Part shown: piece by piece, positions 1-64,000 of the stretch
How positions within the stretch are numbered: position 1 is the first letter of the stretch
Layout of the letters: every line of letters begins with the position of its first letter
Assembly (NCBI GenBank): GCA_032718475.1
Contig: JAUCBJ010007687.1
Coordinates: forward strand, 1-64,000
Reading direction: 5' to 3'
Length of the DNA stretch: 64,000 bases
DNA from: Nemertoderma westbladi
Lineage: Eukaryota; Animalia; Xenacoelomorpha
Translations under genes and position numbers: made by a program
Notes under the pieces: generated by a model
Databases searched by the model: none
What the model was told of the DNA's origin: nothing
The model's input: the letters and a program-made list of their open reading frames with translations, nothing else

Positions 1-69
1 TTTTAACTGAAGTTTCTCTCAATGTTTTAATTTCTAATCCGTTATCATTAGGACTTCCGTATAATAGCT

Positions 70-310
70 ACCTGTATTGCGTTGTGTTACACACCCGTTG
101 TCGCGCTCCCTTCCGAGTTGGTTTCATTATAAAGCATCACCCAAATCCAAACCCGTGGTTTGCCTTACCATAAAAATTAGATCGCGGTCACCCCAGAACT
201 TTACTCCCCAGAGGAAACTCCAGTACTCATTTTGCTACCATTTAAGGATGCTAAGAAAACTGCCTTGACCCCCATGCGGGGGTTGAAACCATGACCTCCG
301 AGAGACGTGA
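70..310 (-). mobile_element. tRNA-derived SINE fragment (Nin-domain-like core)
   Basis: Minus strand reads GGAGGTCATGGTTTCAACCCCCGC (B-box-like), then GGGTCAAGGCAG...CATCCTT...AAAATGAGTACTGG...GGGAGTAAAG, resembling the central domain of invertebrate Nin-type SINEs. Boundaries are approximate. Confidence 0.45.
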
Positions 311-560
311 ATACTACTATATTATTATTATTATTCCTAATAACCTTTTGTGTCATTAATGCATTCATCCATCACTACAGATGGACCGACTATTAGTCAG
401 TAATCTATATTTACATACCGTACTGAATATGAATAGAATAGTCGTACCACCTGGCTGCCTCATGCTACTAGTAGATACACACAGCTGACACTGGCTTCCC
501 TTCAGTATATCTCTTACTGTTTGGCTTCCCGTCAGTATATCTCTTACTGTTTGCGTTGTT

Positions 561-962
561 ATGCTGCATTTTATTTCGCACCGCTGTCGTCAGTTATCAC
601 TCGTTAGTTCCTATAGTTGTATAAATTTTGCTTCAACGAGATTAGCCATGACGTCTCGGTCACAAGATGATAAACTTACAAGCCAACAGCGTTGTAATGC
701 GGTAGCGGAACTATCTGTTACCGGTTGGTCTGATGTGGAGGGGCGCGACGCGGTATTCAAGGAATTCTCCTTCGGTAACTTCAACCAAGCCTTCGGGTTT
801 ATGACTCGGGTAGCTCTGCTAGCGGAGAAATTAGACCACCACCCGGAGTGGTTCAATGTCTACAACAAGGTACGGGTGACCCTGGCAACTCACGAGTTCG
901 GTGGCGTCAGTCAACGGGATGTTAGAATGGCAAATTTTATGGATAAAGTGGCCAGGGAGTGA
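561..962 (+). CDS. PCBD2: Pterin-4-alpha-carbinolamine dehydratase (PCBD/DCoH family, PCBD2-like with a possible mitochondrial presequence); single exon
   Basis: Family motifs [54 protein letters not shown]. The N-terminal ~30 aa are R/S/L-rich and lack acidic residues. AATAAA at 1203-1208. The paralog assignment is tentative. Confidence 0.93.
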
Positions 963-1256
963 CCATGACAACGACGGGTCTCATGTAGTCATTCCGACGT
1001 TGGTATATTTATTACGTTCCTTCAATCGGTTATATAAACAATAAGCCCACTCATATCGGAAGCGAGTAAAGCACTACTTTATGTGAACCTATAATTCCTA
1101 TAATATCAATATTCGTCTGTGTTCTTGGGAATTCATAACAATTATATTTAGGAGCATAATGTTATAATAATATTAATTATTCATGTTTTTTTATGTATTT
1201 ATAATAAATTATAGTAGATAATTTTTCCATTTCGTTTGTTAAATTGTGAAATATAG

Positions 1257-4200
1257 AAATTCGCCCGTGTTTGTTCTTTGTTTTGGTTTATAAATTCGCC
1301 CGTGTTTGTTCTTTGTTTTGTGGTTTATAAATTCGCCCGTGTTTGTTCTTTGTTTTGTGGTTTATAAATTCGCCCGTGTTTGTTCTTTGTTTTGTGGTTT
1401 ATAAATTCGCCCGTGTTTGTTCTTTGTTGTGTGGTTGATAAATTCGCCCGTGTTTGTTCTTTGTTTTGTGGTTTATAAATTCGCCCGTGTTTGTTCTTTG
1501 TTGTGTGGTTTATAAATTCGCCCGTGTTTGTTCTTTGTTTTGTGGTTTATAAATTCGCCCGTGTTTGTTCTTTGTTTTGTGGTTTATAAATTCGCCCGTG
1601 TTTGTTCTTTGTTTTGTGGTTTATAAATTCGCCCGTGTTTGTTCTTTGTTTTGTGGTTTATAAATTCGCCCGTGTTTGTTCTTTGTTGTGTGGTTTATAA
1701 ATTCGCCCGTGTTTGTTCTTTGTTTTGTGGTTTATAAATTCGCCCGTGTTTGTTCTTTGTTTTGTGGTTTATAAATTCGCCCGTGTTTGTTCTTTGTTTT
1801 GTGGTTTATAAATTCGCCCGTGTTTGTTCTTTGTTTTGTGGTTTATAAATTCGCCCGTGTTTGTTCTTTGTTTTGTGGTTTATAAATTCGCCCGTGTTTG
1901 TTCTTTGTTTTGTGGTTTATAAATTCGCCCGTGTTTGTTCTTTGTTGTGTGGTTTATAAATTCGCCCGTGTTTGTTCTTTGTTTTGTGGTTTATAAATTC
2001 GCCCGTGTTTGTTCTTTGTTTTGTGGTTTATAAATTCGCCCGTGTTTGTTCTTTGTTTTGTGGTTTATAAATTCGCCCGTGTTTGTTCTTTGTTTTGTGG
2101 TTTATAAATTCGCCCGTGTTTGTTCTTTGTTTTGTGGTTTATAAATTCGCCCGTGTTTGTTCTTTGTTTTGTGGTTTATAAATTCGCCCGTGTTTGTTCT
2201 TTGTTTTGTGGTTTATAAATTCGCCCGTGTTTGTTCTTTGTTGTGTGGTTTATAAATTCGCCCGTGTTTGTTCTTTGTTTTGTGGTTTATAAATTCGCCC
2301 GTGTTTGTTCTTTGTTGTGTGGTTTATAAATTCGCCCGTGTTTGTTCTTTGTTGTGTGGTTTATAAATTCGCCCGTGTTTGTTCTTTGTTTTGTGGTTTA
2401 TAAATTCGCCCGTGTTTGTTCTTTGTTTTGTGGTTTATAAATTCGCCCGTGTTTGTTCTTTGTTTTGTGGTTTATAAATTCGCCCGTGTTTGTTCTTTGT
2501 TTTGTGGTTTATAAATTCGCCCGTGTTTGTTCTTTGTTGTGTGGTTGATAAATTCGCCCGTGTTTGTTCTTTGTTGTGTGGTTTATAAATTCGCCCGTGT
2601 TTGTTCTTTGTTTTGTGGTTAATAAATTCGCCCGTGTTTGTTCTTTGTTGTGTGGTTTATAAATTCGCCCGTGTTTGTTCTTTGTTGTGTGGTTGATAAA
2701 TTCGCCCGTGTTTGTTCTTTGTTGTGTGGTTTATAAATTCGCCCGTGTTTGTTCTTTGTTGTGTGGTTGATAAATTCGCCCGTGTTTGTTCTTTGTTGTG
2801 TGGTTTATAAATTCGCCCGTGTTTGTTCTTTGTTTTGTGGTTTATAAATTCGCCCGTGTTTGTTCTTTGTTGTGTGGTTAATAAATTCGCCCGTGTTTGT
2901 TCTTTGTTTTGTGGTTTATAAATTCGCCCGTGTTTGTTCTTTGTTGTGTGGTTGATAAATTCGCCCGTGTTTGTTCTTTGTTGTGTGGTTTATAAATTCG
3001 CCCGTGTTTGTTCTTTGTTTTGTGGTTAATAAATTCGCCCGTGTTTGTTCTTTGTTGTGTGGTTAATAAATTCGCCCGTGTTTGTTCTTTGTTTTGTGGT
3101 TTATAAATTCGCCCGTGTTTGTTCTTTGTTGTGTGGTTGATAAATTCGCCCGTGTTTGTTCTTTGTTTTGTGGTTGATAAATTCGCCCGTGTTTGTTCTT
3201 TGTTTTGTGGTTTATAAATTCGCCCGTGTTTGTTCTTTGTTGTGTGGTTGATAAATTCGCCCGTGTTTGTTCTTTGTTTTGTGGTTTATAAATTCGCCCG
3301 TGTTTGTTCTTTGTTGTGTGGTTGATAAATTCGCCCGTGTTTGTTCTTTGTTGTGTGGTTTATAAATTCGCCCGTGTTTGTTCTTTGTTGTGTGGTTTAT
3401 AAATTCGCCCGTGTTTGTTCTTTGTTGTGTGGTTGATAAATTCGCCCGTGTTTGTTCTTTGTTTTGTGGTTTATAAATTCGCCCGTGTTTGTTCTTTGTT
3501 GTGTGGTTGATAAATTCGCCCGTGTTTGTTCTTTGTTGTGTGGTTTATAAATTCGCCCGTGTTTGTTCTTTGTTTTGTGGTTTATAAATTCGCCCGTGTT
3601 TGTTCTTTGTTGTGTGGTTGATAAATTCGCCCGTGTTTGTTCTTTGTTGTGTGGTTTATAAATTCGCCCGTGTTTGTTCTTTGTTGTGTGGTTTATAAAT
3701 TCGCCCGTGTTTGTTCTTTGTTGTGTGGTTGATAAATTCGCCCGTGTTTGTTCTTTGTTTTGTGGTTTATAAATTCGCCCGTGTTTGTTCTTTGTTGTGT
3801 GGTTGATAAATTCGCCCGTGTTTGTTCTTTGTTTTGTGGTTGATAAATTCGCCCGTGTTTGTTCTTTGTTGTGTGGTTAATAAATTCGCCCGTGTTTGTT
3901 CTTTGTTTTGGTTTATAAATTCGCCCGTGTTTGTTCTTTGTTGTGTGGTTGATAAATTCGCCCGTGTTTGTTCTTTGTTTTGTGGTTTATAAATTCGCCC
4001 GTGTTTGTTCTTTGTTTTGTGGTTTATAAATTCGCCCGTGTTTGTTCTTTGTTGTGTGGTTTATAAATTCGCCCGTGTTTGTTCTTTGTTTTGTGGTTTA
4101 TAAATTCGCCAGTGTTTGTTCTTTGTTTTGTGTTTTATAAATTCGCCCGTGTTTGTTCTTTGTTTTGTGGTTTATAAATTCGCCCGTGTTTGTTCTTTGT

Positions 4201-7200
4201 TTTGTGGTTTATAAATTCGCCCGTGTTTGTTCTTTGTTTTGTGGTTTATAAATTCGCCCGTGTTTGTTCTTTGTTTTGTGGTTTATAAATTCGCCCGTGT
4301 TTGTTCTTTGTTGTGTGGTTTATAAATTCGCCCGTGTTTGTTCTTTGTTTTGTGGTTTATAAATTCGCCAGTGTTTGTTCTTTGTTTTGTGTTTTATAAA
4401 TTCGCCCGTGTTTGTTCTTTGTTTTGTGGTTTATAAATTCGCCCGTGTTTGTTCTTTGTTTTGTGGTTTATAAATTCGCCAGTGTTTGTTCTTTGTTTTG
4501 TGTTTTATAAATTCGCCCGTGTTTGTTCTTTGTTTTGTGGTTTATAAATTCGCCCGTGTTTGTTCTTTGTTTTGTGGTTTATAAATTCGCCCGTGTTTGT
4601 TCTTTGTTGTGTGGTTTATAAATTCGCCCGTGTTTGTTCTTTGTTTTGTGGTTTATAAATTCGCCCGTGTTTGTTCTTTGTTGTGTGGTTTATAAATTCG
4701 CCCGTGTTTGTTCTTTGTTGTGTGGTTTATAAATTCGCCCGTGTTTGTTCTTTGTTTTGTGGTATATAAATTCGCCCGTGTTTGTTCTTTGTTTTGTGGT
4801 TTATAAATTCGCCCGTGTTTGTTCTTTGTTTTGTGGTTTATAAATTCGCCCGTGTTTGTTCTTTGTTTTGTGGTTTATAAATTCACCCGTGTTTGTTCTT
4901 TGTTTTGTGGTTAATAAATTCGCTCGTGTTTGTTCTTTGTTGTGTGGTTAATAAATTCGCCCGTGTTTGTTCTTTGTTTTGTGGTTTATAAACTCGCCCG
5001 TGTTTGTTCTTTGTTGTGTGGTTGATAAATTCGCCCGTGTTTGTTCTTTGTTGTGTGGTTTATAAATTCGCCCGTGTTTGTTCTTTGTTTTGTGGTTAAT
5101 AAATTCGCTCGTGTTTGTTCTTTGTTGTGTGGTTAATAAATTCGCCCGTGTTTGTTCTTTGTTTTGTGGTTTATAAACTCGCCCGTGTTTGTTCTTTGTT
5201 GTGTGGTTGATAAATTCGCCCGTGTTTGTTCTTTGTTTTGTGGTTGATAAATTCGCCCGTGTTTGTTCTTTGTTTTGTGGTTTATAAATTCGCCCGTGTT
5301 TGTTCTTTGTTGTGTGGTTGATAAATTCGCCCGTGTTTGTTCTTTGTTTTGTGGTTTATAAATTCGCCCGTGTTTGTTCTTTGTTGTGTGGTTGATAAAT
5401 TCGCCCGTGTTTGTTCTTTGTTGTGTGGTTTATAAATTCGCCCGTGTTTGTTCTTTGTTGTGTGGTTTATAAATTCGCCCGTGTTTGTTCTTTGTTGTGT
5501 GGTTGATAAATTCGCCCGTGTTTGTTCTTTGTTTTGTGGTTTATAAATTCGCCCGTGTTTGTTCTTTGTTGTGTGGTTGATAAATTCGCCCGTGTTTGTT
5601 CTTTGTTGTGTGGTTTATAAATTCGCCAGTGTTTGTTCTTTGTTGTGTGGTTTATAAATTCGCCCGTGTTTGTTCTTTGTTGTGTGGTTTATAAATTCGC
5701 CCGTGTTTGTTCTTTGTTGTGTGGTTGATAAATTCGCCCGTGTTTGTTCTTTGTTGTGTGGTTGATAAATTCGCCCGTGTTTGTTCTTTGTTTTGTGGTT
5801 TATAAATTCGCCCGTGTTTGTTCTTTGTTGTGTGGTTGATAAATTCGCCCGTGTTTGTTCTTTGTTGTGTGGTTTATAAATTCGCCCGTGTTTGTTCTTT
5901 GTTGTGTGGTTTATAAATTCGCCCGTGTTTGTTCTTTGTTTTGTGGTTTATAAATTCGCCAGTGTTTGTTCTTTGTTTTGTGTTTTATAAATTCGCCCGT
6001 GTTTGTTCTTTGTTTTGTGGTTTATAAATTCGCCCGTGTTTGTTCTTTGTTTTGTGGTTTATAAATTCGCCCGTGTTTGTTCTTTGTTTTGTGGTTTATA
6101 AATTCGCCCGTGTTTGTTCTTTGTTTTGTGGTTTATAAATTCGCCAGTGTTTGTTCTTTGTTTTGTGTTTTATAAATTCGCCCGTGTTTGTTCTTTGTTG
6201 TGTGGTTGATAAATTCGCCCGTGTTTGTTCTTTGTTGTGTGGTTGATAAATTCGCCCGTGTTTGTTCTTTGTTTTGTGGTTTATAAATTCGCCCGTGTTT
6301 GTTCTTTGTTTTGTGGTTTATAAATTCGCCCGTGTTTGTTCTTTGTTGTGTGGTTGATAAATTCGCCCGTGTTTGTTCTTTGTTGTGTGGTTTATAAATT
6401 CGCCCGTGTTTGTTCTTTGTTTTGTGGTTTATAAATTCGCCAGTGTTTGTTCTTTGTTTTGTGTTTTATAAATTCGCCCGTGTTTGTTCTTTGTTGTGTG
6501 GTTGATAAATTCGCCCGTGTTTGTTCTTTGTTGTGTGGTTTATAAATTCGCCCGTGTTTGTTCTTTGTTTTGTGGTTAATAAATTCGCTCGTGTTTGTTC
6601 TTTGTTGTGTGGTTAATAAATTCGCCCGTGTTTGTTCTTTGTTTTGTGGTTTATAAACTCGCCCGTGTTTGTTCTTTGTTGTGTGGTTGATAAATTCGCC
6701 CGTGTTTGTTCTTTGTTTTGTGGTTGATAAATTCGCCCGTGTTTGTTCTTTGTTTTGTGGTTTATAAATTCGCCCGTGTTTGTTCTTTGTTGTGTGGTTG
6801 ATAAATTCGCCCGTGTTTGTTCTTTGTTTTGTGGTTTATAAATTCGCCCGTGTTTGTTCTTTGTTGTGTGGTTGATAAATTCGCCCGTGTTTGTTCTTTG
6901 TTGTGTGGTTTATAAATTCGCCCGTGTTTGTTCTTTGTTGTGTGGTTTATAAATTCGCCCGTGTTTGTTCTTTGTTGTGTGGTTGATAAATTCGCCCGTG
7001 TTTGTTCTTTGTTTTGTGGTTTATAAATTCGCCCGTGTTTGTTCTTTGTTGTGTGGTTGATAAATTCGCCCGTGTTTGTTCTTTGTTGTGTGGTTTATAA
7101 ATTCGCCAGTGTTTGTTCTTTGTTGTGTGGTTTATAAATTCGCCCGTGTTTGTTCTTTGTTGTGTGGTTTATAAATTCGCCCGTGTTTGTTCTTTGTTGT

Positions 7201-10087
7201 GTGGTTGATAAATTCGCCCGTGTTTGTTCTTTGTTGTGTGGTTGATAAATTCGCCCGTGTTTGTTCTTTGTTTTGTGGTTTATAAATTCGCCCGTGTTTG
7301 TTCTTTGTTGTGTGGTTGATAAATTCGCCCGTGTTTGTTCTTTGTTGTGTGGTTTATAAATTCGCCCGTGTTTGTTCTTTGTTGTGTGGTTTATAAATTC
7401 GCCCGTGTTTGTTCTTTGTTTTGTGGTTTATAAATTCGCCAGTGTTTGTTCTTTGTTTTGTGTTTTATAAATTCGCCCGTGTTTGTTCTTTGTTTTGTGG
7501 TTTATAAATTCGCCCGTGTTTGTTCTTTGTTTTGTGGTTTATAAATTCGCCCGTGTTTGTTCTTTGTTTTGTGGTTTATAAATTCGCCCGTGTTTGTTCT
7601 TTGTTTTGTGGTTTATAAATTCGCCAGTGTTTGTTCTTTGTTTTGTGTTTTATAAATTCGCCCGTGTTTGTTCTTTGTTGTGTGGTTGATAAATTCGCCC
7701 GTGTTTGTTCTTTGTTGTGTGGTTGATAAATTCGCCCGTGTTTGTTCTTTGTTTTGTGGTTTATAAATTCGCCCGTGTTTGTTCTTTGTTTTGTGGTTTA
7801 TAAATTCGCCCGTGTTTGTTCTTTGTTGTGTGGTTGATAAATTCGCCCGTGTTTGTTCTTTGTTGTGTGGTTTATAAATTCGCCCGTGTTTGTTCTTTGT
7901 TTTGTGGTTTATAAATTCGCCAGTGTTTGTTCTTTGTTTTGTGTTTTATAAATTCGCCCGTGTTTGTTCTTTGTTGTGTGGTTGATAAATTCGCCCGTGT
8001 TTGTTCTTTGTTGTGTGGTTGATAAATTCGCCCGTGTTTGTTCTTTGTTGTGTGATTAATAAATTCGCCCGTGTTTGTTCTTTGTTTTGGTTTATAAATT
8101 CGCCCGTGTTTGTTCTTTGTTGTGTGGTTTATAAATTCGCCCGTGTTTGTTCTTTGTTGTGTGGTTTATAAATTCGCCCGTGTTTGTTCTTTGTTTTGTG
8201 GTTTATAAATTCGCCAGTGTTTGTTCTTTGTTTTGTGTTTTATAAATTCGCCCGTGTTTGTTCTTTGTTTTGTGGTTTATAAATTCGCCCGTGTTTGTTC
8301 TTTGTTTTGTGGTTTATAAATTCGCCCGTGTTTGTTCTTTGTTGTGTGGTTTATAAATTCGCCCGTGTTTGTTCTTTGTTTTGTGGTTTATAAATTCGCC
8401 CGTGTTTGTTCTTTGTTGTGTGGTTGATAAATTCGCCCGTGTTTGTTCTTTGTTTTGTGGTTGATAAATTCGCCCGTGTTTGTTCTTTGTTTTGTGGTTT
8501 ATAAATTCGCCCGTGTTTGTTCTTTGTTGTGTGGTTGATAAATTCGCCCGTGTTTGTTCTTTGTTTTGTGGTTTATAAATTCGCCCGTGTTTGTTCTTTG
8601 TTGTGTGGTTGATAAATTCGCCCGTGTTTGTTCTTTGTTGTGTGGTTTATAAATTCGCCCGTGTTTGTTCTTTGTTGTGTGGTTTATAAATTCGCCCGTG
8701 TTTGTTCTTTGTTGTGTGGTTGATAAATTCGCCCGTGTTTGTTCTTTGTTTTGTGGTTTATAAATTCGCCCGTGTTTGTTCTTTGTTGTGTGGTTGATAA
8801 ATTCGCCCGTGTTTGTTCTTTGTTGTGTGGTTTATAAATTCGCCAGTGTTTGTTCTTTGTTGTGTGGTTTATAAATTCGCCCGTGTTTGTTCTTTGTTGT
8901 GTGGTTTATAAATTCGCCCGTGTTTGTTCTTTGTTGTGTGGTTGATAAATTCGCCCGTGTTTGTTCTTTGTTGTGTGGTTGATAAATTCGCCCGTGTTTG
9001 TTCTTTGTTTTGTGGTTTATAAATTCGCCCGTGTTTGTTCTTTGTTGTGTGGTTGATAAATTCGCCCGTGTTTGTTCTTTGTTGTGTGGTTTATAAATTC
9101 GCCCGTGTTTGTTCTTTGTTGTGTGGTTTATAAATTCGCCCGTGTTTGTTCTTTGTTTTGTGGTTTATAAATTCGCCAGTGTTTGTTCTTTGTTTTGTGT
9201 TTTATAAATTCGCCCGTGTTTGTTCTTTGTTTTGTGGTTTATAAATTCGCCCGTGTTTGTTCTTTGTTTTGTGGTTTATAAATTCGCCCGTGTTTGTTCT
9301 TTGTTTTGTGGTTTATAAATTCGCCCGTGTTTGTTCTTTGTTTTGTGGTTTATAAATTCGCCAGTGTTTGTTCTTTGTTTTGTGTTTTATAAATTCGCCC
9401 GTGTTTGTTCTTTGTTGTGTGGTTGATAAATTCGCCCGTGTTTGTTCTTTGTTGTGTGGTTGATAAATTCGCCCGTGTTTGTTCTTTGTTTTGTGGTTTA
9501 TAAATTCGCCCGTGTTTGTTCTTTGTTTTGTGGTTTATAAATTCGCCCGTGTTTGTTCTTTGTTGTGTGGTTGATAAATTCGCCCGTGTTTGTTCTTTGT
9601 TGTGTGGTTTATAAATTCGCCCGTGTTTGTTCTTTGTTTTGTGGTTTATAAATTCGCCAGTGTTTGTTCTTTGTTTTGTGTTTTATAAATTCGCCCGTGT
9701 TTGTTCTTTGTTGTGTGGTTGATAAATTCGCCCGTGTTTGTTCTTTGTTGTGTGGTTGATAAATTCGCCCGTGTTTGTTCTTTGTTGTGTGATTAATAAA
9801 TTCGCCCGTGTTTGTTCTTTGTTTTGGTTTATAAATTCGCCCGTGTTTGTTCTTTGTTGTGTGGTTTATAAATTCGCCCGTGTTTGTTCTTTGTTGTGTG
9901 GTTTATAAATTCGCCCGTGTTTGTTCTTTGTTTTGTGGTTTATAAATTCGCCAGTGTTTGTTCTTTGTTTTGTGTTTTATAAATTCGCCCGTGTTTGTTC
10001 TTTGTTTTGTGGTTTATAAATTCGCCCGTGTTTGTTCTTTGTTTTGTGGTTTATAAATTCGCCCGTGTTTGTTCTTTGTTGTGTGGT
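1257..10087. repeat. 37-bp tandem satellite, left arm (~239 units), consensus AAATTCGCCCGTGTTTGTTCTTTGTT(T/G)TGTGGTT(T/G)AT
   Basis: Continuous head-to-tail 37-bp period (e.g. TGGTTTA at 1321 and 1358), point variants only, no unique spacers. Confidence 0.98.
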
Positions 10088-10213
10088 TATAGAATTATAT
10101 TCCCTAAATGCCGTGGATTTTCAAAATTTTATTTTATTCGAATTAACTTTGTAAAGATTGCTTTGAGTTCTCATTCGTATTGGTTCTATCTATTATGCAT
10201 CTATCGGTCAGGT

Positions 10214-10300
10214 GGTTCAGTAGCTCAGTTGGTAGAGCGTTGGAAATTATAAGTGTAGTAGGTATCGAGTTCGAATCCTAGTAAGTGCGAATTATTTTTT
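10214..10300 (+). promoter_or_regulatory. tRNA-like Pol III unit (A box, B box, T6 terminator) inside the LTR; second copy at 24832-24918
   Basis: TAGCTCAGTTGGTAGAGC at 10221-10238, GAGTTCGAATCC at 10267-10278, TTTTTT at 10295-10300. Acceptor and anticodon stems pair poorly, so it is not a functional tRNA. Confidence 0.7.
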
Positions 10301-11108
10301 GTGCAGAATTTCAACTCATTTAAATTAACCGCTACAAATTAATTGCATTTGTCTGTACCAATAAGGCTGTAGTTATTTGATTGTAACCAATGTCGTGCAA
10401 GTTATATATTAGCTGGACCAATAAGCTATCTTTAAAACCTTGTTAGAACCCATAGAACAATCGAGAATTTTCTCGATTGATTGCAGCACAAATTTAGTAT
10501 ATAAAGGTGCGATTTCGTTCATTAGTTATCTCAATCTCAATCAATCACTGCAATTTCCATCATTCGCTTTCTGTCTTATTTCAGATTACATTGTTTATTG
10601 TATAATAGTTATTATATGTTTGTAATAAAGTCAGAAATACTAGTCACATCTCTCAGCCTTTCTATCTGTTTTAATATGGTTTCACTACGGTGAACAAACT
10701 CAGGGACAGGATGGCCAGCTAGAGATCGGGCCGCAGCAATGAACGGGAACATCACAGGAATGTAGACGAGAGACAACCCGCAATACCATCTTAGAGTTAT
10801 TCGCCCATCGCCTGAAAGGTTAGACAGCGTTCGATCCTTGCTACCTAAGTGTAAGACCAAAGATCAAAGGTAGACGTAGTGACACGCTGCAAGCCTAAAA
10901 TTACATCATAGGGACTGTACTGTCTTGATTCAGGGAAAACCGCAGTAGACCTTCATATTCCTACGGGGGGGGGAGGAGAGAGAGCAGATACTAGTAAGCA
11001 GATAGGACGTAGGCACACCGGTACAAGGCATACACATTGGTTAGGGTGCAGCAAACTGTACGCTTAACTCTTGCTAAGTACAGGTGTGTGTGCGACTATT
11101 TGCCGTAC

Positions 11109-11365
11109 TAGGATCGGCATGCTGCATTGCAGCTGCATTTTTAAGAATGCTGTGCCGGTTTGTCAACAAAATTGCACCGCCACAACTCCCTATCACCCAT
11201 GACATTTGCTAGATCATCCGCATCTTTAAGGCCAGTGTCCTTTAAGATGCGTCTCAAGAAAGTCATGGGCTGTCCACCATGCTTATTCACTCCATGAGGC
11301 TGCCAAAGTACAAGATTATGCACTGGCTGGTCCTCACGGCGAAAGCAATGTCCTGCAAAGGACTA
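11109..11365 (-). mobile_element. 5'-truncated RTE-like LINE 3' end inserted in the 5' LTR
   Basis: Absent from the 3' LTR, which reads CCGTAC-AACG-GTGTCT. It is the reverse complement of ~35666-35920 and encodes HNLVLWQPHG...LWRCNFVDKPAQHS. Confidence 0.9.
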
Positions 11366-12267
11366 GTGTCTATTACATCAGAACTTGTAGGCTAGAGGGT
11401 TGCTGTGTTTTCACCTGAATTGGGATTGTACCGTTCAGGCGGTAGGGCAGTTTACGCTAGGCGCAAATAAATTGAGGCTATCAGGGATATAATAACATCT
11501 ACCGTGTCCCCGCCAACGCCCTAATAGGAAGTTACCCGGACTACCTGGGTGACTAAAATTCTAGATAGGAGCCAGGATAGCTATTAGTACCCGTACGCCT
11601 ACAGTAGTAAACTAACACATCTCTTCTTAGTATCAGGGACCTGGTACCTAAAATTGCCGAATTCTGGGCGTAGTATTAACCTTATGCCTGAATTTGAGTC
11701 CTGGAAATACGCAAGAGGGGAAGGAACCTTATTATTCGTGAGTATTGGACCTACAAGTTATAAAATTAGAATATTCGTAAAATGCACACCGTACCCAGTA
11801 ATTATATATGTGAAGGAGCAAAACTGTTTTTGACCGATCAGAATTAACACACGCGCGTTAGAAATTATTTACACCTCGAAATATATAAAATTAACTTAGT
11901 CCGTACTGTGCTTTGCCCGCTAGTTAGACATCTCCAAATCTGCTCTATACCTAGCTAGCGTCCCTTTGCCCAACCATATAAATCACACCGCGGCAAAGTA
12001 TACGAGCCCCTTAGTCCGTCAGTGAGTCAGCCTGATTTTAGGATTCGCTGCGCGGGATTTGTTTTATCGAAGTTTGTCTGCTCGTAGACTGTTTTCTGCC
12101 TCACCGGTTAAAAGAGATCGATACTGCAATATATTCGCTTACTTGGGGTTTACTGTTTTGGTGAGAAGGTCGGATTTATGATTTGATTTACAAACTTTAC
12201 AGTAGGATATTGCAGGTATTGTTACCGTCTCTTCCGATAGTAGGAATAGGCGTATCTCTCCAATTTA

Positions 12268-12279
12268 GTAGGAATATGA
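12268..12279 (+). promoter_or_regulatory. Non-tRNA primer-binding site of element 1 (GTAGGAATATGA), complementary to LTR 10953-10964
   Basis: Directly follows the TSD-defined LTR end, has no TGG, and is the exact reverse complement of TCATATTCCTAC. Confidence 0.75.
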
Positions 12280-13110
12280 TTATTTAACATATTTCCTAAT
12301 TTAGTAGGAATATGTTTTACTGAACTACGGTTCGGTAGGACAAAAGTTTTTTGAAAAATTTGTATTTTGAGGTAAAAATTTGTATTTGATTAGCTAAGTG
12401 CTAATTTTTGAAATAAAATTTGATTTGAACCGCGTGTAAAATTTTTTGGAATTGAATACCGGTGTTTAAAAGGGTTTAAATACCATATTGTACCGGTACA
12501 AAAATTTTCGTAAAGTAAAACCTAACTCTTTTGTTTTTTCAGGATTCAGAACTCATTTCTAGGCTGTAACGGGAGCAAGACCGTGTTTAGCAAGTTTGGG
12601 AGATAGATAACTCAACAACTTTGGTTGGGAAAATCGCGTTTCGTCCGCAACGTTAAAAACGGAAAGGTTCACGTTCGGTTTGTATCTGGGAATCTGTTTT
12701 TCTGGAGAATTATTGGAGTGGGTGAGTTCGAAAAGTTGCATAAATAAGTTAGGCATTACCGTATTAGTTAAAATTATTGTGGGTTCCACTGTCTCAAGTA
12801 TTTATGCATTCCGTATGATTTTTTTGTTCATTGCTGAATTAGTCCGTATTATTGTATTTAATTTACCTTTTGATAACGCATATCGTTATCCGATTTATTT
12901 GTTATAAAATTGGCCGCTAGGCTAATTTTATTATATACTTATTCCGTGACATTTATTTGCTGTAAAATTGGCCGTTTAGGCTAATTTTATCCATCTGCTA
13001 TAAAATCGGCCGGTAGGCTAATTTTATAAGACTGTAATTAGTACCGTTTTATACAAATACGGTAAACTCGATACTTTGACACTCACTTCACTTGACTTAC
13101 AACTACCGAA

Positions 13111-13512
13111 ATGAGTGACAAACAAGACTATACGAAGAATACACAAACCGACTATGACTCATGTGACGCGGATAAGTCAGCAGCGGGAGAACAACAGGGG
13201 AAGACTCGCGAGCCTACCGAACCTACACCGTGTGCGTCACCAGTACATCCAACGGGAGTACCGGATGCCGTAGTACGAGGCGACGGCAGGACCGAGGACT
13301 TTCTAACTGTTCCGCAACCTAGATATAGGGAAACGGAATTGGTAAGTTCAGCAGGAAGCACAGAAAGTGTGGTTAGAAGCGTCGGAGGTTACATGGCGCA
13401 TATAACCAGGAGTATTGGAGAAGGCCAACGCATATTAGACGGGTTGACCGCTCCGATGTCTCGATTCGAGTTCTACACCCTCCAGGTTAGAGTAAAGTAT
13501 ATAAGTCCGTAG
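13111..13512 (+). CDS. N-terminal Gag segment of element 1, separated from the main ORF by a -1 frameshift near 13491-13502
   Basis: The frame of ORF 13557 is open back to 13491 (KVYKSVDNLVGLQDLARQRQD-M) and overlaps this ORF. RSVGGYMAHITRSI resembles BEL Gag N-termini. Confidence 0.7.
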   Translation: MSDKQDYTKNTQTDYDSCDADKSAAGEQQGKTREPTEPTPCASPVHPTGVPDAVVRGDGRTEDFLTVPQPRYRETELVSSAGSTESVVRSVGGYMAHITRSIGEGQRILDGLTAPMSRFEFYTLQVRVKYISP

Positions 13513-13556
13513 ATAATTTAGTTGGCTTACAAGATCTAGCTAGACAGAGACAGGAC

Positions 13557-16500
13557 ATGGATACTCAACTTAGAATCCTAGAGAAACTAATGATCACTAG
13601 AGAGAAACTGATTCAGTTTAAGTCGACGATTAGACAGATACAACAGGAACAAGCGGACCAGTTGTTAGGTGAGTCAGTTTCGGACGAATTATTACAACCC
13701 GAGGAAGAACAGGAACTGTACCGACTGGATGGACAATTGAAACACCTGACGGATCACTTGCGCATGTGCGGCGAAGACGTCGGGGATTGGGAAACCGTGC
13801 CGGAGGCTACGAGGGAAACTTCACTCGCACAAATCGAATCGGCACCGGGAATACTAAATCAATCGCTGGTGAGTATTCGTAGCGAAATCTGCGAGGGAAG
13901 TATAGTCACGTCAGAAGTTGCTCGACAACAGCAAGAATTCTGCCGACAACGACGAGAAATGGAGGAACAAGCTCAACTTCTAGTGATGCAGGCAGCAGTA
14001 GAGGAAGAGAAGCTACGCGTTGCGAATATAGCGAGAATCTCTCATCTACAGGAACAAGCTGAATTAGAAGCAGCTGAAGTAGAAAGGTTAGAGGTAGACA
14101 TTGCCCGACAAGCGGCAGCGGCAGCGGCAGAGTCAGAGCGACAAGCGGCAGCGGCAGCGGCAGAGTCAGAGCGACAAGCGGCAGCGGCAGCGGCAGAGTC
14201 AGAGCGACAAGCGGCAGCGGCAGCGGCGGAATTAGAACGAGACAGGTTAGTTTCGGAAGCACGGGCCGAAATGAAAACACGGCAAATAAAAGCTCAATCC
14301 GCCATACGACAAGCAGAATTTGAGGCGCAACAACGACAAACGGAACAACGAGAGAAGACAGCTAAACTTCATTTCGAACTTGAGAAGAAGGCGAGAGAAT
14401 TAGCGAACGCTGAGGAAGATCTGGATCAAAAGGCCCGCGATCGATCGATGAGATCTCGTGACGGACATGATTTGGACCAGTTAGAGGTAAGACATCGCCA
14501 AATTCAGGAACGGAAGAAGGAAGGAAGCGTAGGAGCACCCGGACGGGAACGGCAATTAGTAAAAGACGTGTGTCAACGATTCCCACAGGTAACTCATATG
14601 TTTGCACCGGTTACGACTAAGGAACCTGTTTCGATTGCGGGTAGTAGTGATATTTCTCCTATCCATGGTGCGACGGAACACAGGTTTGTTATTCCGAACG
14701 AGTTTATACCGCCAAGAGCAACGTCGTCGCCTATTCCGAGAGTCAAGGTAAGTAACCCACCGATTACAGATCGTAGTAGTTTATTGACCGGACCTGCGCT
14801 ACTGACGACTAAACAGGTGAGTCCACCTTTGACGCCAAAACCCGTTACGCACTACGATTACCCAATGACGTTTCGACCAACAAGGCCTTTGGATTCAAAT
14901 GCTGTCATTCGCCCACCGTTCAACCAATTTACATCGCAATCTACGACTTCGAGGAAGACTTGTGAGCCTACCGAACAACGGAGAACAGTGGATACGCGAC
15001 CGGTTCAGTTTACATCGCAATCTACGACTTCGAGGAAGACTTGTGAGCCTACCGAACAACGGAGATCAGTGGACGATGTTCCGAAACGAGCCGTTAGAAT
15101 TCGTACGACGCAACGGACGCGAGCACGTCGACCACCATATCCAGATGATAGTACTACTTCGAGCGAATCGGATTACCCGAAACGCGAGGTATTTAGAACA
15201 GGGGCGGCCGATGAATATAAACGCGAGCGTTCAGACAACTCCTTTGCAGACAATCCTCCACAGAATACACCAACACAGAAGGCGTTACAACCAACGGACG
15301 CAATTAGTACACAACAGTTCGCCGACATTCTGCGACCAGTTGTCAATAAGTTGGCTCAGATCGAGGAGCGTCTGGAGGAAGTTCAAACCGACAGTTCGAG
15401 AAATTCCGAATTCGAACACAATAGACACCCGAAGGGACCACAAAGACCGGTACCTTCAAACCCCACATCGTATCAGGGAAAAGCGCCCAGAAGGGAGAAC
15501 ATCAACCAGGTTACCAACCAAGGACGCGAAACTCTGAACGTTGCCGAGGAGATAGCGAAATTCGCAGCCAGACAGGGATTGCCGGTACAACAACCACCGA
15601 AGTTCTCCGGTAGCTCAAAACACTGGCATACCTTCGTAGACTATATTGAATCCCAGATCGCCGTGTGCGCCTTTACGTCACGAGAGAAGTTCAATTACTT
15701 GCTCCAAACGTTGTCAGGAGAACCTAAACGTTTGGCGGAGACTTTCGTTGGTGTACCGGACGCTTTCGAACTAGCGTACGATCGTTTGACTTCGATATAC
15801 GGAGGTACAGTGAGTATGGCCAGGTCAGTAATAGAAGAACTCTGTAAGGGAGGGGCTATCACTAAACCCGTCGACTTACTAAAACTGGCTGACGAGATTA
15901 AGAACGCTATCACTACCTTAAGATCAATTGGACAACTTGATTACGGGAATACACCTACAGTCCTATTAAAGATAATAGGACGACTCCACCATCGACTTCG
16001 TCGGGAGTGGAGGAAGGTCGAATATCAGCGAGAGGAGCGAGGAGGATTCCTGAAATTAGAAGATGTGTACCTTTTAATATCCAGGGAGGCGGTAGTAGAA
16101 ACTCGATCTAACTATACCGACCAGCACATCGTGGCAGAAGGGATCACACTGCCATCCTCCAACCGACAAAAACCCCAGACAACATCCACAAAGACGGCCA
16201 CTTACGCCACACCGACGGAATCAAGACAATTCTCAGACGGTAATAGAGTATCTGCGCCCATTGGAACGAAACAGACGAGACAGCAACTCAGCGCCGACTT
16301 CAACGGATGCCAATACTGCGAACATTTGGGTAAGCGGTATATTGGTCACAAGTTACGAGGTTGTCGACAATTTCGCGAGTTGAACTCAGAAGAACGACGG
16401 CTGCAGATACGGCCACTGGACTCTTGTTGGCGGTGTACGCGACACGGACACGTCCGTAAGGATTGCCCAAATACCGACACTTGTCCATCCTGTGGACGCA

Positions 16501-19500
16501 ACCACGACGGTCTGCTCCACACAGACAGCCACACGCCGACGAAACGCTTCGCCAGGGAACACCCGGAAGCAGCAGCGAGATGTGATGCGGCTTACCGAAA
16601 ACGGGAATCGAAAACGACTCCGACTTTCGTGACCCATATAGAGGATTGCTTTTCAGAACAATCCGGATCATCGGACGAAGAATCAGAAGACGACGAATAT
16701 TCAAATGGAGACGAACAACCGTCAATCGCGCTCCTGACCACTGACCAACTGAAGGGATTCAGTGTAATCCCGATTAAAGTTACTGGCACAAAAGGGAGTA
16801 AGAGGATTTACGCGATTCTAGACTCAGCCTCATCTCACAGTTACGTAGATGAAAAGATAGCTGACGTCGTAACAGATCTTAGACAAGGTAAGCACGTCAG
16901 TTATACAGTAAGTAGTATGCACGGCCAGCGTGCAATACCAGTGACACGAGTTAAGTTGGACTTAGACTCTCTTCTTCCAAAATCGCAGCACAGCGAGAGG
17001 GAGAGGTCTTTGTTGCCCTTTAGAGATTTAACCTTTGCGGCCACGAAGGACTTTAGTAACCTACTAGGTCCAGTGCCGGAACAATCTCTGGAGGACCGTA
17101 AGTATTTCAGACACCTTGGTGTACCCGAATGTCCCGTCAATTATAGATCGGTAGCAATGCTGATCGGGACGGACCAATTCAACCTACATCAGGTGTGGGA
17201 AACCAGACCATCGGCAGTTGTAGCAGGAAACGCATACGCCTGCAGAACGCCGATAGGGTGGTATACTCGAGCGCCTGTGCGCACACTGGACGTAAGTGAC
17301 GAGGAAGACGACGTACAGAGTACATGTAGTTTATTGACTACAAACTCAATTCATTCCTTTTCACACGACGTGAACCATACTACGCTACAGTCGACAAAAC
17401 ATCACAGACGTGTAACTAGTATGATAAGTCACAAGGAGCAGCTAACCCACAAGGTGAGTTTAGAAATTGGGGGGAAGATGAGTCAGCTAGAGATTCCATC
17501 GACGACAGATGATAGGCTTGCGAGTCTACCTACCCCAATAACTTCAACAGTGCCCATCGATATCGACGATGACGCGTTGAAAATTCATCAGTTGGAACAA
17601 GCCGCCTTGGACAAAGAATTAACGGAGAAGACTATCAGGTGGTTAGAACAAGATACAGCTGAACCTGGTAGCTACGACCCTTGTATGTCGGAACAGGAGA
17701 AACAATCTCTAAAGATCATGGAGGATACTATCCGACAGACGGAGGACGGACATTACGAGGTGGGGATGTTATGGCGTAGCCAAAGTCCTAAACTTATAAA
17801 TAACTACCCACTGGCTTTAAGACGTCTACACTCAATCCGACAACGTCTATTAAAGGACGAGAAAGCCCATCTGCAGTATAACACTCAGATGGAGACGTAT
17901 TTGACGAAGGGATACGCTATCCGAATGACTAACCCGGAGCGAGTGACAGACCAGACGTACTACTTGCCACATCACTATGTGAGACATCCCGACAAACCAG
18001 ATAAAGTACGCGTAGTCAATGACTGTGCGGCTCTGTTTGAGGGAATGTCCCTCAATAGTGAATTGATGGATGGACCGAACATGAATAACTATCTTATGGG
18101 GGTGATTATGCGCTTCCGTCAGCGTCAAGTAGCCTTTACTTGCGACGTAGAAGCGATGTTTCACCAAGTGAAAGCGTTAGAGCGAGACAGAGACAGTTTG
18201 CGGTTTCTCTGGTATCCGGAAGGGGACTTAAGTCTACCACCAGCGACTTACCAAATGCAAGTTCGCGTTTTCGGTGCCAGAGACAGCCCGAATTGTACGA
18301 TGTACGCCTTGAAGCAAGCCGCTAGAGATCAGAAACATCTGTATGACCCAGAGATAGTTAGAATTGTAGAACGTGACTTTTACGTTGATGACGGTTTACA
18401 AAGTTGTGACACAGTAGAACGTGCTACAACAGTAGCACATCAATTACGGGACTGCTTGGCGGGCGGAGGTTTTAACCTCACCAAATTCGCCTCAAACAGT
18501 GCCGAATTAGTTGACTCATTCGGAACTACTGAGCGTGGAGGTGGTGATATAGACCTAGAGTTCGAACCACTACCGACGACTAAGGTGTTGGGGCTCTTTT
18601 GGGACCCAAACACAGACAACTTTCGAGTGAAGGTGAGACTGGACAGTCAAGGAGACACACTGACCAAGAGATCATGCTTGTCAAAGTTGAGCCGATTGTT
18701 CGATCCGTTAGGATTCATCAGTCCAGTAATACTGCAAGCTCGCATTTATATGCGCAGTATATGGAAGGATGGACTAACGTGGGACGAGCCGATCTCATCA
18801 GATCAAGTGGACTTATGGAAGACCTGGGAGGCGGAATTGTCTTCGTTAGAGGATTATTCCATACCCAGGGTTTACTTTCCATTACAGAGTACATTTCCTG
18901 ACAACTTGGAACTACACTGTTTTTCTGACGCCAGTGACAACGGTTTTGGTGTGGCAGCGTATTTGCGCAGACAAGTAGAATCAGACGAGTTCGATGTTTC
19001 GCTCATTACTTCCAAGGCTAAGACCATGCCTACTAAGTATATGACGACACCACGAGCCGAGCTACAAGCCGCGACCCTGTCAACCACCATCGTGAACCTC
19101 ATACAGACAGAACTACAGTCGAGTTTACAGATATTTTATTGGACTGACGCGACGTTAGTTTTATTTTACATAAACAACGACACACTCGAATTCAAGACAT
19201 TCGTAGCTAACCGTCGCGCGGAAATTCTAGACCGTTCGATAAAAGAGGATTGGCGACATTGTCCCGGACCACAAAACCCAGCTGATATTGCGTCGCGAGG
19301 AATGATGCCTGAGGAATTCTGTAAACCGGAGAACAAAGAGTTTTGGCAACACGGACCCCAGTTCTTGCAGAAATCGACACAAGATTGGCCTCCGTTATAC
19401 GACAACAAGTCCAACACCATTCCAAAGGACGCCGAAATCAAGAAACCAAAAAAGGGGAAGACAAAGAAAAAGACAACGGCGACAAAACTCAAGAAAAAAC

Positions 19501-21749
19501 CGAAGGCGAAATGGAAAGATATAACTTCAAAGGTCAAGAGAGGAAGACTTGCGAGCCTTTCTACACCAGACATATCGCCAGACGGTCAACCAGACACGTT
19601 ACTAGACAGTCAACCAGACATTTTGCCAGACATATCACAAAATGTTCCACCAGACGTTAGTAACGCACTGACAAACAGTAAAGCCGCAGTTTCCCTATTG
19701 GAGCGGCCTTCTATTGACAAACAACCAGATACGTTACCAGACGTATCGCCAGACACACTACTAGACAGTCGACTAGACACTAGTAATGTATTGACTAACA
19801 ATAAAGCCGCAGTTTCCCTATTGGAGCGGCCTTGTATTGACAAACTACCAATTTTGACACACTTGAGCAACCATAAGCACGGTGAAACCTCATGTATTAC
19901 AGATGTGGGTAGTACCTACGCTAATGTAAATACAGGTGTTACTTTGCGCTCAAGAGACATACCGAACTTGCAACCTATGTCGAAACCTGGGATTAATGTC
20001 GGCAGGAAAATAAGTTTACCGAAACCTGCTGACCCCATAGAGTTCAAACCACCATTAGCGATCGACTTACAAAGTACCGACAATCAAGGTAAGAAGACAA
20101 AGAAGGACAAATTACTTGTAGACCCGGACGGATCAACAGTCAACAAGGGAATACTTACCGGCGGACCCGTGGGCCCTTCTAGTAATTCAAAACCTTCCAA
20201 GTTCTCCATTGACTTACCTGATGACGTCACAAATACTTACGTCGACCGTATTGTAAACTTAACAGATTCTTGGTCAAACGCTTGCCGAAAATTAGCGTGG
20301 ATTGTACGTTTTGTACAATACGTTAAAGGCAAACGTGACTTTACACGTCGACTTACATTGGCTGAGATTGAAAGGTGTGAGATTAAATTAATTCGCCATT
20401 ACCAACTGCGATATTTCGCGCGCGAATTCACATCTATACATCAAGGTCAACCAATCAAGTCGTCACCGATACTGAGTTGGAGTCCGATAATTTATAATGG
20501 CTTAATTTGTCATAAATCTCGGCTTCAAAACATTGACTTTAACACAAACTTTAGGTACCCAATAATAATACCGCAACATCACGAACTACAACGTGCAATG
20601 ATACTGGACGCACATTTACATCTGAAACACGCTGGAAGACACCACTGTCTTTCCTACTTACGTACTAGATTTGTATTAATTAGACCCAGTAAAGCATTAA
20701 GTTCAGTGACACGTACGTGTATTATTTGTAAAAAGGTACATTCTAGAATAGGTACCCAAGAAATGAGTGAACTACCACAAGCACGACTTCAAGCATTCAG
20801 ACCACCTTTTACAGAGACTGGAATTGATTGCTTTGGTCCCATACATACTAAACGTGGACGTATACTAGTAAAACGCTGGGGACTGATTTTCACATGTATG
20901 TCCAGTAGGGCAGTTCACATTGAACGTGTGATGGATCTTTCCACCAACGCGTTTATACTAGCACTGCGGCGATTTATCGCTAGACGCGGACTAGTGAAAT
21001 GCTTGTACTCAGACCAAGGGACAAACTTCGTTGGTGCTCGGAATGAGATCGCTAGAGCCTTTAAGAAATTAGATCACGATCAAATCTCGAACGAACTACA
21101 ACCTCACAAGATTGTTTGGAAGTTTAATCCTCCAGATAGTCCTTGGAGAGGCGGAGTCTGGGAGAGATTGATTAGATCTATAAAGACAGCCATGGCAAAA
21201 GTCATTCCAGTAAACCACATATTAACAGACGACCAACTGACAACATTGTTTGTTGAAATCGAGGCAATACTAAATACTAGACCAATAGTATTAGTACCCG
21301 ATGACAAACAATCTCAGTTCGCTTTAACACCAGCACACCTGCTTATGCAGGCACCGACCACATTGACGCCGATTTCCATTCCAATGGAAAGCGATAGTTA
21401 CGGTAGAAAAGCGTGGAAAATCACGCAACTACTGGCTAACAAATTCTGGGAAATATGGCAAAACCATTATTTGCCCTCTATTTCTGCCAGAACAACATGG
21501 TACAATAACACCCGTGCATTAAAGCCGGGAGATCACGTGCTGTTGGCAGAAGTGAATCTGAAAAGACGCTTCTGGATAACAGGTGTCATTTTAGCCACAC
21601 ATCCATCTATGGATGGAGTGACAAGAACTGTGACGGTACGGACAATTGACGGTCGTACAGTAGACAGACCGACTCAACGTCTCGTACTCCTTGAAGAGAC
21701 TCGTAACGAGTCTGGAGATTACAAATCTCCACCTAATACTAGTAAATAA
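13557..21749 (+). CDS. BEL/Pao Gag-Pol polyprotein (2730 aa)
   Basis: Capsid-like PKFSG...EKFNYLLQTLSGEP; three Zn knuckles (CQYC..H..C, CWRC..GH...C, CPSC..HDGLLH); protease AILDSAS; RT YYLPHH...RVVND...DVEAMFHQ...FYVDD; RNase H LHCFSDAS...PRAELQAA...WTDA...NPADIASRG; integrase H..HAG...CIIC, GIDCFG, SDQGTNF, WERLIRSIK. Confidence 0.97.
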   Translation: MDTQLRILEKLMITREKLIQFKSTIRQIQQEQADQLLGESVSDELLQPEEEQELYRLDGQLKHLTDHLRMCGEDVGDWETVPEATRETSLAQIESAPGILNQSLVSIRSEICEGSIVTSEVARQQQEFCRQRREMEEQAQLLVMQAAVEEEKLRVANIARISHLQEQAELEAAEVERLEVDIARQAAAAAAESERQAAAAAAESERQAAAAAAESERQAAAAAAELERDRLVSEARAEMKTRQIKAQSAIRQAEFEAQQRQTEQREKTAKLHFELEKKARELANAEEDLDQKARDRSMRSRDGHDLDQLEVRHRQIQERKKEGSVGAPGRERQLVKDVCQRFPQVTHMFAPVTTKEPVSIAGSSDISPIHGATEHRFVIPNEFIPPRATSSPIPRVKVSNPPITDRSSLLTGPALLTTKQVSPPLTPKPVTHYDYPMTFRPTRPLDSNAVIRPPFNQFTSQSTTSRKTCEPTEQRRTVDTRPVQFTSQSTTSRKTCEPTEQRRSVDDVPKRAVRIRTTQRTRARRPPYPDDSTTSSESDYPKREVFRTGAADEYKRERSDNSFADNPPQNTPTQKALQPTDAISTQQFADILRPVVNKLAQIEERLEEVQTDSSRNSEFEHNRHPKGPQRPVPSNPTSYQGKAPRRENINQVTNQGRETLNVAEEIAKFAARQGLPVQQPPKFSGSSKHWHTFVDYIESQIAVCAFTSREKFNYLLQTLSGEPKRLAETFVGVPDAFELAYDRLTSIYGGTVSMARSVIEELCKGGAITKPVDLLKLADEIKNAITTLRSIGQLDYGNTPTVLLKIIGRLHHRLRREWRKVEYQREERGGFLKLEDVYLLISREAVVETRSNYTDQHIVAEGITLPSSNRQKPQTTSTKTATYATPTESRQFSDGNRVSAPIGTKQTRQQLSADFNGCQYCEHLGKRYIGHKLRGCRQFRELNSEERRLQIRPLDSCWRCTRHGHVRKDCPNTDTCPSCGRNHDGLLHTDSHTPTKRFAREHPEAAARCDAAYRKRESKTTPTFVTHIEDCFSEQSGSSDEESEDDEYSNGDEQPSIALLTTDQLKGFSVIPIKVTGTKGSKRIYAILDSASSHSYVDEKIADVVTDLRQGKHVSYTVSSMHGQRAIPVTRVKLDLDSLLPKSQHSERERSLLPFRDLTFAATKDFSNLLGPVPEQSLEDRKYFRHLGVPECPVNYRSVAMLIGTDQFNLHQVWETRPSAVVAGNAYACRTPIGWYTRAPVRTLDVSDEEDDVQSTCSLLTTNSIHSFSHDVNHTTLQSTKHHRRVTSMISHKEQLTHKVSLEIGGKMSQLEIPSTTDDRLASLPTPITSTVPIDIDDDALKIHQLEQAALDKELTEKTIRWLEQDTAEPGSYDPCMSEQEKQSLKIMEDTIRQTEDGHYEVGMLWRSQSPKLINNYPLALRRLHSIRQRLLKDEKAHLQYNTQMETYLTKGYAIRMTNPERVTDQTYYLPHHYVRHPDKPDKVRVVNDCAALFEGMSLNSELMDGPNMNNYLMGVIMRFRQRQVAFTCDVEAMFHQVKALERDRDSLRFLWYPEGDLSLPPATYQMQVRVFGARDSPNCTMYALKQAARDQKHLYDPEIVRIVERDFYVDDGLQSCDTVERATTVAHQLRDCLAGGGFNLTKFASNSAELVDSFGTTERGGGDIDLEFEPLPTTKVLGLFWDPNTDNFRVKVRLDSQGDTLTKRSCLSKLSRLFDPLGFISPVILQARIYMRSIWKDGLTWDEPISSDQVDLWKTWEAELSSLEDYSIPRVYFPLQSTFPDNLELHCFSDASDNGFGVAAYLRRQVESDEFDVSLITSKAKTMPTKYMTTPRAELQAATLSTTIVNLIQTELQSSLQIFYWTDATLVLFYINNDTLEFKTFVANRRAEILDRSIKEDWRHCPGPQNPADIASRGMMPEEFCKPENKEFWQHGPQFLQKSTQDWPPLYDNKSNTIPKDAEIKKPKKGKTKKKTTATKLKKKPKAKWKDITSKVKRGRLASLSTPDISPDGQPDTLLDSQPDILPDISQNVPPDVSNALTNSKAAVSLLERPSIDKQPDTLPDVSPDTLLDSRLDTSNVLTNNKAAVSLLERPCIDKLPILTHLSNHKHGETSCITDVGSTYANVNTGVTLRSRDIPNLQPMSKPGINVGRKISLPKPADPIEFKPPLAIDLQSTDNQGKKTKKDKLLVDPDGSTVNKGILTGGPVGPSSNSKPSKFSIDLPDDVTNTYVDRIVNLTDSWSNACRKLAWIVRFVQYVKGKRDFTRRLTLAEIERCEIKLIRHYQLRYFAREFTSIHQGQPIKSSPILSWSPIIYNGLICHKSRLQNIDFNTNFRYPIIIPQHHELQRAMILDAHLHLKHAGRHHCLSYLRTRFVLIRPSKALSSVTRTCIICKKVHSRIGTQEMSELPQARLQAFRPPFTETGIDCFGPIHTKRGRILVKRWGLIFTCMSSRAVHIERVMDLSTNAFILALRRFIARRGLVKCLYSDQGTNFVGARNEIARAFKKLDHDQISNELQPHKIVWKFNPPDSPWRGGVWERLIRSIKTAMAKVIPVNHILTDDQLTTLFVEIEAILNTRPIVLVPDDKQSQFALTPAHLLMQAPTTLTPISIPMESDSYGRKAWKITQLLANKFWEIWQNHYLPSISARTTWYNNTRALKPGDHVLLAEVNLKRRFWITGVILATHPSMDGVTRTVTVRTIDGRTVDRPTQRLVLLEETRNESGDYKSPPNTSK
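14106..14228 (+). repeat. 33-bp coding tandem repeat (RQAAAAAAESE, ~3.7 copies) in the Gag coiled-coil region
   Basis: CGACAAGCGGCAGCGGCAGCGGCAGAGTCAGAG is repeated in tandem. Confidence 0.9.
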
Positions 21750-22407
21750 TTAGGAGTTTACAAATAGATTTCCACGTACCTGTACACCGTAGTAAGGACA
21801 GCGGTAGAATTCCATTGTCTTTATATGTGAACATTGAGGGTAGTACCCTTATGTGTCACATAGGAGCGGGATTTGTAGGTATAAGAAATGGAATTCTACT
21901 TGGAACTCACAATATTGAGACATTTTCGAAATTTTAGACAATCCATTTGGATTTGAAAAATTTTTAAAATTTTCTCCAGTGAATAGATTTCAGGGTACAG
22001 TCGGGTGGAACTTAAAATTAGAGAAACAAGAGAGGAAGACTTGCGAGCCTTTCTTAAAATTTTTAATTAAATTTTACACGGTCTTGTTTCAATAAGTTAC
22101 GTCAAAATAGACTCCCCTATATTTATTACTAATTCTTGATTGCTTATTTTCTGATAATAGTTTGGGATCAAAAGGTGAGTATTTTAGACTCACGGCCAGT
22201 TTAGCCCAAATTCGTTTTTATTTCGGCAAAAATTTTAGATAAGAAGCAGCGTGTCATTAAAGAAACCCTAGATCTTAGGCTATGGGTAGGAGGTTAGAGC
22301 GTTGTCGAGCCCAAAGGGCAGACGAAACTCTCACGTCTCCTCACAACTAACTACAAACTCTGTTGTATTCCCTCTAGTAGTAATGATTATGTAACTACAC
22401 CCTAATT

Positions 22408-24110
22408 ATGGAGAAAGGGATACAAGGAGAGCCGAGATGGGGATATGATATCCAAGAGGAGGCAGCAGCGCCATTCGAAAGATTTGGAGCCAAGGATTAT
22501 ACTATATTTGGTATAAAGGAATTATCAGAAAGTACAGCGAAGCTCGCAAAGACAGCAATGCCTTTACTCGAGCAGGATTTAGCATATTTCGAGACGTGTA
22601 TCTTCGCTGTGCGGGATCTCTTATCGAAAGACCATCTATGTTTACATTGTTACCCTATGAAGGAGAACGTATTGTGGAAATTACGGATGAATCACGGCAG
22701 ACGCGCGCACCTATCGGTCACCTCGGTGATGATTTCAACGTAACTACTACGATCGCCGACGATCCTTTAGAGGAACTTCTTGAGATAGAAAGGAACCTCC
22801 CGAAGAAATCTCAGACGGAGATTCGACAACTTGAAGCAACAGATGCTATAGTTTGCATACAACCTTCAGAAACCTACCAACCCATAGACCCAGATGATTA
22901 CGATTATAGTGTGGGAGGAAGCGCTCGACCGATTGGAGATCTTATATACGAACGAGTGTGGTACCCTGCTAATACGATGTGTAGTAAATGTGGCGTCGCT
23001 GGACATCATATGGCAAAGTGCAGTGGAAAGCACATTACTACGACTCAGCTAATCTGTGGATGGTGTGGGGATCAAGGGTCTCATACCTTTTATACTTGCT
23101 GGAGATTTATGGCTCAGTGTACTTACTGCAATATAAAGGGACATCGAGCATCTGAATGCCAACTGAGAGATATACCTTATGAACACGAATCTGTAAAACT
23201 TGTGAGGAAGTTATTTGATGAGTGGGAAGATTTAGCCGATGAACATGTATCAGCACAAAGAAGACGGTTTCCGATGAGAGCGCATCTCGGATTTTGGGCG
23301 GTAAATCCTCAAACGATGATGTCGGAAGGATATATCTCCGCTATGCCCCAATATGACGAACTTATCGAGGTTGTTGATATTTTGCCCCACGACAGCGGAT
23401 TCCGAGTGGTGCGCGAGTATCTGTTACAGATTCACCCGGATAACAAAAACACGTGGAATTTTCAGAAAGTCGTAAATCGTATCACGTATGGTGAATTTGA
23501 TCGTTTCCGAACCGAAAAGCGGAATAAAGGAGCTTGGTTAACCGTCGCATGGGCGTACCGAGCCGCGTTTTACCACAAACGTATACGAGCGAGCGTATTC
23601 GAGGAAGAAGAGGTCCTAGAGGCGACGAATATACCAGCCACTCCGGTTGCGCCGTCTGCACGTCACCCTCGGGAGGACGGGCAGGGTAGGATCATACGGG
23701 TCCAGAAGGTGGGCCAACAATTAAAGAAAATTATTAATGTAGAAGAACGCAAGGGAGTTGAGCCGACCATTCGAGTTACTCGGGATACGGTATCACTTCC
23801 AAGAGAACCAGTAGGAGGATCGGGACATACACCAGCTGATCAACAGGGGGCGCAAGCTACTCTTGGGTCTGCGTCGTCCGCTTCTCACGCGTTCCCAGAC
23901 GTTCTACCAACTGTAGCGACAACTGATCGGTCACGAGGAATTGGTCGAGGTTTTGGGATGCCAAATAGACGAATTTGCGAGGAAATAGTTGCACCGTCTC
24001 TCAACGTCCCAAGTAAACCAGTGACTCGCCCCATTAGTCCCATATCGCGAGCAAAGTCACCTGTGCGCAGTTTTCGAGGACGCGGCAGGGCTCGATCAAC
24101 TAAGCGATAA
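22408..24110 (+). CDS. Accessory 3' ORF2 of element 1: triple zinc-knuckle protein with a basic RG tail; 22408-22743 and 22596-24110 are probably joined by a -1 frameshift near 22620
   Basis: CSKCGVAGHHMAKC, CGWCGDQGSHTFYTC and CTYCNIKGHRASEC; C-terminus RGRGRARSTKR. It lies between pol and the PPT and shows no signal peptide or transmembrane segment, so it is not env-like. Confidence 0.8.
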
Positions 24111-24705
24111 AAGGGAGGGCAAGGGTGGACGGAAGACTCGTGGGCCTTTCTTATGATTTGTGATTTATTTTGAATTATATGTTTTATATTTAGAAAACTT
24201 ATGCAATTTGTATTGTTCCGAATTTATGAAATTTAGAAAGTTTAGAAGGAACTTATATTTGAAAGATTTATGTTTCATATTTGAGATGCAAAGGTTTATA
24301 TTATTCTAAACTTATGCAGTTTATATCTATATTTAGTAAGACTACCCAAAAGAGAGTTTATATTTGTAAGAATTTATATTTATATTTGTAATTATTCCAA
24401 ACTTATGCAATCTACATTTAGGTACGAAAGTATTTGTAATTACTTGAATTTATGCAATATCTGAGATGCAATAGATTTATATTGGTGAATTTAATTTAGA
24501 TTTATATTGTACTTACTTGTAAAGCCTTAAATACGTAAAGTTTAAATTTGTAATTATTTTGTATCGAATCATTACGTAGAAAGGAAGTATTGTTTGAAAT
24601 TTAATTGTAAATATGTAAGTACGCCCTAAGTATTCTATAGTTTGATTGATTATTGGTGAAAACCGTATATTTTATGGACAATAATATCCTGTTTTCATGG
24701 AGCGG

Positions 24706-27594
24706 TATAGAATTATATTCCCTAAATGCCGTGGATTTTCAAAATTTTATTTTATTCGAATTAACTTTGTAAAGATTGCTTTGAGTTCTCATTCGTATTG
24801 GTTCTATCTATTATGCATCTATCGGTCAGGTGGTTCAGTAGCTCAGTTGGTAGAGCGTTGGAAATTATAAGTGTAGTAGGTATCGAGTTCGAATCCTAGT
24901 AAGTGCGAATTATTTTTTGTGCAGAATTTCAACTCATTTAAATTAACCGCTACAAATTAATTGCATTTGTCTGTACCAATAAGGCTGTAGTTATTTGATT
25001 GTAACCAATGTCGTGCAAGTTATATATTAGCTGGACCAATAAGCTATCTTTAAAACCTTGTTAGAACCCATAGAACAATCGAGAATTTTCTCGATTGATT
25101 GCAGCACAAATTTAGTATATAAAGGTGCGATTTCGTTCATTAGTTATCTCAATCTCAATCAATCACTGCAATTTCCATCATTCGCTTTCTGTCTTATTTC
25201 AGATTACATTGTTTATTGTATAATAGTTATTATATGTTTGTAATAAAGTCAGAAATACTAGTCACATCTCTCAGCCTTTCTATCTGTTTTAATATGGTTT
25301 CACTACGGTGAACAAACTCAGGGACAGGATGGCCAGCTAGAGATCGGGCCGCAGCAATGAACGGGAACATCACGGGAATGTAGACGAGAGACAACCCGCA
25401 ATACCATCTTAGAGTTATTCGCCCATCGCCTGAAAGGTTAGACAGCGTTCGATCCTTGCTACCTAAGTGTAAGACCAAAGATCAAAGGTAGACGTAGTGA
25501 CACGCTGCAAGCCTAAAATTACATCATAGGGACTGTACTGTCTTGATTCAGGGAAAACCGCAGTAGACCTTCATATTCCTACGGGGGGGGGAGGAGAGAG
25601 AGCAGATACTAGTAAGCAGATAGGACGTAGGCACACCGGTACAAGGCATACACATTGGTTAGGGTGCAGCAAACTGTACGCTTAACTCTTGCTAAGTACA
25701 GGTGTGTGTGCGACTATTTGCCGTACAACGGTGTCTATTACATCAGAACTTGTAGGCTAGAGGGTTGCTGTGTTTTCACCTGAATTGGGATTGTACCGTT
25801 CAGGCGGTAGGGCAGTTTACGCTAGGCGCAAATAAATTGAGGCTATCAGGGATATAATAACATCTACCGTGTCCCCGCCAACGCCCTAATAGGAAGTTAC
25901 CCGGACTACCTGGGTGACTAAAATTCTAGATAGGAGCCAGGATAGCTATTAGTACCCGTACGCCTACAGTAGTAAACTAACACATCTCTTCTTAGTATCA
26001 GGGACCTGGTACCTAAAATTGCCGAATTCTGGGCGTAGTATTAACCTTATGCCTGAATTTGAGTCCTGGAAATACGCAAGAGGGGAAGGAACCTTATTAT
26101 TCGTGAGTATTGGACCTACAAGTTATAAACGAGACTTAGAGTCAATGACCCCCCCCCACCTCTCCACAAACTCACATTAGTTATATTTAATTGTTTTCCT
26201 TTTATAGTCGCACATCAATATTTATTTTTATCGCATTTTATCTTATTTTACTTATCTACTTATTTTTCACTTGATCTACTTATTTTTATGTAACTTACAG
26301 TATAATCTCTTACCAATCGTTCGTATTTTTAAATAGACCCAAATGGTGCAACTGTTATTTCTTAAATAATCCAATTCATATGCAATATTTTATTTTAATT
26401 AAATCCATCAGTTCTACATACCAAACTGTTTCTATACAACGATTTTATCGAATATTTTAATTTTATTTTATATTTTATTTTAACCCTTAAAGCTTAAACT
26501 GTGTACTTATTTTCTCATCGTGTAGTGTTAGCTAATCCATGTAAATTTAAGTGTTCAAATGTCTTGATCTATTTTACATACCGTACTGTTTTTATAGCTA
26601 TGGATTATCTGATATTTTAAATTAATTTTATATTTTATTTTAACCCTTAAACTATCGATATTAGCCCTAACCGATATACTTGTATCCGATTTTATCGACT
26701 GATATGTAACTTTCGGTGTATACTCGTGATACTATATAGACTGTCATTTTATTGAATTTGTTTAGTAATTCTAATGTATATTTGTAATTTGCTGTGTATA
26801 CTCGTGATTTTATAGACGTCACTTCAACCCTTTAGCAAGCAAGACATTTTATTAGTAACCATTTTTATAAGAACACTATTTTAATTTAACTGCGTCCTTT
26901 TATGTTTCAATTGTTTTATATATGTTTTTGTCATTGTTTCGTAAACATGGTCGGTATTGGTCGCAGTACTTAATTACTTACCGGTACTGTTACAATTACT
27001 TTCAGTTGGACTTTCTTTTGGTGTGTACGGGTTCCATAAGCATTAGCTTTCTTATACCCAAACTATTAAACATTAAACATTAAACATTAAAATTAGAATA
27101 TTCGTAAAATGCACACCGTACCCAGTAATTATATATGTGAAGGAGCAAAACTGTTTTTGACCGATCAGAATTAACACACGCGCGTTAGAAATTATTTACA
27201 CCTCGAAATATATAAAATTAACTTAGTCCGTACTGTGCTTTGCCCGCTAGTTAGACATCTCCAAATCTGCTCTATACCTAGCTAGCGTCCCTTTGCCCAA
27301 CCATATAAATCACACCGCGGCAAAGTATACGAGCCCCTTAGTCCGTCAGTGAGTCAGCCTGATTTTAGGATTCGCTGCGCGGGATTTGTTTTATCGAAGT
27401 TTGTCTGCTCGTAGACTGTTTTCTGCCTCACCGGTTAAAAGAGATCGATACTGCAATATATTCGCTTACTTGGGGTTTACTGTTTTGGTGAGAAGGTCGG
27501 ATTTATGATTTGATTTACAAACTTTACAGTAGGATATTGCAGGTATTGTTACCGTCTCTTCCGATAGTAGGAATAGGCGTATCTCTCCAATTTA
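24706..27594 (+). repeat. 3' LTR of element 1, containing a ~960-bp insertion
   Basis: Starts TATAGAATTATATTCCC after GGAGCGG and ends CTCTCCAATTTA before the GTGGT TSD and the resumed satellite. Confidence 0.95.
26130..27087 (+). mobile_element. Non-LTR retroelement 3' end (L2/CR1-group-like) inserted in the 3' LTR
   Basis: Absent from the 5' LTR and AT-rich. Ends in a stem-loop GGGTTCCATAAG...CTTATACCC and a (CATTAAA)n tail. TAAA is duplicated at 26126-26129 and 27088-27091. Confidence 0.7.
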
Positions 27595-30409
27595 GTGGTT
27601 TATAAATTCGCCCGTGTTTGTTCTTTGTTTTGTGGTTTATAAATTCGCCCGTGTTTGTTCTTTGTTGTGTGGTTGATAAATTCGCCCGTGTTTGTTCTTT
27701 GTTTTGTGGTTTATAAATTCGCCCGTGTTTGTTCTTTGTTGTGTGGTTGATAAATTCGCCCGTGTTTGTTCTTTGTTGTGTGGTTTATAAATTCGCCCGT
27801 GTTTGTTCTTTGTTTTGTGGTTTATAAATTCGCCCGTGTTTGTTCTTTGTTTTGTGGTTTATAAATTCGCCCGTGTTTGTTCTTTGTTGTGTGGTTTATA
27901 AATTCGCCCGTGTTTGTTCTTTGTTGTGTGGTTTATAAATTCGCCCGTGTTTGTTCTTTGTTTTGTGGTTGATAAATTCGCCCGTGTTTGTTCTTTGTTG
28001 TGTGGTTTATAAATTCGCCCGTATTTGTTCTTTGTTTTGTGGTTGATAAATTCGCCCGTGTTTGTTCTTTGTTGTGTGGTTTATAAATTCGCCCGTGTTT
28101 GTTCTTTGTTTTGTGGTTTATAAATTCGCCCGTGTTTGTTCTTTGTTGTGTGGTTTATAAATTCGCCTGTGTTTGTTCTTTGTTGTGTGGTTTATAAATT
28201 CGCCCGTATTTGTTCTTTGTTTTGTGGTTTATAAATTCGCTCGTGTTTGTTCTTTGTTTTGTGGTTTATAAATTCGCCCGTGTTTGTTCTTTGTTGTGTG
28301 GTTTATAAATTCGCCCGTGTTTGTTCTTTGTTTTGTGGTTTATAAATTCGCCCGTGTTTGTTCTTTGTTTTGTGGTTTATAAATTCGCCCGTGTTTATTC
28401 TTTGTTTTGTGGTTTATAAATTCGCCCGTGTTTGTTCTTTGTTGTGTGGTTTATAAATTCGCCCGTGTTTGTTCTTTGTTTTGTGGTTGATAAATTCGCC
28501 CGTGGTTGTTCTTTGTTGTGTGGTTGATAAATTCGCCCGTGTTTATTCTTTGTTTTGTGGTTTATAAATTCGCCCGTGTTTGTTCTTTGTTTTGTGGTTT
28601 ATAAATTCTCCCGTGTTTGTTCTTTGTTGTGTGGTTAATAAATTCGCCCGTGTTTGTTCTTTGTTTTGTGGTTTATAAATTCGCCCGTGTTTGTTCTTTG
28701 TTGTGTGGTTTATAAATTCGCCCGTGTTTGTTCTTTGTTGTGTGGTTTATAAATTCGCCCGTGTTTGTTTTTTGTCTTGTGGTTTATAAATTCGCCAGTG
28801 TTTGTTCTTTGTTTTGTAGTTGATAAATTCGCCCGTGTTTGTTCTTTGTTGTGTGGTTTATAAATTCGCCCGTGTTTGTTCTTTGTTGTGTGGTTTATAA
28901 ATTCGCCCGTGTTTGTTCTTTGTTGTGTGGTTTATAAATTCGCCCGTGTTTGTTCTTTGTTGTGTGGTTTATAAATTCGCCCGTGTTTGTTCTTTGTTGT
29001 GTGGTTTATAAATTCGCCCGTGTTTGTTCTTTGTTTTGTGGTTTATAAATTCGCCCGTGTTTGTTCTTTGTTGTGTGGTTTATAAATTCGCCCGTGTTTG
29101 TTCTTTGTTGTGTGGTTTATAAATTCGCCCGTGTTTGTTCTTTGTTTTGTGGTTTATAAATTCGCCCGTGTTTGTTCTTTGTTGTGTGGTTTATAAATTC
29201 GCCCGTGTTTGTTCTTTGTTGTGTGGTTTATAAATTCGCCCGTGTTTGTTCTTTGTTGTGTGGTTTATAAATTCGCCCGTGTTTGTTCTTTGTTGTGTGG
29301 TTTATAAATTCGCCCGTGTTTGTTCTTTGTTGTGTGGTTTATAAATTCGCCCGTGTTTGTTCTTTGTTGTGTGGTTTATAAATTCGCCCGTGTTTGTTTT
29401 TTGTCTTGTGGTTTATAAATTCGCCAGTGTTTGTTCTTTGTTTTGTAGTTGATAAATTCGCCCGTGTTTGTTCTTTGTTGTGTGGTTTATAAATTCGCCC
29501 GTGTTTGTTCTTTGTTGTGTGGTTGATAAATTCGCCCGTGTTTATTCTTTGTTTTGTGGTTTATAAATTCGCCCGTGTTTGTTCTTTGTTTTGTGGTTTA
29601 TAAATTCTCCCGTGTTTGTTCTTTGTTGTGTGGTTAATAAATTCGCCCGTGTTTGTTCTTTGTTTTGTGGTTTATAAATTCGCCCGTGTTTGTTCTTTGT
29701 TGTGTGGTTTATAAATTCGCCCGTGTTTGTTCTTTGTTGTGTGGTTTATAAATTCGCCCGTGTTTGTTTTTTGTCTTGTGGTTTATAAATTCGCCAGTGT
29801 TTGTTCTTTGTTTTGTAGTTGATAAATTCGCCCGTGTTTGTTCTTTGTTGTGTGGTTTATAAATTCGCCCGTGTTTGTTCTTTGTTGTGTGGTTTATAAA
29901 TTCGCCCGTGTTTGTTCTTTGTTGTGTGGTTTATAAATTCGCCCGTGTTTGTTCTTTGTTTTGTGGTTGATAAATTCGCCCGTGGTTGTTCTTTGTTGTG
30001 TGGTTGATAAATTCGCCCGTGTTTATTCTTTGTTTTGTGGTTTATAAATTCGCCCGTGTTTGTTCTTTGTTTTGTGGTTTATAAATTCTCCCGTGTTTGT
30101 TCTTTGTTGTGTGGTTAATAAATTCGCCCGTGTTTGTTCTTTGTTTTGTGGTTTATAAATTCGCCCGTGTTTGTTCTTTGTTTTGTGGTTTATAAATTCG
30201 CCCGTGTTTGTTCTTTGTTTTGTGGTTTATAAATTCGCCCGTGTTTGTTCTTTGTTGTGTGGTTTGTAAATTCGCCCGTGTTTGTTCTTTGTTTTGTGTT
30301 TTATAAATTCGCCCGTGTTTGTTCTTTGTTTTGTGGTTTGTAAATTCGCCCGTGTTTGTTCTTTGTTGTGTGGTTTTTAAATTCGCCCGTGTTTGTTCTT
30401 TGTTGTGTG
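27595..30409. repeat. 37-bp satellite, right arm (~76 units)
   Basis: Same unit as the left arm, resuming in register after the TSD. Confidence 0.98.
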
Positions 30410-30754
30410 CCCCCCCCCCCCGTCTTAAAATTACAACCTAATATCCAAATTATAAAACTGTTTGGGTCTTTGGAAATTGAAGAGCAAGTAATATTAGGAA
30501 TTTATTTCCGACTATCTACGTACAATATCGACCTATTCTAGAGGTTGATTTCATTACTTTCACGCAATATTGTAAATACTAAGTTGTGACGAACTCCTAT
30601 TTAAAAAAAGTCGAGTGAAGTGGGGAGTGGTTAAACATTAGGGTTGAGCACAGTGTGTGGCACAGATTATGGTATTGACGAATGGGAGCCATGGGGAGGT
30701 ATATTGCGGACATACTTAAGGTATCAGGTAGTATTCCAGGTCAATCTTTTTCCT

Positions 30755-30890
30755 GGGCCGCTAGCGGAACGGTTAGAGCGTCAGACATCCATCTTGGAGG
30801 TCACCAGTTCGATCCCACCTGGATGTCATTGTCGATCTTGCCCGTGCCCAACCAAAGTGATAAAAATAGTCTACAATTCGTAGTCAGGTT
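30755..30890 (+). mobile_element. tRNA-derived SINE
   Basis: GGGCCGCTAGCGGAACGGTTAGAGCG (A box) ... GGAGGTCACCAGTTCGATCCC (B box), followed by a short non-tRNA body. Confidence 0.6.
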
Positions 30891-31497
30891 CTTTTTTGCT
30901 GGACTGTATAATATCATAATGGCAACTGAGCATTATGAATAAGTTGTTAGTGTAGGCCCTAATATATTTATATACAACATAGGGCCTACGGTACATGCAC
31001 CATATTTTATAATGTAACATTAATCATCACCATAGTACTGTAATAGAATATTACATATTACATTACATATTAATAATACATATGATAATAACGTATTTAG
31101 GCACTTAAGCAATAGGCTGTAGGCAAACACGTTCGGTGTGATATTAACCTAGATGAATGGGAGTAAACAAACGTCTCCAGGGGAAAATAGACATAATTAT
31201 GTAAATTTATTTCTCAAAATTGCTAAGTTGTGTTAACTAATTTTTCCTCTACTGTATTTATAACATGTGGTACACCAACGAGACATCAGATTTGGAACTC
31301 GGTGTGAGTTTTGTGATAGATCGGTAGTCAAGCATAATTATGGGCCCCTAACACCAGAACTTTAGTGATATTGGTACATTTTTATACCACTGTATAATCG
31401 TATAATTTTTATACACGATAATTTAACATACAGTAGGAGATGCATACTAACTGTACAATAGCAACACACACATTGTTTTAAAACCCACAACCATTAC

Positions 31498-32666
31498 TTA
31501 TACCCTAAAAATGGCTTTTATTTTCTTGGAAAGTTGATCACACAACTCTTCGCATAACTTTTTTACCGGGCCTGGTAGGAAACCCGCAGCCCTTCTACGC
31601 CTTCTCTTCCACCCAAAATCTGGAAGCTCAAAATCTGGAAGCTCAATATCTGGAATCTCAATTTCTGGAATTTGAATATTTGGAATTTTTTTAATCAATG
31701 CTAGTAATTTTTTGCATCCATCTTGAAGATCCTTCGGGAGTGTATCACAAAGAGCTTCAAGAAATAATTTAAGTTCTTGTTTTGATGCTCCACAAGCTTT
31801 TTTACACAGCGTGCCATCAATAGCTTCACAGAAGTCATTACAAAACTGTCTGCCCCTCGGGGTTCCCACCGCATTTGCTATTTTCATGCATTCGTTTTCG
31901 AGAGCTTTTGGCAGGTTGAGTTTCTTGCAATAACTTTTAAATTTCGGTATTGACGCGCATGCTGTTTTACATAGATTTCCTTTACAATATTGCTTACAAG
32001 CCCATTTGGCTATTTTACCGGTCATTAGTTTGACTAACTTCTCACAAGCCTTCTTACCATCCTTATCAGTAATTAGTTGACAATAAATCTTCATTTTATC
32101 CGCATTGTCGCACGCGGCCTCGCATAGATTACCGTCACAGTACTGCAAACACACCCATTGCGCAATGTCACCTTTCATTAGACTAGCTGCTAGTTCGCAA
32201 GCCTTTCTGGCCTCTTTGTTCGTAATTTTTTTGCAGTACTTTTTCATTTTAGCAGCGGACTTACAAGCTGCTCTGCACAGGTTCCCCTCGCAGTACTGCA
32301 GACATACCCACTGGCTGAGTTTACCACCCATTAAATTTGCTGCTTTCAAACAAGCTGTTCGTTTTGGTCCTTTCGGAAGCGCATTGCAAAACTTTTTCAT
32401 TTCTGCGCCAGACTTACATGCTAACTTACAAAGTTCACTCTCACAGAACTCCTTACAATCTTGTGTAGCCTCTTTCTTTTTATTTCCTTTCAAGGCTTTA
32501 GCTATTTTCTCACACTCGTCCCGAACTGGCTTTGGCAGGTTATTATTTTTACAAAACCAGGACATTAATTCCGCTGTTTCGCAGGCTTTTGTACAAAGGT
32601 TCAGTATGTACCCATCCTTTTTCTCTCTCTTCTTTTTATTTTTCTTCTTCTTCTTGGGTTCTAACG
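31498..32666 (-). CDS. Last exon of a Cys-rich gene: Lys-rich linker, ~6 cationic 6-Cys saposin-like repeats, acidic (I/L)P(D/E) repeat, KRRRRR site
   Basis: Acceptor TTTTTAG|CG at 32666, with the frame open for 389 codons to the stop at 31498. ~51-aa repeats such as LCKLACKSGAEMKKFCNALPKGPKRTACLKAANLMGGKLSQWVCLQYCEGN. LCDTLPKDLQDGCKKLL resembles the saposin helix-3 motif. Confidence 0.85.
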
Positions 32667-33725
32667 CTAAAAATAATAATTAACAGTTTACATAATATGT
32701 TTTAACTTTATCATTTTTAACAATTTAACATAATCCCCCATATTTACGAAGTGATAGATATGGTGGTACTGAGCGTGATCTGCCGATTTTACAAAACTCG
32801 GGGAACAAGTCCTATTGGCTATACTGTAGTTGTTTCTATACTAATAAACATCCAATCACGGAAACGCATTTGAACTGTAAAACTGTATTCTAGTAAACTT
32901 TGAATTTATATTTTGTTCCTTTTTCTGTGCTAAACATTTTTTACATAAAATAAGGTCAGCTAATAAAAAAAGTAATACGGATAAAAAATACTGCATAGTA
33001 CAACATTAAACAGTTATGCAGTAGCACTCTTATGAGACATGTATTGTATAGGCCTACAGTACTGTACTACTGTACAAAAAAGCCTCTTCTGTCCTGTCTC
33101 TGACTGTAGCCTACAGCCCAACTCTCTTTTTTTTTCAATTCAATAATTTTATTTTTCCTCCTGTATATAGAAATGTTAGTAATTGCACTTGACATTATTA
33201 ATTCTGTAAGTATAGCCTTAATTGTAAATTGTAGAAATTCTTAACTACTGTACAATGTATACTGACTACCGTAGATAGCGTGTAGCTTAAACAGTTAAAA
33301 GGCTAGTTATAGTGGGTCGCAGTCTCACAAATAAGGGATTCTTTTAGATATAAACTTTGTCACTCCTCCTACTGCTAAATATGTTTATGTGAGAGGGAAA
33401 ATAATATAAAAAAAGGAGACAGGGGGGAAACTGGACGCAAAACCCGCCTTGACGAATTAATATCCCGCCTCAATGTTAAATTCTCAATTTAGGGAAAAGA
33501 GCAGGTTACAGTGGCACGTTATTTAACCAAAACAATAAACTAAGCAAAATAGAACAGGTTACAGTTTTATTTTTGAAAGTATTCAACTGTTATTTGCGTC
33601 GAATTTCCCCTGGAGAGGGATACATTTTTATTTTTATTACGTCCCCCCTATCTGAAAAAAAGTAAATTAATACTGGAATTAATACAATTGTCAATAAATA
33701 GGCAGTTAGTAGATTTTTCACCAAC

Positions 33726-33874
33726 CGTTACATGTGTAGCAAGAAGCTTCGCAATGCGAATACATAAAGACCGGATTAATATCGCATTCGTTGATGGAAG
33801 CCCAGTATTCACAGTAGGAGTTGGAATCAATGTCAACACATTCTGGAAATATTTCAAACGGGTAATAAATGGCA
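33726..33874 (-). CDS. Upstream exon of the same gene encoding an ShKT domain (not in the ORF track)
   Basis: TTCAG|exon|GTTGGT translates to AIYYPFEIFPECVDIDSNSYCEYWASINECDINPVFMYSHCEASCYTCN, with the ShK 6-Cys/W/EC/M pattern. The phase-1 donor joins the 32666 acceptor in frame (G+CG = Ala). The first exon is not resolved. Confidence 0.85.
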
Positions 33875-33908
33875 CTGAATTAATTAAAACACTTATAGAT
33901 ACTGTATT

Positions 33909-34133
33909 TATTGCAATGTTCTAGAGTTAATATACGGAAACAACAACCTGAAGCGAATAAAACTGAATAATCACTGATGCCATTCCAAAAGCGAATTAAC
34001 CTGTATAATTACCGAGGCCGCCGTTATTATATTAGGTTAATTTGCTGAAAGAGGATTAGGCAGAAGTGATTATTACAGTTTTATTCGCTGAAGGTTTTTA
34101 TTTCCGTATTAATAACTCTAGAACATTGCAATA
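33909..34133. repeat. Imperfect inverted repeat with ~95-bp arms
   Basis: TATTGCAATGTTCTAGAGTTA...AATTAACCT versus AGGTTAATT...TAACTCTAGAACATTGCAATA. Confidence 0.75.
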
Positions 34134-34386
34134 TTGGACGGATCCACCATGGATGCCCTTATTTCTCACGCGTGTTTGTTTGTTTGTTTGTACACACAAC
34201 TTCTTGCACTCAATGTTGATGGAATTGGATGAAACTTTGATGATAGGTTCATTATCGGACCTAGTTGTGTATGCAAGGTTTTGGTTGCTAGTTGGTTGCC
34301 TAGCAACAGTGATATAAGTAACATTATCTTATGTATAATAATTTACCATGGCAATATGACAAGAGGTGTTCCATTAGTCTACCCTA

Positions 34387-34439
34387 GCTTGATACTAGAA
34401 CAAAGCTTCGCAGGACATTATTTTCGCCGTGAGGACCGG
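34387..34439 (+). mobile_element. Left part of an older RTE-like LINE fragment split by element 2a (continues at 49935)
   Basis: CTTGATACTAGAACAAA...GCAGGACATT.TTTTCGCCGTGAGGACC matches ~35639-35698. The continuation ACCAGCCAGTGCATAATC starts at 49935. Confidence 0.75.
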
Positions 34440-35110
34440 TGTTCGCGCTTTTAGACCTTTAGCAGTTTAACCTGCCAAATTTAGGTGTCTTCTAGGTTAT
34501 AAATCGACTTTAGCCTATAACGAGAGAAAGCCGCCCCAATATTAGATTATTACAACAACATATCCATTGGGTAAGAAAGTGGAGGAGAGCCAGCCCGTCT
34601 CTTAATTTTTTACTTTATATTACGCGATAAATTTTCACTCATCTCGTCATGAACCCAACATGTATGTAACCTTTTGTTAAATTTGTTGGCTATGCGTTTG
34701 CGGTTGTTTGGGCGGAGTGTGGTAGGCCTACACTTTTCACAATTAAATATTTTGGTTGTGAAATGTTACAGGGCATAGCGATCTGAGATATTTCATTTAT
34801 ATTTTATTATGAGAGGAAGAAGAACATACAACGTTATTTACTATGTAACAAAATAATTGTTTTCGGGTTTAACTTGGAAGCCTCCCCAAATAGTTGATAT
34901 ACAATTATATTTAAAATTATTTCCATGGTCATGGTTATTCACCCGTCTTTAGTTAGAAATTTGTTTGCATGAAAGACAGTTTAGTTTAGTTTTTACTGAT
35001 TTATTATCTCTTATCTGACTGGATAGGATAAGATAAGATAAGGATAGGATAAATGGAAGCAAAGTGTGACAGTAACAAATATTTCCCCGTCACCCTAGCA
35101 TGTCTTAAGT

Positions 35111-35920
35111 ATATGACTTAGGAGTACTCTCAGAATCATTAGAGGGAGCCCAACGGCTCCTCAGCTCATTAGAACATGCTGCTTCTAGTGTTGGTCTTTT
35201 TATTAACTCCAGAAAGACCAAAATTCTGACCGTTAACTTTGAAAGTCCTCATCAAGTCTCTGATCGGATGAGCATAAGCTCAAAGGATGGTATGCTTGAG
35301 CATGTGGACGACTTCTGTTACCTGGGATCATGGATCCGGAAGTCAGGTGAGGACCTTCGAATACGTAAGGGAAAGGCATGGGCAGCCTTGAATAGGCTTT
35401 CCAGGATTTGGAAGTCACCGAGAATTAATCGGAAACTTAAGGTCCGATTATTTAGAGCAGCAGTAGTTCCAGTACTCCTCTACGGGAGTCCATGCTGGGC
35501 TCTAACTGCTGAGGACACCAAATCTCTGGATGGGACATTCACAAGAATGCTACGCCGGGTTCATTGTGTCAAGTACAATGCACAGATCTCCAACCAGACA
35601 CTATATAACATTGGAGGTGTCTCATTGGTTCCCCCAAGCTTGACACTAGAACAAAATCGCCTCCGCTTTGCAGGACATTGCTTTCGCCGTGAGGACCAAC
35701 CAGTGCATAATCTTGTACTTTGGCAGCCTCATGGAGTGAATAAGCATGGTGGACAGCCCATGACTTTCTTGAGACGCATCTTAAAGGACACTGGCCTTGA
35801 AGATGCGGATGATCTAGCAAATGTCATGGGTGATAGGGAGTTGTGGCGGTGCAATTTTGTCGATAAGCCGGCACAGCATTCTTAAAAATGCAGCTGCAAT
35901 GCAGCATGCCGATCCTAGTA
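35111..35920 (+). mobile_element. 5'-truncated RTE-like LINE (RT C-terminal region), replacing part of the 2a 3' LTR
   Basis: DLGVLSES...VGLFINSRKTKIL, then LEHVDDFCYLGSWI...IRKGKAW.A.NRLSRIWKS...KVRLFRAAVVPVLLYG...RLRFAGHCFRR. Ends GATCCTAGTA; the copy ending near 50197 has a (TAG)n tail. Confidence 0.9.
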
Positions 35921-36195
35921 CACTGTATTAAGAGTATTTTGACGCATTGCGGCATAAAATGGCTTGTTATGTCCGCCAAAGTACACATACAGAATAATGG
36001 CTTTTTATGTCCGCTAAAACACCTACACAGTAAGAAAATGGCTTTTTATGTCCACTAAAATACCTACACAGTACTTTGCGGGGAAAATGACTAGCTATAT
36101 CCGCAAAAGCTTTTACACCGCTCCCAGAAAATGGGATTTAATTCTATAAAATATAAAAAATCACAGTTTCTAAAATATAAAAATACTCTAAACAG

Positions 36196-37322
36196 TTAGT
36201 CTTTCTTGCGCGGACGGCGTTTACACAGTTTTTTGAGGCTAGCAAGAGTCCTTTTCTCTTTGGGGCGAGCCACTTTACTAGGAGGGCTATAACTCCTAGG
36301 TGAAGGGTGCAATACAATTGCATCGGAAGGTTTAGGATTACGGGCGGTGTATCTGCCGGTCGAGGTACCCGGTTGATCGATATCAACCTCAGTGGAGCGA
36401 GGTCTAACGGCCTTTAGAGCGCGTTTTAGGACAGCAGCTCCTACTGGTCCCTGACGAGTCATCTGAACGATAGCGGGAGGTGGACCGTGTGTAGTGAGAA
36501 TTTCCTCGGTTTGATGATTCTTTTCCACTCGCGTTCTCGGACTCTATAGGAATCGATATGCTTCTCCTCGAGTTGATTTTCCTCCGCTTGTCGTTGGAAG
36601 CAGAGGTCTCGCCAGGGAATGAGGAGGTCTGACCGAGTATTCCGGAACTCTGATCATGGGTTTATTTAAGGATCGTTTGAGTTGAGTGAGCGTAGGTGAT
36701 ACATCGAACAAGTTTCGCTCGAAACTCCCGTAAATATAGCGAGTAAAACTGTGTCTAGCGCAACGTCTCCGCGGATGTTTGTCTTTCCGTTTGTTGGTTG
36801 GGTCTAGGGCATTCATCGTAATAATACCAAAGACGCACGTCTTGTAGGGGAAACGCTGGTGATCTTTCTCCAGTTTTACAACGTCTCTCTCAAGAATTCC
36901 AAATATACGTTGGAGTCACTGCATTTATCCGGTTCTTTAACGTCTTCTCTTTCGAGTTGGTTTCGAATAGAATTTTCGTGTTCGATTCTCAGTTTATTGT
37001 TCCGACTCCGCTGGGTATGATATTTAAATAGGATCATTTCCCTTTCGGTGTCGACATCGTCCGTATCATGTAAATCGATAGGATGACCAGTAGTTAAGAA
37101 GTCCATATACGTACCATTACGATGCGTATAGCGAGCGGTGAATTTTCTATAGTCCAATTCACGCGTGAGTTGTTCCTTTGACATTGGCGGTTCGATATAA
37201 CGGCCATCGTCCTCCGTAGTAGGTTGACTAACATCGCCGCGTATTAAACTATCAACAAACGCTTGCAATGGTGGGGTATATCGCTCCCTGATACCAAGAT
37301 CATCTTCTATCAACTCAGTCAT
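36196..37322 (-). pseudogene. Accessory 3' ORF2 of element 2a, broken by one frameshift (~36890) and one stop (36544)
   Basis: ORFs 37322-36876, 36816-36544 and 36528-36196 can be joined; the second frame is open upstream as LERDVVKLEKDHQRFPYKTCVFGIITM. Sense to the element, between pol and PPT, with a basic C-terminus. Confidence 0.65.
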
Positions 37323-39028
37323 AGCTGCTATATGAGTTTATCAATATTATAATGAGTTTATAATTAGGCTAGCGGGCGTCGCTGCCTACCCCTCACGCCC
37401 CCGGACAGCGCAAGATCCTCAGCGCCGATGTACTTTCGCCGATGTGCCTATTGCCAACATAGTAGCTGCACAACGACCACAACAACCAGCGCGAGTCACT
37501 CCACTGTCCGTCCCAAGGGCTAAGATTTACTTCCGGTTCTTACTGGCGAGTTAGGGCTACTTTCACAATTGCGACTCGCTACTGTAAACACACTTTAGTA
37601 GTAACATTCACCTATAAACGCACAAATTCCACACAACTGTCACAAACCGCACATGTTCGGGCCATTTGTCCGTTAGTCAAGTGCCTTCCAGAATGTCACG
37701 TTATTATTGGGTATCCTTGGATACTAGCAGTGTGCTATTTATTCCTTATGCTATTCAATGGGGCAAGCTTTCTATTGTTCTTTTAACTCGCTTCTAATTC
37801 TAACGTGGTTGTTGCTATGGTGACATTATGGAAAGCTAGCGGTAGAATTAGGGTAATTCCCATGCATGCAGATCTGGGATGCTATTTAATAGTAATTCTT
37901 GAATTTTCAATATTCCTCTTTATACATGATTTTATGAATTTTATCGGCTATTGACTATATATTGGAGATTCTCGCACACTAATACACTTAATAGGGTGAA
38001 TCTCCGCTCCCATGATCTATTAATTAATGGAATTTTGGGAATATTATAAATTATATAAAAATGACAATTTATCAAATTCATTAAAAGAAATGAATTTAAA
38101 TTTATTCCCGTAAATTTTATTATTTAATATTAAAATAGACACAATTTTATTCCAGAACATGTCTGGGAACTGGGATCCTTGATTCTAGGAAATTTGTCTT
38201 TTTTAAGAGTATCGGTAAGTGCTACGATATCTTAATAGACTAGAAATTTAAAGGATCTAAAATTTTTACAGATTTTAATTTATAGATTTTCTAGAGTTAA
38301 CTTGTAAGTATTTACTCTATTGTATTTATTTGACAGATTTTATAAATATTAATAGTTAATATTTAAGATGGGCACCGGTTTATTCCAGAACATGTCTGGG
38401 GACGTTAACCACTGATTCTAGAATTTTGTCTTTCAAGTATATCGGTGGGTGCCGCGATATCTTAATCGACTAGAATTGCAGATGGTCAAAGGGTTTAACA
38501 GATTGATTTTGCGTTTACCCTACTGTTAAAAGGACATCACGCTACTATATGTATTATTTAATATACGGTATGAGAGCAATATTGCAAGAAACAATGTCAG
38601 TGAGAAGAGGCAAGTCGTTTCCAAGGTCTACCCAGAGCTTGGTTTAGCCGAGACACGAGGATCTGAATTTTGCATTCCTAATACTCTACTTACCAATAAT
38701 ACTTGAATATAGTAGGAGCTTTATTGTACTTTAATAAGTATGGACATTTCATCTTACTGTAGTCACGTATTTATAATATGATACGGACAGTAAGGAAAGA
38801 GAAAAAGAATTATTTCTCGCCATCGCACTAAATATATAATATAATATAAGTAAGTAATAAACACTAATATATATTGCACTAATCTACTAAATAATCGCTA
38901 AAATAACATTCTACTAAATGAAATTAAAGAAAACGATTATAATAAAAGTACATAATAATACATACATAAATATAAAAATAATAAAGACAGATATAAATAA
39001 TATAGTCACACACCCACTCCAGACGCTG

Positions 39029-42000
39029 TTATGTTGGGGAGTCCCTAGATGTTTGTTGGATTAGGGAGGTGGTCGTGGGAAGAGTATCTTGCCTTCCATA
39101 GTTTCCGGAGAGTTCTCTGTCTCTTTCCAGTAAACATAAACGACCAACTGGGCGGTTGAGTTGCTGCGTCTCGAAGACAATTCCCGGTTTCTTAAAGTTA
39201 CGTCGCATGACGACGAGTTCTACCGATCGCACCAAACCATCATCCGAGATATGAGTCTCGATGATACGACCTGTCTGCCACCGCTTACGTGGAAGATATG
39301 AATCCACAATAAGGACCATGTCTCCGGCGATGACGTTTTCTTGCTGCGCAAACCACTTGGTTCGAAGTTGTTGTGTCGGCAGATAATGTTTTTCGAAATG
39401 GTCAGCGAAACGACGGGATAACAACTGCATAAGTTGCCAAGTTTGCCGGCAGTATTCGTCTCTGTCCGTGATTTCCGATCGTGGGAGCATGGCTACAGGT
39501 TTCTTCAGTAGGAAGTGCGCGGGTGTTAGCGCTTCCAGGGAATCGGGACTCGATGAGACTGGCATAAGCGGTCTCTTGTTGAGATAGGCGGCGATTTCCT
39601 CCATTAACGTCCGCAAAAGTTCGTCGGTGAGATACGCGCGGCACGGCACTATAAAGTGAAATGCGGTCTTCACGCTCCTGATTAATCTCTCCCAACTTCC
39701 TCCCCACCAAGGGGCGTCGGTGGCGTTGAAGGTCCAGCTAGACGCTGTTACCCTTAGCTGATCGTCCACCTGTCTTTGGTTCCAATCTTTGACGTAAGCC
39801 TTGATTTCATTGTTGGCACCAATGAAGTTCATTCCCTTATCAGATCTCATCGTGTTACTAGTTCCAAAGCAAGCAATCTGTTGGCGTAAGCTCAATATGA
39901 AGCTATTGGTAGATAAATCGTTCACCATATCGAGATGGATAGCTCTACAAGTCATACAGACAAAGATGACACACCATCTCTTGACTATAGTCCTAGCACG
40001 ATATACTTCAATAGGGCCAAATAAATCCACACCGGTATTAGTAAAGGGTGGTTCTGGTTCATAGAAGCTTACTCGTTCCCTAGGTAATTCTGCCTCTCGC
40101 TGTGTTAAAGGCCTACTGAATGCTTTCCTACAGGGTATGCAGTTCCTAAGAACTTGGTTCAGAGCTCTACGGGGTTTACGAAAATAATAGCGAGTTCGAA
40201 TTTCGCTAAGAACTTGTTCTCTACCAGCATGATAAAGCTTACTGTGAACATCTACAATCATCTTGATTTGTATTTCAAGATTTCTAATGAGTATGGGAAA
40301 CTTAGTGTCAAAGGATAATGGAGCATTAGTTAGTCTTCCTCCAACACGTATTAACCCATCTATCATTGTGCTAGAGAAACGATCCCTTAAGCGCATCTGT
40401 GGATTTCTCAACAACAGGAAATACTTATTGGAATCCTCATAGCATTGCAGGAGTCTCAGTATCTGCTTATTGGTTTCTTCATGCTCCTGGTAACTGATCT
40501 TCTCCTTCAGAAACCTGTCGGATATCTTGTATTTGGGAAGATCTTTCACAACATGGACCTGCGCAGATGTCAGTGGAGCAGTATCACTAGTGGTCTTCGT
40601 CCTGGAGTAGTGATGATGAAAACATCGCTTTAAATATGTAACGGCCTTACAGAGCCGATTCCAGGAACTATAGTGATGTATCGCTCTCTGCAAGAGAGGT
40701 GAGAGTCCTTGCGAGACGTCTGTTATTCCAGATTTCCAATCTCTCTCTCTGATTTCCATAACAGACTTATTTGTGGCTGTGGGTTTCGGATCCAAAACGT
40801 CGTCTCCGGAAACGCGTAGTACAGACAGATCTATCGCGGGTTTAAATAACTTCGATTTACTCGCCCGGGTTTTAGGTTTGACTTTCTCCGCTCCCTTGGC
40901 TTGTCTAATCTCAGCCGTGGTAAGATAAGGAGGCCATTCATCCTCTTCCTTGCTTAGGAAGTCGGGTCCACCTAACCAGTCTGGAGTATCTATCAGTTCC
41001 TGTGGAGTGGCTCCTCTGGAGGCAATGTCGGCTGGATTAATCATCCCGGGGCAATGTCTCCATTGATCTATCTTCGTACGACTAAGTATAATGGCTACTC
41101 TGTTGGTAACGAAGACGCTGAACTGACAAACTTCATTGGTTATATACTCCAACACGAGTAAAGCATCGGTCCAATAGACAGTTTTCTCCAGTGGATAGTC
41201 GATCTGTTCTGTTACATTCCGGCCGATGGCTGTAGCGTATAGAGCCGCTTTTAACTCCGCTCAAGGAACTTTCAACTTGTTGTTTATCAAGGCCTTAGAG
41301 GTAACCAAGGCGACCTTAATTCCATCCGGAGTTTCAACCCTCAGGTAGGCTACTATACCTATTCCCATATCGCTGGCGTCCCCAAATACATGGAGTTGAT
41401 AGGAATACGTGGGGAGAACATGACCAAAATAAGAATGGGAAATCGTAAAATTCTCGATGGATGGTAGAGAATCTTCCCATTTCATCCACTTCTTTAATAG
41501 TTCTCCCTTAAGTGGATCGTCCCACGAGTGGTTTTCAAGCCACATTTGTTGTACTAAACTCCGAGCAATCAATATAACTGGGCTAATAAATCCCAATGGA
41601 TCGAAATAAGTGCTCAGGATACTTAGACAAATCCGTTTAGTCCGAACTGGATTATCTCGCTGTTTTAGCTGGAAAAACAGGATATCTCTCTCTGTGTCCC
41701 ATTTCAAACCAAGCGTCTTGGTTTCCGGAAGATCATCCTTGATTAAGTCTAAATCTTTAACTCCTCGGTCTTCTACCGGGATTGATTCCAGAAACTCACG
41801 GGAGTTGCTTGTGAATTTAGTTAATCGAAATCCACCTCTTTTTAAGCACTCTACCGTTCCTTTGGCGACATCAATGGCTTCTTCCACCGATGGGAGGGAC
41901 TTTAAATTGTCGTCCATGTATATATCCCGTTTGATGTTGTCGATAACCTCTTTGGAGAAGGCGTCCCGGTTGTCATCAGCAGTGGTACGCACTACTGAAC

Positions 42001-45000
42001 AGGCGTTTGAAGGGCTCGAGATGATCCCAAAAGCCTGGATGGTCATCCAGTACTCCACCGTTTTCTGGTTGAGGTCTCCTTCAGGCCACCACAGAAATCG
42101 TAGGCTGTCTCGATCTCTATCCAGCGCCTTAACTTGTAAGAACATGCCTTCTATATCCGAGGCAAAGGCGATCGAATATTGTTGTAATCTTAAGAGTATT
42201 CCCAACAAGGAATGGAGTAAGTTGGGTCCTGGCAACAACTCGGAGTTAAGGGATTGGCCCATGTAGAGGGCGGAACCGTCAAATACTACCCGGACTTCGT
42301 TGGGTTTACCTGGTTTGGGAACGTAATGATGTGTTAGATAGTACGTTCTCTCAGTTATGGGTGTTTTTTCCGGTACTCGCTCCGCATATCCCTTGTCTAT
42401 GAATTTCTTCAGCTGTGTCTTGTACATCTCTTTAGCTGAAGCATTTGCCGTAAGGCGTCGATGTAATTGCGCGATTCTTTTCTCCACCAAGGGTCGGTTG
42501 TTTATAAATTTAGGTTCTCGCTTTCGAAATGGCAGACCAATTTCATATCTACCTTGATCTTTAAGAAAACGCGTAGTTGTTTCCTGGATCTGCTTGGCTC
42601 TTTCTTCTTCTACCGATAGGGCCTTATCGTAGGAATTGGGCTCTACAGCCTCTTGGGTAAAGAATCATACGGCGTGTTCATCGCGAGTCTTCGCGTTGTA
42701 GCGATCTATCACTTCATTCAGTTCGTCGTTGTAGTCGACTTGTTCTGCTGGATGAATGAGGTGACATAGGTTTACTTGGTTTTGCCAAGTTTCATTTTCT
42801 GTAAGGAGGTCGATGGTATTCTCCTCGTCGAAGAGTTGGTGGATATCGTCATTATCTGAGGAGTATGGTGTTCCCTCAGTTGGGTCGTCTCCCTCACTGA
42901 TCTCCTCTTCCCATTCACTTACTTGGTAGACCCGTTCCTTGGGTAGCCTTTCCATGAGGGTTCTACGAGAAGGGCCAGTAAAGTACCAACCTACCCTAGT
43001 TCTTCCTGCATAGGTTTGTAGTGGTTGCGGTTGAGCAGGCCGTTTCTCCAATGTCTCAAGCGCCTCATGCGCATTTTGGCCGATGAGTATTTGCACTCCA
43101 GGGTAGTCTGTGTTGAATCTAGGTATCTTATGCTGCTGGGTGAAATCGTCCTCATCCCAGTTATAAGGTTCCACTTGGCTGGTAGCGAAGTTCTTTATCG
43201 CCACCATTTTTACTGACCTTATGCTGTGTTCTCCTAGTTCATCCTGGGGGGTGGACAAAGCACCTACATAGTAATCTGTAGTTACTGTAGATTTCCAAAC
43301 CTTCATAATTCCTGACATGTTCAACTTAGTTCGGAACTTGGGTTGTCCAGCAAAGATGTCTTCGGCTAGTTCTTTGTCGATGAATGTTCCTGTGCTGCCG
43401 GAGTCAAGGAGGGCGTTCACTATATAGCTCTTATCAGGTCCGTGGACTCTCAACTGCACTACGGGAAATTCTCGGATTCCTACGTTGGAAGTTGGTGCTT
43501 TCCAAGATGGTTGTCGGTCAGGAGTAGTTAGGGGGAGCTCATTCTCTATTTCTTTCTCATACGTAAGTGCTCGATACACTGCGGTATTTATTAGGTAACA
43601 GGATTCGTTTTCGTCGGAGAATTCATCTGTATAGAATCCTTCCATCTCAGAACTTTGATCAGTGTCGTTCACATCACTGAATTGGACATGTAGTTCGGAC
43701 TCACTTACCTGACTTGGGCTGTTTCTTTCGAATTCAGTGTGCAACAAGATATGATGTTTCCCGCCGCACTTTGCACACCTTGCGTCGGAGTAACAGGTTC
43801 GCCGTTGGTGTCCTTGTCTGAGGCAATTATAACACAACCGCTTATCCCACATGACTTCACGTCTATCTTTTAGTGATTTCTTTAAAAATTTATTACACCC
43901 ACTCAAGCGATGGGGCCCGTCACACAATACACATTTGGGCTTGATATTACTTACCTTAACCTGTGCTGTGTGGTGCACACTTGTTCTTTCCTCGGGCTTT
44001 CTTCCATGAATTCCATTAGGAGACGTAGGAGAAGTTGTTGTTACCTGTTCTCTCCTGTCACTGGTTCGAGACTTAAATTTACTTACGTCTTTAGGTACTT
44101 TGTTGACATAATAGGATCTTTCGGTGTCTTTCCCGCTGTTCTCCTCGTGGGAGGTTTGGTCTTTGCCGTCGTCTTTATAACACACAGGTGTTACCTTTCG
44201 CCTAGAAACGGAATTTTCACTTAATTCACTTTCAGGAGTCTTCTCTCTAGACTGTTTTAGGAGTTGTAATCTTACCTCTCGGTTTAAGAATGACAGAAGG
44301 TACGTCCGTCGTTGGATCTCTATGTTGTTGGTCCATCAAATAGAGAACCTTTTTGTCCCAGCGAGTACCTACTTCACTCTTTGGCAAAGCTGATGCTAAG
44401 GCTCCTACAACCATAGAATTCTGGTATTCATGAGACTTACCTAACCAATCTAGTTGTCTACAGATCTCCTGAATCTCATCGGAAAACTCTATAATCCCGC
44501 TGCTAAGGAACTTTCGGGGTGCTACCAATTTTGCATACAAATACCTAGCTATGTTTGTCCTATTACCATACCTGATGTTTAGTGTATCCCAAACTTGTCT
44601 TAATCCATCTGGATGTCCAATAAACTTTAACGCCATTAACTTGGGAGATCCTTCCAAGCACTCGATGAGGAATCTAAGTTTCTCTCCGTTAGATAGCACA
44701 GAGTTCTGTATGTTATCTTTGTAATATTCATTAAAAGGTAACCATTTCATCTCATCTCCATTGAACTTGACGATCTCTCCCACCTTTACCGCTGGACGGG
44801 CTTCGGTTCTAGCCATTTGACGTGTAAAACTTTCTTGGGCCATCGTGTTATTTAATATCGAGTTATCGGTATATAAATTTCTCGGATTATGATCAGGTCT
44901 ATATGGAATATCATTGTCAACAGGTTTATAATTACCCTTAATAGGGTTTACTATAGGAGTTTCCACTTCACTAGCAGTATAGATGCGTGTAGGCTCCACA

Positions 45001-46845
45001 CCTTGCGCATGAAATACTTCAGACCTAACAGGTTGACACATTGTTACAGGGGGTGGTGGTATACCCTTTTGTCTATTTACTAATTTATCGCGTTCTAACG
45101 CGATACTCTGCTGCACTTCTTGCAACTCTAACCTACTTTCCCTTAAGGTTCCCTTGAACTGTTGAACAGTCTCCTGCATCTGCCCGAGCAGGAGATCCAT
45201 CCCCCGCCGTCTCTCATCCACCCACTCGACCGCCGAAGCGGGAGCTGCCAACATAGTAGCGGGTAGACGAGGGACAACGGGCGACAAATCATTGATATCT
45301 CGCTCGGAGTCCAGGACAGGAACTGTCTCAGGGGCTGTTCTGCTGGGCACAGGTAGTTTAGTGCTGTGCAAAGGGAATTTAGAGGTAGGTTCTGGGAGTA
45401 AAGGTGTCTCTATCACCGAAGGGGTGGCTTCGAGAACAGGCCTAATTATTTCAGGCACATCTACTATAGTAGGGAGTCTTTCTACTCTAATAATTTGGTC
45501 TGTGGGTTCTGTAATACCTAAGTCTGTGTTAGCTAGTTGCCTTCTCACAGCTGGGGGCAATTAGGCAATTTCTGACGGTGGGGCGTTCTTCTACGCCTAC
45601 TTAGACGAGATCTATTTCCTCCGCCTTCAGGATCGGTGGTATCGCCTTCATCAGATGATGTAAATCCCTGTCTTTTTGGAGTAGATCGACTTATCATCTG
45701 CATTTGACTAGCTGTTAACTGTTTATTTATGTAGTCTTGCTTCTCTTGAAGATTTTCCAACTCTAGTTGGGTGGTCTCTTCAGACGCCCTCCGTTCTGCT
45801 TCTGCCACTGCCTCTGCCGCTTTTCTTTCCGCTTCTGCCGCTGCCACTGCCGCTTTTCTTTCCGCTTCTGCGGCCTTTCTTTCAGCTTCTGCGGCTGCCA
45901 TTGCCGCTTTCCTTTCAACTTCTGCCGCTGCCGCTGCTGCTATCTTTCTGTCTTCTATACGTTTTTTCTTTACTTGTTCTTCTTGGACCCTAGCGATGCG
46001 GATGCTTTCATCAAATTTAGCTTGATTCGCAGCTAACATTTCCGCATCTATTGCGTCCAACACAAGCTTGGCTCCTTCACTATTAGGACGAAGTCCAGAC
46101 AGCCTTCTCCTCAACTCTTCGTCACCTAGAAATCGTTGATAGTCTGACAGATAGATGTCAATAGCATCCTTCTTCTGCGGTTTCTCTGCTGTCGCTTCGC
46201 TTTCCACTTGAGAAAAGGTAGCGTCTGTTGATTCTCCGTGGGTTGAGCGCTCAGCCAGCTGAAATTTCCGTTCCTTGAACCTTGAGACTCACCCGCTGAA
46301 ACCAAGTCTTTACGGCAACTTGCAACGACGTGTCTTGTCTTCTTTTCGAAGCCTCCTCAAAGGCCGATAGGATTAGTCTGATTCTTAGAATTCTTTCTCC
46401 AACTTGATAAAGCAGCTCTCCCTGCTCTTGAGGTCCTTGGGGTTGTCGAAACAGTTGGAAACAATACCCTAGTGAGTACGGCTGCAGGAAGAATGAGAAG
46501 GGGATCCGAATAAATCGCATCTGCCATCTTTGCTCTGCGCTCGGGAGTCAGCTCTACAGTATCCGAACTACTGGAGCTATCGGGCCGCTGAGAAATAAGT
46601 TCTCGGCTCGGGTGTTGCTGCTGTTTAACAGCTGCTTCTTGGTCCCGCTTGACTCGAGCCCGAGTGCCTATGATAGACCTACGGTGTTGGACTAGCCTAG
46701 GGTCTAATACTACTTCTGGAGGGATGATCTTTCTTACAGTAGGAGGTGAGTTGAACTTCGGTCTCAAACGTTCCACACTCCTATCTGGGTCACAGATGGT
46801 TGTATCTAGGAGACTGTCTGACAGGTTTTGCTTTGTGTCAGACAT
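39029..46845 (-). pseudogene. Disrupted BEL/Pao gag-pol of copy 2a
   Basis: Fragments 46845-46357, 46207-45545, 45560-44247 (capsid-like), 44185-42665 (Zn knuckles, protease ALLDSGS), 42490-41261 (RT YMDD, RNase H LHVFGDAS) and 41155-39029 (integrase), separated by stops and frameshifts. Confidence 0.93.
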
Positions 46846-48769
46846 GTTTGTTTATACAGTTGAATGCCTACTGCTATATTACAGTTAAAGCAAGTCTAGT
46901 AATTCAGTATCAACTGTTAGCGTAGTAATTAATTACCGATATCGTTACTCTATGTAACGCGATATATATACAATATATTAGAATACCGGTATACACTTAT
47001 AGTATATATATAAGTATTATTACAGACTAGGTTTGTCACAGAATACCGGTATATAATTTCAGCACAAATATATATAAATATATAATAAGCCTATCATGAA
47101 TACCGGTATACAACTTACACTTATTGTATATAAGTATAATTATAGACTAGAATTAATTACAGAATACCGGTATATAATTTCAGCTCAAATTTATAGAAAT
47201 AAATATAATAAGCCTATTGTAAATACCAGTATGTCAATTATTTTAGAATAATTGAATTTCTGAATTTTAGGGGTTACTTGGTTACTTTACTTTACTTTAT
47301 TACCGTTATTTAAGCAGTAGTCCAACTGATATTAAGACCTAATTGTTGTATGACAGGCCTACTATTTTATAAATCGGTTTGAGTTGACTTATAATATATA
47401 TATATATATACCCTGTAATGGGTTTTGTCAATATTTGAAATAAATATTATTATTTCTGGTAAGGAGTCACTTCACAGAAGCTAAACGCTCTCAGTGTAGT
47501 GCTACTTATTGTATTGGACACTAAAACAAATAATTCTAATTTACTAAGTTACTTATTACTACAACTTATGTACAATTGCGGGGTGAGATTACAATCTCTA
47601 AATAAACACAAAAAAATTACAAGTACAAATTTTAGGGGTAATTTTACAAGAAATCTACAAACCAGCCTAACAAGGGGTTATAATTTCTGGTTATTACAAT
47701 GGACAGGATACTACGGTATTTGAAAATAATAAAGCAGTAGTAAATATATTGTGCTGTCTAGATAGGAAAAATACCACCGTCTGACGACTTATAGCCGTAA
47801 CGCTATAAGTACTACATTATGTACCCGAAGTGTTCCTACCTAGAAGTTAATTACCGCAGCCTACTATAGCTAACGTGCCTATTAACAACTTTACAACACA
47901 AATATACTGCCTACAAACTAATTACTTTCGGAAAGCACTGTACACTAAACCCTAAATTAGGTACAAGTACTTATACAACAAATATCCAGCAGTTAAAAAT
48001 ACTTGTACAGCTAAAAGAACCACGGTATCTGCCGGAGTGACTAGAGCATAAAATCACCAGTCTTTACCTACGCCAAACAGCCCTGATGTAGTACCGGGGT
48101 TAATTTAACTATAACGGTATGTATAACAAGCACAATTACTGTTGGAATAAACTTGGGGTTATGAATGTTGCAAATAATCGCATATACTCTGAATAATAGA
48201 TATTACGCTACCCATACAGACTACACAAACAAAATACAGACCGAACGCTGGCAGACTACTATCAAGCCCAAATAAACTACAGTATATGCAGACTCCGAAA
48301 TGGTTAGTTAGTATGCGTTCTAACCGAGTAGTACGACTTATTCTTTCGGGGGGGGGGGGGATTTACCTTACAGCACTGGATGCCCCCACATTCCTAACTA
48401 GTACTTTATCGGACATACACTCTACACACACTGCAATCTCTTCAGACCTAACAACAGCCAGACAACAATCCAGCCTACAAATTATTTATACAATCTGAGC
48501 AGGTTACACGCCTTCTGCTCAATATTAACTTACAGATAAATAAAACTGACAGAAATAAGTAAAATCTCAATAAAAAACCAGGGCTGCAGTCCCTGATTAA
48601 ATATCAAGACGTACCGGTATATAATTATCAAAATTGAATAATACTGATGTACCTGTACTGCTGTAAGTACCGGTAAGGGTGGTTAGGTAGTTAGGCCTAC
48701 TGGTTACCGGTCGACCGGTACTTTTGCCTTAATTGCCTACGTTGCAATGTAGAAAGCTATAACTGTTAT

Positions 48770-49934
48770 TGTTCGCGCTTTTAGACCTTTAGCAGTTTAA
48801 CCTGCCAAATTTAGGTGTCTTCTAGGTTATAAATCGACTTTAGCCTATAACAAGTATTTGATATACATAAAGTTACATTAGCCGAAGCCAGCCTATGCGC
48901 GATCATTCACCCACGGTTAAGGGAGACTGGATTCGGATGCTCTGACCTTATTGCGGTGTAGACCTACTGTATTATTCGATTGATCGTTACTATAATATCT
49001 CTGACAAATATTATTCACTTTCGGGAAATATTAACAGTTCCTTTAGGACGTGGCGCTCTAAGTATGTAAACAGAGTTATGACTTACACTAAACACAACGG
49101 GATGGCTAGTGATTCACGTATAAAGCGCATTCTTTAGGAAATGCTTTGTTATCTGTCATACTCATGCACATTACCGCACACTGCTGCACACTGATCTGCC
49201 GACCTTCACTAAATTTGATCATATGTAAGGAGAACAGCAACTGACACATGTAGGGCCTATGAAATAGCATTCAATTCACTCCAAAACCACTATAATGTAA
49301 GTCGCAATTGCTATATGTAACCGGTCTCTCTAACCTTCAGTATATCAAGAAGATTGGGGTTTTCTGATTATTTATCGATATTCTCCAAATATAACAACAT
49401 ATCCATCAACTGATACAATTAATAACCGACAGTAAATAGCAGTAAAATAATGCGGTGTTTGTATGTGATCAGGTTTGACAATATGACAATATGATAACAG
49501 TTATACGTTTCTATGATCAAAGCTGTTCTAATGTTTGGCTAATAATAATTCCACAGCCGATGTTCTGGGCTCAGGTAAAAAGGTAAACAAAGACCATAAT
49601 GCATTGCGCGATTTCCCGGAGGCTTCTGTGCAAATAAAATGAAAATCGCTCTGATTGGTCGAGTGAGTGAGCCTGAACAAAGAAAGCCAAAAGCTCCACA
49701 TCGACATATCAGCTGATAGATGTCGTCTTCTAAACTACACTGTATTAAGAGTATTTTGACGCATTGCGGCATAAAATGGCTTGTTATGTCCGCCAAAGTA
49801 CACATACAGAATAATGGCTTTTTATGTCCGCTAAAACACCTACACAGTAAGAAAATGGCTTTTTATGTCCACTAAAATACCTACACAGTACTTTGCGGGG
49901 AAAATGACTAGCTATATCCGCAAAAGCTTTTACA
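48770..49934 (-). repeat. 5' LTR of copy 2a (1165 bp, TGTAAAAG...GCGCGAACA)
   Basis: Both ends match the 3' LTR remnants, and it is homologous to 52152-53331. Confidence 0.9.
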
Positions 49935-50197
49935 ACCAGCCAGTGCATAATCTTGTGCTTCGGCGCCCTCGTGGAGTGAATAAGCATGGTGGACAGCCCA
50001 TGACTTTCTTGAGACGCATCTTAAAGGACACTGGCCTTGAAGATGCGGATGATCTAGCAAATATCATGGGTGATAGGGAGTTGTGGCGGCTCAATTTAGT
50101 CGACGAGCCATCGCAGTATTCTTAATATTTATGTAATATATATATATATATATAATGCAGCTGCAATGCAGTATGCCGATCGTAGTAGTAGTAGTAG
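49935..50197 (+). mobile_element. Right part of the RTE-like fragment, ending in a (TAG)n tail
   Basis: Encodes QPVHNLVL...ELWR and ends CGATCGTAGTAGTAGTAG. Confidence 0.85.
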
Positions 50198-50200
50198 GTT

Positions 50201-51230
50201 ATTAAGTCGATTAAGTCGAATTTGGGCCAAAAAATTGACATTTTTAAGTATATCCCATCTAAATCAGAATGTAACGGGGATTCCAAATCGAAAAACAGTT
50301 TTTCCATATTTTGTTTCATTCACGAGATATCATGCCTGAAGTACGGGTAGTTTTATAGGTACAGTAGTTGAGTAGGCTGAATTTGCGTTTCACAGATAGT
50401 TGTCATATTTAAATAAAATATTTTTTATTTTTATTTATTTTATTGTCATAAAATCATATTTGTGTCAACTTTAAGATATTTTAGAGGTTATTTTTTAATT
50501 CAGCACCCCTATTTTAGTGCATATAGCAAGTATTGGTATTCTACTCATTGCAGAATTAATTATGTGACAATAATTTAGTTGTTCGCTAAATATTCAAAGC
50601 TCGATATTTCTGGCTTACTCTAATTCACATTTTCCCGTGAATTATTTTTTCGCTACGAGCATGTCTTTAAAAAAATGTCACACCCTTCATTTTTATCGTA
50701 TAGAGCTCATTCAGGTCTCATTTTAAAGGGGATTTTCAGGAGAACAAATGTTAGTATATTTTACAGAGGGACTTTCAAGATAACTCACTAATTGACTGCA
50801 ATGAAATATAATAACTCCAGAATTTGCGAAAGCTTACCGTTTAAATGATGGATAGCTCTTCTTTGCATATAGCATTCGTTTTGACTTATACTAACATTTG
50901 TTCTGAAAATTATCTTTAAAATGAGACCTGAATGAGCTCTGTAGGCCTACGATAAAAAATGAAGGTAGTGAAACATTTTTAGACACGCTCATAGCGAAAA
51001 AATCATTCACGGGAAAATGTGGAAAAATTAATATCGCGACATTAGAGACTACCCGTACTTCACACATGATATCTCGTGAACGAAACAAAATTATGGAAAA
51101 ACTGTTTTTAGATTTGGAATCACCATTACAATGTGATTCAGATGGGATATACTGGGATTTTAGATAGATGGGATTTTTAATTTTTTGGTCCAAATTCGAC
51201 TACCCCCCCCCCCCCCCCCCCCCCCCTTAA
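50201..51230. mobile_element. Foldback non-autonomous DNA transposon (MITE, possibly Kolobok-like, TTAA end)
   Basis: Outer inverted arms ~50213-50352 and ~51047-51201; inner arms ~50625-50758 and ~50887-51021. The right end is poly-C followed by TTAA. Confidence 0.7.
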
Positions 51231-51515
51231 ACAAACACAACTAGTTTATTTACCGGTACATATAGTACTATAAAACTCATTATACAACCCGTTTTGGTTT
51301 GATTTTTCATTATTCTTTGTACATTTATACACTCATTTTCTTATTGCCTTCGCTTTGCTCGGCGAATATCTTACCGCAACGCTATAAAGTGATACTTTTT
51401 GATCAACAAAAAATTATGAATGCGTCTAGTTATTATTATTATGTAATATACTCAGTGATCGTAAAGTAAATTACTATCGCTCTGAATATACTTTATAGTA
51501 ATTTTATTAGTTTCA

Positions 51516-52151
51516 CATGGGAACAATGTAGGCCTACAGTACAGTATACAGGACATGGGAACTATGTAGGCTTACAGTACAGTATACAGGACATTGCAAC
51601 TATGTAGGCCTACAGTACAGTATACAGGACATGGGAACTATGTTGGCCTACAGTACAGTATACAGGACATGGGAACTATGTAGGCCTACAGTACAGTATA
51701 CAGGACATGGGAACTATGTAGGCCTACAGTATACAGTATACAGGACATGGGAACTATGTAGGCCTACAGTACAGTATACAGGACATGGGAACTATGTAGG
51801 CCTACAGTACAGTATACAGGACATGGGAACTACATTATGTAGGCCTACAGTACAGTATACAGGACATGGGAACTATGTAGGCCTACAGTACAGTATACAG
51901 GACATGGGAACTATGTAGGCCTACAGTACAGAAGACAGGACATGGGAACTACAGTATGTAGGCCTACAGTACAGTATACAGGACATGGGAACTACGGGTA
52001 TATGGCCTACAGTACAGTATACAGGAGATTGGAACTATGTAGGCCTACAGTACAGTATACAGGACATGGGAACTATGTAGGCCTACAGTACAGTATACAG
52101 GACATGGGAACTATGTAGGCCTACAGTACAGTATACAGGACATGGGAACTA
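51516..52151. repeat. 38-bp minisatellite (~16 units) GGGAACTATGTAGGCCTACAGTACAGTATACAGGACAT
   Basis: Direct tandem period of 38 bp with the internal palindrome TGTAGGCCTACA; abuts the 2b LTR. Confidence 0.95.
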
Positions 52152-55100
52152 TGTAAAAGCTTTTGCGGACATAACAAGTCATTTTTCCCGCAATGAGCAG
52201 TGTAGGGGCTTTTGCGGACATAACAAGTCATTTTTCCGCAATGCGCAGAATACTTTAAAATAGCCCTGAATTTGTCCAACTATGCGACGGGAGGGAATTG
52301 GAGCTGGTGTGACGACATCTATCAGCTGATTCTCTGTGGACGTGGAACTTTTCTTTGTTCTGCCTCGTCAGCCAATCAGAGCGATTTTCCCCCTTATGTC
52401 TGACAGAGGCCTATGGAAACCCGCGCAATGCATTACGGTCTTTGTTTACTATTTTTCTGAGCACCAGAACCGGCTCGGAATCTTCTGTACTTCTGTGTAG
52501 AAGTTTCAGACTTTGGCCTAAACATCAGATGGCTTTGATTATAAGAATGTAAATCTATTATCCAACCACCTACCTGGATCATTTACTTCTCCTGAAACTC
52601 ACCTGACTGCCTGACTTTCATAACTGCATAAGTAACACATACTGACTGTTCACCGCATTATTTTACTTCTGTTATTAATTGTTGTTATATTGATGGATAT
52701 TGTTGTTATATTATGAGAATACCGATAAATAATCATAAAACCCCCAATCTTCTTGATTACTGAAGGTAAGAGGAACAGGTTTACCGGTAGCAGCTGCGAC
52801 TTAAATTATAGTGGTTTTTGTGTGAATTAAATGCTATTTCATAATCCCTACAAGTGTCAGTTGCGATCTTCCTTATATATGATCAAATTCAGTGATGGTC
52901 GGCAGATTAGTGCGCAGTAGTGTGAAGTAGTGTGAAGTAGTGTGAAAGATAATAAAGCATCTCCTAAAGAATGCGCTATTTACGAAACTCTGTGGCCATC
53001 TAGTTGTGATAAGTATAAGTCATAACTCTGTTTTTATACTTAAAGCGCCACGTCCTAAAGGAACTGTTAATATTTCCCCGAAAGTAAATATATTTGTCAG
53101 AGATTATATAGTAACGATCAATCGAATAATACAGTAGGTCTACACTGCAATAATTCTCAAAGCATCCGAATCCAGTCTCCCAAAACCGTGGGTGAATGAT
53201 CGCGCACAGACTGGCTTCGGCTGATGTAACTTCAGTACACTAAATAATCGATATAGGCTAAAGTCTATTTATAAACAAGAGGACAACTAAAATTGGCAGG
53301 TTAAACTGCTAAAGGTCTAAAAGCGCGAACAATAATAGATTTTTTATCTTGATTGCACAGTAGGCAATAAATATTTTGTCTATTGTTCTGGTAAGAACAA
53401 TAATAGATTTTAAGTTTCTTTATTGCGCCGTAGGCAATAAAGTCGAATGTACCGGTCAGACGGTAAACTGTAGGCCTAACTGCCAAACCACCCGAACCGG
53501 TACTTACCGGTACCAGTATTATTTCGATTGTGATATATTGTATATTAGTAGGCTGTTTAAGAAAGTAGGGACTGTACACCCCTTATTTCTTTTAGAGCTT
53601 ATTTATTTCTGTCAGTTTTATTTATCTGAAAGTGTAATATTGAGCAGAAGGTGTGTATAAACCTGCTCAGATTGTATAAATAATTTGTAGGCCAGATTGT
53701 TGTCTAGCTGTTGTTAGGTCTGATGCGATTGCAGTGTGTGTAGAGTGTCTGTCCGATAAAGTGCTAGTTAGGAAGGTGGGGGCATCCAGTGTTGTAAGGT
53801 AAATCCCCCCCGAAAGAATAAGTTGTACTACTTGGTTAGAACGCCTACTAACTAACCATTTCGGAGTCTGCATATACTGTAATTTATTTAGGCTTGACAG
53901 TAGTCTGCCAGCATTTGGTCTGTATTTTGTTTGAATCGTCTGCAAGGGTAGCGTAATATTTATTATTCAGAGTTTATGCGAGTATTCGCAACCACCAACT
54001 CCCCAAGTTTATTCCTACAGTAATTGTGCTTATTATACATACCGTTATAGTTAAATTAACCCCGGTACTACATCAGGGCTGCTTGGCGTAGGTAAAGACT
54101 GGTGATTTTGTGCTCCGGTCACTCCAGCAGATACCGTGGTTCTTTTGGCTGTTCAAGTATATTTAACTGCTGGTTATTTGTTGTATAAGTACTTGTACCT
54201 AATTTAGGGTTTAGGGTACAGTGCTTTCCGAAAGTAATTTAGTGTGTAGGCAGTATATTTGTGTTGTAATGTGGTTAAAAGGCATGTTAGCTCTGGTTGG
54301 CTTCGGTAATTAACCTCTAGGTAAGGACACTCCAGGTACATAACGTAGTACTTATAGAGCTAAGACTATAAGTCGTCAGACGGTGGTATTTTCTTATCTG
54401 GACAACGCAACTTACTTACTACTGCTTTATTGTTTTCAAATACCGTAGTTTCCTGTCAGTTTGTAAGAACCAGAAATTCTAACTCCTTGTTAGGCTGGTT
54501 CGTAGATTTCTTATAAAATTACCCTAAAAAAATGTATGTGTAACTTGTTATTGTTTATTTAGAGATTGTAATCTCAAACTGTAATTGTAAGTAATTTGTA
54601 GTGATAAGTAACTTAGTAAAGTAGAATTATCTGTGTAGTGACTCCTTATCCAGAAATAATAACATTTATTTCAAATATTGTCAAAACCCATTATACAGGT
54701 ATATATATATTTATAAATCAACTCAAACAGATTTATAAAATAGTAGGCCTGTTATACATCAATTAGGTCTTAATATCAGTTGAACTACTGCTTAATAACA
54801 GTAATAAGTAAAAGGGAAGTAACCCTAAAATTCAGAATTTCAGTTATTATAAAATAATTGACATTACCGGTGCGGTATTTACGGTAGGCTTATTATATAT
54901 TATTATATAAATTTAGGCTAAAAATAAGTACCGGTATTCTGTGACTAAATCCTAGTCTGTAATAATACTTATATATATACTATAAGTGTATACCGGTATT
55001 TTAATATTATATATATATCACGTTACACTGAGTAATGGTATCGGTAATTAATTACTAGGCTTACAGTTGATACTGAATTACTAGACTTGCTTTAACTGTC

Positions 55101-58100
55101 GTTATAGTAGTAGGCATTCAACTGTAAAATAAATCATGGCTGACACAAAGCAAACACTGTCAGATAGTCTTCTAGAAAGAACAGTCTATGACTCAGATAA
55201 GAGTATAGAACATCTGAGACCGAAGTCCAAGTCCCCTCCTACTGTAAGAAAGGTCATCCCTACAGTAGTAGTAACAGACCCTAGGCTAGTAAAGCACCAT
55301 AGGTCTATCTAGGCACTAGGGCTCAAGTTAAGCGGGACCAAGAGGCAGCTGTTAAGCAGCAGCAGCACCCGAACCGAGAACTTATTTCTCAACGGCATGA
55401 TAACTCTAGCAGTTCAGACACTGTAGAGTTGACGCCCGAGATCGGAGCAAGGATGGCAGAAGCGGTTTATCTATATCCACTTCTAATTCTTCCTGGGGCC
55501 GTACTCACTAGAGTATTGATCGCTGTGGAAGAACATCAAATCGATTGGGCGAGAAGTAAGCGATCGACCAGGGACAGTTATGCGGGATACACGATGGAGG
55601 AACTGAGGTCTATTGTCGAGACGCAATGGAACTTCCCTGGACCCAGCCTCCCGTTTAACTTATCAGAAGCTGCCTGGGAGGACTTATACAGGATGGGCAT
55701 AGTAAGAGAAACCTGCGATCCAGCTGTATGGAAGAGGTCGGCAGCAGGATATGTCCAGGGATTCTTCAGCTCTTTGGAGCGATTAGAAGAACACCTATTC
55801 CAACAACGCCAAGGACCTCAAGAGCAGGGAGAGCTGCTTTATCAAGTGCGAGAACGAATCTGACGGATCAGACTAATCCTTTCAGCCTTTGAGGAAGCCT
55901 CGAAGAGAAGCCAAGACACATCGTTGCATGTTGCTGTAAAGACTTGGTTCCAACGCGTGAGTCTTAAGGTCCAAGGAACGACACAATGGAAAGCTCAGCT
56001 AACCGAGCGCATGACCCACGGAGAATCAACAGATGCCACCTTTTCTCAAGTGGAAGGCGAAGCGACAACAGAAAAACCTCAGAAGAAGGATGCTATTGAC
56101 ATCTATCTATCGGACTATCAAAGATTTATAGGTGACAAAGAGTTAAGGAGACGGCTAGCTGGACTTCACCCTAATTGTGAGGGAGCCAAGTTTGTGTTGG
56201 ACTCGTTAGATGCAGAAATATTAGCTGCAGAACAGGCTAAATTGGATGAAAGCATTTTCCTCGCAATGGACCAAGAAGAACAACTAAAGAAAAAACAGAT
56301 TGAAGACCGAAAGTTGGCAGCAGCGGCTGAATCTGAAAGAAAGGAAGCAGCGGCAGCAGCAGAATCTGAAAGAAAGGAAGCAGCAGCAGCAGCAGTGGCA
56401 GAAGCAGAGTGACGCGCATCTGAAGAGACAACCCAACTAGAGTTGGAAAATCTTCAAGTGAAGCAAGATAACTTAAATAAACAGAGAACAGCTACTCATA
56501 TGCAGTTGCTGAGTCGATCTACTCCCAGAAGACAGGGATTTACCTCCTCTAATGAAGGCGATACAACAGATCCTGAAGGTAGAGGAAATAAATCTCGTTC
56601 CAGCGGACGTAGAAGAGCACCACACCGGCAGAAATTGCCTGATTTGCCTCTGGCTGTGAGAAGACAACTAGCTAGTGTAGATTTAAGTAATCCTGAGCCT
56701 ACAGACCAAATTATTAGAGTAGAAAGACTCCCTACTATAGTAGACGAGCCCGAAATAATTAGGCCTGTCATTGAAGTCACTCCAGTGCTAGAGACCCCTG
56801 TACTTACAGAACCTAACTCTAAATTCCCTTTGCACAGTACTAAACTACCTGTGCCCAGTAGACTAGCCCCTGAATCACTCCCGGTCCTGGACGCCGAGCA
56901 AGACATAAATGACTTGTCTCCCGTCATCCCCACGCGTCACCCGGCTACCACGTTGGCGGCTCCCGCGGCAGCGGTTGAGTGGGTGGACGAGGGACGACGG
57001 GGGATGAATCGCCTGCTCGGGCAGCTAGAAGAACATAAACAACGTTCTTCCCAGCAGGTCCGAGAGTTGGAAGGGACTGTTCAGCAGTTAAAGGGAACAA
57101 TGAGAGAGAGTAGGTTAGAGTTGCAAGAAGTGCAACAAAGTATCGCTTTAGAGCACGATAAATTAGTAAATATACAAATGGGTATACCACCACCCCCTGT
57201 AACAATGTGTCAACCCGTTAGGTCTGAAGTATTTCATGCGCAAGGTGTGGAGCCTACACGCATCTATACTGCGAGTGAAGTAGAAACTCCTATAGTAAAC
57301 CCTATTAAGGGTAATTATAAACCTGTTGATAATGATATCCCATACAGATCTGATCATAATCCGAGAAATTTATATACCGATAACTCGATATTAAATAATA
57401 CGATGGCTCAAGAAAGTTTTACACGTCAAATGGCTAGAACTGAAGCCCGTCAAGCGGTAAAGGTGGGAGAGGTCGTCAAGTTTAATGGAGATGAGATGAA
57501 ATGGTTACCTTTTAATGAATATTATAAAGATAACATACAGAACTCTGTACTATCCAACGGAGAGAAACTTAGATTCCTCATCGAGTGCCTGGAAGGACCT
57601 CCCAAGTTAATGGCGTTAAAGTTTATTGGATATCCAGATGGATTAAGACAAGTTTGGGATACACTAAACATCAGGTATGGTAATAGGACTAACATAGCTA
57701 GGTATTTATATGCGAAATTAGTAGCGCCCCGAAAGTTTCTTAGCAGAGGGATTATAGAGTTTTCCGATGAGATTCAGGAGATCTGCAGACAGTTAGATTG
57801 GTTAGGTAAGTCTCAGGAATATTAGAGTTCTACGGTTGTTGGAGCTGTAGCATCTACTTTGCCAAAGGGTGGAGTAGGTACTCGTTGGGACAAAAAGGTT
57901 CTCTATATGATGGACCAGCAACAAAGAGACCCTACCATGGCTGATCTCATGTCATTCTTAAACGGAGAGGTAAGATTACAGCTCCTAAAGCAGTCCAGAG
58001 AGAAGACACCGGAAAGTAAGGTGAGTGAAAAACCCATTTCCAGGAGAAAGGTAACACCAGTGTGTTATACGGACGATGGCGAAAGCCAAACCTCATACGA

Positions 58101-61100
58101 GGAAAACAGCGGTATCAACTGGTAACAGCTGGTACAGCTGGTAACAACAGATTGGTCTTCCATTCCGACGGCAAGAACCCAACTTTATAAATAACTGACC
58201 TTTCGCGGAAAAGAGAATCGCGGAACTACATCGGCGTCTTACGGCCAACGTTCCAGCCAGGGAAATGTATAAAACCCAGCTGAAAAAATTTATTGATAAA
58301 GGATACGCGGAGCGAGTTCCGGAAGAAACACCTATAACGGAAAGAACGTATTATCTAACACATCATTACGTTCCCAAGCCCGGTAAACCCAACGAAGTCC
58401 GGGTAGTGTTTGACGGCTCCGCCCTTTACATGGGTCAATCCCTAAACTCAGAACTGTTGCCGGGACCCAACTTACTCCAATCCTTGTTACTATTAAGATT
58501 ATTAATACTATTAAGATTGCGGCAATATTCTATCGCATTCGCTTCGGACATAGAAGGCATGTTCTTACAAGTCAAGGCGCTGGATAGGGATCGAGACAGC
58601 CTACGATTTCTGTGGTGGCCTGAAGGAGACCTCAACCGAAAACCGGTGGAGTACTGGATGACCATCCAGGCTTTCGGGATCATCTCGAGCCCCTCGAACG
58701 CTTGTTCAGTAGTGCGTACCACTGCCGATGACAACCAAGATGCCTTCTCTAAAGCAGTTATCGACAACATCAACCGGGATATATACATGGAAGACAATTT
58801 AAAGTCCCTCCCATCGGTGGAAGAAGCCATTGATGTTGCCAAGGGAATGGTAGAGCGCTTGCAACGCGGTGGATTTCGACTAACCAAATTCACTAGTAAC
58901 TCCCGTGAGTTTCTGGAATCGATCCCGGTAGAAGACCGAGGCGTTAAAGATCTAGACCTTATCAAGGACGATCTTCCGGAAACCAAAACACTTGGCTTAA
59001 AATGGGACATGGAGAGAGATATCTTGTTTTTCCAGTTAAAACAGTGAGATAATCCAGTTAGAACTAAATGGATTTGTCTAAGTATCCTGAGCACTTATTT
59101 CGATCCATTGGGATTTATTAGCCCAGTTATATTGGTTGCTCGGAGCTTAGTGCAACAAATGTGGCTCGAAAACCACTCGTGGGATGATCCACTTAAGGGA
59201 GAACTACTAAAGAAGTGGATGAAATGGGAAGATTCTCTATCATCCATCGAGAACTTTACGATTTCCCATTCATATTTTGGTCATGTTCTCCCCACGTATT
59301 CCTATCAACTCCATGTGTTTGGAGACGCCAACGATATGGGAATAGGTATAGTAGCCTACCTGAGAGTTGAAACTCCGGATGGAATTAAAGTTGCCTCGGT
59401 TACCTCTAAGGCCTTGATAAATAACAAACTACGAGTTCCTAGAGCGGAGTTAAAGGCGGCTCTATACGCTACAGCCATCAACCGGAATGTAACAGAACAG
59501 ATCGACTATCCACTGGAGAAAACTGTCTATTGGACTGATGCTTTACTCGTTTTGGAGTATATAACCAATGAAGTCTGTCAGTTCAGCGTCTTCGTTACCA
59601 ACAGAGTAGCCATTATACTTAGTCGCTCTAATGTAGATCAATTGAGACATTGCCCTGGGACGATTAATCCAGCCGACATCGCCTCCAGAGGAGCAACTCC
59701 TCAAGAACTGATAGATACTCCAGACTGGTTAGGTGGACCCGACTTCCTGAGTAAAGAAGAGGATGAATGGCCTCCTCATCTCACCACGGCTGAGATTAGA
59801 CAAGCCAAGGGAGCGGAGAAAGTCAAACCTAAAACCCGGATGAGTAAATCAAAGTTATTTAAACCTGTGATAGATCTGTCTGTACTACACATCTCCAGGG
59901 ACGACACTGTGGATCTAAACTCCCCTACCACAAATAAATCTGTTGTAGAAATCAGAGAAAGAGACTGGAAATCTGGAACACCAGACGTCTCGCAAGGACT
60001 CTCACCTCTCCTGCAGAGAGCAATAAATCATTATAGCTCCTGGAATTGGCTTTGTAAGGCCGTCGTGTATCTGAAAAGATGTTTCCATCATCACTATTCC
60101 AGGACGAAGATCGCTAGTGATACCGCTCCAAAAATATCCGAAAAGGTCCATGCTATCAAAGATCTGCCCACTTACAAAGTGTCGGATAGGTTTCTGACGG
60201 AGAAGATCAGTTACCAAGAGCATGAGGAAACCAATAAGCAGATACTGAGACTCCTGCAATGCTATGAAGATTCCGATAAGTATTTCCTGTTGTTGAGAAA
60301 TCCACAGATGCACTTAAGGGATCGTTTCTCTAGCACAATGATAGATGGGTTAATACGTGTCGGAGGGAGATTAACTAATGCTCCATTATCCTTTGACACT
60401 AAGTTTCCCATACTCATTAGAAATCTTGAAATACAAATCAAGATGATTGTAGATGTTCACAGTAGGCTTTACCATGCTGGTAGAGAACGAGTTCTTAGCG
60501 AAATTCGAACTCACTATTATTTCCATAAACCCCGTAGAGCTCTGAACCAAGTTCTTAGGAACTGTATACCCTGTAGGAAAGCATTCAGTAGGCCTTTAAC
60601 ACAGCAAGAGGCAGAATTACCTAGGGAACGAGTAAGCTTCTATGAACCACCCTTTACTAATACCGGTGTGGATTTATTTGGCCCTATTGAAGTATATCGT
60701 GCTAGGACTATAGTCAAGCGATGGTGTGTAATCTTTGTCTATATGACTTGTAGAGCGATCCATCTAGATATGGTGAACGATCTATCTACCAACAGCTTCA
60801 TACTGAGTTTATGCCGACAGATCGCTCGTTTCGGAACTAGCAACACGATGAGATCCGACAAGGGAACGAACTTCATTGGTGCCAACAATGAAATCAAGGC
60901 TTACGTCAAAGATTGGAACCAAAGACAGGTGGACGATCAGCTAAGGGTAACAGCGTCTAGCTGGACCTTCAACGCCACCGACGCCCCTTGGTGGGGAGGA
61001 AGTTGGGAGAGATTAATCAGGAGCGTGAAGACCGCATTTCACTTTATAGTGCCGTGCCGCGCGTATCTCACCGACGAACTTTTGCGGACGTTAATGGAGG

Positions 61101-63000
61101 AAATCGCCGCCTATCTCAACAAGAGACCGCTTATGCCAGTCTCATCGAGTCCCGATTCCCTGGAAGCGCTAACACCCGCGCACTTCCTACTGAAGAAACC
61201 TGTAGCCATGCTCCCACGATCGGAAATCACGGACAGAGACGAATACTGCCGGCAAACTTGGCAACTTATGCAGTTGTTATCCCGTCGTTTCGCTGACCAT
61301 TTCGAAAAACATTATCTGCCGACACAACAACTTCGAACCAAGTGGTTTGCGCAGCAAGAAAACGTCATCGCCGGAGACATGGTCCTTATTGTGGATTCAT
61401 ATCTTCCACGTAAGCGGTGGCAGACAGGTCGTATCATCGAGACTCATATCTCGGATGATGGTTTGGTGCGATCGGTAGAACTCGTCGTCATGCGACGTAA
61501 CTTTAAGAAACCGGGAATTGTCTTCGAGACGCAGCAACTCAACCGCCCAGTTGGTCGTTTATGTTTACTGGAAAGAGACAGAGAACTCTCCGGAAACTAT
61601 GGAAGGCAAGATACTCTTCCCACGACCACCTCCCTAATCCAACAAACATCTAGGGACTCCCCAACGTAACAGCGTCTGGAGTGGGTGTGTGACTACATTA
61701 TTTTATATTTTTTTATTATTTTTATATTTATGTATGCATTATTATGTAATTTCATTATTATAATCGTTTTCTTTAATTTTATTTAGTGGATTATTATTTT
61801 AGCGATTATTAAGTAGATTAGTGCAATATATATTCGTGTTTATTACTTAATTACTTAGCATTATACATTTCGTTTAACGGCGAGAAACAATTCATTTTCT
61901 CTTTCCTTACTGTCCGTATCATATTACAAATACGTGACTACAGTAAGATGAAATGTCCGTACTTATTAAAAAGTACAATACCGCCCCTACTATAATCAAG
62001 TATTATTGGTAAGTAGAGTATTGAGTATTAGGAATGCAAAGTTCAGATCCTCTTGTCTCGGCTAAACCAAGCTCTGGGTAGACCTTGGAAACGACTTGTC
62101 TCTTCTCACTGACATTGCTTCTTGCAATATTGCTCTCATACCGTATATTAAATAATACATATAGTAGAATGATGTCCATTTAACAGTAGCGTTAAAATGC
62201 AAAATAAATCTGTTAAACCCTTTGACCATCTGAAATTCTAGTCGATTAAGATATTGCGGCACCCACCGATATACTTGAAAGACAAAATTCTAGAATCAGT
62301 GGTTAATGTCCCCAGACATGTTCTGGAATAAATCGGTGCCCATCTTAAATATTAAACATTTAATAAATATTTATAAAATCTATTAAAACAAACGTTATAA
62401 TAGAGTAAATGCTGACAAATAAACTCTAAAGAGTTTGTAAACCAAAAATCTGTTAAAATTTAGATCCTTTAAATTTCTAGTCAATTAAGATATCGTAGCC
62501 CTTACCGATACTCTTAAAAAGACAAATTTCCTAGAATTAAGGATCCTAGTCCCCAGACATGCTCTGGAATAAAATTGTGTCTATTTTAATGTCAAATAAT
62601 AAAATTTACGGGAATAAATTTTAAATTCATATCCTCTCATAAATTTGATAAATTGTCATTTTTACAATTTATAACATTCCGAAAATTCCATTAATTAATA
62701 GATCATGGGAGCGGAGATTCACCCTATTAAGTATATTAGTGTGCAAGAATCTCCAATGTATAGTCAATAGCCGATAAAATTCATAAAATCATGTATAAAG
62801 GGGAATATTGACAATTAAAGAATTACTATTAAACAGCATCCCAGATCTGTATGCATGGGAATTACCCTAATTCTACTGCTAGCTTTCCATAATGTCACCA
62901 TAGCAACAACCACGCTAGAATTAGAAGCGAGTTAAAAGAACAATAGAAAGCTTGCCCCATTGAATAGCATACGGAATAAATAGCACCCTGCTAGTATCCA
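52152..63000 (+). mobile_element. BEL/Pao family 2, copy 2b (defective; 3' end missing or interrupted)
   Basis: 5' LTR at 52152-53331 (TGTAAAAG...GCGCGAACA). Colinear with the reverse complement of 2a until CTGCTAGTATCCA at ~63000. No ORF2 or 3' LTR is seen in the window. Confidence 0.9.
55136..61669 (+). pseudogene. Disrupted gag-pol of copy 2b; Zn-knuckle/protease region deleted; RT motif YMED
   Basis: Starts ATGGCTGACACAAAG, homologous to MSDTKQ of 2a. Multiple stops, a deletion at ~58113-58150, and an RNase H-integrase ORF at 59108-61669. Confidence 0.92.
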
Positions 63001-64000
63001 GTAAGCAACCGAGGGTGGACTCTCTATAGCCTCTGTCTAGCTCTATATAATAACTAATAATAACGAACCCCATCCTCTTATAATATATAACTCTGTAGTA
63101 GTCAGTAGCAGTAGTAATAATAGTAGTAGTAGTAGTAGTATAAGTAGTAAGTAATAGTAAAGGAGATCGGTTTAAACCAAAGTGATAAAGTAACATTATT
63201 ATATAACATAATCATATAGACAAAGTAGAATAAGATACAGATTCATAATTATTTTATCAAACTCATGTACTACTTACTTCAATGTGCCAATTGTAACAAT
63301 AATTAAACATATTATTCCGATTAATCTGCGTTTGGCCCTATAAGATATTATACTGAAGTGTTTTATATCAATATATCCATGCGAGTAAACAAGAAGTGAA
63401 GTAAATGTTTATTATTATAGTTTTAGAAATTGAATGATATACCCAAGATAGTGAAATAGATAATATACAAGAAATTGCCATTTGATCAGATATATCAAAA
63501 CGGCGTCTTTAGTATAATACCGTAATAGTATCAATTAACTCTGTTATACAATGTAAATAAAAAAAATAAATACTAAATCTATTTATAAATATATTATGAG
63601 CCCTACATTGTATATTGCTCCTACAAGTAGACAATGTAGTATGTTAAAACTTGATATAATTTGGTATAATGTATAACATATTACAAATAAGACTGAGGCA
63701 GCTAAACTATATTGCAAAGAAATCAAATATCCTAAAGTAATATACTAGACCCTCCCTCCACCCTATAAATAGTGTTCACCACCTACCCCACCCACCGCCC
63801 TTATTACTTCATAATAATGAAAGAAAGTACTGGCGCTCCGGTCACTCCGTTCCCTCCGCTGGGGGGGTTAAGTTGTAGATTTTGACACTATGCAAAATCC
63901 GAGCACAGAGTTAGAAGCGCATTGGATAGGCGAACATTTCTTGCAGTGAAAGTATTTCCATACCTATTATAGTTTTCGAGATAGTCAGACATGAGTAGCT

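Follow-up and report, generated by a model that had tools for sequence, protein, structure and literature searches.

Candidate self-primed BEL/Pao retrotransposons with LTR-complementary primer-binding sites in Nemertoderma westbladi

Introduction

BEL/Pao replication is taken as tRNA-primed in the ICTV description of Belpaoviridae (Semotivirus), according to which the primer-binding site (PBS) spans 18 nt and matches tRNA-Arg or tRNA-Gly, the LTRs measure 0.2-1.2 kb, and the genomes 4.2-10 kb (PMC8742986). A tRNA-Tyr-like PBS is given for the insect BEL/Pao element Achilles (PMC4580426). Reviews likewise regard BEL/Pao elements as tRNA-primed, their replication being poorly understood. A 64-kb stretch of N. 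westbladi DNA, here called the window, contains three elements of this superfamily whose PBS matches their own LTR, raising the question of whether they prime minus-strand synthesis with their own RNA.

The precedent for self-priming is Tf1 (PMC7175516). The accounts of Tf1 and Tf2 of S. pombe, Tj1, and Tosmo, which are Tf1/sushi Ty3/gypsy chromoviruses, describe a tRNA PBS as absent and a PBS of about 11 nt beside the 5' LTR that pairs with the element's own LTR transcript, with release by RNase H proposed (PMC7175516, PMC4600332). A three-duplex 'pretzel' is described for Tf1 in a preprint (bioRxiv 10.1101/2022.12.06.519325), and a copy of the PBS is retained in roughly half of Tf1 cDNA (PMC11042837). 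Self-priming has been predicted from sequence for Tcn1 (Ty3/gypsy) and TAR (Ty1/copia; Houba, Osr-1) under the criterion that at least 10 nt are complementary, beginning 0-5 nt from the LTR end (PMC6317226); the same sequence criterion serves here, but those are plant elements of other superfamilies. Since self-priming arose more than once in this way, a BEL/Pao case is plausible and less than categorically new. No report of BEL/Pao self-priming was found in a literature search that excluded Repbase, GyDB, and subscription journals. Cer7 of Caenorhabditis elegans reportedly encodes its own primer, which could lower the novelty of the present case.

Results and Discussion

Three BEL/Pao elements in the window

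All three elements contain PF03564, PF05380, PF17921, and PF18701 and are BEL/Pao, as a preliminary description of this DNA had proposed. They share with described BEL/Pao elements the Peptidase_A17, DUF1759, DUF5641, and integrase domains, the PR-RT-RH-IN order, a 5-bp target site duplication (TSD), and a purine tract, and their pol is of BEL/Pao type rather than the Ty3/gypsy chromovirus pol of Tf1/sushi. The gag-pol of element 1 follows the gag-PR-RT-RH-IN order of Belpaoviridae and contains DUF1759, protease, RT, RNase H, integrase, and DUF5641, with RNase H recognized by its motifs and its activity predicted. A search found 2246 relatives, and of the 120 that were listed, those with names are all animal proteins; element 1 and family 2 (copies 2a and 2b) form one clade with support of 99 among the relatives analyzed (FastTree, midpoint-rooted without a named outgroup, L023 and L038 left out). 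The elements differ from described BEL/Pao members in lacking the 18-nt tRNA 3'-end PBS, and element 1 also in its LTRs, which are near 1.9 kb once inserts are removed and end in TA...TA instead of TG...CA. The missing tRNA PBS marks a variant and not an exclusion, because BEL/Pao is defined by pol phylogeny.

Feature positions are listed in Table 1. Element 1 has an exact 5-bp TSD, and its LTRs differ by one mismatch across the first 1021 nt, with later inserts of 261 nt (at about 11105-11365) in the 5' LTR and 958 nt (at about 26130-27087) in the 3' LTR. An LTR end shifted by two bases, giving a 3-bp TSD, was rejected because TA...TA termini and a 5-bp TSD fit both junctions. Five PBS-like units, each starting GTAGG, span 12202-12346, and the extra 3' ORF codes for two CCHC knuckles plus a third motif resembling a knuckle. 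The two family 2 copies are 91% identical in RT-RH. Copy 2a retains the first 199 nt (36117-35919) and the last 85 nt (34524-34440) of its 3' LTR, with other DNA between, and no 3' LTR of copy 2b is present in the window. The preliminary description had the LTR ends fixed by TSDs in element 1 and copy 2a and by homology in copy 2b; this is so for element 1 and for 2b, but the 2a TSD (CTGGT/CCGGT) is inexact, matching at 4/5 positions.

Table 1. Positions of features of the three elements in the window
Element	Feature	Position	Strand	Remarks
1	Left TSD	10083..10087	+	GTGGT; within 37-bp satellite
1	5' LTR	10088..12267	+	2180 nt; TA...TA termini
1	Predicted Pol II promoter	10358..10505	+	Motif scan: CCAAT 10358, 10387, 10418; TATA 10498-10505
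1	AATAAA upstream of primer site	10624..10629	+	Between promoter and site
1	Candidate self-primer	10953..10964	+	Exact PBS complement
1	AATAAA downstream of primer site	11466..11471	+	Poly(A) signal needed by the model
1	Degenerate LTR-end/PBS units	12202, 12240, 12335	+	
1	PBS	12268..12279	+	Offset 0; without TGG
1	Second PBS copy	12304..12314	+	Duplicated LTR-end unit; 11/11
1	ATG ORF	13111-13512	+	133 aa; other frame; overlaps gag-pol start
1	gag-pol frame	13491..21749	+	2752 aa stop to stop
1	Extra 3' ORF	22449..24110	+	553 aa stop to stop
1	3' LTR	24706..27594	+	Short purine tract just before
1	Right TSD	27595..27599	+	GTGGT
2a	3' LTR remnants	34440..36117	-	
2a	gag-pol	39029..46845	-	Disrupted: stop codons, frame changes
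2a	Second-helix leader arm	48750..48755	-	Partner 49513-49508
2a	PBS	48758..48769	-	Offset 0
2a	5' LTR	48770..49934	-	1165 nt; TG...CA
2a	Candidate self-primer	49494..49505	-	Pairs 12/12 with PBS
2b	5' LTR	52152..53331	+	TG...CA; end set by 2a homology alone
2b	Candidate self-primer	52551..52561	+	Pairs 11/11 with PBS
2b	PBS	53332..53342	+	Offset 0
2b	Second identical PBS copy	53400-53410	+	LTR-end and PBS unit duplicated downstream
2b	gag-pol	55303..61669	+	Disrupted: stop codons, internal deletion

Complementarity of the PBS and the LTR

Immediately behind the 5' LTR, each element begins an exact complement of an LTR-internal site, of 12, 12, and 11 nt in element 1, 2a, and 2b, respectively, so that the first base after U5 pairs with the 3' end of the site (offset 0) in all three, and the 56 nt next to each LTR end contain no TGG. 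The complementarity, its position, and the lack of a TGG-type PBS had been described before and are confirmed. The site lies 0.7-1.3 kb from the PBS. In dinucleotide shuffles of the LTR, taking the best of offsets 0-3, the observed length was reached in 1, 3, and 14 of 2000 for element 1, 2a, and 2b, and at leader offsets 20-299 it is equaled only by the duplicated PBS copy of 2b. The 2a PBS is a near-palindrome with a 10/11 direct-repeat match to its own site as well, and its near-palindromic form makes the 2a evidence weaker when taken alone.

The two copies of family 2 are a clean pair for comparison. Three of the 11 PBS-site pairs differ between them and all three are compensated (rough chance, 2e-4); a second helix of 5-6 bp, 3-8 nt upstream of the site, carries two further both-side changes, for five compensated changes in total over both helices. 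Cross-pairing 2a with 2b shifts the duplex energies from -11.4/-8.0 to -4.3/+0.4 kcal/mol. The complementarity of the PBS to the element's own LTR that marks Tf1-type self-priming is present in the window elements.

In another reading, a host small RNA or a fragment of a host tRNA is the primer and the LTR site is its copy or a decoy. This would agree with the tRNA priming that ICTV describes for the family (PMC8742986), with the half-tRNA primers of Copia lineages (PMC6317226), and with a TGG at offset 1 in one relative (L088). It is nonetheless very unlikely, because a conserved host RNA cannot follow PBS changes that track the LTR: the PBS differs at 3/11 positions between copies that are 91% identical in RT-RH, and each family has a different one, which follows the LTR of its own element without exception and in many cases spans a predicted splice junction in doing so. 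The PBS conservation expected for Copia-type half-tRNA priming is not seen.

Two other candidate primers were rejected. A tRNA-like A/B-box stretch in the element 1 U3, as a self-encoded primer, mismatches the PBS at its 3' end and has no match by ARAGORN and Rfam. A splice-built primer was rejected for the three window elements because the best junction gives 8 nt, below the contiguous match. A search of sequencing runs listed no RNA run containing this DNA. In one run, which contains 0.36 of the sequence words, 13 contigs align to element 1 and 158 to 2a; these contigs, whose RNA status is a guess, span neither primer site, and the rows listed for them include no variant at the two PBSs. Two further runs gave no alignment, and a viral contig search returned no matching locus.

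Related elements

Complementarity also extends beyond the window. Among 16 related elements from aquatic samples with homology-fixed LTR ends, 13 passed a fixed test for a self-complement of 11-15 nt at offsets 0-4 from the LTR end, 3 of them with a contiguous match and the other 10 only once a predicted LTR intron is removed (8/9 of the first relatives and 5/7 of a later set under the same rule), the misses being L059, L087, and L094. None of the cross-pairing controls reached 11 nt (0/132 and 0/70, or 0/202). Relatives without fixed LTR ends match in 8 of 16 cases versus 4 of 240 controls. The PBS letters differ in every family, at RT-RH identities of 36-61%, and L088 is the only one of the 16 relatives with TGG near the LTR end. 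The primer 3' end is AC or AT in 17 of the 18 families scored, and a poly(A)-type hexamer, from a loose hexamer list, lies between the primer end and the LTR end in 9/9 set-A relatives.

The alternative that in AT-rich DNA the matches are inverted repeats arisen by chance, or copies of a protein-binding motif, could draw on the near-palindromic 2a PBS, the fivefold occurrence of the element 1 motif near the LTR end, and the 14 of 2000 shuffles for 2b alone. It is largely refuted by three offset-0 matches with compensated changes and by the 13/16 relatives against 0/202 controls.

Self-priming as the likely function

The offset of 0, the 2a/2b compensation, the absence of TGG, and the signature in 13/16 relatives all support self-priming, which is the likely function of the site/PBS match as judged from sequence; we put the probability that these elements prime minus-strand synthesis with their own RNA, through pairing of the LTR site and the PBS, at roughly 0.75. 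In the proposed mechanism, the genomic RNA would start at the site or upstream of it and receive its poly(A) tail downstream of the site, within the 3' LTR, and the 11- to 12-bp site:PBS helix would form, supplemented in family 2 by the second helix of 5-6 bp. A cut after the 3'-terminal A-C or A-U, probably by the element's RT-RNase H, would free a 3'-OH, from which RT would copy U5 and the portion of R that reaches to the cut, then jump to the 3' LTR. Plus-strand synthesis would copy the primer and regenerate the PBS from the LTR site, and changes in the site and PBS would therefore appear compensated.

Element 1 poses a difficulty in that, if the 3' LTR copy of the AATAAA at 10624 were always used, the site would fall in U5 and a template cut in cis would fail the first strand transfer. 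This problem vanishes if the helix exists but has a structural or regulatory role (in packaging, dimerization, or a translation switch), with a protein or the RNA 3' end of another genome copy, for example, as primer, and covariation indeed demonstrates pairing and not priming. However, one end of the helix always falls 0-4 nt from the LTR end, the length is 11-12 bp in nearly every case, and the elements have no other PBS; because a structural stem needs none of these features, this alternative is improbable.

A broader proposal, with about an even chance of being correct, is that a broad aquatic-animal BEL/Pao lineage has dropped tRNA priming for an R-internal self-primer cut by its own enzyme, in most families spliced together by the host spliceosome across an intron of the 5' LTR transcript such that splicing would license reverse transcription, the window families being the intron-free form (by intron loss or as the ancestral state). 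The window elements resemble Tf1/sushi in having no tRNA PBS and a short LTR-complementary PBS beside the 5' LTR; they differ in superfamily, and in the majority of their relatives the site is put together across a predicted intron. If self-priming is correct, BEL/Pao would be the third superfamily with it, implying repeated loss of tRNA dependence, and the failure of PBS-based annotation on these elements would be explained. Fragments from the 3' ends of tRNAs control tRNA-primed elements, a control that self-primed elements would be expected to escape. Self-priming would also raise the question of how RT-RNase H cuts an RNA:RNA duplex with an internal primer.

Position of the primer in the RNA

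The preliminary description likened the elements to Tf1, and whereas self-priming itself is likely, a primer formed by the first 11-12 nt of the mRNA is not supported as stated. Its companion claim, that TCATATT at the element 1 site fits the initiator pattern YYANWYY, is literally correct, but such a short pattern is common (an estimated 1 per 100 nt) and so provides no start-site evidence. The clearest predicted promoter of element 1, with three CCAAT and a TATA, would start transcription near 10530, some 425 nt ahead of the primer site. A strict Tf1 geometry, with a TATA-less start at the site and a single cut, is a doubtful form of self-priming: the predicted CCAAT/TATA promoter of element 1 lies about 450 nt upstream, TATA motifs in L026, L047, and L059 precede the primer end by 120-280 nt, the second covarying helix of family 2 is upstream of its site, and 10 of the 13 passing relatives need the predicted splice to create the site. 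TATA spacing in L021 does place the start at the primer, and folding also speaks for this geometry, as described below. On balance, the primer probably lies somewhat more often inside R than at the very mRNA 5' end, which would be a departure from Tf1.

Predicted site:PBS pairing is fragile. In element 1 it is 0.98 for RNA starting at the site and 0.0 for starts at 10925, 10850, 10700, and 10528; in 2a it ranges from 0.03 to 1.0 with RNA start and temperature; and in 2b it is 0.0. For RNA that begins at the site, predicted pairing is 0.87-1.0 in element 1 and 2a; in element 1 this is the only start that folds the helix, and it also gains a 7-bp stem between the post-primer sequence and the U5 end. 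All of this favors the strict geometry. The three-duplex pretzel of Tf1 is not conserved here: its leader-side duplex is absent from the element 1 and 2a folds, and the flanking duplex of post-primer sequence with U5 has no enrichment over 18 families (p=0.30). The upstream second helix, although not enriched for the first element 1 PBS copy or for 2b, is weakly enriched across families (-6.1 versus -4.8 kcal/mol; p=0.009), and strong candidates for the U5-side duplex are found in element 1, L005, and L031 only.

BEL/Pao elements with primer binding sites complementary to their own LTRs

Element 1 and copies 2a and 2b, the last two forming family 2, are BEL/Pao LTR retrotransposons in repeat DNA of animal type (GC 40%). 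Element 1 is inserted within a 37-bp satellite and flanked by an exact GTGGT duplication; over their first 1021 nt its two LTRs show a single difference, and both have since acquired one insert each. Its 2752-aa frame codes for DUF1759, Peptidase_A17, integrase, and DUF5641 domains, with RT and RNase H motifs present and in order. Family 2 is a second BEL/Pao family, with coding regions broken in both 2a (minus strand) and 2b (plus strand); RT-RH identity is 91% between these copies and 43-45% between either and element 1. The 2a TSD matches at 4 of 5 positions and its disrupted 3' LTR retains the final 85 nt, while 2b has only its 5' LTR within the window.

In each element, a perfect complement of an LTR-internal site starts at the first base past the 5' LTR, at offset 0, bearing out the preliminary description for all three; its further claim that no TGG-type tRNA primer binding site (PBS) follows the LTRs also stands, with no TGG within 56 nt of the three LTR ends. 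Of 2000 shuffles of each LTR, 1 (element 1), 3 (2a), and 14 (2b) reach the observed length, and because 2a and 2b are related, the independent families number two, not three. The complementarity is real, and chance is an exceedingly improbable explanation for it.

Features of the elements and their surroundings, by position
Feature	Position	Description
37-bp satellite	1257-10096; 27595-30409	About 239 and 76 copies, element 1 in between
Element 1 LTRs	10088-12267 (5'); 24706-27594 (3')	Termini TA...TA
Element 1 site; PBS	10953-10964; 12268-12279	12 nt; site 1303 nt from LTR end
2a site; PBS	49505-49494; 48769-48758	12 nt; 724 nt
2b site; PBS	52551-52561; 53332-53342	11 nt; 770 nt
Tandem LTR-end+PBS units	12202-12346; 53332-53410	Five in element 1; two in 2b
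tRNA-like stretch, element 1 U3	10211-10301; 24839 region (3' LTR)	A box 10221, B box 10269, T run
Acceptor-like pyrimidine tract	Ends 10584 (within 10569-10629)	Strong; AATAAA about 40 nt further
133-aa ATG ORF	13111-13512	Overlaps start of element 1 long frame in a different frame
Extra ORF, element 1	22449-24110	Between pol and 3' LTR; two CCHC knuckles plus a third motif resembling one
Short non-autonomous repeat	11105-11365; 35666-35921; 49935-50125; flank of 34440	Ends CTAG before T, without clean TSD
Element 1 3' LTR insert	26130-27087	958 nt, 7-nt tandem tail, 4-bp duplication

Self-priming is, on the sequence evidence, the probable reading for these elements (about 0.75). The LTR site would base-pair with the PBS, RT-RNase H probably cleaves 3' of the last base of the site (17 of 18 families have AC or AT at this end), and RT would extend through U5 and the downstream R before transferring to the 3' LTR. 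Comparing 2a and 2b in register, 3 of 11 site:PBS pairs differ, all three changed on both sides, and partner exchange is predicted to abolish the duplex; this covariation is the strongest single piece of evidence. Plus-strand synthesis would copy the primer, rewriting the PBS from the LTR, so that site/PBS covariation would be automatic. Past a small internal loop, family 2 has a second helix in which two further pairs are changed on both sides and another shows an A-to-G wobble; this helix is not producible by copying and thus suggests selection on pairing. Pairing could also serve a structural stem, with a different primer, but we think this unlikely.

Tandem LTR-end+PBS units could stem from slippage that recurred during second strand transfer, and may account for the TA end of element 1, whose oldest-looking unit comes after CA.

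Related elements

PBS/LTR complementarity extends to related BEL/Pao elements, retrieved with an RT-RH alignment as 78 metagenome loci and later 18 contigs from MAGs (L-numbers); the closest named proteins among the matches listed (39-43% identity) are from sea urchins, corals, a mussel, a ribbon worm, and fish. Loci were scored by the longest LTR complement of sequence at offsets 0-4 past the LTR, contiguous or across a predicted GT-AG junction, all introns in relatives being sequence predictions. For 9 of the 78 (set A), homology fixes the LTR ends; 8 of these 9 have 11-15 nt of self-complement (2 contiguous, 6 spliced), and 0/132 cross-pairings reach 10; the miss, L059, has 11 nt after a manual LTR-end shift, uncounted. 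Among 16 loci without a fixed LTR end (set B), 8 attain 11 nt, versus 4/240 controls, one of the eight sharing a family with a set A locus; the remaining 53 had no usable LTR region or were duplicates and lay outside scoring. Under the same rule, 5 of 7 later loci with fixed ends (set C) pass (1 contiguous, 4 spliced), or 6 with relaxed splice sites, and 0/70 controls reach 11; L087 has 10/11, and the set excludes ten loci without usable ends and L096, a ragged-ended member of the L032 family.

A host RNA as primer is very unlikely. TGG lies near the LTR end in 1 of 16 relatives with fixed ends. Belpaoviridae primers are given by the ICTV as tRNA-Arg or tRNA-Gly (PMC8742986), and the Achilles PBS is tRNA-Tyr-like (available text of PMC4580426).

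On a tree of these relatives with no named outgroup, element 1 groups with family 2 in a single clade on a long branch (support 99), and contiguous and spliced primer types are intermixed, with 5 changes each. L047 contains LTR copies (1-326 and 6694-7103, 88% identical) in which acceptor-like sequence in one occupies the exact place of the contiguous primer site in the other, possibly intron-bearing and intron-free forms within one family. Across the predicted splice junction, sister elements L081 and L083 show joint changes of PBS and exon-1 end at three positions. The 18 bacterial-MAG contigs (L079-L096) carrying these animal elements are likely host contamination.

Position of the primer in the RNA

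The preliminary description equated the element 1 site with the mRNA 5' end. Against this, three CCAAT boxes and a TATA box predict a start near 10530, the family 2 second helix requires the RNA to extend 8 nt or more upstream of the site, and the TATA boxes of L026, L047, and L059 are far upstream of the primer. In its favor, L021 is compatible with a 5'-end primer, and the predicted element 1 helix scores 0.98 when RNA starts at the site and 0.0 for four upstream starts. Folding of 1-2 kb RNAs is weak evidence in either direction, and the 2b site:PBS helix never formed in the predictions. A strict 5'-end primer, a sub-case of self-priming, is doubtful.

For self-priming, the RNA must also end downstream of the site within the 3' LTR. 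A poly(A)-type hexamer lies past the site in 9/9 set A relatives, element 1 (11466), and 2b; an additional AATAAA upstream of the element 1 site is the main difficulty for the self-priming reading. The layout at 10569-10629 resembles the acceptor-primer-poly(A) order of the relatives' short LTRs, as if the long element 1 LTR contained an older LTR module. The A/B-box pattern of the tRNA-like stretch occurs window-wide only in its two places and in 1/2000 base shuffles of the LTR; ARAGORN and Rfam make no call at 10211-10301, a possible Pol III promoter or insulator.

Known self-priming systems

Tf1 primes with its first 11 nt, which RNase H releases (PMC7175516, PMC4600332), and about half of its cDNA molecules retain a PBS copy (PMC11042837). 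Among plant elements, Tcn1 and TAR are predicted to self-prime (PMC6317226). Tf1 priming is set in a three-duplex structure (bioRxiv 10.1101/2022.12.06.519325, in part), which is not conserved among these BEL/Pao elements. The 2a PBS starts ATAAC (48765-48769), the same five letters as the Tf1 PBS (PMC11042837, available text), probably by chance. Term searches of the available text of PMC554778, PMC3118150, PMC6238403, and PMC2774666 found no PBS or tRNA discussion, and that of PMC3601003, PMC5443660, PMC6934838, and PMC8220671 does not report BEL self-priming. Self-priming here would be a known mechanism in a new form, in a superfamily for which the literature searched (excluding most subscription journals, Repbase, and supplements) yielded no report. 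Caenorhabditis elegans Cer7 is said to have an element-encoded primer.

Other features

The overlap of the 133-aa ORF with the element 1 frame may reflect a programmed shift or a break. The extra ORF, with weak zf-CCHC matches and no stronger ones, may encode an RNA chaperone that acts as a second nucleocapsid-like protein. The short repeat, a Helitron-like candidate, lies inside the element 1 5' LTR and the 2a 3' LTR and is also the target of 2a, and the element 1 3' LTR insert is likely a non-LTR retroposon.

Follow-up and report, generated by a model that had tools for sequence, protein, structure and literature searches.

The VANDAL transposons of plants are Mutator-like DNA transposons in which self-encoded, sequence-specific counter-silencing is already established. 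The VANC protein attaches to a short DNA motif specific to its family and lifts silencing from whole elements; the VANDAL motifs are 8–9 nt long, lie in non-coding tandem repeats and act on DNA methylation (PMC5735166). The CCHC knuckles of retroviral nucleocapsid proteins bind single strands: the Gs bound by HIV-1 nucleocapsid in GGAG and GGUG tetraloops are the second and the fourth (PMC7599994), and the RSV protein binds a tetraloop of sequence UGCG (PMC5035970). BEL/Pao retrotransposons (Belpaoviridae) are profiled as 4.2–10 kb long, with LTRs of 0.2–1.2 kb, a size range that is descriptive rather than diagnostic. They have a polypurine tract (PPT) of ~10 nt and a primer site of 18 nt that pairs with tRNA-Arg or tRNA-Gly; their replication is poorly understood according to the same ICTV profile (PMC8742986).

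Here we describe a palindrome of 20 letters dispersed through one such element (element 1) in a 64,000-nt stretch of the Nemertoderma westbladi genome, referred to below as the window. The palindrome is a putative, and in our view likely, docking site for a protein that is possibly encoded by the element itself.

A 17.5-kb BEL/Pao retrotransposon

Element 1 is a young BEL/Pao LTR retrotransposon of 17.5 kb (17,507 bp with its LTR insertions included). All features are on the + strand unless stated otherwise. The element sits within a 37-bp satellite array, between two copies of a 5-bp target-site duplication, GTGGT (10083..10087 and 27595–27599). Its 5′ LTR (10088..12267) consists of a core of ~1.9 kb and an inserted repeat of ~257 bp, with termini TA..TA, and its 3′ LTR (24706..27594) carries an AT-rich insertion of ~958 bp at ~26130–27087; three blocks shared by the two LTRs are 99.9–100% identical. 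TGG is not the start of the sequence that follows the 5′ LTR, and the primer-binding-site position (12268..12279) holds 12 nt complementary to LTR positions 10953–10964. No tRNA-type primer site was seen in the sequence itself; ARAGORN found no genes, and a search of element 1 against Rfam was empty at E ≤ 5. The PPT core, GGAGCGG, lies at 24699..24705 and is the same in element 2, and an internal copy at 21863..21869 recurs in both of the sister elements that share the window, elements 2 and 3.

A 133-codon ORF (13111..13512) lies upstream of the gag-pol frame and overlaps it in another frame. The gag-pol frame itself (13491..21749; 2752 codons stop to stop) contains DUF1759, three knuckle-like motifs, protease, RT, Peptidase_A17 and integrase. 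Domain matches were obtained for DUF1759, Peptidase_A17 and DUF5641, with Integrase_H2C2 below its cut-off. In this copy, gag is interrupted. The frame has 1048 homologues at E ≤ 1e-30, the best 120 of which are 36–44% identical to it over the searched region. Elements 2 and 3 have a gag-pol layout in common with element 1 and are distant relatives of it (26–42% protein identity). Neither related loci nor exact matches to a 20-nt pattern occurred in viral contigs (0 in both cases). One 1.3-kb metagenome contig, at 29% identity, was left out of the analysis.

Element 1 is like other BEL/Pao elements in its LTRs and target-site duplication, its PPT, its animal host, its gag–protease–RT–RNase H–integrase order (that of Metaviridae) and its Pao-specific Pfam families. 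It is unlike them in its length of 17.5 kb, its LTR core of ~1.9 kb, its TA..TA ends and the absence of a visible tRNA-type primer site, and also in two further respects: env is replaced by a knuckle-containing ORF2 that lacks homologues, and the dyad is dispersed through the element. No dispersed dyad in BEL/Pao was described in the literature titles and abstract openings searched, a set that mostly excludes subscription journals. The Sireviruses also have symmetric repeated motifs, some of them upstream of an extra ORF, and more than one PPT; they differ in being plant Ty1/copia elements with motifs in the LTRs and before env rather than in pol linkers, as far as the accessible part of the paper describes them (PMC2829016).

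A 20-bp dyad repeated across the internal region

The original prediction reported six copies of GGAAGACTYGYGRGCCT, at 13199, 14953, 15034, 19542, 22034 and 24131, and all six were recovered as exact + strand matches. The maximum count across 100 shuffles was 0, a generous control because the pattern was derived from the tested copies themselves. The full unit is larger than first reported, a 20-bp dyad GRWAGRCT-YGYG-RGYCTWYC with seven matches in the whole window at 0 mismatches and still only seven at 1 mismatch; the seventh, at 17511–17530, had been missed. When dispersed 16- and 18-mers were sought without bias, this motif family came out top in element 1 (6–7 clusters), and the best family in elements 2 and 3 had 4 clusters. 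Two-mismatch dyads at 20634 and 39078/61601 were rejected as chance matches (~0.7 expected by a hand estimate).

Copy 1 (13199..13218, centre CGCG) is read as KTREP, copy 2 (14953..14972, centre TGTG) as KTCEP, and copy 3 (15034..15053) is the tandem duplicate of copy 2. Copy 7 (17511..17530, − strand) lies in the protease–RT linker and reads DRLASL; copy 4 (19542..19561, centre TGCG) lies in the RNase H–integrase linker and reads GRLASL. Copy 5 (22034..22053), with a 9-bp direct repeat on its two sides, lies inside a nearly invariant non-coding block (21985..22105), and copy 6 (24131..24150, centre CGTG) follows the ORF2 stop by 21 nt. Five of the seven copies are coding and two non-coding, with a single tandem pair. 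Translation confirmed the KTREP/KTCEP and GRLASL frames that had been proposed. Also upheld were the occurrence of non-coding copies before and after ORF2, the 28 identical nt common to 19535 and 22027 (copies 19542 and 22034) and the duplication with an 81-bp offset (14925–14992 versus 15006–15073; 68 nt, 97%). No copy lies between 10088 and 13198 (the 5′ LTR and 5′ leader) or in either LTR. The coding copies sit where 0, 0, 19–21 and 1 of the best 120 homologues align; all dyad copies fall either in linkers that are mostly missing from relatives or in non-coding DNA.

Dyad pairs 1/20, 4/17, 5/16 and 7/14 are invariant in all seven copies and 8/13 has one variant; the variable positions are 2/19, 3/18, 6/15 and the centre. 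The half-sites of homodimers show symmetric tolerance of this kind. The sole Watson-Crick swap is at 3/18 in copy 17511, which has three differences from copy 1 when inverted and at least five from the other copies as written. The edges of the motif are sharp, with 5′ flanks sharing 0–2 nt and 3′ flanks 0–4 nt between copies once the tandem pair and the 19542/22034 pair are left out. On the sense strand the centre is YGYG in 7/7 copies, with both Gs invariant and UGCG the commonest form (3/7). CpG decay was ruled out as the main source of the C/T centre, given that there is no CpG depletion, and a role as an internal PPT was ruled out because the PPT core of the element is unlike the motif.

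Successive copies are separated by gaps of 1754, 2558, 2031, 2492 and 2097 nt (CV 0.15), a regularity with P = 7e-4 against uniform placement and 4e-4 against placement within unaligned sequence. The value depends on what is counted: P rises to 0.10 if copy 17511 is left out, to 0.053 if the tandem pair counts as two and to 0.028 if a possible eighth copy is added.

The non-coding block at 21985–22105 had 0, 1 and 0 substitution sites among its 121 nt at ≥3% in X1, X4 and X3, where counts over the whole element at ≥10% would predict 5.2, 5.9 and 3.7; the block is wider than the motif, and so short a stretch may gather fewer diverged contigs. In one diverged X4 contig, 4 of 116 letters are changed within the block, against 23 of 189 just upstream (P = 0.011). 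The only variant listed for the block falls within motif copy 22034 and keeps YGYG. Contigs from relatives within the family agree with element 1 at the motif and diverge beside it. The proposed check of conservation in diverged relatives gave a mixed picture: the family contigs match at the motif, and the two distant elements 2 and 3 lack it. There are no exact or one-mismatch copies in elements 2 and 3 or in the rest of the window, nor do those two elements have any homology to ORF2.

ORF2 and its candidate intron

ORF2 (22449..24110; 553 codons stop to stop, 490 aa from the ATG at 22638) is overlapped by a 111-codon ORF (22408–22743, + strand). It has three CCHC knuckles, an Arg-rich tail and a helical region predicted with low confidence. 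Only the knuckles were matched, with no recognised double-stranded DNA-binding domain, and a single-sequence fold prediction was uninformative (pLDDT 38). There were no homologues among 7997 scored candidates. A comparison with 1.84 billion representatives gave two hits, one to the knuckles only and one to a repetitive protein, and in the PDB nothing scored below E = 0.05, with only weak nucleocapsid-knuckle and chance hits.

A candidate intron spans 12722..22377, with a G/GTGAGT donor and a pyrimidine tract plus AG as acceptor. The GT..AG joint (12720 to 22377) was present in one contig from one of four runs (X3, which is not on record as RNA). The arrangement suggests that removal of the candidate intron would yield an ORF2 RNA. 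Six of the seven motif copies are inside this interval and copy 24131 lies in the 3′ UTR. ORF2 is comparable to CERV of Cer1 and to HIV Rev as an accessory cysteine-containing protein from a spliced (here candidate) LTR-element RNA; it is unlike them in that one motif copy is outside the intron, and no repeated cis motif is seen for Cer1 in the available part of the source (PMC10309623).

Candidate roles of the dyad

In the reading that we prefer, to which we assign a probability of roughly 45%, the dyad would be bound as double-stranded DNA by a dimeric protein, likely ORF2. The site would be specific to the family, would have multiplied by template switching, would be kept by selection and would act against silencing by analogy with VANC. 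New copies would be created by short template switches during reverse transcription and would survive only within linkers and UTRs. Selection would retain one motif per ~2–2.5 kb, and bound protein would cover the 12-kb internal region and leave the element open to transcription over its full length, for instance where satellite chromatin would otherwise silence it, in the manner of VANC on VANDAL transposons. Consistent with such a site are the symmetric tolerance, the inversion of copy 17511, the sharp edges, the failure of the sense RNA to fold into the hairpin in predictions, the regular gaps, the placement of copies in unaligned linkers, the conserved block at 21985–22105 and the VANC precedent; the motif and ORF2 are also both absent from elements 2 and 3, a pairing that compares one positive with one negative family. 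Against it, ORF2 has no recognised domain for double-stranded DNA, the YGYG centres in 7/7 copies are the pattern of a knuckle-bound loop, the LTR promoter is without any motif copy, and the spacing P is count-dependent. CpG observed/expected is 1.04–1.17 in element 1 (1.17 in the internal region) and 0.74–1.05 in host DNA, so that by this ratio no DNA methylation is apparent that would need countering. The narrower proposal, that a spliced knuckle ORF2 and a 20-bp palindrome every ~2 kb form a self-made anti-silencing pair shielding the 17-kb element, is doubtful and built on the same analogy. Element 1 is like VANDAL/VANC in having a repeated family-specific short motif and an extra element-encoded gene, and in having a sister family without the motif or with a different one (one sister family compared). 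It is unlike VANDAL of Arabidopsis in that the 20-bp dyad is dispersed and coding in 5/7 copies, that binding is proposed by analogy, and that the host has little CpG depletion (PMC5735166 for VANDAL).

The original prediction had favoured a nucleotide-level cis signal, hairpin-like and perhaps for packaging. The first half of this is supported, as the same nucleotides recur in two frames and in non-coding DNA, with sharp edges and a conserved block around copy 22034; the hairpin-like packaging half fared poorly, with weak folds, an inner-stem A·C mismatch in 6/7 copies and no copy in the 5′ leader or LTRs. The hairpin named can be drawn, but it is not the predicted fold of copy 19542 or 22034 in 35-nt windows. 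Sense hairpins reached −0.4 to −2.9 kcal/mol and did not outdo shuffled sequences (z between −1.6 and +1.4; none of 13 folds below −1.6), and the probability of the closing pair was ≤0.14 with 40-nt flanks and ≤0.05 with 90-nt flanks, in 6/7 copies each. An RNA role is nonetheless possible, if on the unlikely side: a YGYG loop on a labile stem could be bound by the ORF2 or Gag knuckles, or genomes could pair with one another, and the signal would mark unspliced RNA for export, coating, dimer linkage or packaging in the manner of Rev/CERV or Psi/DIS. The invariant Gs of the centre, the three knuckles and basic tail of ORF2, the six copies within the candidate intron and the YGYG-preserving variant at copy 22034 all fit, as does CERV, a spliced accessory export protein (PMC10309623). 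HIV-1 and RSV nucleocapsids bind comparable tetraloops, and the dyad is like HIV SL2/SL3 and RSV SL-C in its N-G-N-G centre, its self-complementarity and the presence of CCHC knuckle proteins; yet retroviral packaging loops are in the 5′ leader, whereas the copies here are spread over 11 kb on a marginal stem (PMC7599994 and PMC5035970 for the retroviral loops), and in RSV a UGCG-to-GAGA change left specific Gag binding unreduced (PMC5035970). Non-canonical dyad pairs are G·U at five positions and A·C at two, a difference that is not significant, and A·C and A·A stem mismatches persist. Self-duplexes of the motif range from −8 to −24 kcal/mol (background −8.9 ± 4.5), and copy 17511 forms duplexes of −25 to −30 kcal/mol with each other copy, but identical sequence at every site is unnecessary for dimer linkage. 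Copy 24131 would also remain in the spliced RNA.

It is unlikely, and less probable than an RNA signal, that the dyad is only a by-product of copying, stalling reverse transcriptase or promoting template switching, copying itself into tolerant places and marking the ends of deletions, without the element gaining from it. The 28 nt shared by 19542 and 22034 and the direct repeat around 22034 are consistent with such events. Contig breakpoints fall ≤4 nt from a dyad edge in 5 of the 64 listed among ~960 (0.65 expected, P = 5e-4; three exact), although a repeated motif can misplace contigs on the wrong copy. A joint from 24474 to 22034, at ~1/3 of local depth in X4, points to many family copies with a further, eighth motif copy or to a rearrangement or duplication there. 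Some antisense strands form weak hairpins, but DNA hairpins of the motif reach only 0 to −1.7 kcal/mol, and symmetric invariance, regular spacing and a conserved block are not predicted by copying alone. Protein-level repeats, in which RLASL would serve in linkers or at cleavage sites, KT.EPTE would belong to Gag and the non-coding copies would be leftovers, are very improbable and appear largely refuted by the sequence comparisons. Copies 17511 and 19542 do both encode RLASL in inter-domain linkers with different third positions, and 13199 and 14953 have 4 nt of 3′ flank in common; the same nucleotides are nevertheless used in two frames and in two non-coding copies, and among the best 120 homologues RLA[SV]L occurs in three, at unrelated positions, and KT[RC][EG]P in none.

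If the doubtful self-made anti-silencing pair were real, an animal retroelement would have evolved its own equivalent of the plant VANC system. The combination of a short, sharp, family-specific site with an orphan accessory gene makes the choice between DNA and RNA directly testable, and the placement of the copies suggests that regulatory sites can reside in the long "junk" linkers within the polyproteins of giant retrotransposons. A mere copying by-product would be a modest example of template-switch turnover. Compared by eye with the sites of p53, CSL/Su(H), SMAD and BANP, the dyad has a partial resemblance.

A dispersed 20-bp palindrome in element 1

Six exact copies of a 17-nt motif had been predicted in element 1, the BEL/Pao LTR retrotransposon at 10088–27594, and all were found at their claimed positions (13199, 14953, 15034, 19542, 22034, and 24131), with none in 100 shuffles. 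The 28-nt identity between copies 19542 and 22034 and the 81-bp tandem duplication containing copies 14953 and 15034 were also borne out. With up to three mismatches to the 17-nt motif there were eight matches: the six known copies, copy 13199 read in reverse, and a previously unreported site at 17514–17530 on the reverse strand. The motif is real and larger than first claimed; the true repeat unit is a 20-bp dyad, GRWAGRCT-N4-RGYCTWYC. A search with this pattern, which was built from the copies themselves, located dyads starting at 13199, 14953, 15034, 17511, 19542, 22034, and 24131, and permitting one mismatch gained no others in the 64-kb window. Among dispersed 16- and 18-mers collected by an unbiased scan, the dyad family ranked top in element 1, and no comparable dispersed repeat was detected in elements 2 and 3, the sister BEL/Pao elements at 35919–49934 (reverse strand) and ~52150–63000 (forward strand). 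These share 26–42% protein identity with element 1, and neither the motif nor homology to ORF2, the extra ORF of element 1 (22449–24110), was found in them.

Four dyad copies lie in gag-pol (13491–21749), at places where 0, 0, 19–21, and 1 of 120 homologues align; of the others, two lie in non-coding DNA and the third in a short ORF upstream. Comparison with the 120 homologues led us to reject a protein-level repeat, which is very improbable. Six of the seven copies fall within a putative intron at 12722–22377. With the tandem pair merged, the gaps are 1754, 2558, 2031, 2492, and 2097 nt (CV 0.15), a regularity with P = 7e-4 against uniform placement and 4e-4 within unaligned sequence, by a post hoc test that is sensitive to the count (P = 0.10 without copy 17511, 0.053 with both tandem copies, and 0.028 with a possible eighth copy).

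Readings of the dyad

Invariance among the seven copies is symmetric across both halves of the dyad, compensatory change is almost absent, and mismatches persist. Similarity between copies ends sharply at the dyad edges, and copy 17511 is best fitted inverted (3 differences versus at least 5 uninverted). Symmetric invariance with few compensatory changes, sharp edges, and an inverted copy are the signature of a homodimer DNA site. Because of these features, we tentatively favor the motif as a candidate family-specific double-stranded DNA site, with a probability of about 0.45. A serious rival, although a doubtful one, is an RNA site for zinc knuckles: all seven sense-strand centers read YGYG, a loop type bound by HIV and RSV knuckles (PMC7599994 and PMC5035970), and CERV is a precedent for a spliced export factor made by an LTR element (PMC10309623). 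The dyad could also be a by-product of copying, which would account for the spread of copies but leaves their spacing and symmetry unexplained; we consider this unlikely.

The original prediction had proposed a nucleotide-level cis signal, and for a retroviral-type packaging hairpin both stability and location tests failed: folds were weak, and neither the LTRs nor the 5′ leader of element 1 holds a dyad copy. None of 13 folds of 35-nt windows (7 sense, 6 antisense) was convincingly better than shuffles (lowest z −1.6), and the hairpin originally named reached −0.4 to −2.9 kcal/mol. With 40-nt flanks, its closing-pair probability was at most 0.14 in six of seven copies; with 90-nt flanks, only copy 22034 formed it (0.72), and the 121-nt block around that copy gave a folding z of 0.02. 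Pairing between copies was far stronger than self-folding (−8 to −30 kcal/mol), as for any palindrome.

Within the element 1 family, substitutions at ≥3% affected 0, 1, and 0 of the 121 sites of the non-coding block 21985–22105 in runs X1, X4, and X3, respectively, where element-wide counts at ≥10% would predict 5.2, 5.9, and 3.7; a single-base gap was listed as well. This block is wider than the motif and so short that it may recruit fewer diverged contigs. The sole listed substitution, T to C at the first position of the dyad center, is a state found in other copies. In a diverged X4 contig, 4 of 116 letters differed inside the block, compared with 23 of 189 immediately upstream of it (P = 0.011). 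Among 64 listed distinct breakpoints (of ~960), five were no more than 4 nt from a dyad edge (0.65 expected) and three coincided with one (0.07 expected). Those near a dyad include loose contig ends flanking copy 24131 in X3 and, in X4, a joint from 24474 to 22034 at about one-third of local depth. The dyad thus occurs in other contexts in the element 1 family and among relatives, whether as a conserved island or a breakpoint, with contig misplacement between copies contributing.

A proposed binding system and ORF2

If the motif is a double-stranded DNA site, its copies may have spread by template switching, as suggested by the 28 nt shared by copies 19542 and 22034 and by a 9-bp direct repeat flanking the latter, and would have been retained to let a bound protein cover the element, for which VANC of Arabidopsis is the model (PMC5735166). 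On this best reading, the dyad system would work like VANC; however, VANC sites are tandem and non-coding, an arrangement that the dyads lack, and the dyad system falls outside that class. No dispersed dyad of this kind in BEL/Pao elements was described in the titles and abstract openings covered, an incomplete set. Against the double-stranded DNA reading, CpG is not depleted in element 1, so any silencing opposed would probably not be DNA methylation.

The ORF2 product carries three CCHC knuckles plus an Arg-rich tail and may be the natural candidate for the dyad-binding protein, although knuckles usually bind single strands, which disfavors it as a double-stranded DNA binder. Also counting against it, sequence search returned no homologue of ORF2, and no reliable fold was predicted. 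A single contig from one of four runs (a run without record as RNA) connects 12720 with 22377 at GT..AG ends; donor and acceptor are both good, and a spliced ORF2 RNA is likely rather than certain. Directly 3′ of the acceptor, a 111-codon ORF (22408–22743) without a Pfam match overlaps ORF2 in another frame.

Element 1 and its surroundings

Element 1 is BEL/Pao by domains and structure, with Pao-specific Pfam domains, and is atypical in size, ends, and primer site. Its length is above the ICTV profile size range for BEL/Pao. Its LTR blocks are 99.9–100% identical and its GTGGT target duplication sits in a 37-bp satellite (1257–10096 and 27595–30409; 239 and 76 copies, 95–96% match), which indicates a young copy. 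Summed contig depth, although no measure of copy number, suggests that the family is high-copy in organism A. The LTR termini (10088, 27594) are TA..TA, not the usual TG..CA; the element 2 LTR starts TGTA and apparently ends TA as well. There is no tRNA-type primer site 3′ of the 5′ LTR, and 12 nt at 12268–12279 are exactly complementary to 10953–10964 within the LTR, resembling Tf1 self-priming. The element 2 primer position likewise lacks TGG, and no complement of ≥8 nt was found there. A tRNA-like A-box/B-box was noted by eye in both element 1 LTRs (~10210–10290 and 24830–24910), uncalled by ARAGORN or Rfam.

In element 1, gag-pol is followed by an internal PPT-like core and then ORF2. The PPT core GGAGCGG has an internal copy between pol and the 3′ region in all three elements (21863, ~38010 on the reverse strand, and ~62708), possibly a central plus-strand primer or a relic of module capture. 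An Ala-rich Gag repeat is also common to all three. Elements 2 and 3 are related to each other (83–92% identical) and lie in opposite orientation; the 199-bp LTR blocks of element 2 are identical even though its gag-pol contains several stops. Element 2 also carries a separate extra ORF before its 3′ LTR (36196–37337, reverse strand). This ORF is in three pieces, lacks knuckles, and has a basic tail; Pfam gave nothing at E < 0.1, and tblastn did not match it to ORF2 of element 1.

A pterin-4a-carbinolamine dehydratase of the animal host lies at 489–962; its best 120 matches are 42–69% identical, and those named are from diverse animals, with no close relative among the 120. At 31498–32679 (reverse strand) is a cysteine-rich repetitive ORF of 393 codons that contains a 15-bp repeat and belongs to no Pfam family. 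The element 1 5′ LTR harbors a ~256-bp repeat (11105–11360) that has CTAG ends and a short terminal hairpin, and further copies of this repeat lie on either side of element 2 (35666–35921 and 49935–50125).

Follow-up and report, generated by a model that had tools for sequence, protein, structure and literature searches.

A probable accessory gene with three CCHC knuckles in the env position of an atypical BEL/Pao retrotransposon, and its candidate RNA ligand

In the window, the whole stretch of 64,000 nucleotides that was analyzed, an open reading frame with three zinc knuckles (ORF2) lies downstream of pol in an LTR retrotransposon. Is it a maintained gene of the element, and what could a protein of this kind do in the position of env? 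The carrier element spans 10088-27594 (17.5 kb in all), and its insertion target was a 37-bp satellite, with a 5-bp target-site duplication (TSD) on both sides. Its framework consists of the following features.

10083..10087, plus strand: left 5-bp TSD, within the 37-bp satellite
10088..12267, plus strand: 5′ LTR, with about 1.93 kb in common with the 3′ LTR and a 256-bp LINE tail at 11105-11360
13126..13512, plus strand: N-terminal gag frame, which overlaps the long frame but is read in a different phase
13491..21749, plus strand: gag-pol, 2,752 codons open, with PR, RT, RNase H and IN in this order and the RT motif YVDD at 18381
24699..24705, plus strand: purine-rich tract of 7 nt, 5′ of the 3′ LTR
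24706..27594, plus strand: 3′ LTR, with an additional 958-bp segment at about 26130-27087
27595..27599, plus strand: right 5-bp TSD

The 37-bp satellite is homogeneous around the element, at 1257-10096 (239 units) and 27595-30409 (76 units). Each LTR has one private insertion, and the pair differs at 4 of 1,926 aligned nucleotides, all four close to an insertion edge; because the differences are so few, the copy is considered young. Under the 5-bp TSD reading, both LTR copies have the ends TA..TA, not TG..CA (10088, 12267, 24706 and 27594). A second BEL/Pao element in the window has an identical 7-nt purine tract ahead of its LTR, and the LTR of this neighboring family starts with TG after the shared tract. 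Truncated LINE tails (11105-11360 and 49935-50125) lie in or near the LTRs of both BEL/Pao families.

The order PR-RT-RNase H-IN and three Pao-type domains scoring over the Pfam cut-off (PF05380, PF03564 and PF18701) are those of a BEL/Pao pol, and the direct-repeat LTRs with a TSD and the polypurine tract, short at 7 nt, are likewise as in BEL/Pao elements. The RT/RNase H part gave 479 protein matches at E ≤1e-50; the best 120 of these all carry PF05380, and the named ones among the matches listed come from sea urchins, cnidarians, molluscs, amphioxus and a priapulid. The listed matches are 38-44% identical, and no close relative was found in the protein collection searched. According to the ICTV profile, BEL/Pao elements contain gag and pol, in some cases also an env-like gene; their LTRs measure 0.2-1.2 kb and their total length is 4.2-10 kb (PMC8742986). 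Both size ranges are exceeded here by a shared LTR of 1.93 kb and a total of 17.5 kb. Judged by its Pol, the element is classed in the BEL/Pao lineage, not as a typical Semotivirus. Gag has its own knuckle at 16425, inside gag-pol. At 13491-13512, the gag start frame and the gag-pol frame show the same offset as the frames in ORF2; the offset in gag may be a lesion or a family trait.

The ORF2 region comprises two overlapping frames and a block that spans their junction.

22408..22743, plus strand: upstream frame ORF2a, 111 aa, with its ATG in strong context and third-position variation at 22461-22512
22449..24110, plus strand: ORF2 knuckle frame, with an acidic linker, three CCHC knuckles (22980-23159), a predicted helical region and a disordered basic tail
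22513..22672, plus strand: block without listed variation, across which constraint shifts between the frames; a candidate recoding or splicing signal

The knuckle frame is open for 553 codons from stop to stop on the sense strand, begins 700 nt past the pol stop and occupies the env slot between pol and the 3′ LTR, in agreement with the first-pass annotation, which had placed a sense ORF of about 500-570 aa there. The three CCHC knuckles that it had noticed besides those of Gag were recovered at 22980 (CX2CX4HX4C), 23055 (CX2CX5HX4C) and 23118 (CX2CX4HX4C), all inside 60 residues, and none of 20,000 shuffled ORF2 proteins had two or more knuckles. Pfam zf-CCHC detects only the third (E = 0.0038, below the curated cut-off). 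The earlier start at 22408 had to be revised: that ATG belongs to the different, overlapping 111-aa frame, and the first ATG of the knuckle frame is at 22641, giving 489 aa. The tail had been called Arg/Gly-rich; Arg is indeed abundant (20% of the last 64 aa), whereas Gly is not (9%), and with 30% Pro+Ser+Thr and four RG pairs the tail is better described as Arg/Pro/Ser-rich. Basic clusters in ORF2 are all short. Residues of about 241-390 are predicted with low confidence to be helical, and single-sequence structure models (pLDDT 35 and 39) were too low to use. The absence of membrane features was upheld, the best 19-residue hydropathy reaching 0.78 in the knuckle frame and 0.94 in the upstream frame; ORF2 contains no membrane segment, neither the TM anchor nor the signal-like hydrophobic stretch of env-like proteins, and no fusogen homology in Pfam, PDB sequences or representative proteins. 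RNA binding by CCHC knuckles is established in general, and ORF2 is likely to bind nucleic acid.

Five public runs contain the stretch, four of them from one organism in three studies. Contigs aligned to 21700-24700 numbered 3,347 in run X1, 1,167 in X2, 239 in X4 and 14 in X5, and the run that matches best could be the sample from which the window itself derives. The abundance of the family is very high: in X2, single contigs reach a depth of 10,304 next to others at about 15-30, although contig depth is not copy number. The element is an atypical, young, many-copy member of the BEL/Pao lineage. Variants in sister copies were counted in the best-supported 40 of 107 rows, so that the remaining rows could change the counts, which do not constitute a formal dN/dS; among these 40, 29 lie within 22408-24110 and 27 from 22641 on. 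Third codon positions account for 23 of these 27 listed variants. Synonymous changes number 21, where random transitions would be expected to give 32% (p = 1.7e-6, best 40 of 107 rows). The six non-synonymous ones fall at aa 95-97, 155, 480 and 490, and all 14 listed variants in aa 174-440 are synonymous. None of the best 12 of 17 indel rows lies inside 22408-24110, all being in the two flanks. Deletions of parts of ORF2 are seen in joints of depth 14-81, plus one of 491, while the main form reaches about 10^4, and in X1 and X2 the pol end, spacer and ORF2 are covered by contigs of similar summed depth. ORF2 is under purifying selection in sister copies. Because this selection is accompanied by an absence of listed coding indels, ORF2 is no nested or decaying fragment. 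It is very probably a real, constrained accessory gene, which bears out the first proposal of an accessory, non-env, element-encoded ORF under constraint; the outcomes named at that time as speaking against it, namely a nested fragment or an ORF absent or unconstrained in sister copies, were looked for and neither appeared.

No homologue of ORF2 was found by word search among proteins of near or shorter lengths, or in viral contigs, metagenome contigs and PHROGs. Among 1.84 billion representatives it has two matches (E 1.5e-7 and 3e-4), a Gag-like coffee protein and a Copia Gag-Pol, both on the knuckles. PDB sequences gave nothing under E 0.89, and in an Atlas feature search the leads for whole ORF2 all scored <0.9, with no usable match for aa 238-392. 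The region of about 150 residues after the knuckles is constrained, is predicted at low confidence to be helical, and has no match. ORF2 differs from the element's own Gag in knuckle spacing, and no alignment between them was obtained (best E 1.1). Judged by these searches, ORF2 is an orphan beyond generic Gag knuckles in the collections covered.

The second BEL/Pao element has a post-pol ORF of about 380 codons (36196-37325, minus strand), interrupted by a stop and by a change of frame; it lacks knuckles, and none of its Pfam matches exceeds the cut-off. Homology between this ORF and ORF2 was considered and rejected, the best piece reaching p 0.011-0.11 among 27 tests, which is not significant; one piece has a weak, non-significant likeness to ORF2a. 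Elsewhere in the window, a 393-codon open frame at 31498-32679 (minus strand) contains Cys/Lys-rich repeats and a basic cluster near its end, an uninterrupted open frame at 489-962 presumably resembles pterin-4a-carbinolamine dehydratase, and 35109-35921 holds the 3′ part of a LINE reverse transcriptase, which we take to be RTE-like.

A possible ligand for the knuckles is a 14-nt motif core, AGRCT-YGYG-RGYCT, forming a short stem with a YGYG loop, of which the element has seven sense-strand copies.

13202..13215, plus strand: motif copy 1, in gag
14956..15050, plus strand: motif copies 2 and 3 (14956 and 15037), one local duplication
17514..17527, plus strand: motif copy 4, with a central A.C mismatch that becomes a G.U pair and the loop kept on the sense strand
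19545..19558, plus strand: motif copy 5, in the RNase H-integrase linker
22037..22050, plus strand: motif copy 6, between pol and ORF2
24134..24147, plus strand: motif copy 7, just past the ORF2 stop

Contig joints flagged a repeat at 22034 and 24131, the pattern derived from it found an independent third copy at 19542, and a profile and mismatch search then added those at 13202, 14956, 15037 and 17514. With at most one mismatch, seven matches were obtained against 0.04 expected and in 0 of 100 shuffles; this search used a slightly narrower pattern than the core and is circular where the copies themselves contributed to the pattern. The motif also emerges from an unbiased k-mer count of ORF2's element, which yielded no dispersed repeat in the two copies of the other BEL/Pao family; the link between motif and ORF2 compares one element with one other family. 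The motif copies are confined to the internal region of the element. Some sit in coding stretches that look like linkers, in two codon phases, and others in non-coding DNA; each of the seven folds on the sense strand in an identical register, with weak stability (-0.4 to -4.2 kcal/mol). Copies 5 and 6 have a longer identity in common. A DNA-level site is also possible, since the motif is nearly palindromic. Joints from 24430-24474 to 22034 have depths of up to 9,835 (X2), which suggests that many members of the family contain one more motif copy in their 3′ UTR. Variant 24143 hits a purine position of copy 7 at which both letters are tolerated.

In retroelements, a downstream ORF can be expressed from spliced RNA, and the full-length RNA must evade splicing. 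Signals that would permit such a splice are predicted in the leader.

12543..12721, plus strand: candidate leader exon, with predicted acceptor 12542 and donor 12722

Acceptor 12542, one of two candidates put forward previously, is the most pyrimidine-rich in the two regions scanned (13 of 14 positions), whereas the other, the AG at 22237-8, failed the scan; further predicted acceptors are 21979 and 22377/22380, the latter just before ATG 22408. Run X5, presumed to be RNA, showed no splice joint among its 14 low-depth contigs, a result that speaks neither for nor against splicing. The spacer contains a possible 64-nt intron with a GTGAGT donor (22175-22238), a stable hairpin (22270-22350, z -2.17) and three upstream ATGs before ORF2.

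From these features we infer a series of steps, each of which goes beyond the sequence evidence. Leader donor 12722 would be spliced to an acceptor before 22408, yielding a subgenomic mRNA, and a frameshift or splice within 22513-22672 would join the upstream and knuckle frames. The soluble three-knuckle product would bind zinc and the YGYG-loop hairpins of genomic RNA, and this binding would license the genomic RNA to remain unspliced and exit the nucleus, as CERV does for Cer1. Because five of the seven motif copies lie in gag-pol, which the proposed splice removes, they would mark full-length RNA, a role played in HIV by the Rev response element. Knuckles bind exposed guanines of tetraloops in the HIV-1 and RSV NC complexes, as described in the available part of PMC7599994, and CERV, a protein of 517 aa that was formerly read as env, is made from spliced RNA and has a Cys loop required for export, according to the available part of PMC10309623. 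Given the leader splice signals, the five motif copies in the putative intron, knuckle-tetraloop binding and the CERV precedent, we prefer the reading that ORF2 is an export or splice-escape regulator acting through the YGYG hairpins, like CERV or Rev but without sequence kinship, and give it a probability of about 0.4. Among the three functions first offered (chaperone for primer annealing, Rev-like export factor, silencing suppressor), the sequence features suggest that the Rev-like one gains most, from the leader splice signals and the seven hairpin motifs. Against it, Gag has its own knuckles and could equally read the hairpins, which are weak and near-palindromic and whose pattern was derived from the copies themselves, and ORF2 has only short basic clusters. 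No likeness of ORF2 to CERV or Rev in sequence or fold was found in the libraries searched, with structure models at pLDDT 35 and 39.

A doubtful but quite conceivable alternative is that ORF2 serves as a nucleocapsid-like chaperone or packaging cofactor, the hairpins being dispersed packaging signals read by Gag or ORF2. Such a protein may help the RNA to fold, for example into a self-priming duplex that replaces the tRNA primer, and the primer site, which is not tRNA-like and has an exact complement in the LTR, favors this view.

12268..12279, plus strand: primer-binding-site position, not starting with TGG
10953..10964, plus strand: candidate self-primer in the LTR, a 12-nt exact complement of the primer-site position

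The ICTV profile gives BEL/Pao elements an 18-nt primer-binding site for tRNA-Arg or tRNA-Gly (PMC8742986); no such site, and none of TGG type, was found after the 5′ LTR. Self-priming is recognized where 10 nt or more of the 5′ LTR can pair with a stretch that starts 0-5 nt past the LTR (available part of PMC6317226), and here the complement is 12 nt long, at offset 0 and in register with the LTR end. On this pattern, the element may be a candidate self-priming BEL/Pao element of the Tf1/Sushi type; half-tRNA priming may also apply. In Tf1/Sushi-type self-priming the primer is the 5′ end of the transcript, and a TATA/initiator/AATAAA-like set at about 10500-10624 (recognized partly by eye) would place the transcript start about 430 nt upstream of the self-primer. 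Near-copies of the primer site lie at 12240 and 12304, with a local hairpin (z -1.81). An A- and B-box-like stretch was seen by eye at 10225-10280 in the LTR, and searches of the LTR with ARAGORN and Rfam for a tRNA-like stretch were negative. A self-priming BEL/Pao element was not found in a literature search, an absence made weak by limits of coverage and name spelling. The chaperone or packaging role also draws on the Gag-like nature of the only two representative matches of ORF2 and on the use of NC tetraloop recognition in packaging (available part of PMC7599994). It is weakened by the knuckles that Gag already has, by the constraint on about 400 residues outside the ORF2 knuckles, and by the lack of an evident way into particles for a separately expressed protein.

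A different alternative, compatible with any function, concerns the architecture of the locus: two separate overlapping genes, the 111-aa ORF2a and a 489-aa knuckle protein from ATG 22641. A second alignment (22390-22720, runs X1-X4, 1% threshold) gave 18 rows at 16 sites, with no indel at 1% or above across the four runs. In 22461-22512, 10 of the 12 variable sites occupy third codon positions as read in the upstream frame (p 5e-4), 22513-22672 (160 nt) and 22408-22460 contain no listed variants, and from 22673 on, third codon positions in the knuckle frame account for 3 of 4 variable sites. The beginning of the upstream frame is coding, its end is not. Because constraint passes between the frames in sister copies, the frame offset belongs to the family and does not represent damage to a single copy; because constraint moves across a 160-nt block without listed variation, a frameshift or splice probably connects the two parts of the protein, and a single joined protein of at most about 567 aa is probably the simplest reading. 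The gap test for this block (p 5e-5) overstates, since sites cluster and divergent copies drop out of the alignment at 22538-22557. Slippery heptamers near the frame overlap all have one mismatch, and RNA structure is not above shuffles (z +0.11, and +0.40 for the downstream fold). GT..AG pairs able to bridge the frames occur, but none has a GTRAG donor and none passes the acceptor scan. A minor variant (22550-22669, depth 491, X2) is 99 nt shorter, a multiple of three, with most of the block missing; if functional, it speaks against a switch signal inside the block. Two genes are conceivable because both frames are open across 295 nt, for which chance gives about 0.001-0.002 under a codon-recoding null; the lack of significant structure for a frameshift points the same way, and dual coding would account for the invariant block. 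However, 6 of 7 variants at 22673-22739 in a wider variant table are non-synonymous in the ORF2a frame, indicating that its end is unconstrained, and ATG 22641 stands in weak context behind five ATGs. We consider two genes unlikely.

Also unlikely is that ORF2 counters host silencing or RNA surveillance, either by shielding transcripts or by mimicking multi-knuckle adaptors of the CNBP/Air2 type. The great abundance of the family (X2 contig depth 10,304) would fit, as would the fungal CCHC proteins, some with an AIR2-like knuckle, returned by the feature search with scores of 0.76-0.87; however, scores <0.9 are leads only, the AIR2-like Pfam model has no match, no solved host knuckle protein matches at E up to 10, and the motif is left unexplained. 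That ORF2 represents passive cargo, a LINE ORF1 or gag fragment that was nested or captured, is very improbable and largely refuted, since its Gag-like knuckles and a 22-nt direct repeat (86%) on both sides (22388-22409 and 24612-24633) are outweighed by purifying selection, the absence of listed coding indels, the rarity of deleting joints, the lack of likeness to the element's own Gag and of any capsid or RRM family match in Pfam, and a search around ORF2 in which no TSD, poly(A) tail or LTR of its own was seen. An ancient capture that later took on a new role may nevertheless lie behind ORF2.

Among BEL/Pao elements, the env-like ORFs of Roo, Tas and the mosquito Chuviridae-like group share the Pol lineage and the third-gene position with ORF2, but encode membrane fusogens, whereas ORF2 has no hydrophobic segment (PMC8742986 and the available part of PMC13524379). 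De la Chaux and Wagner mention env as the sole extra BEL/Pao gene, as far as the available main text goes (PMC3118150). It is known that accessory ORFs specific to one family can occupy the interval from pol to the 3′ LTR, often without homologues (PMC5408684, PMC7264820, PMC6317226), and further extra post-pol ORFs are reported in PMC6431247, PMC13524379 and PMC11952523, all in their available parts. The rotifer ORF3s and plant extra ORFs are of esterase, exonuclease, coiled-coil, membrane or unknown types, and in the available parts of these reports knuckles are mentioned in gag and pol only, whereas ORF2 has them post-pol (PMC5408684, PMC7264820, PMC6317226). A literature search found no BEL/Pao element with a post-pol CCHC ORF, a weak absence given thin coverage of subscription journals and Repbase and the spelling variants of BEL/Pao. 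The ICTV profile calls BEL/Pao replication poorly understood (PMC8742986). ORF2 also shows that the env slot of these elements can hold soluble proteins; the neighboring family has a different, knuckle-free ORF there. It is improbable that a recoded three-knuckle protein, seven hairpins, tRNA-free priming and TA..TA ends form one independently arisen regulatory circuit; if true, a Rev-like system and self-priming would each have originated independently in a lineage in which neither was found described.

For the preferred reading, ORF2 as an export or splice-escape regulator, three known systems offer comparison. Retroviral NC with psi tetraloops has the knuckle-tetraloop recognition proposed for ORF2, but NC is part of Gag. 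HIV Rev/RRE resembles the proposed system in having a cis signal inside the intron of a spliced RNA, whereas the candidate signal of ORF2 is dispersed; to our knowledge, Rev has no knuckles. The third system, Cer1, is of the Ty3/gypsy type. Nuclear exit of intron-bearing retrotransposon RNA is settled for few non-retroviral elements, and ORF2 and its motif offer a candidate protein and a 14-nt candidate ligand. The role of CERV is demonstrated, whereas that of ORF2 is proposed by analogy, with no homology detected; the two also differ in build, with a possible C4 finger and exons shared with gag in CERV (available part of PMC10309623) against three CCHC knuckles and a separate upstream frame in ORF2. 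CERV is, like ORF2, a non-env ORF of about 500 aa lying 3′ of pol, with a Cys-rich putative zinc element and an element-specific sequence, and the spliced expression that we propose for ORF2 is shown for CERV (PMC10309623).

Follow-up and report, generated by a model that had tools for sequence, protein, structure and literature searches.

Candidate Tf1-like self-priming in BEL/Pao retrotransposons of Nemertoderma westbladi, with mirrored changes in primer site and PBS

Retrotransposons of the BEL/Pao type (Belpaoviridae) are described as tRNA-primed. The ICTV profile lists an 18-nt PBS for tRNA-Arg or -Gly, LTRs of 0.2-1.2 kb, and genomes of 4.2-10 kb (PMC8742986). Published self-priming, in the literature searched, comprises the Tf1/sushi group and Tcn1 (gypsy) and the TAR lineage (copia). 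For Tf1, pairing with the PBS involves the first 11 bases, and the RNase H cleavage falls between bases 11 and 12 (PMC7175516); about half of the cDNA still carries the PBS, copied as DNA, at the 3' terminus, and the PBS starts with ATAAC (both from excerpts of PMC11042837). For Tf2, alternative start sites are in use (excerpt of PMC5341516). In the plant TAR lineage (Houba, Osr-1) self-priming was predicted by a complementarity of at least 10 bp located 0-5 bp after the 5' LTR (excerpt of PMC6317226). A self-primed BEL/Pao element was not found in the literature searched, the search phrase "BEL Pao" likely missing "BEL/Pao".

The window, meaning the whole 64-kb stretch of DNA analysed (contig JAUCBJ010007687.1, positions 1 to 64,000), contains three elements: 2a, 2b, and a third, distant one, family 1. 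Their features are as follows.

48770..49934, minus strand: 5' LTR of 2a, 1165 bp, TGT...ACA, ends recurring at 35919-36117 and 34440-34524
49505-49494, minus strand: candidate self-primer of 2a, 12 nt, LTR position 430, TATAACTGTTAT, exact complement of the PBS
48769-48758, minus strand: PBS of 2a, offset 0 after the LTR, ATAACAGTTATA, pairing with the LTR-internal site
39029..46851, minus strand: gag-pol region of 2a with Pfam domains, broken by stops and frame changes
36118..36125, minus strand: polypurine-tract-like GGGAGCGG of 2a, ahead of the 3' LTR
35919..36117, minus strand: first 199 bp of the 2a 3' LTR, 199/199 identical to 49736-49934
34440..34524, minus strand: last 85 bp of the 2a 3' LTR, 84/85 identical to 48770-48854
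34435..34439, plus strand: target-site duplication of 2a, ACCGG; other copy ACCAG at 49935-49939, 4/5 match
52152..53331, plus strand: 5' LTR of 2b, 1180 bp, TGT...ACA, ends set by homology to 2a
52551..52561, plus strand: candidate self-primer of 2b, 11 nt; TAAATCTATTAT starts at 52550
53332..53342, plus strand: PBS of 2b, first copy, offset 0, ATAATAGATTT, complement of the LTR-internal site
53400..53410, plus strand: second, identical PBS copy of 2b, in a 68-nt tandem unit
55303..61669, plus strand: gag-pol region of 2b, broken by stops
10088..12267, plus strand: 5' LTR of family 1, TATAG...ATTTA, with a LINE-like insertion at ~11105-11365
10953..10964, plus strand: candidate self-primer of family 1, 12 nt, sequence unrelated to the 2a/2b pair
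12268..12279, plus strand: PBS of family 1, offset 0; second, 11-nt copy at 12304-12314
13491..21749, plus strand: BEL/Pao gag-pol frame of family 1, 2752 codons stop to stop
24706..27594, plus strand: 3' LTR of family 1 with a 958-bp insertion inside; primer site at 25571-25582

All three are BEL/Pao LTR retrotransposons, with Pao-type domains in the order Gag-PR-RT-RH-IN and a Pol that is of the BEL/Pao and not of the Ty3/gypsy chromovirus type. The gag-pol region of 2a matches DUF1759, Peptidase_A17, Integrase_H2C2, and DUF5641 in Pfam, and family 1 shares 44% identity with 2a across RT/RNase H. Two LTRs, a target-site duplication, and a polypurine tract are present in 2a and family 1, and the motif GGAGCGG is common to the polypurine-tract-like site of 2a and the position before the family-1 3' LTR. 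The LTR end of 2a is real: the terminal segments recur, the ends are TG..CA, and the target-site duplication, which sits within a LINE-like fragment, matches in 4/5 positions. The middle of the 2a 3' LTR, including the primer site, is swapped for LINE-like and other DNA, and the 3' LTR of 2b falls beyond the window. Hence, the primer site is visible in both LTRs only for family 1, whose 5' and 3' LTRs are identical in 1918/1919 shared columns and whose target-site duplication is GTGGT.

The bases that directly follow the 5' LTR are a perfect complement of one site inside the LTR over 12 nt (2a), 11 nt (2b), and 12 nt (family 1), always at offset 0 from the LTR end, so that all three elements show a complementarity of at least 10 nt within 0-5 nt after the 5' LTR. 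Shuffled sequences reach these match lengths in 2/3000 (2a), 2/3000 (2b), and 2/5000 (family 1) cases. In 2a a 12-nt match occurs at just 1 of 1540 downstream positions; in family 1 another one lies at offset 750, among 803 positions. A tRNA-type PBS was sought as a TGG just after the LTR, which is absent from the first 80 nt in 2a and family 1 and first occurs at offset 57 in 2b. ARAGORN and Rfam give no match to a tRNA-like stretch in the family-1 LTR. The primer site lies 724, 770, and 1303 nt from the LTR end in the three elements. A primer built by splicing was rejected for them, the best junction matches of 11, 9, and 8 nt being reached by 15, 116, and 217 of 300 shuffles.

The cognate duplexes have energies of -11.4 (2a) and -8.0 kcal/mol (2b), whereas the 2a/2b cross-pairs give -4.3 and +0.4 kcal/mol, meaning that cross-pairing is lost. 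The 2b duplex is weak, with a single G-C pair; its pair probability in global folds is ~0.05 versus 0.82-1.0 for 2a, and an 18-nt RNAduplex test, which is insensitive, gives 28 of 100 for 2b. An extension of the duplexes past the core is visible by eye and is not above shuffles; 5' of the core, 278-1050 of 2000 shuffles do as well. The PBS is present in tandem copies in two of the three elements (2b and family 1), with partial anti-PBS copies between them; the second 2b copy is an addition to the original prediction. The core of 2a is a near-palindrome, whereas 2b keeps the inverted relation only (judged from the sequence, 4/11 positions match when it is taken as a direct repeat). Tf1-type self-primed elements reportedly carry a U5-IR-like structure beside the PBS; in the window the local folds at this place differ among 2a, 2b, and family 1, and two small hairpins are common to 2a and 2b.

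The pairing is retained in 2a and 2b by changes on both sides. All four motifs of the original prediction were found where it had placed them, on the minus strand in 2a and on the plus strand in 2b, and the LTR-internal sites it had called homologous align without a gap behind GCTTTGAT. In the register of the LTR end, positions 2, 4, and 7 of the 11-mer are changed (T>A, A>T, and G>A), and PBS positions 10, 8, and 5 are changed to the complements. If mutations were independent, such mirrored changes would have a probability of 8e-6 to 6e-5, or of 2e-4 to 8e-4 given three changes per side. The predicted three compensatory substitutions are thus seen in the ungapped register; a pairwise aligner favors opening a gap of 1 nt in the PBS of 2b, which leaves nine positions unchanged, two compensatory, and one broken. 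The covariation comes from two copies, with a count that varies by register; moreover, a single slippage event could account for TAA>AAT, in which case the three changes would be two events. The duplex, predicted as a pair of 12-mers, has 12 bp in 2a and a core of 11 bp in 2b, where the 12th pair is T.T. The 2a LTR plus leader holds 27 perfect helices of at least 8 bp; the 26 besides this duplex include no case that stays intact in 2b through a compensatory change. The sites diverge by 3/11-12, about the background (264/1108 for the whole LTR), yet stay paired, which fits a PBS copied from the primer.

Among 16 distant BEL/Pao relatives with a readable LTR end, 13 show PBS-LTR complementarity in some form: in 11 the PBS matches a predicted splice junction in the element's own LTR and in two a contiguous LTR site. 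One of the three without pairing has TGG at offset 1. Of 16 paired segments, 15 end in A-pyrimidine (background 0.13), 13 have C as the next base (0.18), and 13 carry a pyrimidine-A initiator-like step within their first 3 nt (0.39), all three being post hoc counts on rows that are not independent. The distance from primer to LTR end is 86-278 nt in the relatives, far shorter than in the window elements, and in 11 of the 13 paired relatives a poly(A) signal follows the site at a distance of 11-128 nt. A quick tree places the window elements in one clade with these relatives (SH-aLRT 100), grouping them with coral, bryozoan, and metagenome rows, with insect and nematode rows apart; nearly all of 105 homologues carry PF05380 and PF18701. 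No relative turned up in the viral contigs searched, and a 21-nt LTR pattern had 0 matches in metagenome contigs. In Logan unitigs of organism A, the LTR is highly repeated and variable (2831-9024 contigs per run); the two paired sites, 735 nt from each other, are too distant for unitigs to connect, and among the matches listed none covers them. Unitig depth drops ~30-100-fold at 49473-49515 (a stretch end, where 2a is ~41 nt shorter than 2b), and run X4 (organism B, presumably RNA), which has no cover at 49486-49705, was left out of account.

Taken together, offset 0, the missing TGG site, the unrelated pair of family 1, and the 13/16 relatives favor primer use, as originally predicted, as the best reading. 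The elements probably prime in a Tf1-like manner with a piece of their own RNA. Herein, transcription would likely start at or just before the LTR-internal site, which would fold back onto the PBS; the RNase H of the element would cut just 3' of the site (after A-pyrimidine, mostly before C) and leave a 3'-OH. Minus-strand DNA would then traverse ~720-1050 nt of U5/R, and plus-strand synthesis would carry the primer sequence over to the daughter PBS. With the primer copied in this way, one mutation of the LTR site would rewrite the PBS, and the 2a/2b differences would need three (or two) mutations instead of six. On a wider reading, to which we give even chances, a marine BEL/Pao lineage dropped tRNA priming and mostly uses LTR primers joined by the spliceosome, with the window elements being intron-less; as the PBS would be rewritten from the primer in each cycle, the pair could drift freely as the private key of a subfamily.

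Several points weigh against this mechanism: the weak 2b duplex, the two-copy, register-dependent covariation, the long distance from primer to LTR end compared with the relatives, the three relatives without pairing, and the apparent transcription start. Family 1 has three CCAAT motifs, a TATA at -455, and an AATAAA at -329 from the primer site, which suggests a start ~430 nt ahead of the site, at odds with a primer at the 5' terminus; upstream of the primer sites of 2a and 2b no TATA is present. The elements might thus start far upstream and, unlike Tf1, prime internally with a primer cut from, or still attached to, a long 5' leader. The family-1 promoter motifs 430-600 nt upstream and the lack of such motifs at -30 in all three elements speak for this alternative, which we nevertheless regard as unlikely: the pairing stops sharply at 11-12 nt with a 5' extension no better than shuffles, the initiator-like step marks the 5' edge in 13/16, and the genomic RNA does not have to arise from an upstream promoter, as the alternative starts of Tf2 illustrate (excerpt of PMC5341516).

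A match by chance in AT-rich DNA could draw on the LTR GC of 0.38-0.41 and the second 12-nt match of family 1; the shuffles, the fixed position, and the mirrored changes refute it for the pairing itself, as the original prediction had argued from covariation, and its probability is negligible. Long-range pairings of this sort occur in other LTR elements, and the partial anti-PBS copies in 2b and family 1 would also suit a selected RNA structure (for packaging, dimerization, or a PBS-hiding switch) next to priming by a host RNA, e.g., a tRNA half or spliced leader. However, this would need a different host RNA per family, and a PBS tied to a host primer would stay constant. The observed PBS instead differs between 2a and 2b at the background rate, has no sequence relation to theirs in family 1 and the relatives, and yet matches the element's own LTR. 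We consider the structural explanation improbable. Templating predicts mirrored change at background divergence, which selection by itself does not. More improbable still is priming by the 3' end of the element RNA itself after cleavage at the 3'-LTR poly(A) site: 2a and 2b lack AATAAA/ATTAAA upstream of the primer site, the nearest in family 1 is the one at -329, and the poly(A) signals of the paired relatives lie downstream of the site.

If true, self-priming in a third superfamily would mean that tRNA-free priming arose again or predates the current view. It would explain the blanks that PBS finders return on such elements and would let these escape control by tRNA fragments acting on the PBS. 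The two copies 2a and 2b offer a natural experiment on PBS renewal from a primer template.

Compared with known systems, the window elements resemble the Belpaoviridae (Semotivirus) in their Gag-PR-RT-RH-IN markers, LTRs, 5-bp target-site duplication, and polypurine tract. They differ by the lack of TGG within 57 nt behind each 5' LTR, meaning no tRNA-type PBS, and from the profile of the family by their length of 15-17 kb and by the 1.9-kb LTR of family 1 with TA..TA ends. With the plant TAR lineage, which belongs to the Ty1/copia superfamily, they share the complementarity by which self-priming was predicted there, as far as the excerpt describes it. With Tf1/Tf2/Tj1, the Tf1/sushi group, and the Tcn1 clade (Ty3/gypsy, Metaviridae) they share a PBS of ~11 nt beside the 5' LTR, its complement inside the LTR, and the lack of a tRNA site; the PBS of 2a even starts with ATAAC, as given for Tf1 in the excerpt. 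Unlike the Tf1/sushi elements, they are BEL/Pao, have LTRs of 1.2-1.9 kb with 720-1050 nt from primer to PBS, and carry tandem PBS copies in two of three cases; in most of their relatives, the primer would have to be assembled by a predicted splice. The 5'-terminal transcript position of the primer, a feature of Tf1, is a prediction for the window elements.

The DNA of the window is AT-rich and laden with satellites. It contains three LTR retrotransposons, whose frames match Peptidase_A17, DUF1759, Integrase_H2C2, and DUF5641, the markers of BEL/Pao. Their best named homologues stem from corals, one bryozoan, and insects (30–38% identity). 2a and 2b are sister elements, and family 1 is a distant third (RT/RNase H identity to 2a of 44%).

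49934 to 34440, minus strand: 2a, whole element
49934–48770, minus strand: 2a 5' LTR, 1165 bp, TGT..ACA
From 52152, plus strand: 2b, with its 3' LTR beyond the window
10088–27594: family 1, with LTRs and the target site duplication (TSD) GTGGT

Of the 2a 3' LTR, both ends remain, the initial 199 bp (199/199 identical) and the final 85 bp (84/85), and other DNA has replaced the middle. GGGAGCGG stands directly ahead of this LTR, and the element is flanked by the target duplication ACCAG/ACCGG. The last 31 nt of the LTR are identical in 2a and 2b, and the coding regions of both are interrupted. The two elements are oriented head to head with 2.2 kb between them (34440–63000), forming an inverted repeat with arms of ~12 kb and 83–92% identity (98% over 38995–40054). 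Past the end of their homology (37718), the 3' part of 2a contains a decayed coding-like stretch (36200–37340, minus strand), in which a 153-codon frame has no Pfam match. A LINE-like element with a weak RVT_1 match is present in four pieces (11105–11365, 34363–34437, 35109–35921, and 49935–50190); one lies inside the family-1 5' LTR, one takes the place of the middle of the 2a 3' LTR, and one copy is split by the insertion of 2a.

The LTRs of family 1 are identical in 1918/1919 shared columns. They end in TA..TA (TATAG...ATTTA; 10088–10092 and 27590–27594), not TG..CA, and the 5-bp TSD is perfect and lies within a 37-bp satellite. Their U3 part carries a tRNA-like A box and B box (~10219–10290 and 24837–24908), for which ARAGORN and Rfam give no match. 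Downstream of pol lies an additional 553-codon frame (22449–24110, plus strand) that resembles nothing else in the window. Its three CX2C..H..C motifs are knuckle-like, and the zf-CCHC match (E 0.004) falls below the cut-off. A 393-codon frame rich in lysine and cysteine (31498–32679, minus strand), with internal repeats of ~51 aa and no Pfam family above the cut-off, is probably a host exon.

A tRNA-type primer-binding site (PBS) starts with TGG, which is absent within 57 nt of the LTR in 2a, 2b, and family 1 (3/3). From the first base after the 5' LTR onward, 12 nt in 2a and 11 nt in 2b are exactly complementary to one LTR-internal site. Dinucleotide-shuffled LTRs reach an equal match in 2/3000 cases for either element. 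When the test is moved base by base along the leader, the full match in 2a is confined to offset 0 (1540 positions); 2b reaches it at offset 0 and at offset 68 (1539 positions), the latter being a duplicated PBS. The family-1 pair also starts at offset 0, with 12 nt that are unrelated in sequence to those of 2a and 2b (shuffles 2/5000), and is an independent replication of this arrangement inside the window; its internal site is found in both LTRs, and one further 12-nt match occurs at offset 750 (803 positions). Hence, the PBS–LTR pairing is real and, as the original prediction held, not a chance match: shuffles and offset 0 in 3/3 elements agree. Extension of the pairing 5' of the core is not significant. 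In 2b (53332–53410) and family 1 (12268–12314), the LTR end and PBS are repeated as a tandem second copy. Between the two copies, the PBS or LTR junction recurs in inverted, imperfect form (TCTATTGTTC in 2b, CATATTTCCTA in family 1) and can form a hairpin with either; no such arrangement is present in 2a.

Three compensatory substitutions had been proposed to preserve this duplex between 2a and 2b. The LTR-internal sites are indeed homologous, aligning gap-free with three differing positions. The PBS differences fall on the three partner positions when read in register from the LTR end; this does not hold under the aligner-preferred 1-nt gap in the 2b PBS, which leaves two compensatory pairs and one broken pair, so that the mutational events may number two. 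The 12th pair of 2a is lost in 2b, and the covariation count rests on n = 2 copies. Independent mutation at 17–30% divergence would yield the mirrored changes with a probability of 8e-6 to 6e-5; conditioned on three changes at each site, the probability is 2e-4 to 8e-4. The PBS duplex is one of 27 perfect helices of at least 8 bp in the LTR plus leader of 2a; among the remaining 26, no helix stays intact in 2b by way of a compensatory change. The 2a core is near-palindromic and can be read as a direct repeat; 2b retains the inverted relation only. Matched duplexes reach −11.4 and −8.0 kcal/mol, the 2a/2b cross duplexes a weak −4.3 and +0.4.

In the mechanism that we infer here, a change in the LTR site would enter the primer, be copied with it into the plus-strand PBS, and become fixed in part of the progeny. 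A primer-templated PBS would thus acquire mirrored changes at about the background rate, and 3/11–12 positions differ at the site against 264/1108 in the background. Selection alone would predict fewer changes at paired sites. Several observations count against self-priming: the 2b duplex is not favored in the global fold (~0.05, versus 0.82–1.0 for 2a), family 1 carries CCAAT, TATA, and AATAAA motifs 329–595 nt upstream of the site, 2a and 2b have no TATA upstream of theirs, and strand transfer would have to await the copying of an unusually long stretch.

One metagenome scan provided 79 loci of distant relatives (36–43% identity). A long-range direct repeat is present in 43 of them; 17 with the LTR end seen twice were picked by eye, and L002 was left out as a duplicate of L004. 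The remaining 16 were searched for contiguous and GT..AG-spliced matches, requiring only GT at the donor. In 11/16, a predicted splice junction in the LTR matches the PBS over 11–16 nt (shuffles 0–4/300).

Relatives with predicted LTR introns: L004, L006, L013, L021, L031, L038, L039, L044, L048, L059, L077

Removal of these 72–186-nt predicted GT-AG introns creates the PBS complement, and the PBS lies 0–4 nt from the LTR end. Although only GT was specified, the donors found are GTAAGT (7), GTAAGC (2), and GTACGT (1); the top match of L048 is non-canonical, and its GTAAGT donor gives 15 nt. L058 (10 nt, shuffles 9/300) and L072 (12 nt, 0/300) match contiguously. L023, L067, and L078, whose LTR ends are doubtful, show neither type of match; L067 has TGG at offset 1. 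The 13 paired relatives do not equal 13 independent hosts, since one accession series, probably one host, supplies most loci. Pairing in the window elements needs no splice, since both partners are contiguous. A quick tree with 46 rows places these elements on a branch of their own (SH-aLRT 98) inside a clade of 32 rows (SH-aLRT 100) that also includes all 16 relatives, with L058 and L072 nested among spliced forms; the branching at the clade base is not resolved, so the tree does not establish intron loss in the window lineage. L028/L029 is a BEL/Pao element in a tandem array with a period of 6138 bp, whose units apparently share LTRs.

Boundaries were compared post hoc in the 13 paired relatives and three window elements, which are related rows. 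A-pyrimidine closes the paired segment in 15/16 (background 0.13), and C directly follows it in 13/16 (0.18). At the opposite edge, 13/16 segments have a pyrimidine-A step among the first 3 nt (0.39). This pattern fits a putative common cut site and transcription start at the 5' edge of the segment.

The ICTV profile gives BEL/Pao an 18-nt PBS for tRNA-Arg/Gly and calls replication poorly understood (PMC8742986); the window elements, in contrast, lack a tRNA-type PBS. In a survey of 7,861 BEL/Pao elements, primer, PBS, priming, and tRNA are absent from the main text (PMC3118150). No self-primed BEL/Pao element was found in the literature searched (subscription journals, Repbase notes, and supplements being outside its scope), including the available portions of PMC3601003, PMC5445492, PMC8220671, PMC3286476, and PMC13524379. 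PMC6317226 names Tf1/sushi, Tcn1, and TAR/Houba/Osr-1 as self-primed. Judged from sequence, the arrangement probably works like the self-priming of the Ty3/gypsy element Tf1, in a BEL/Pao member without the tRNA-type PBS that characterizes its family.
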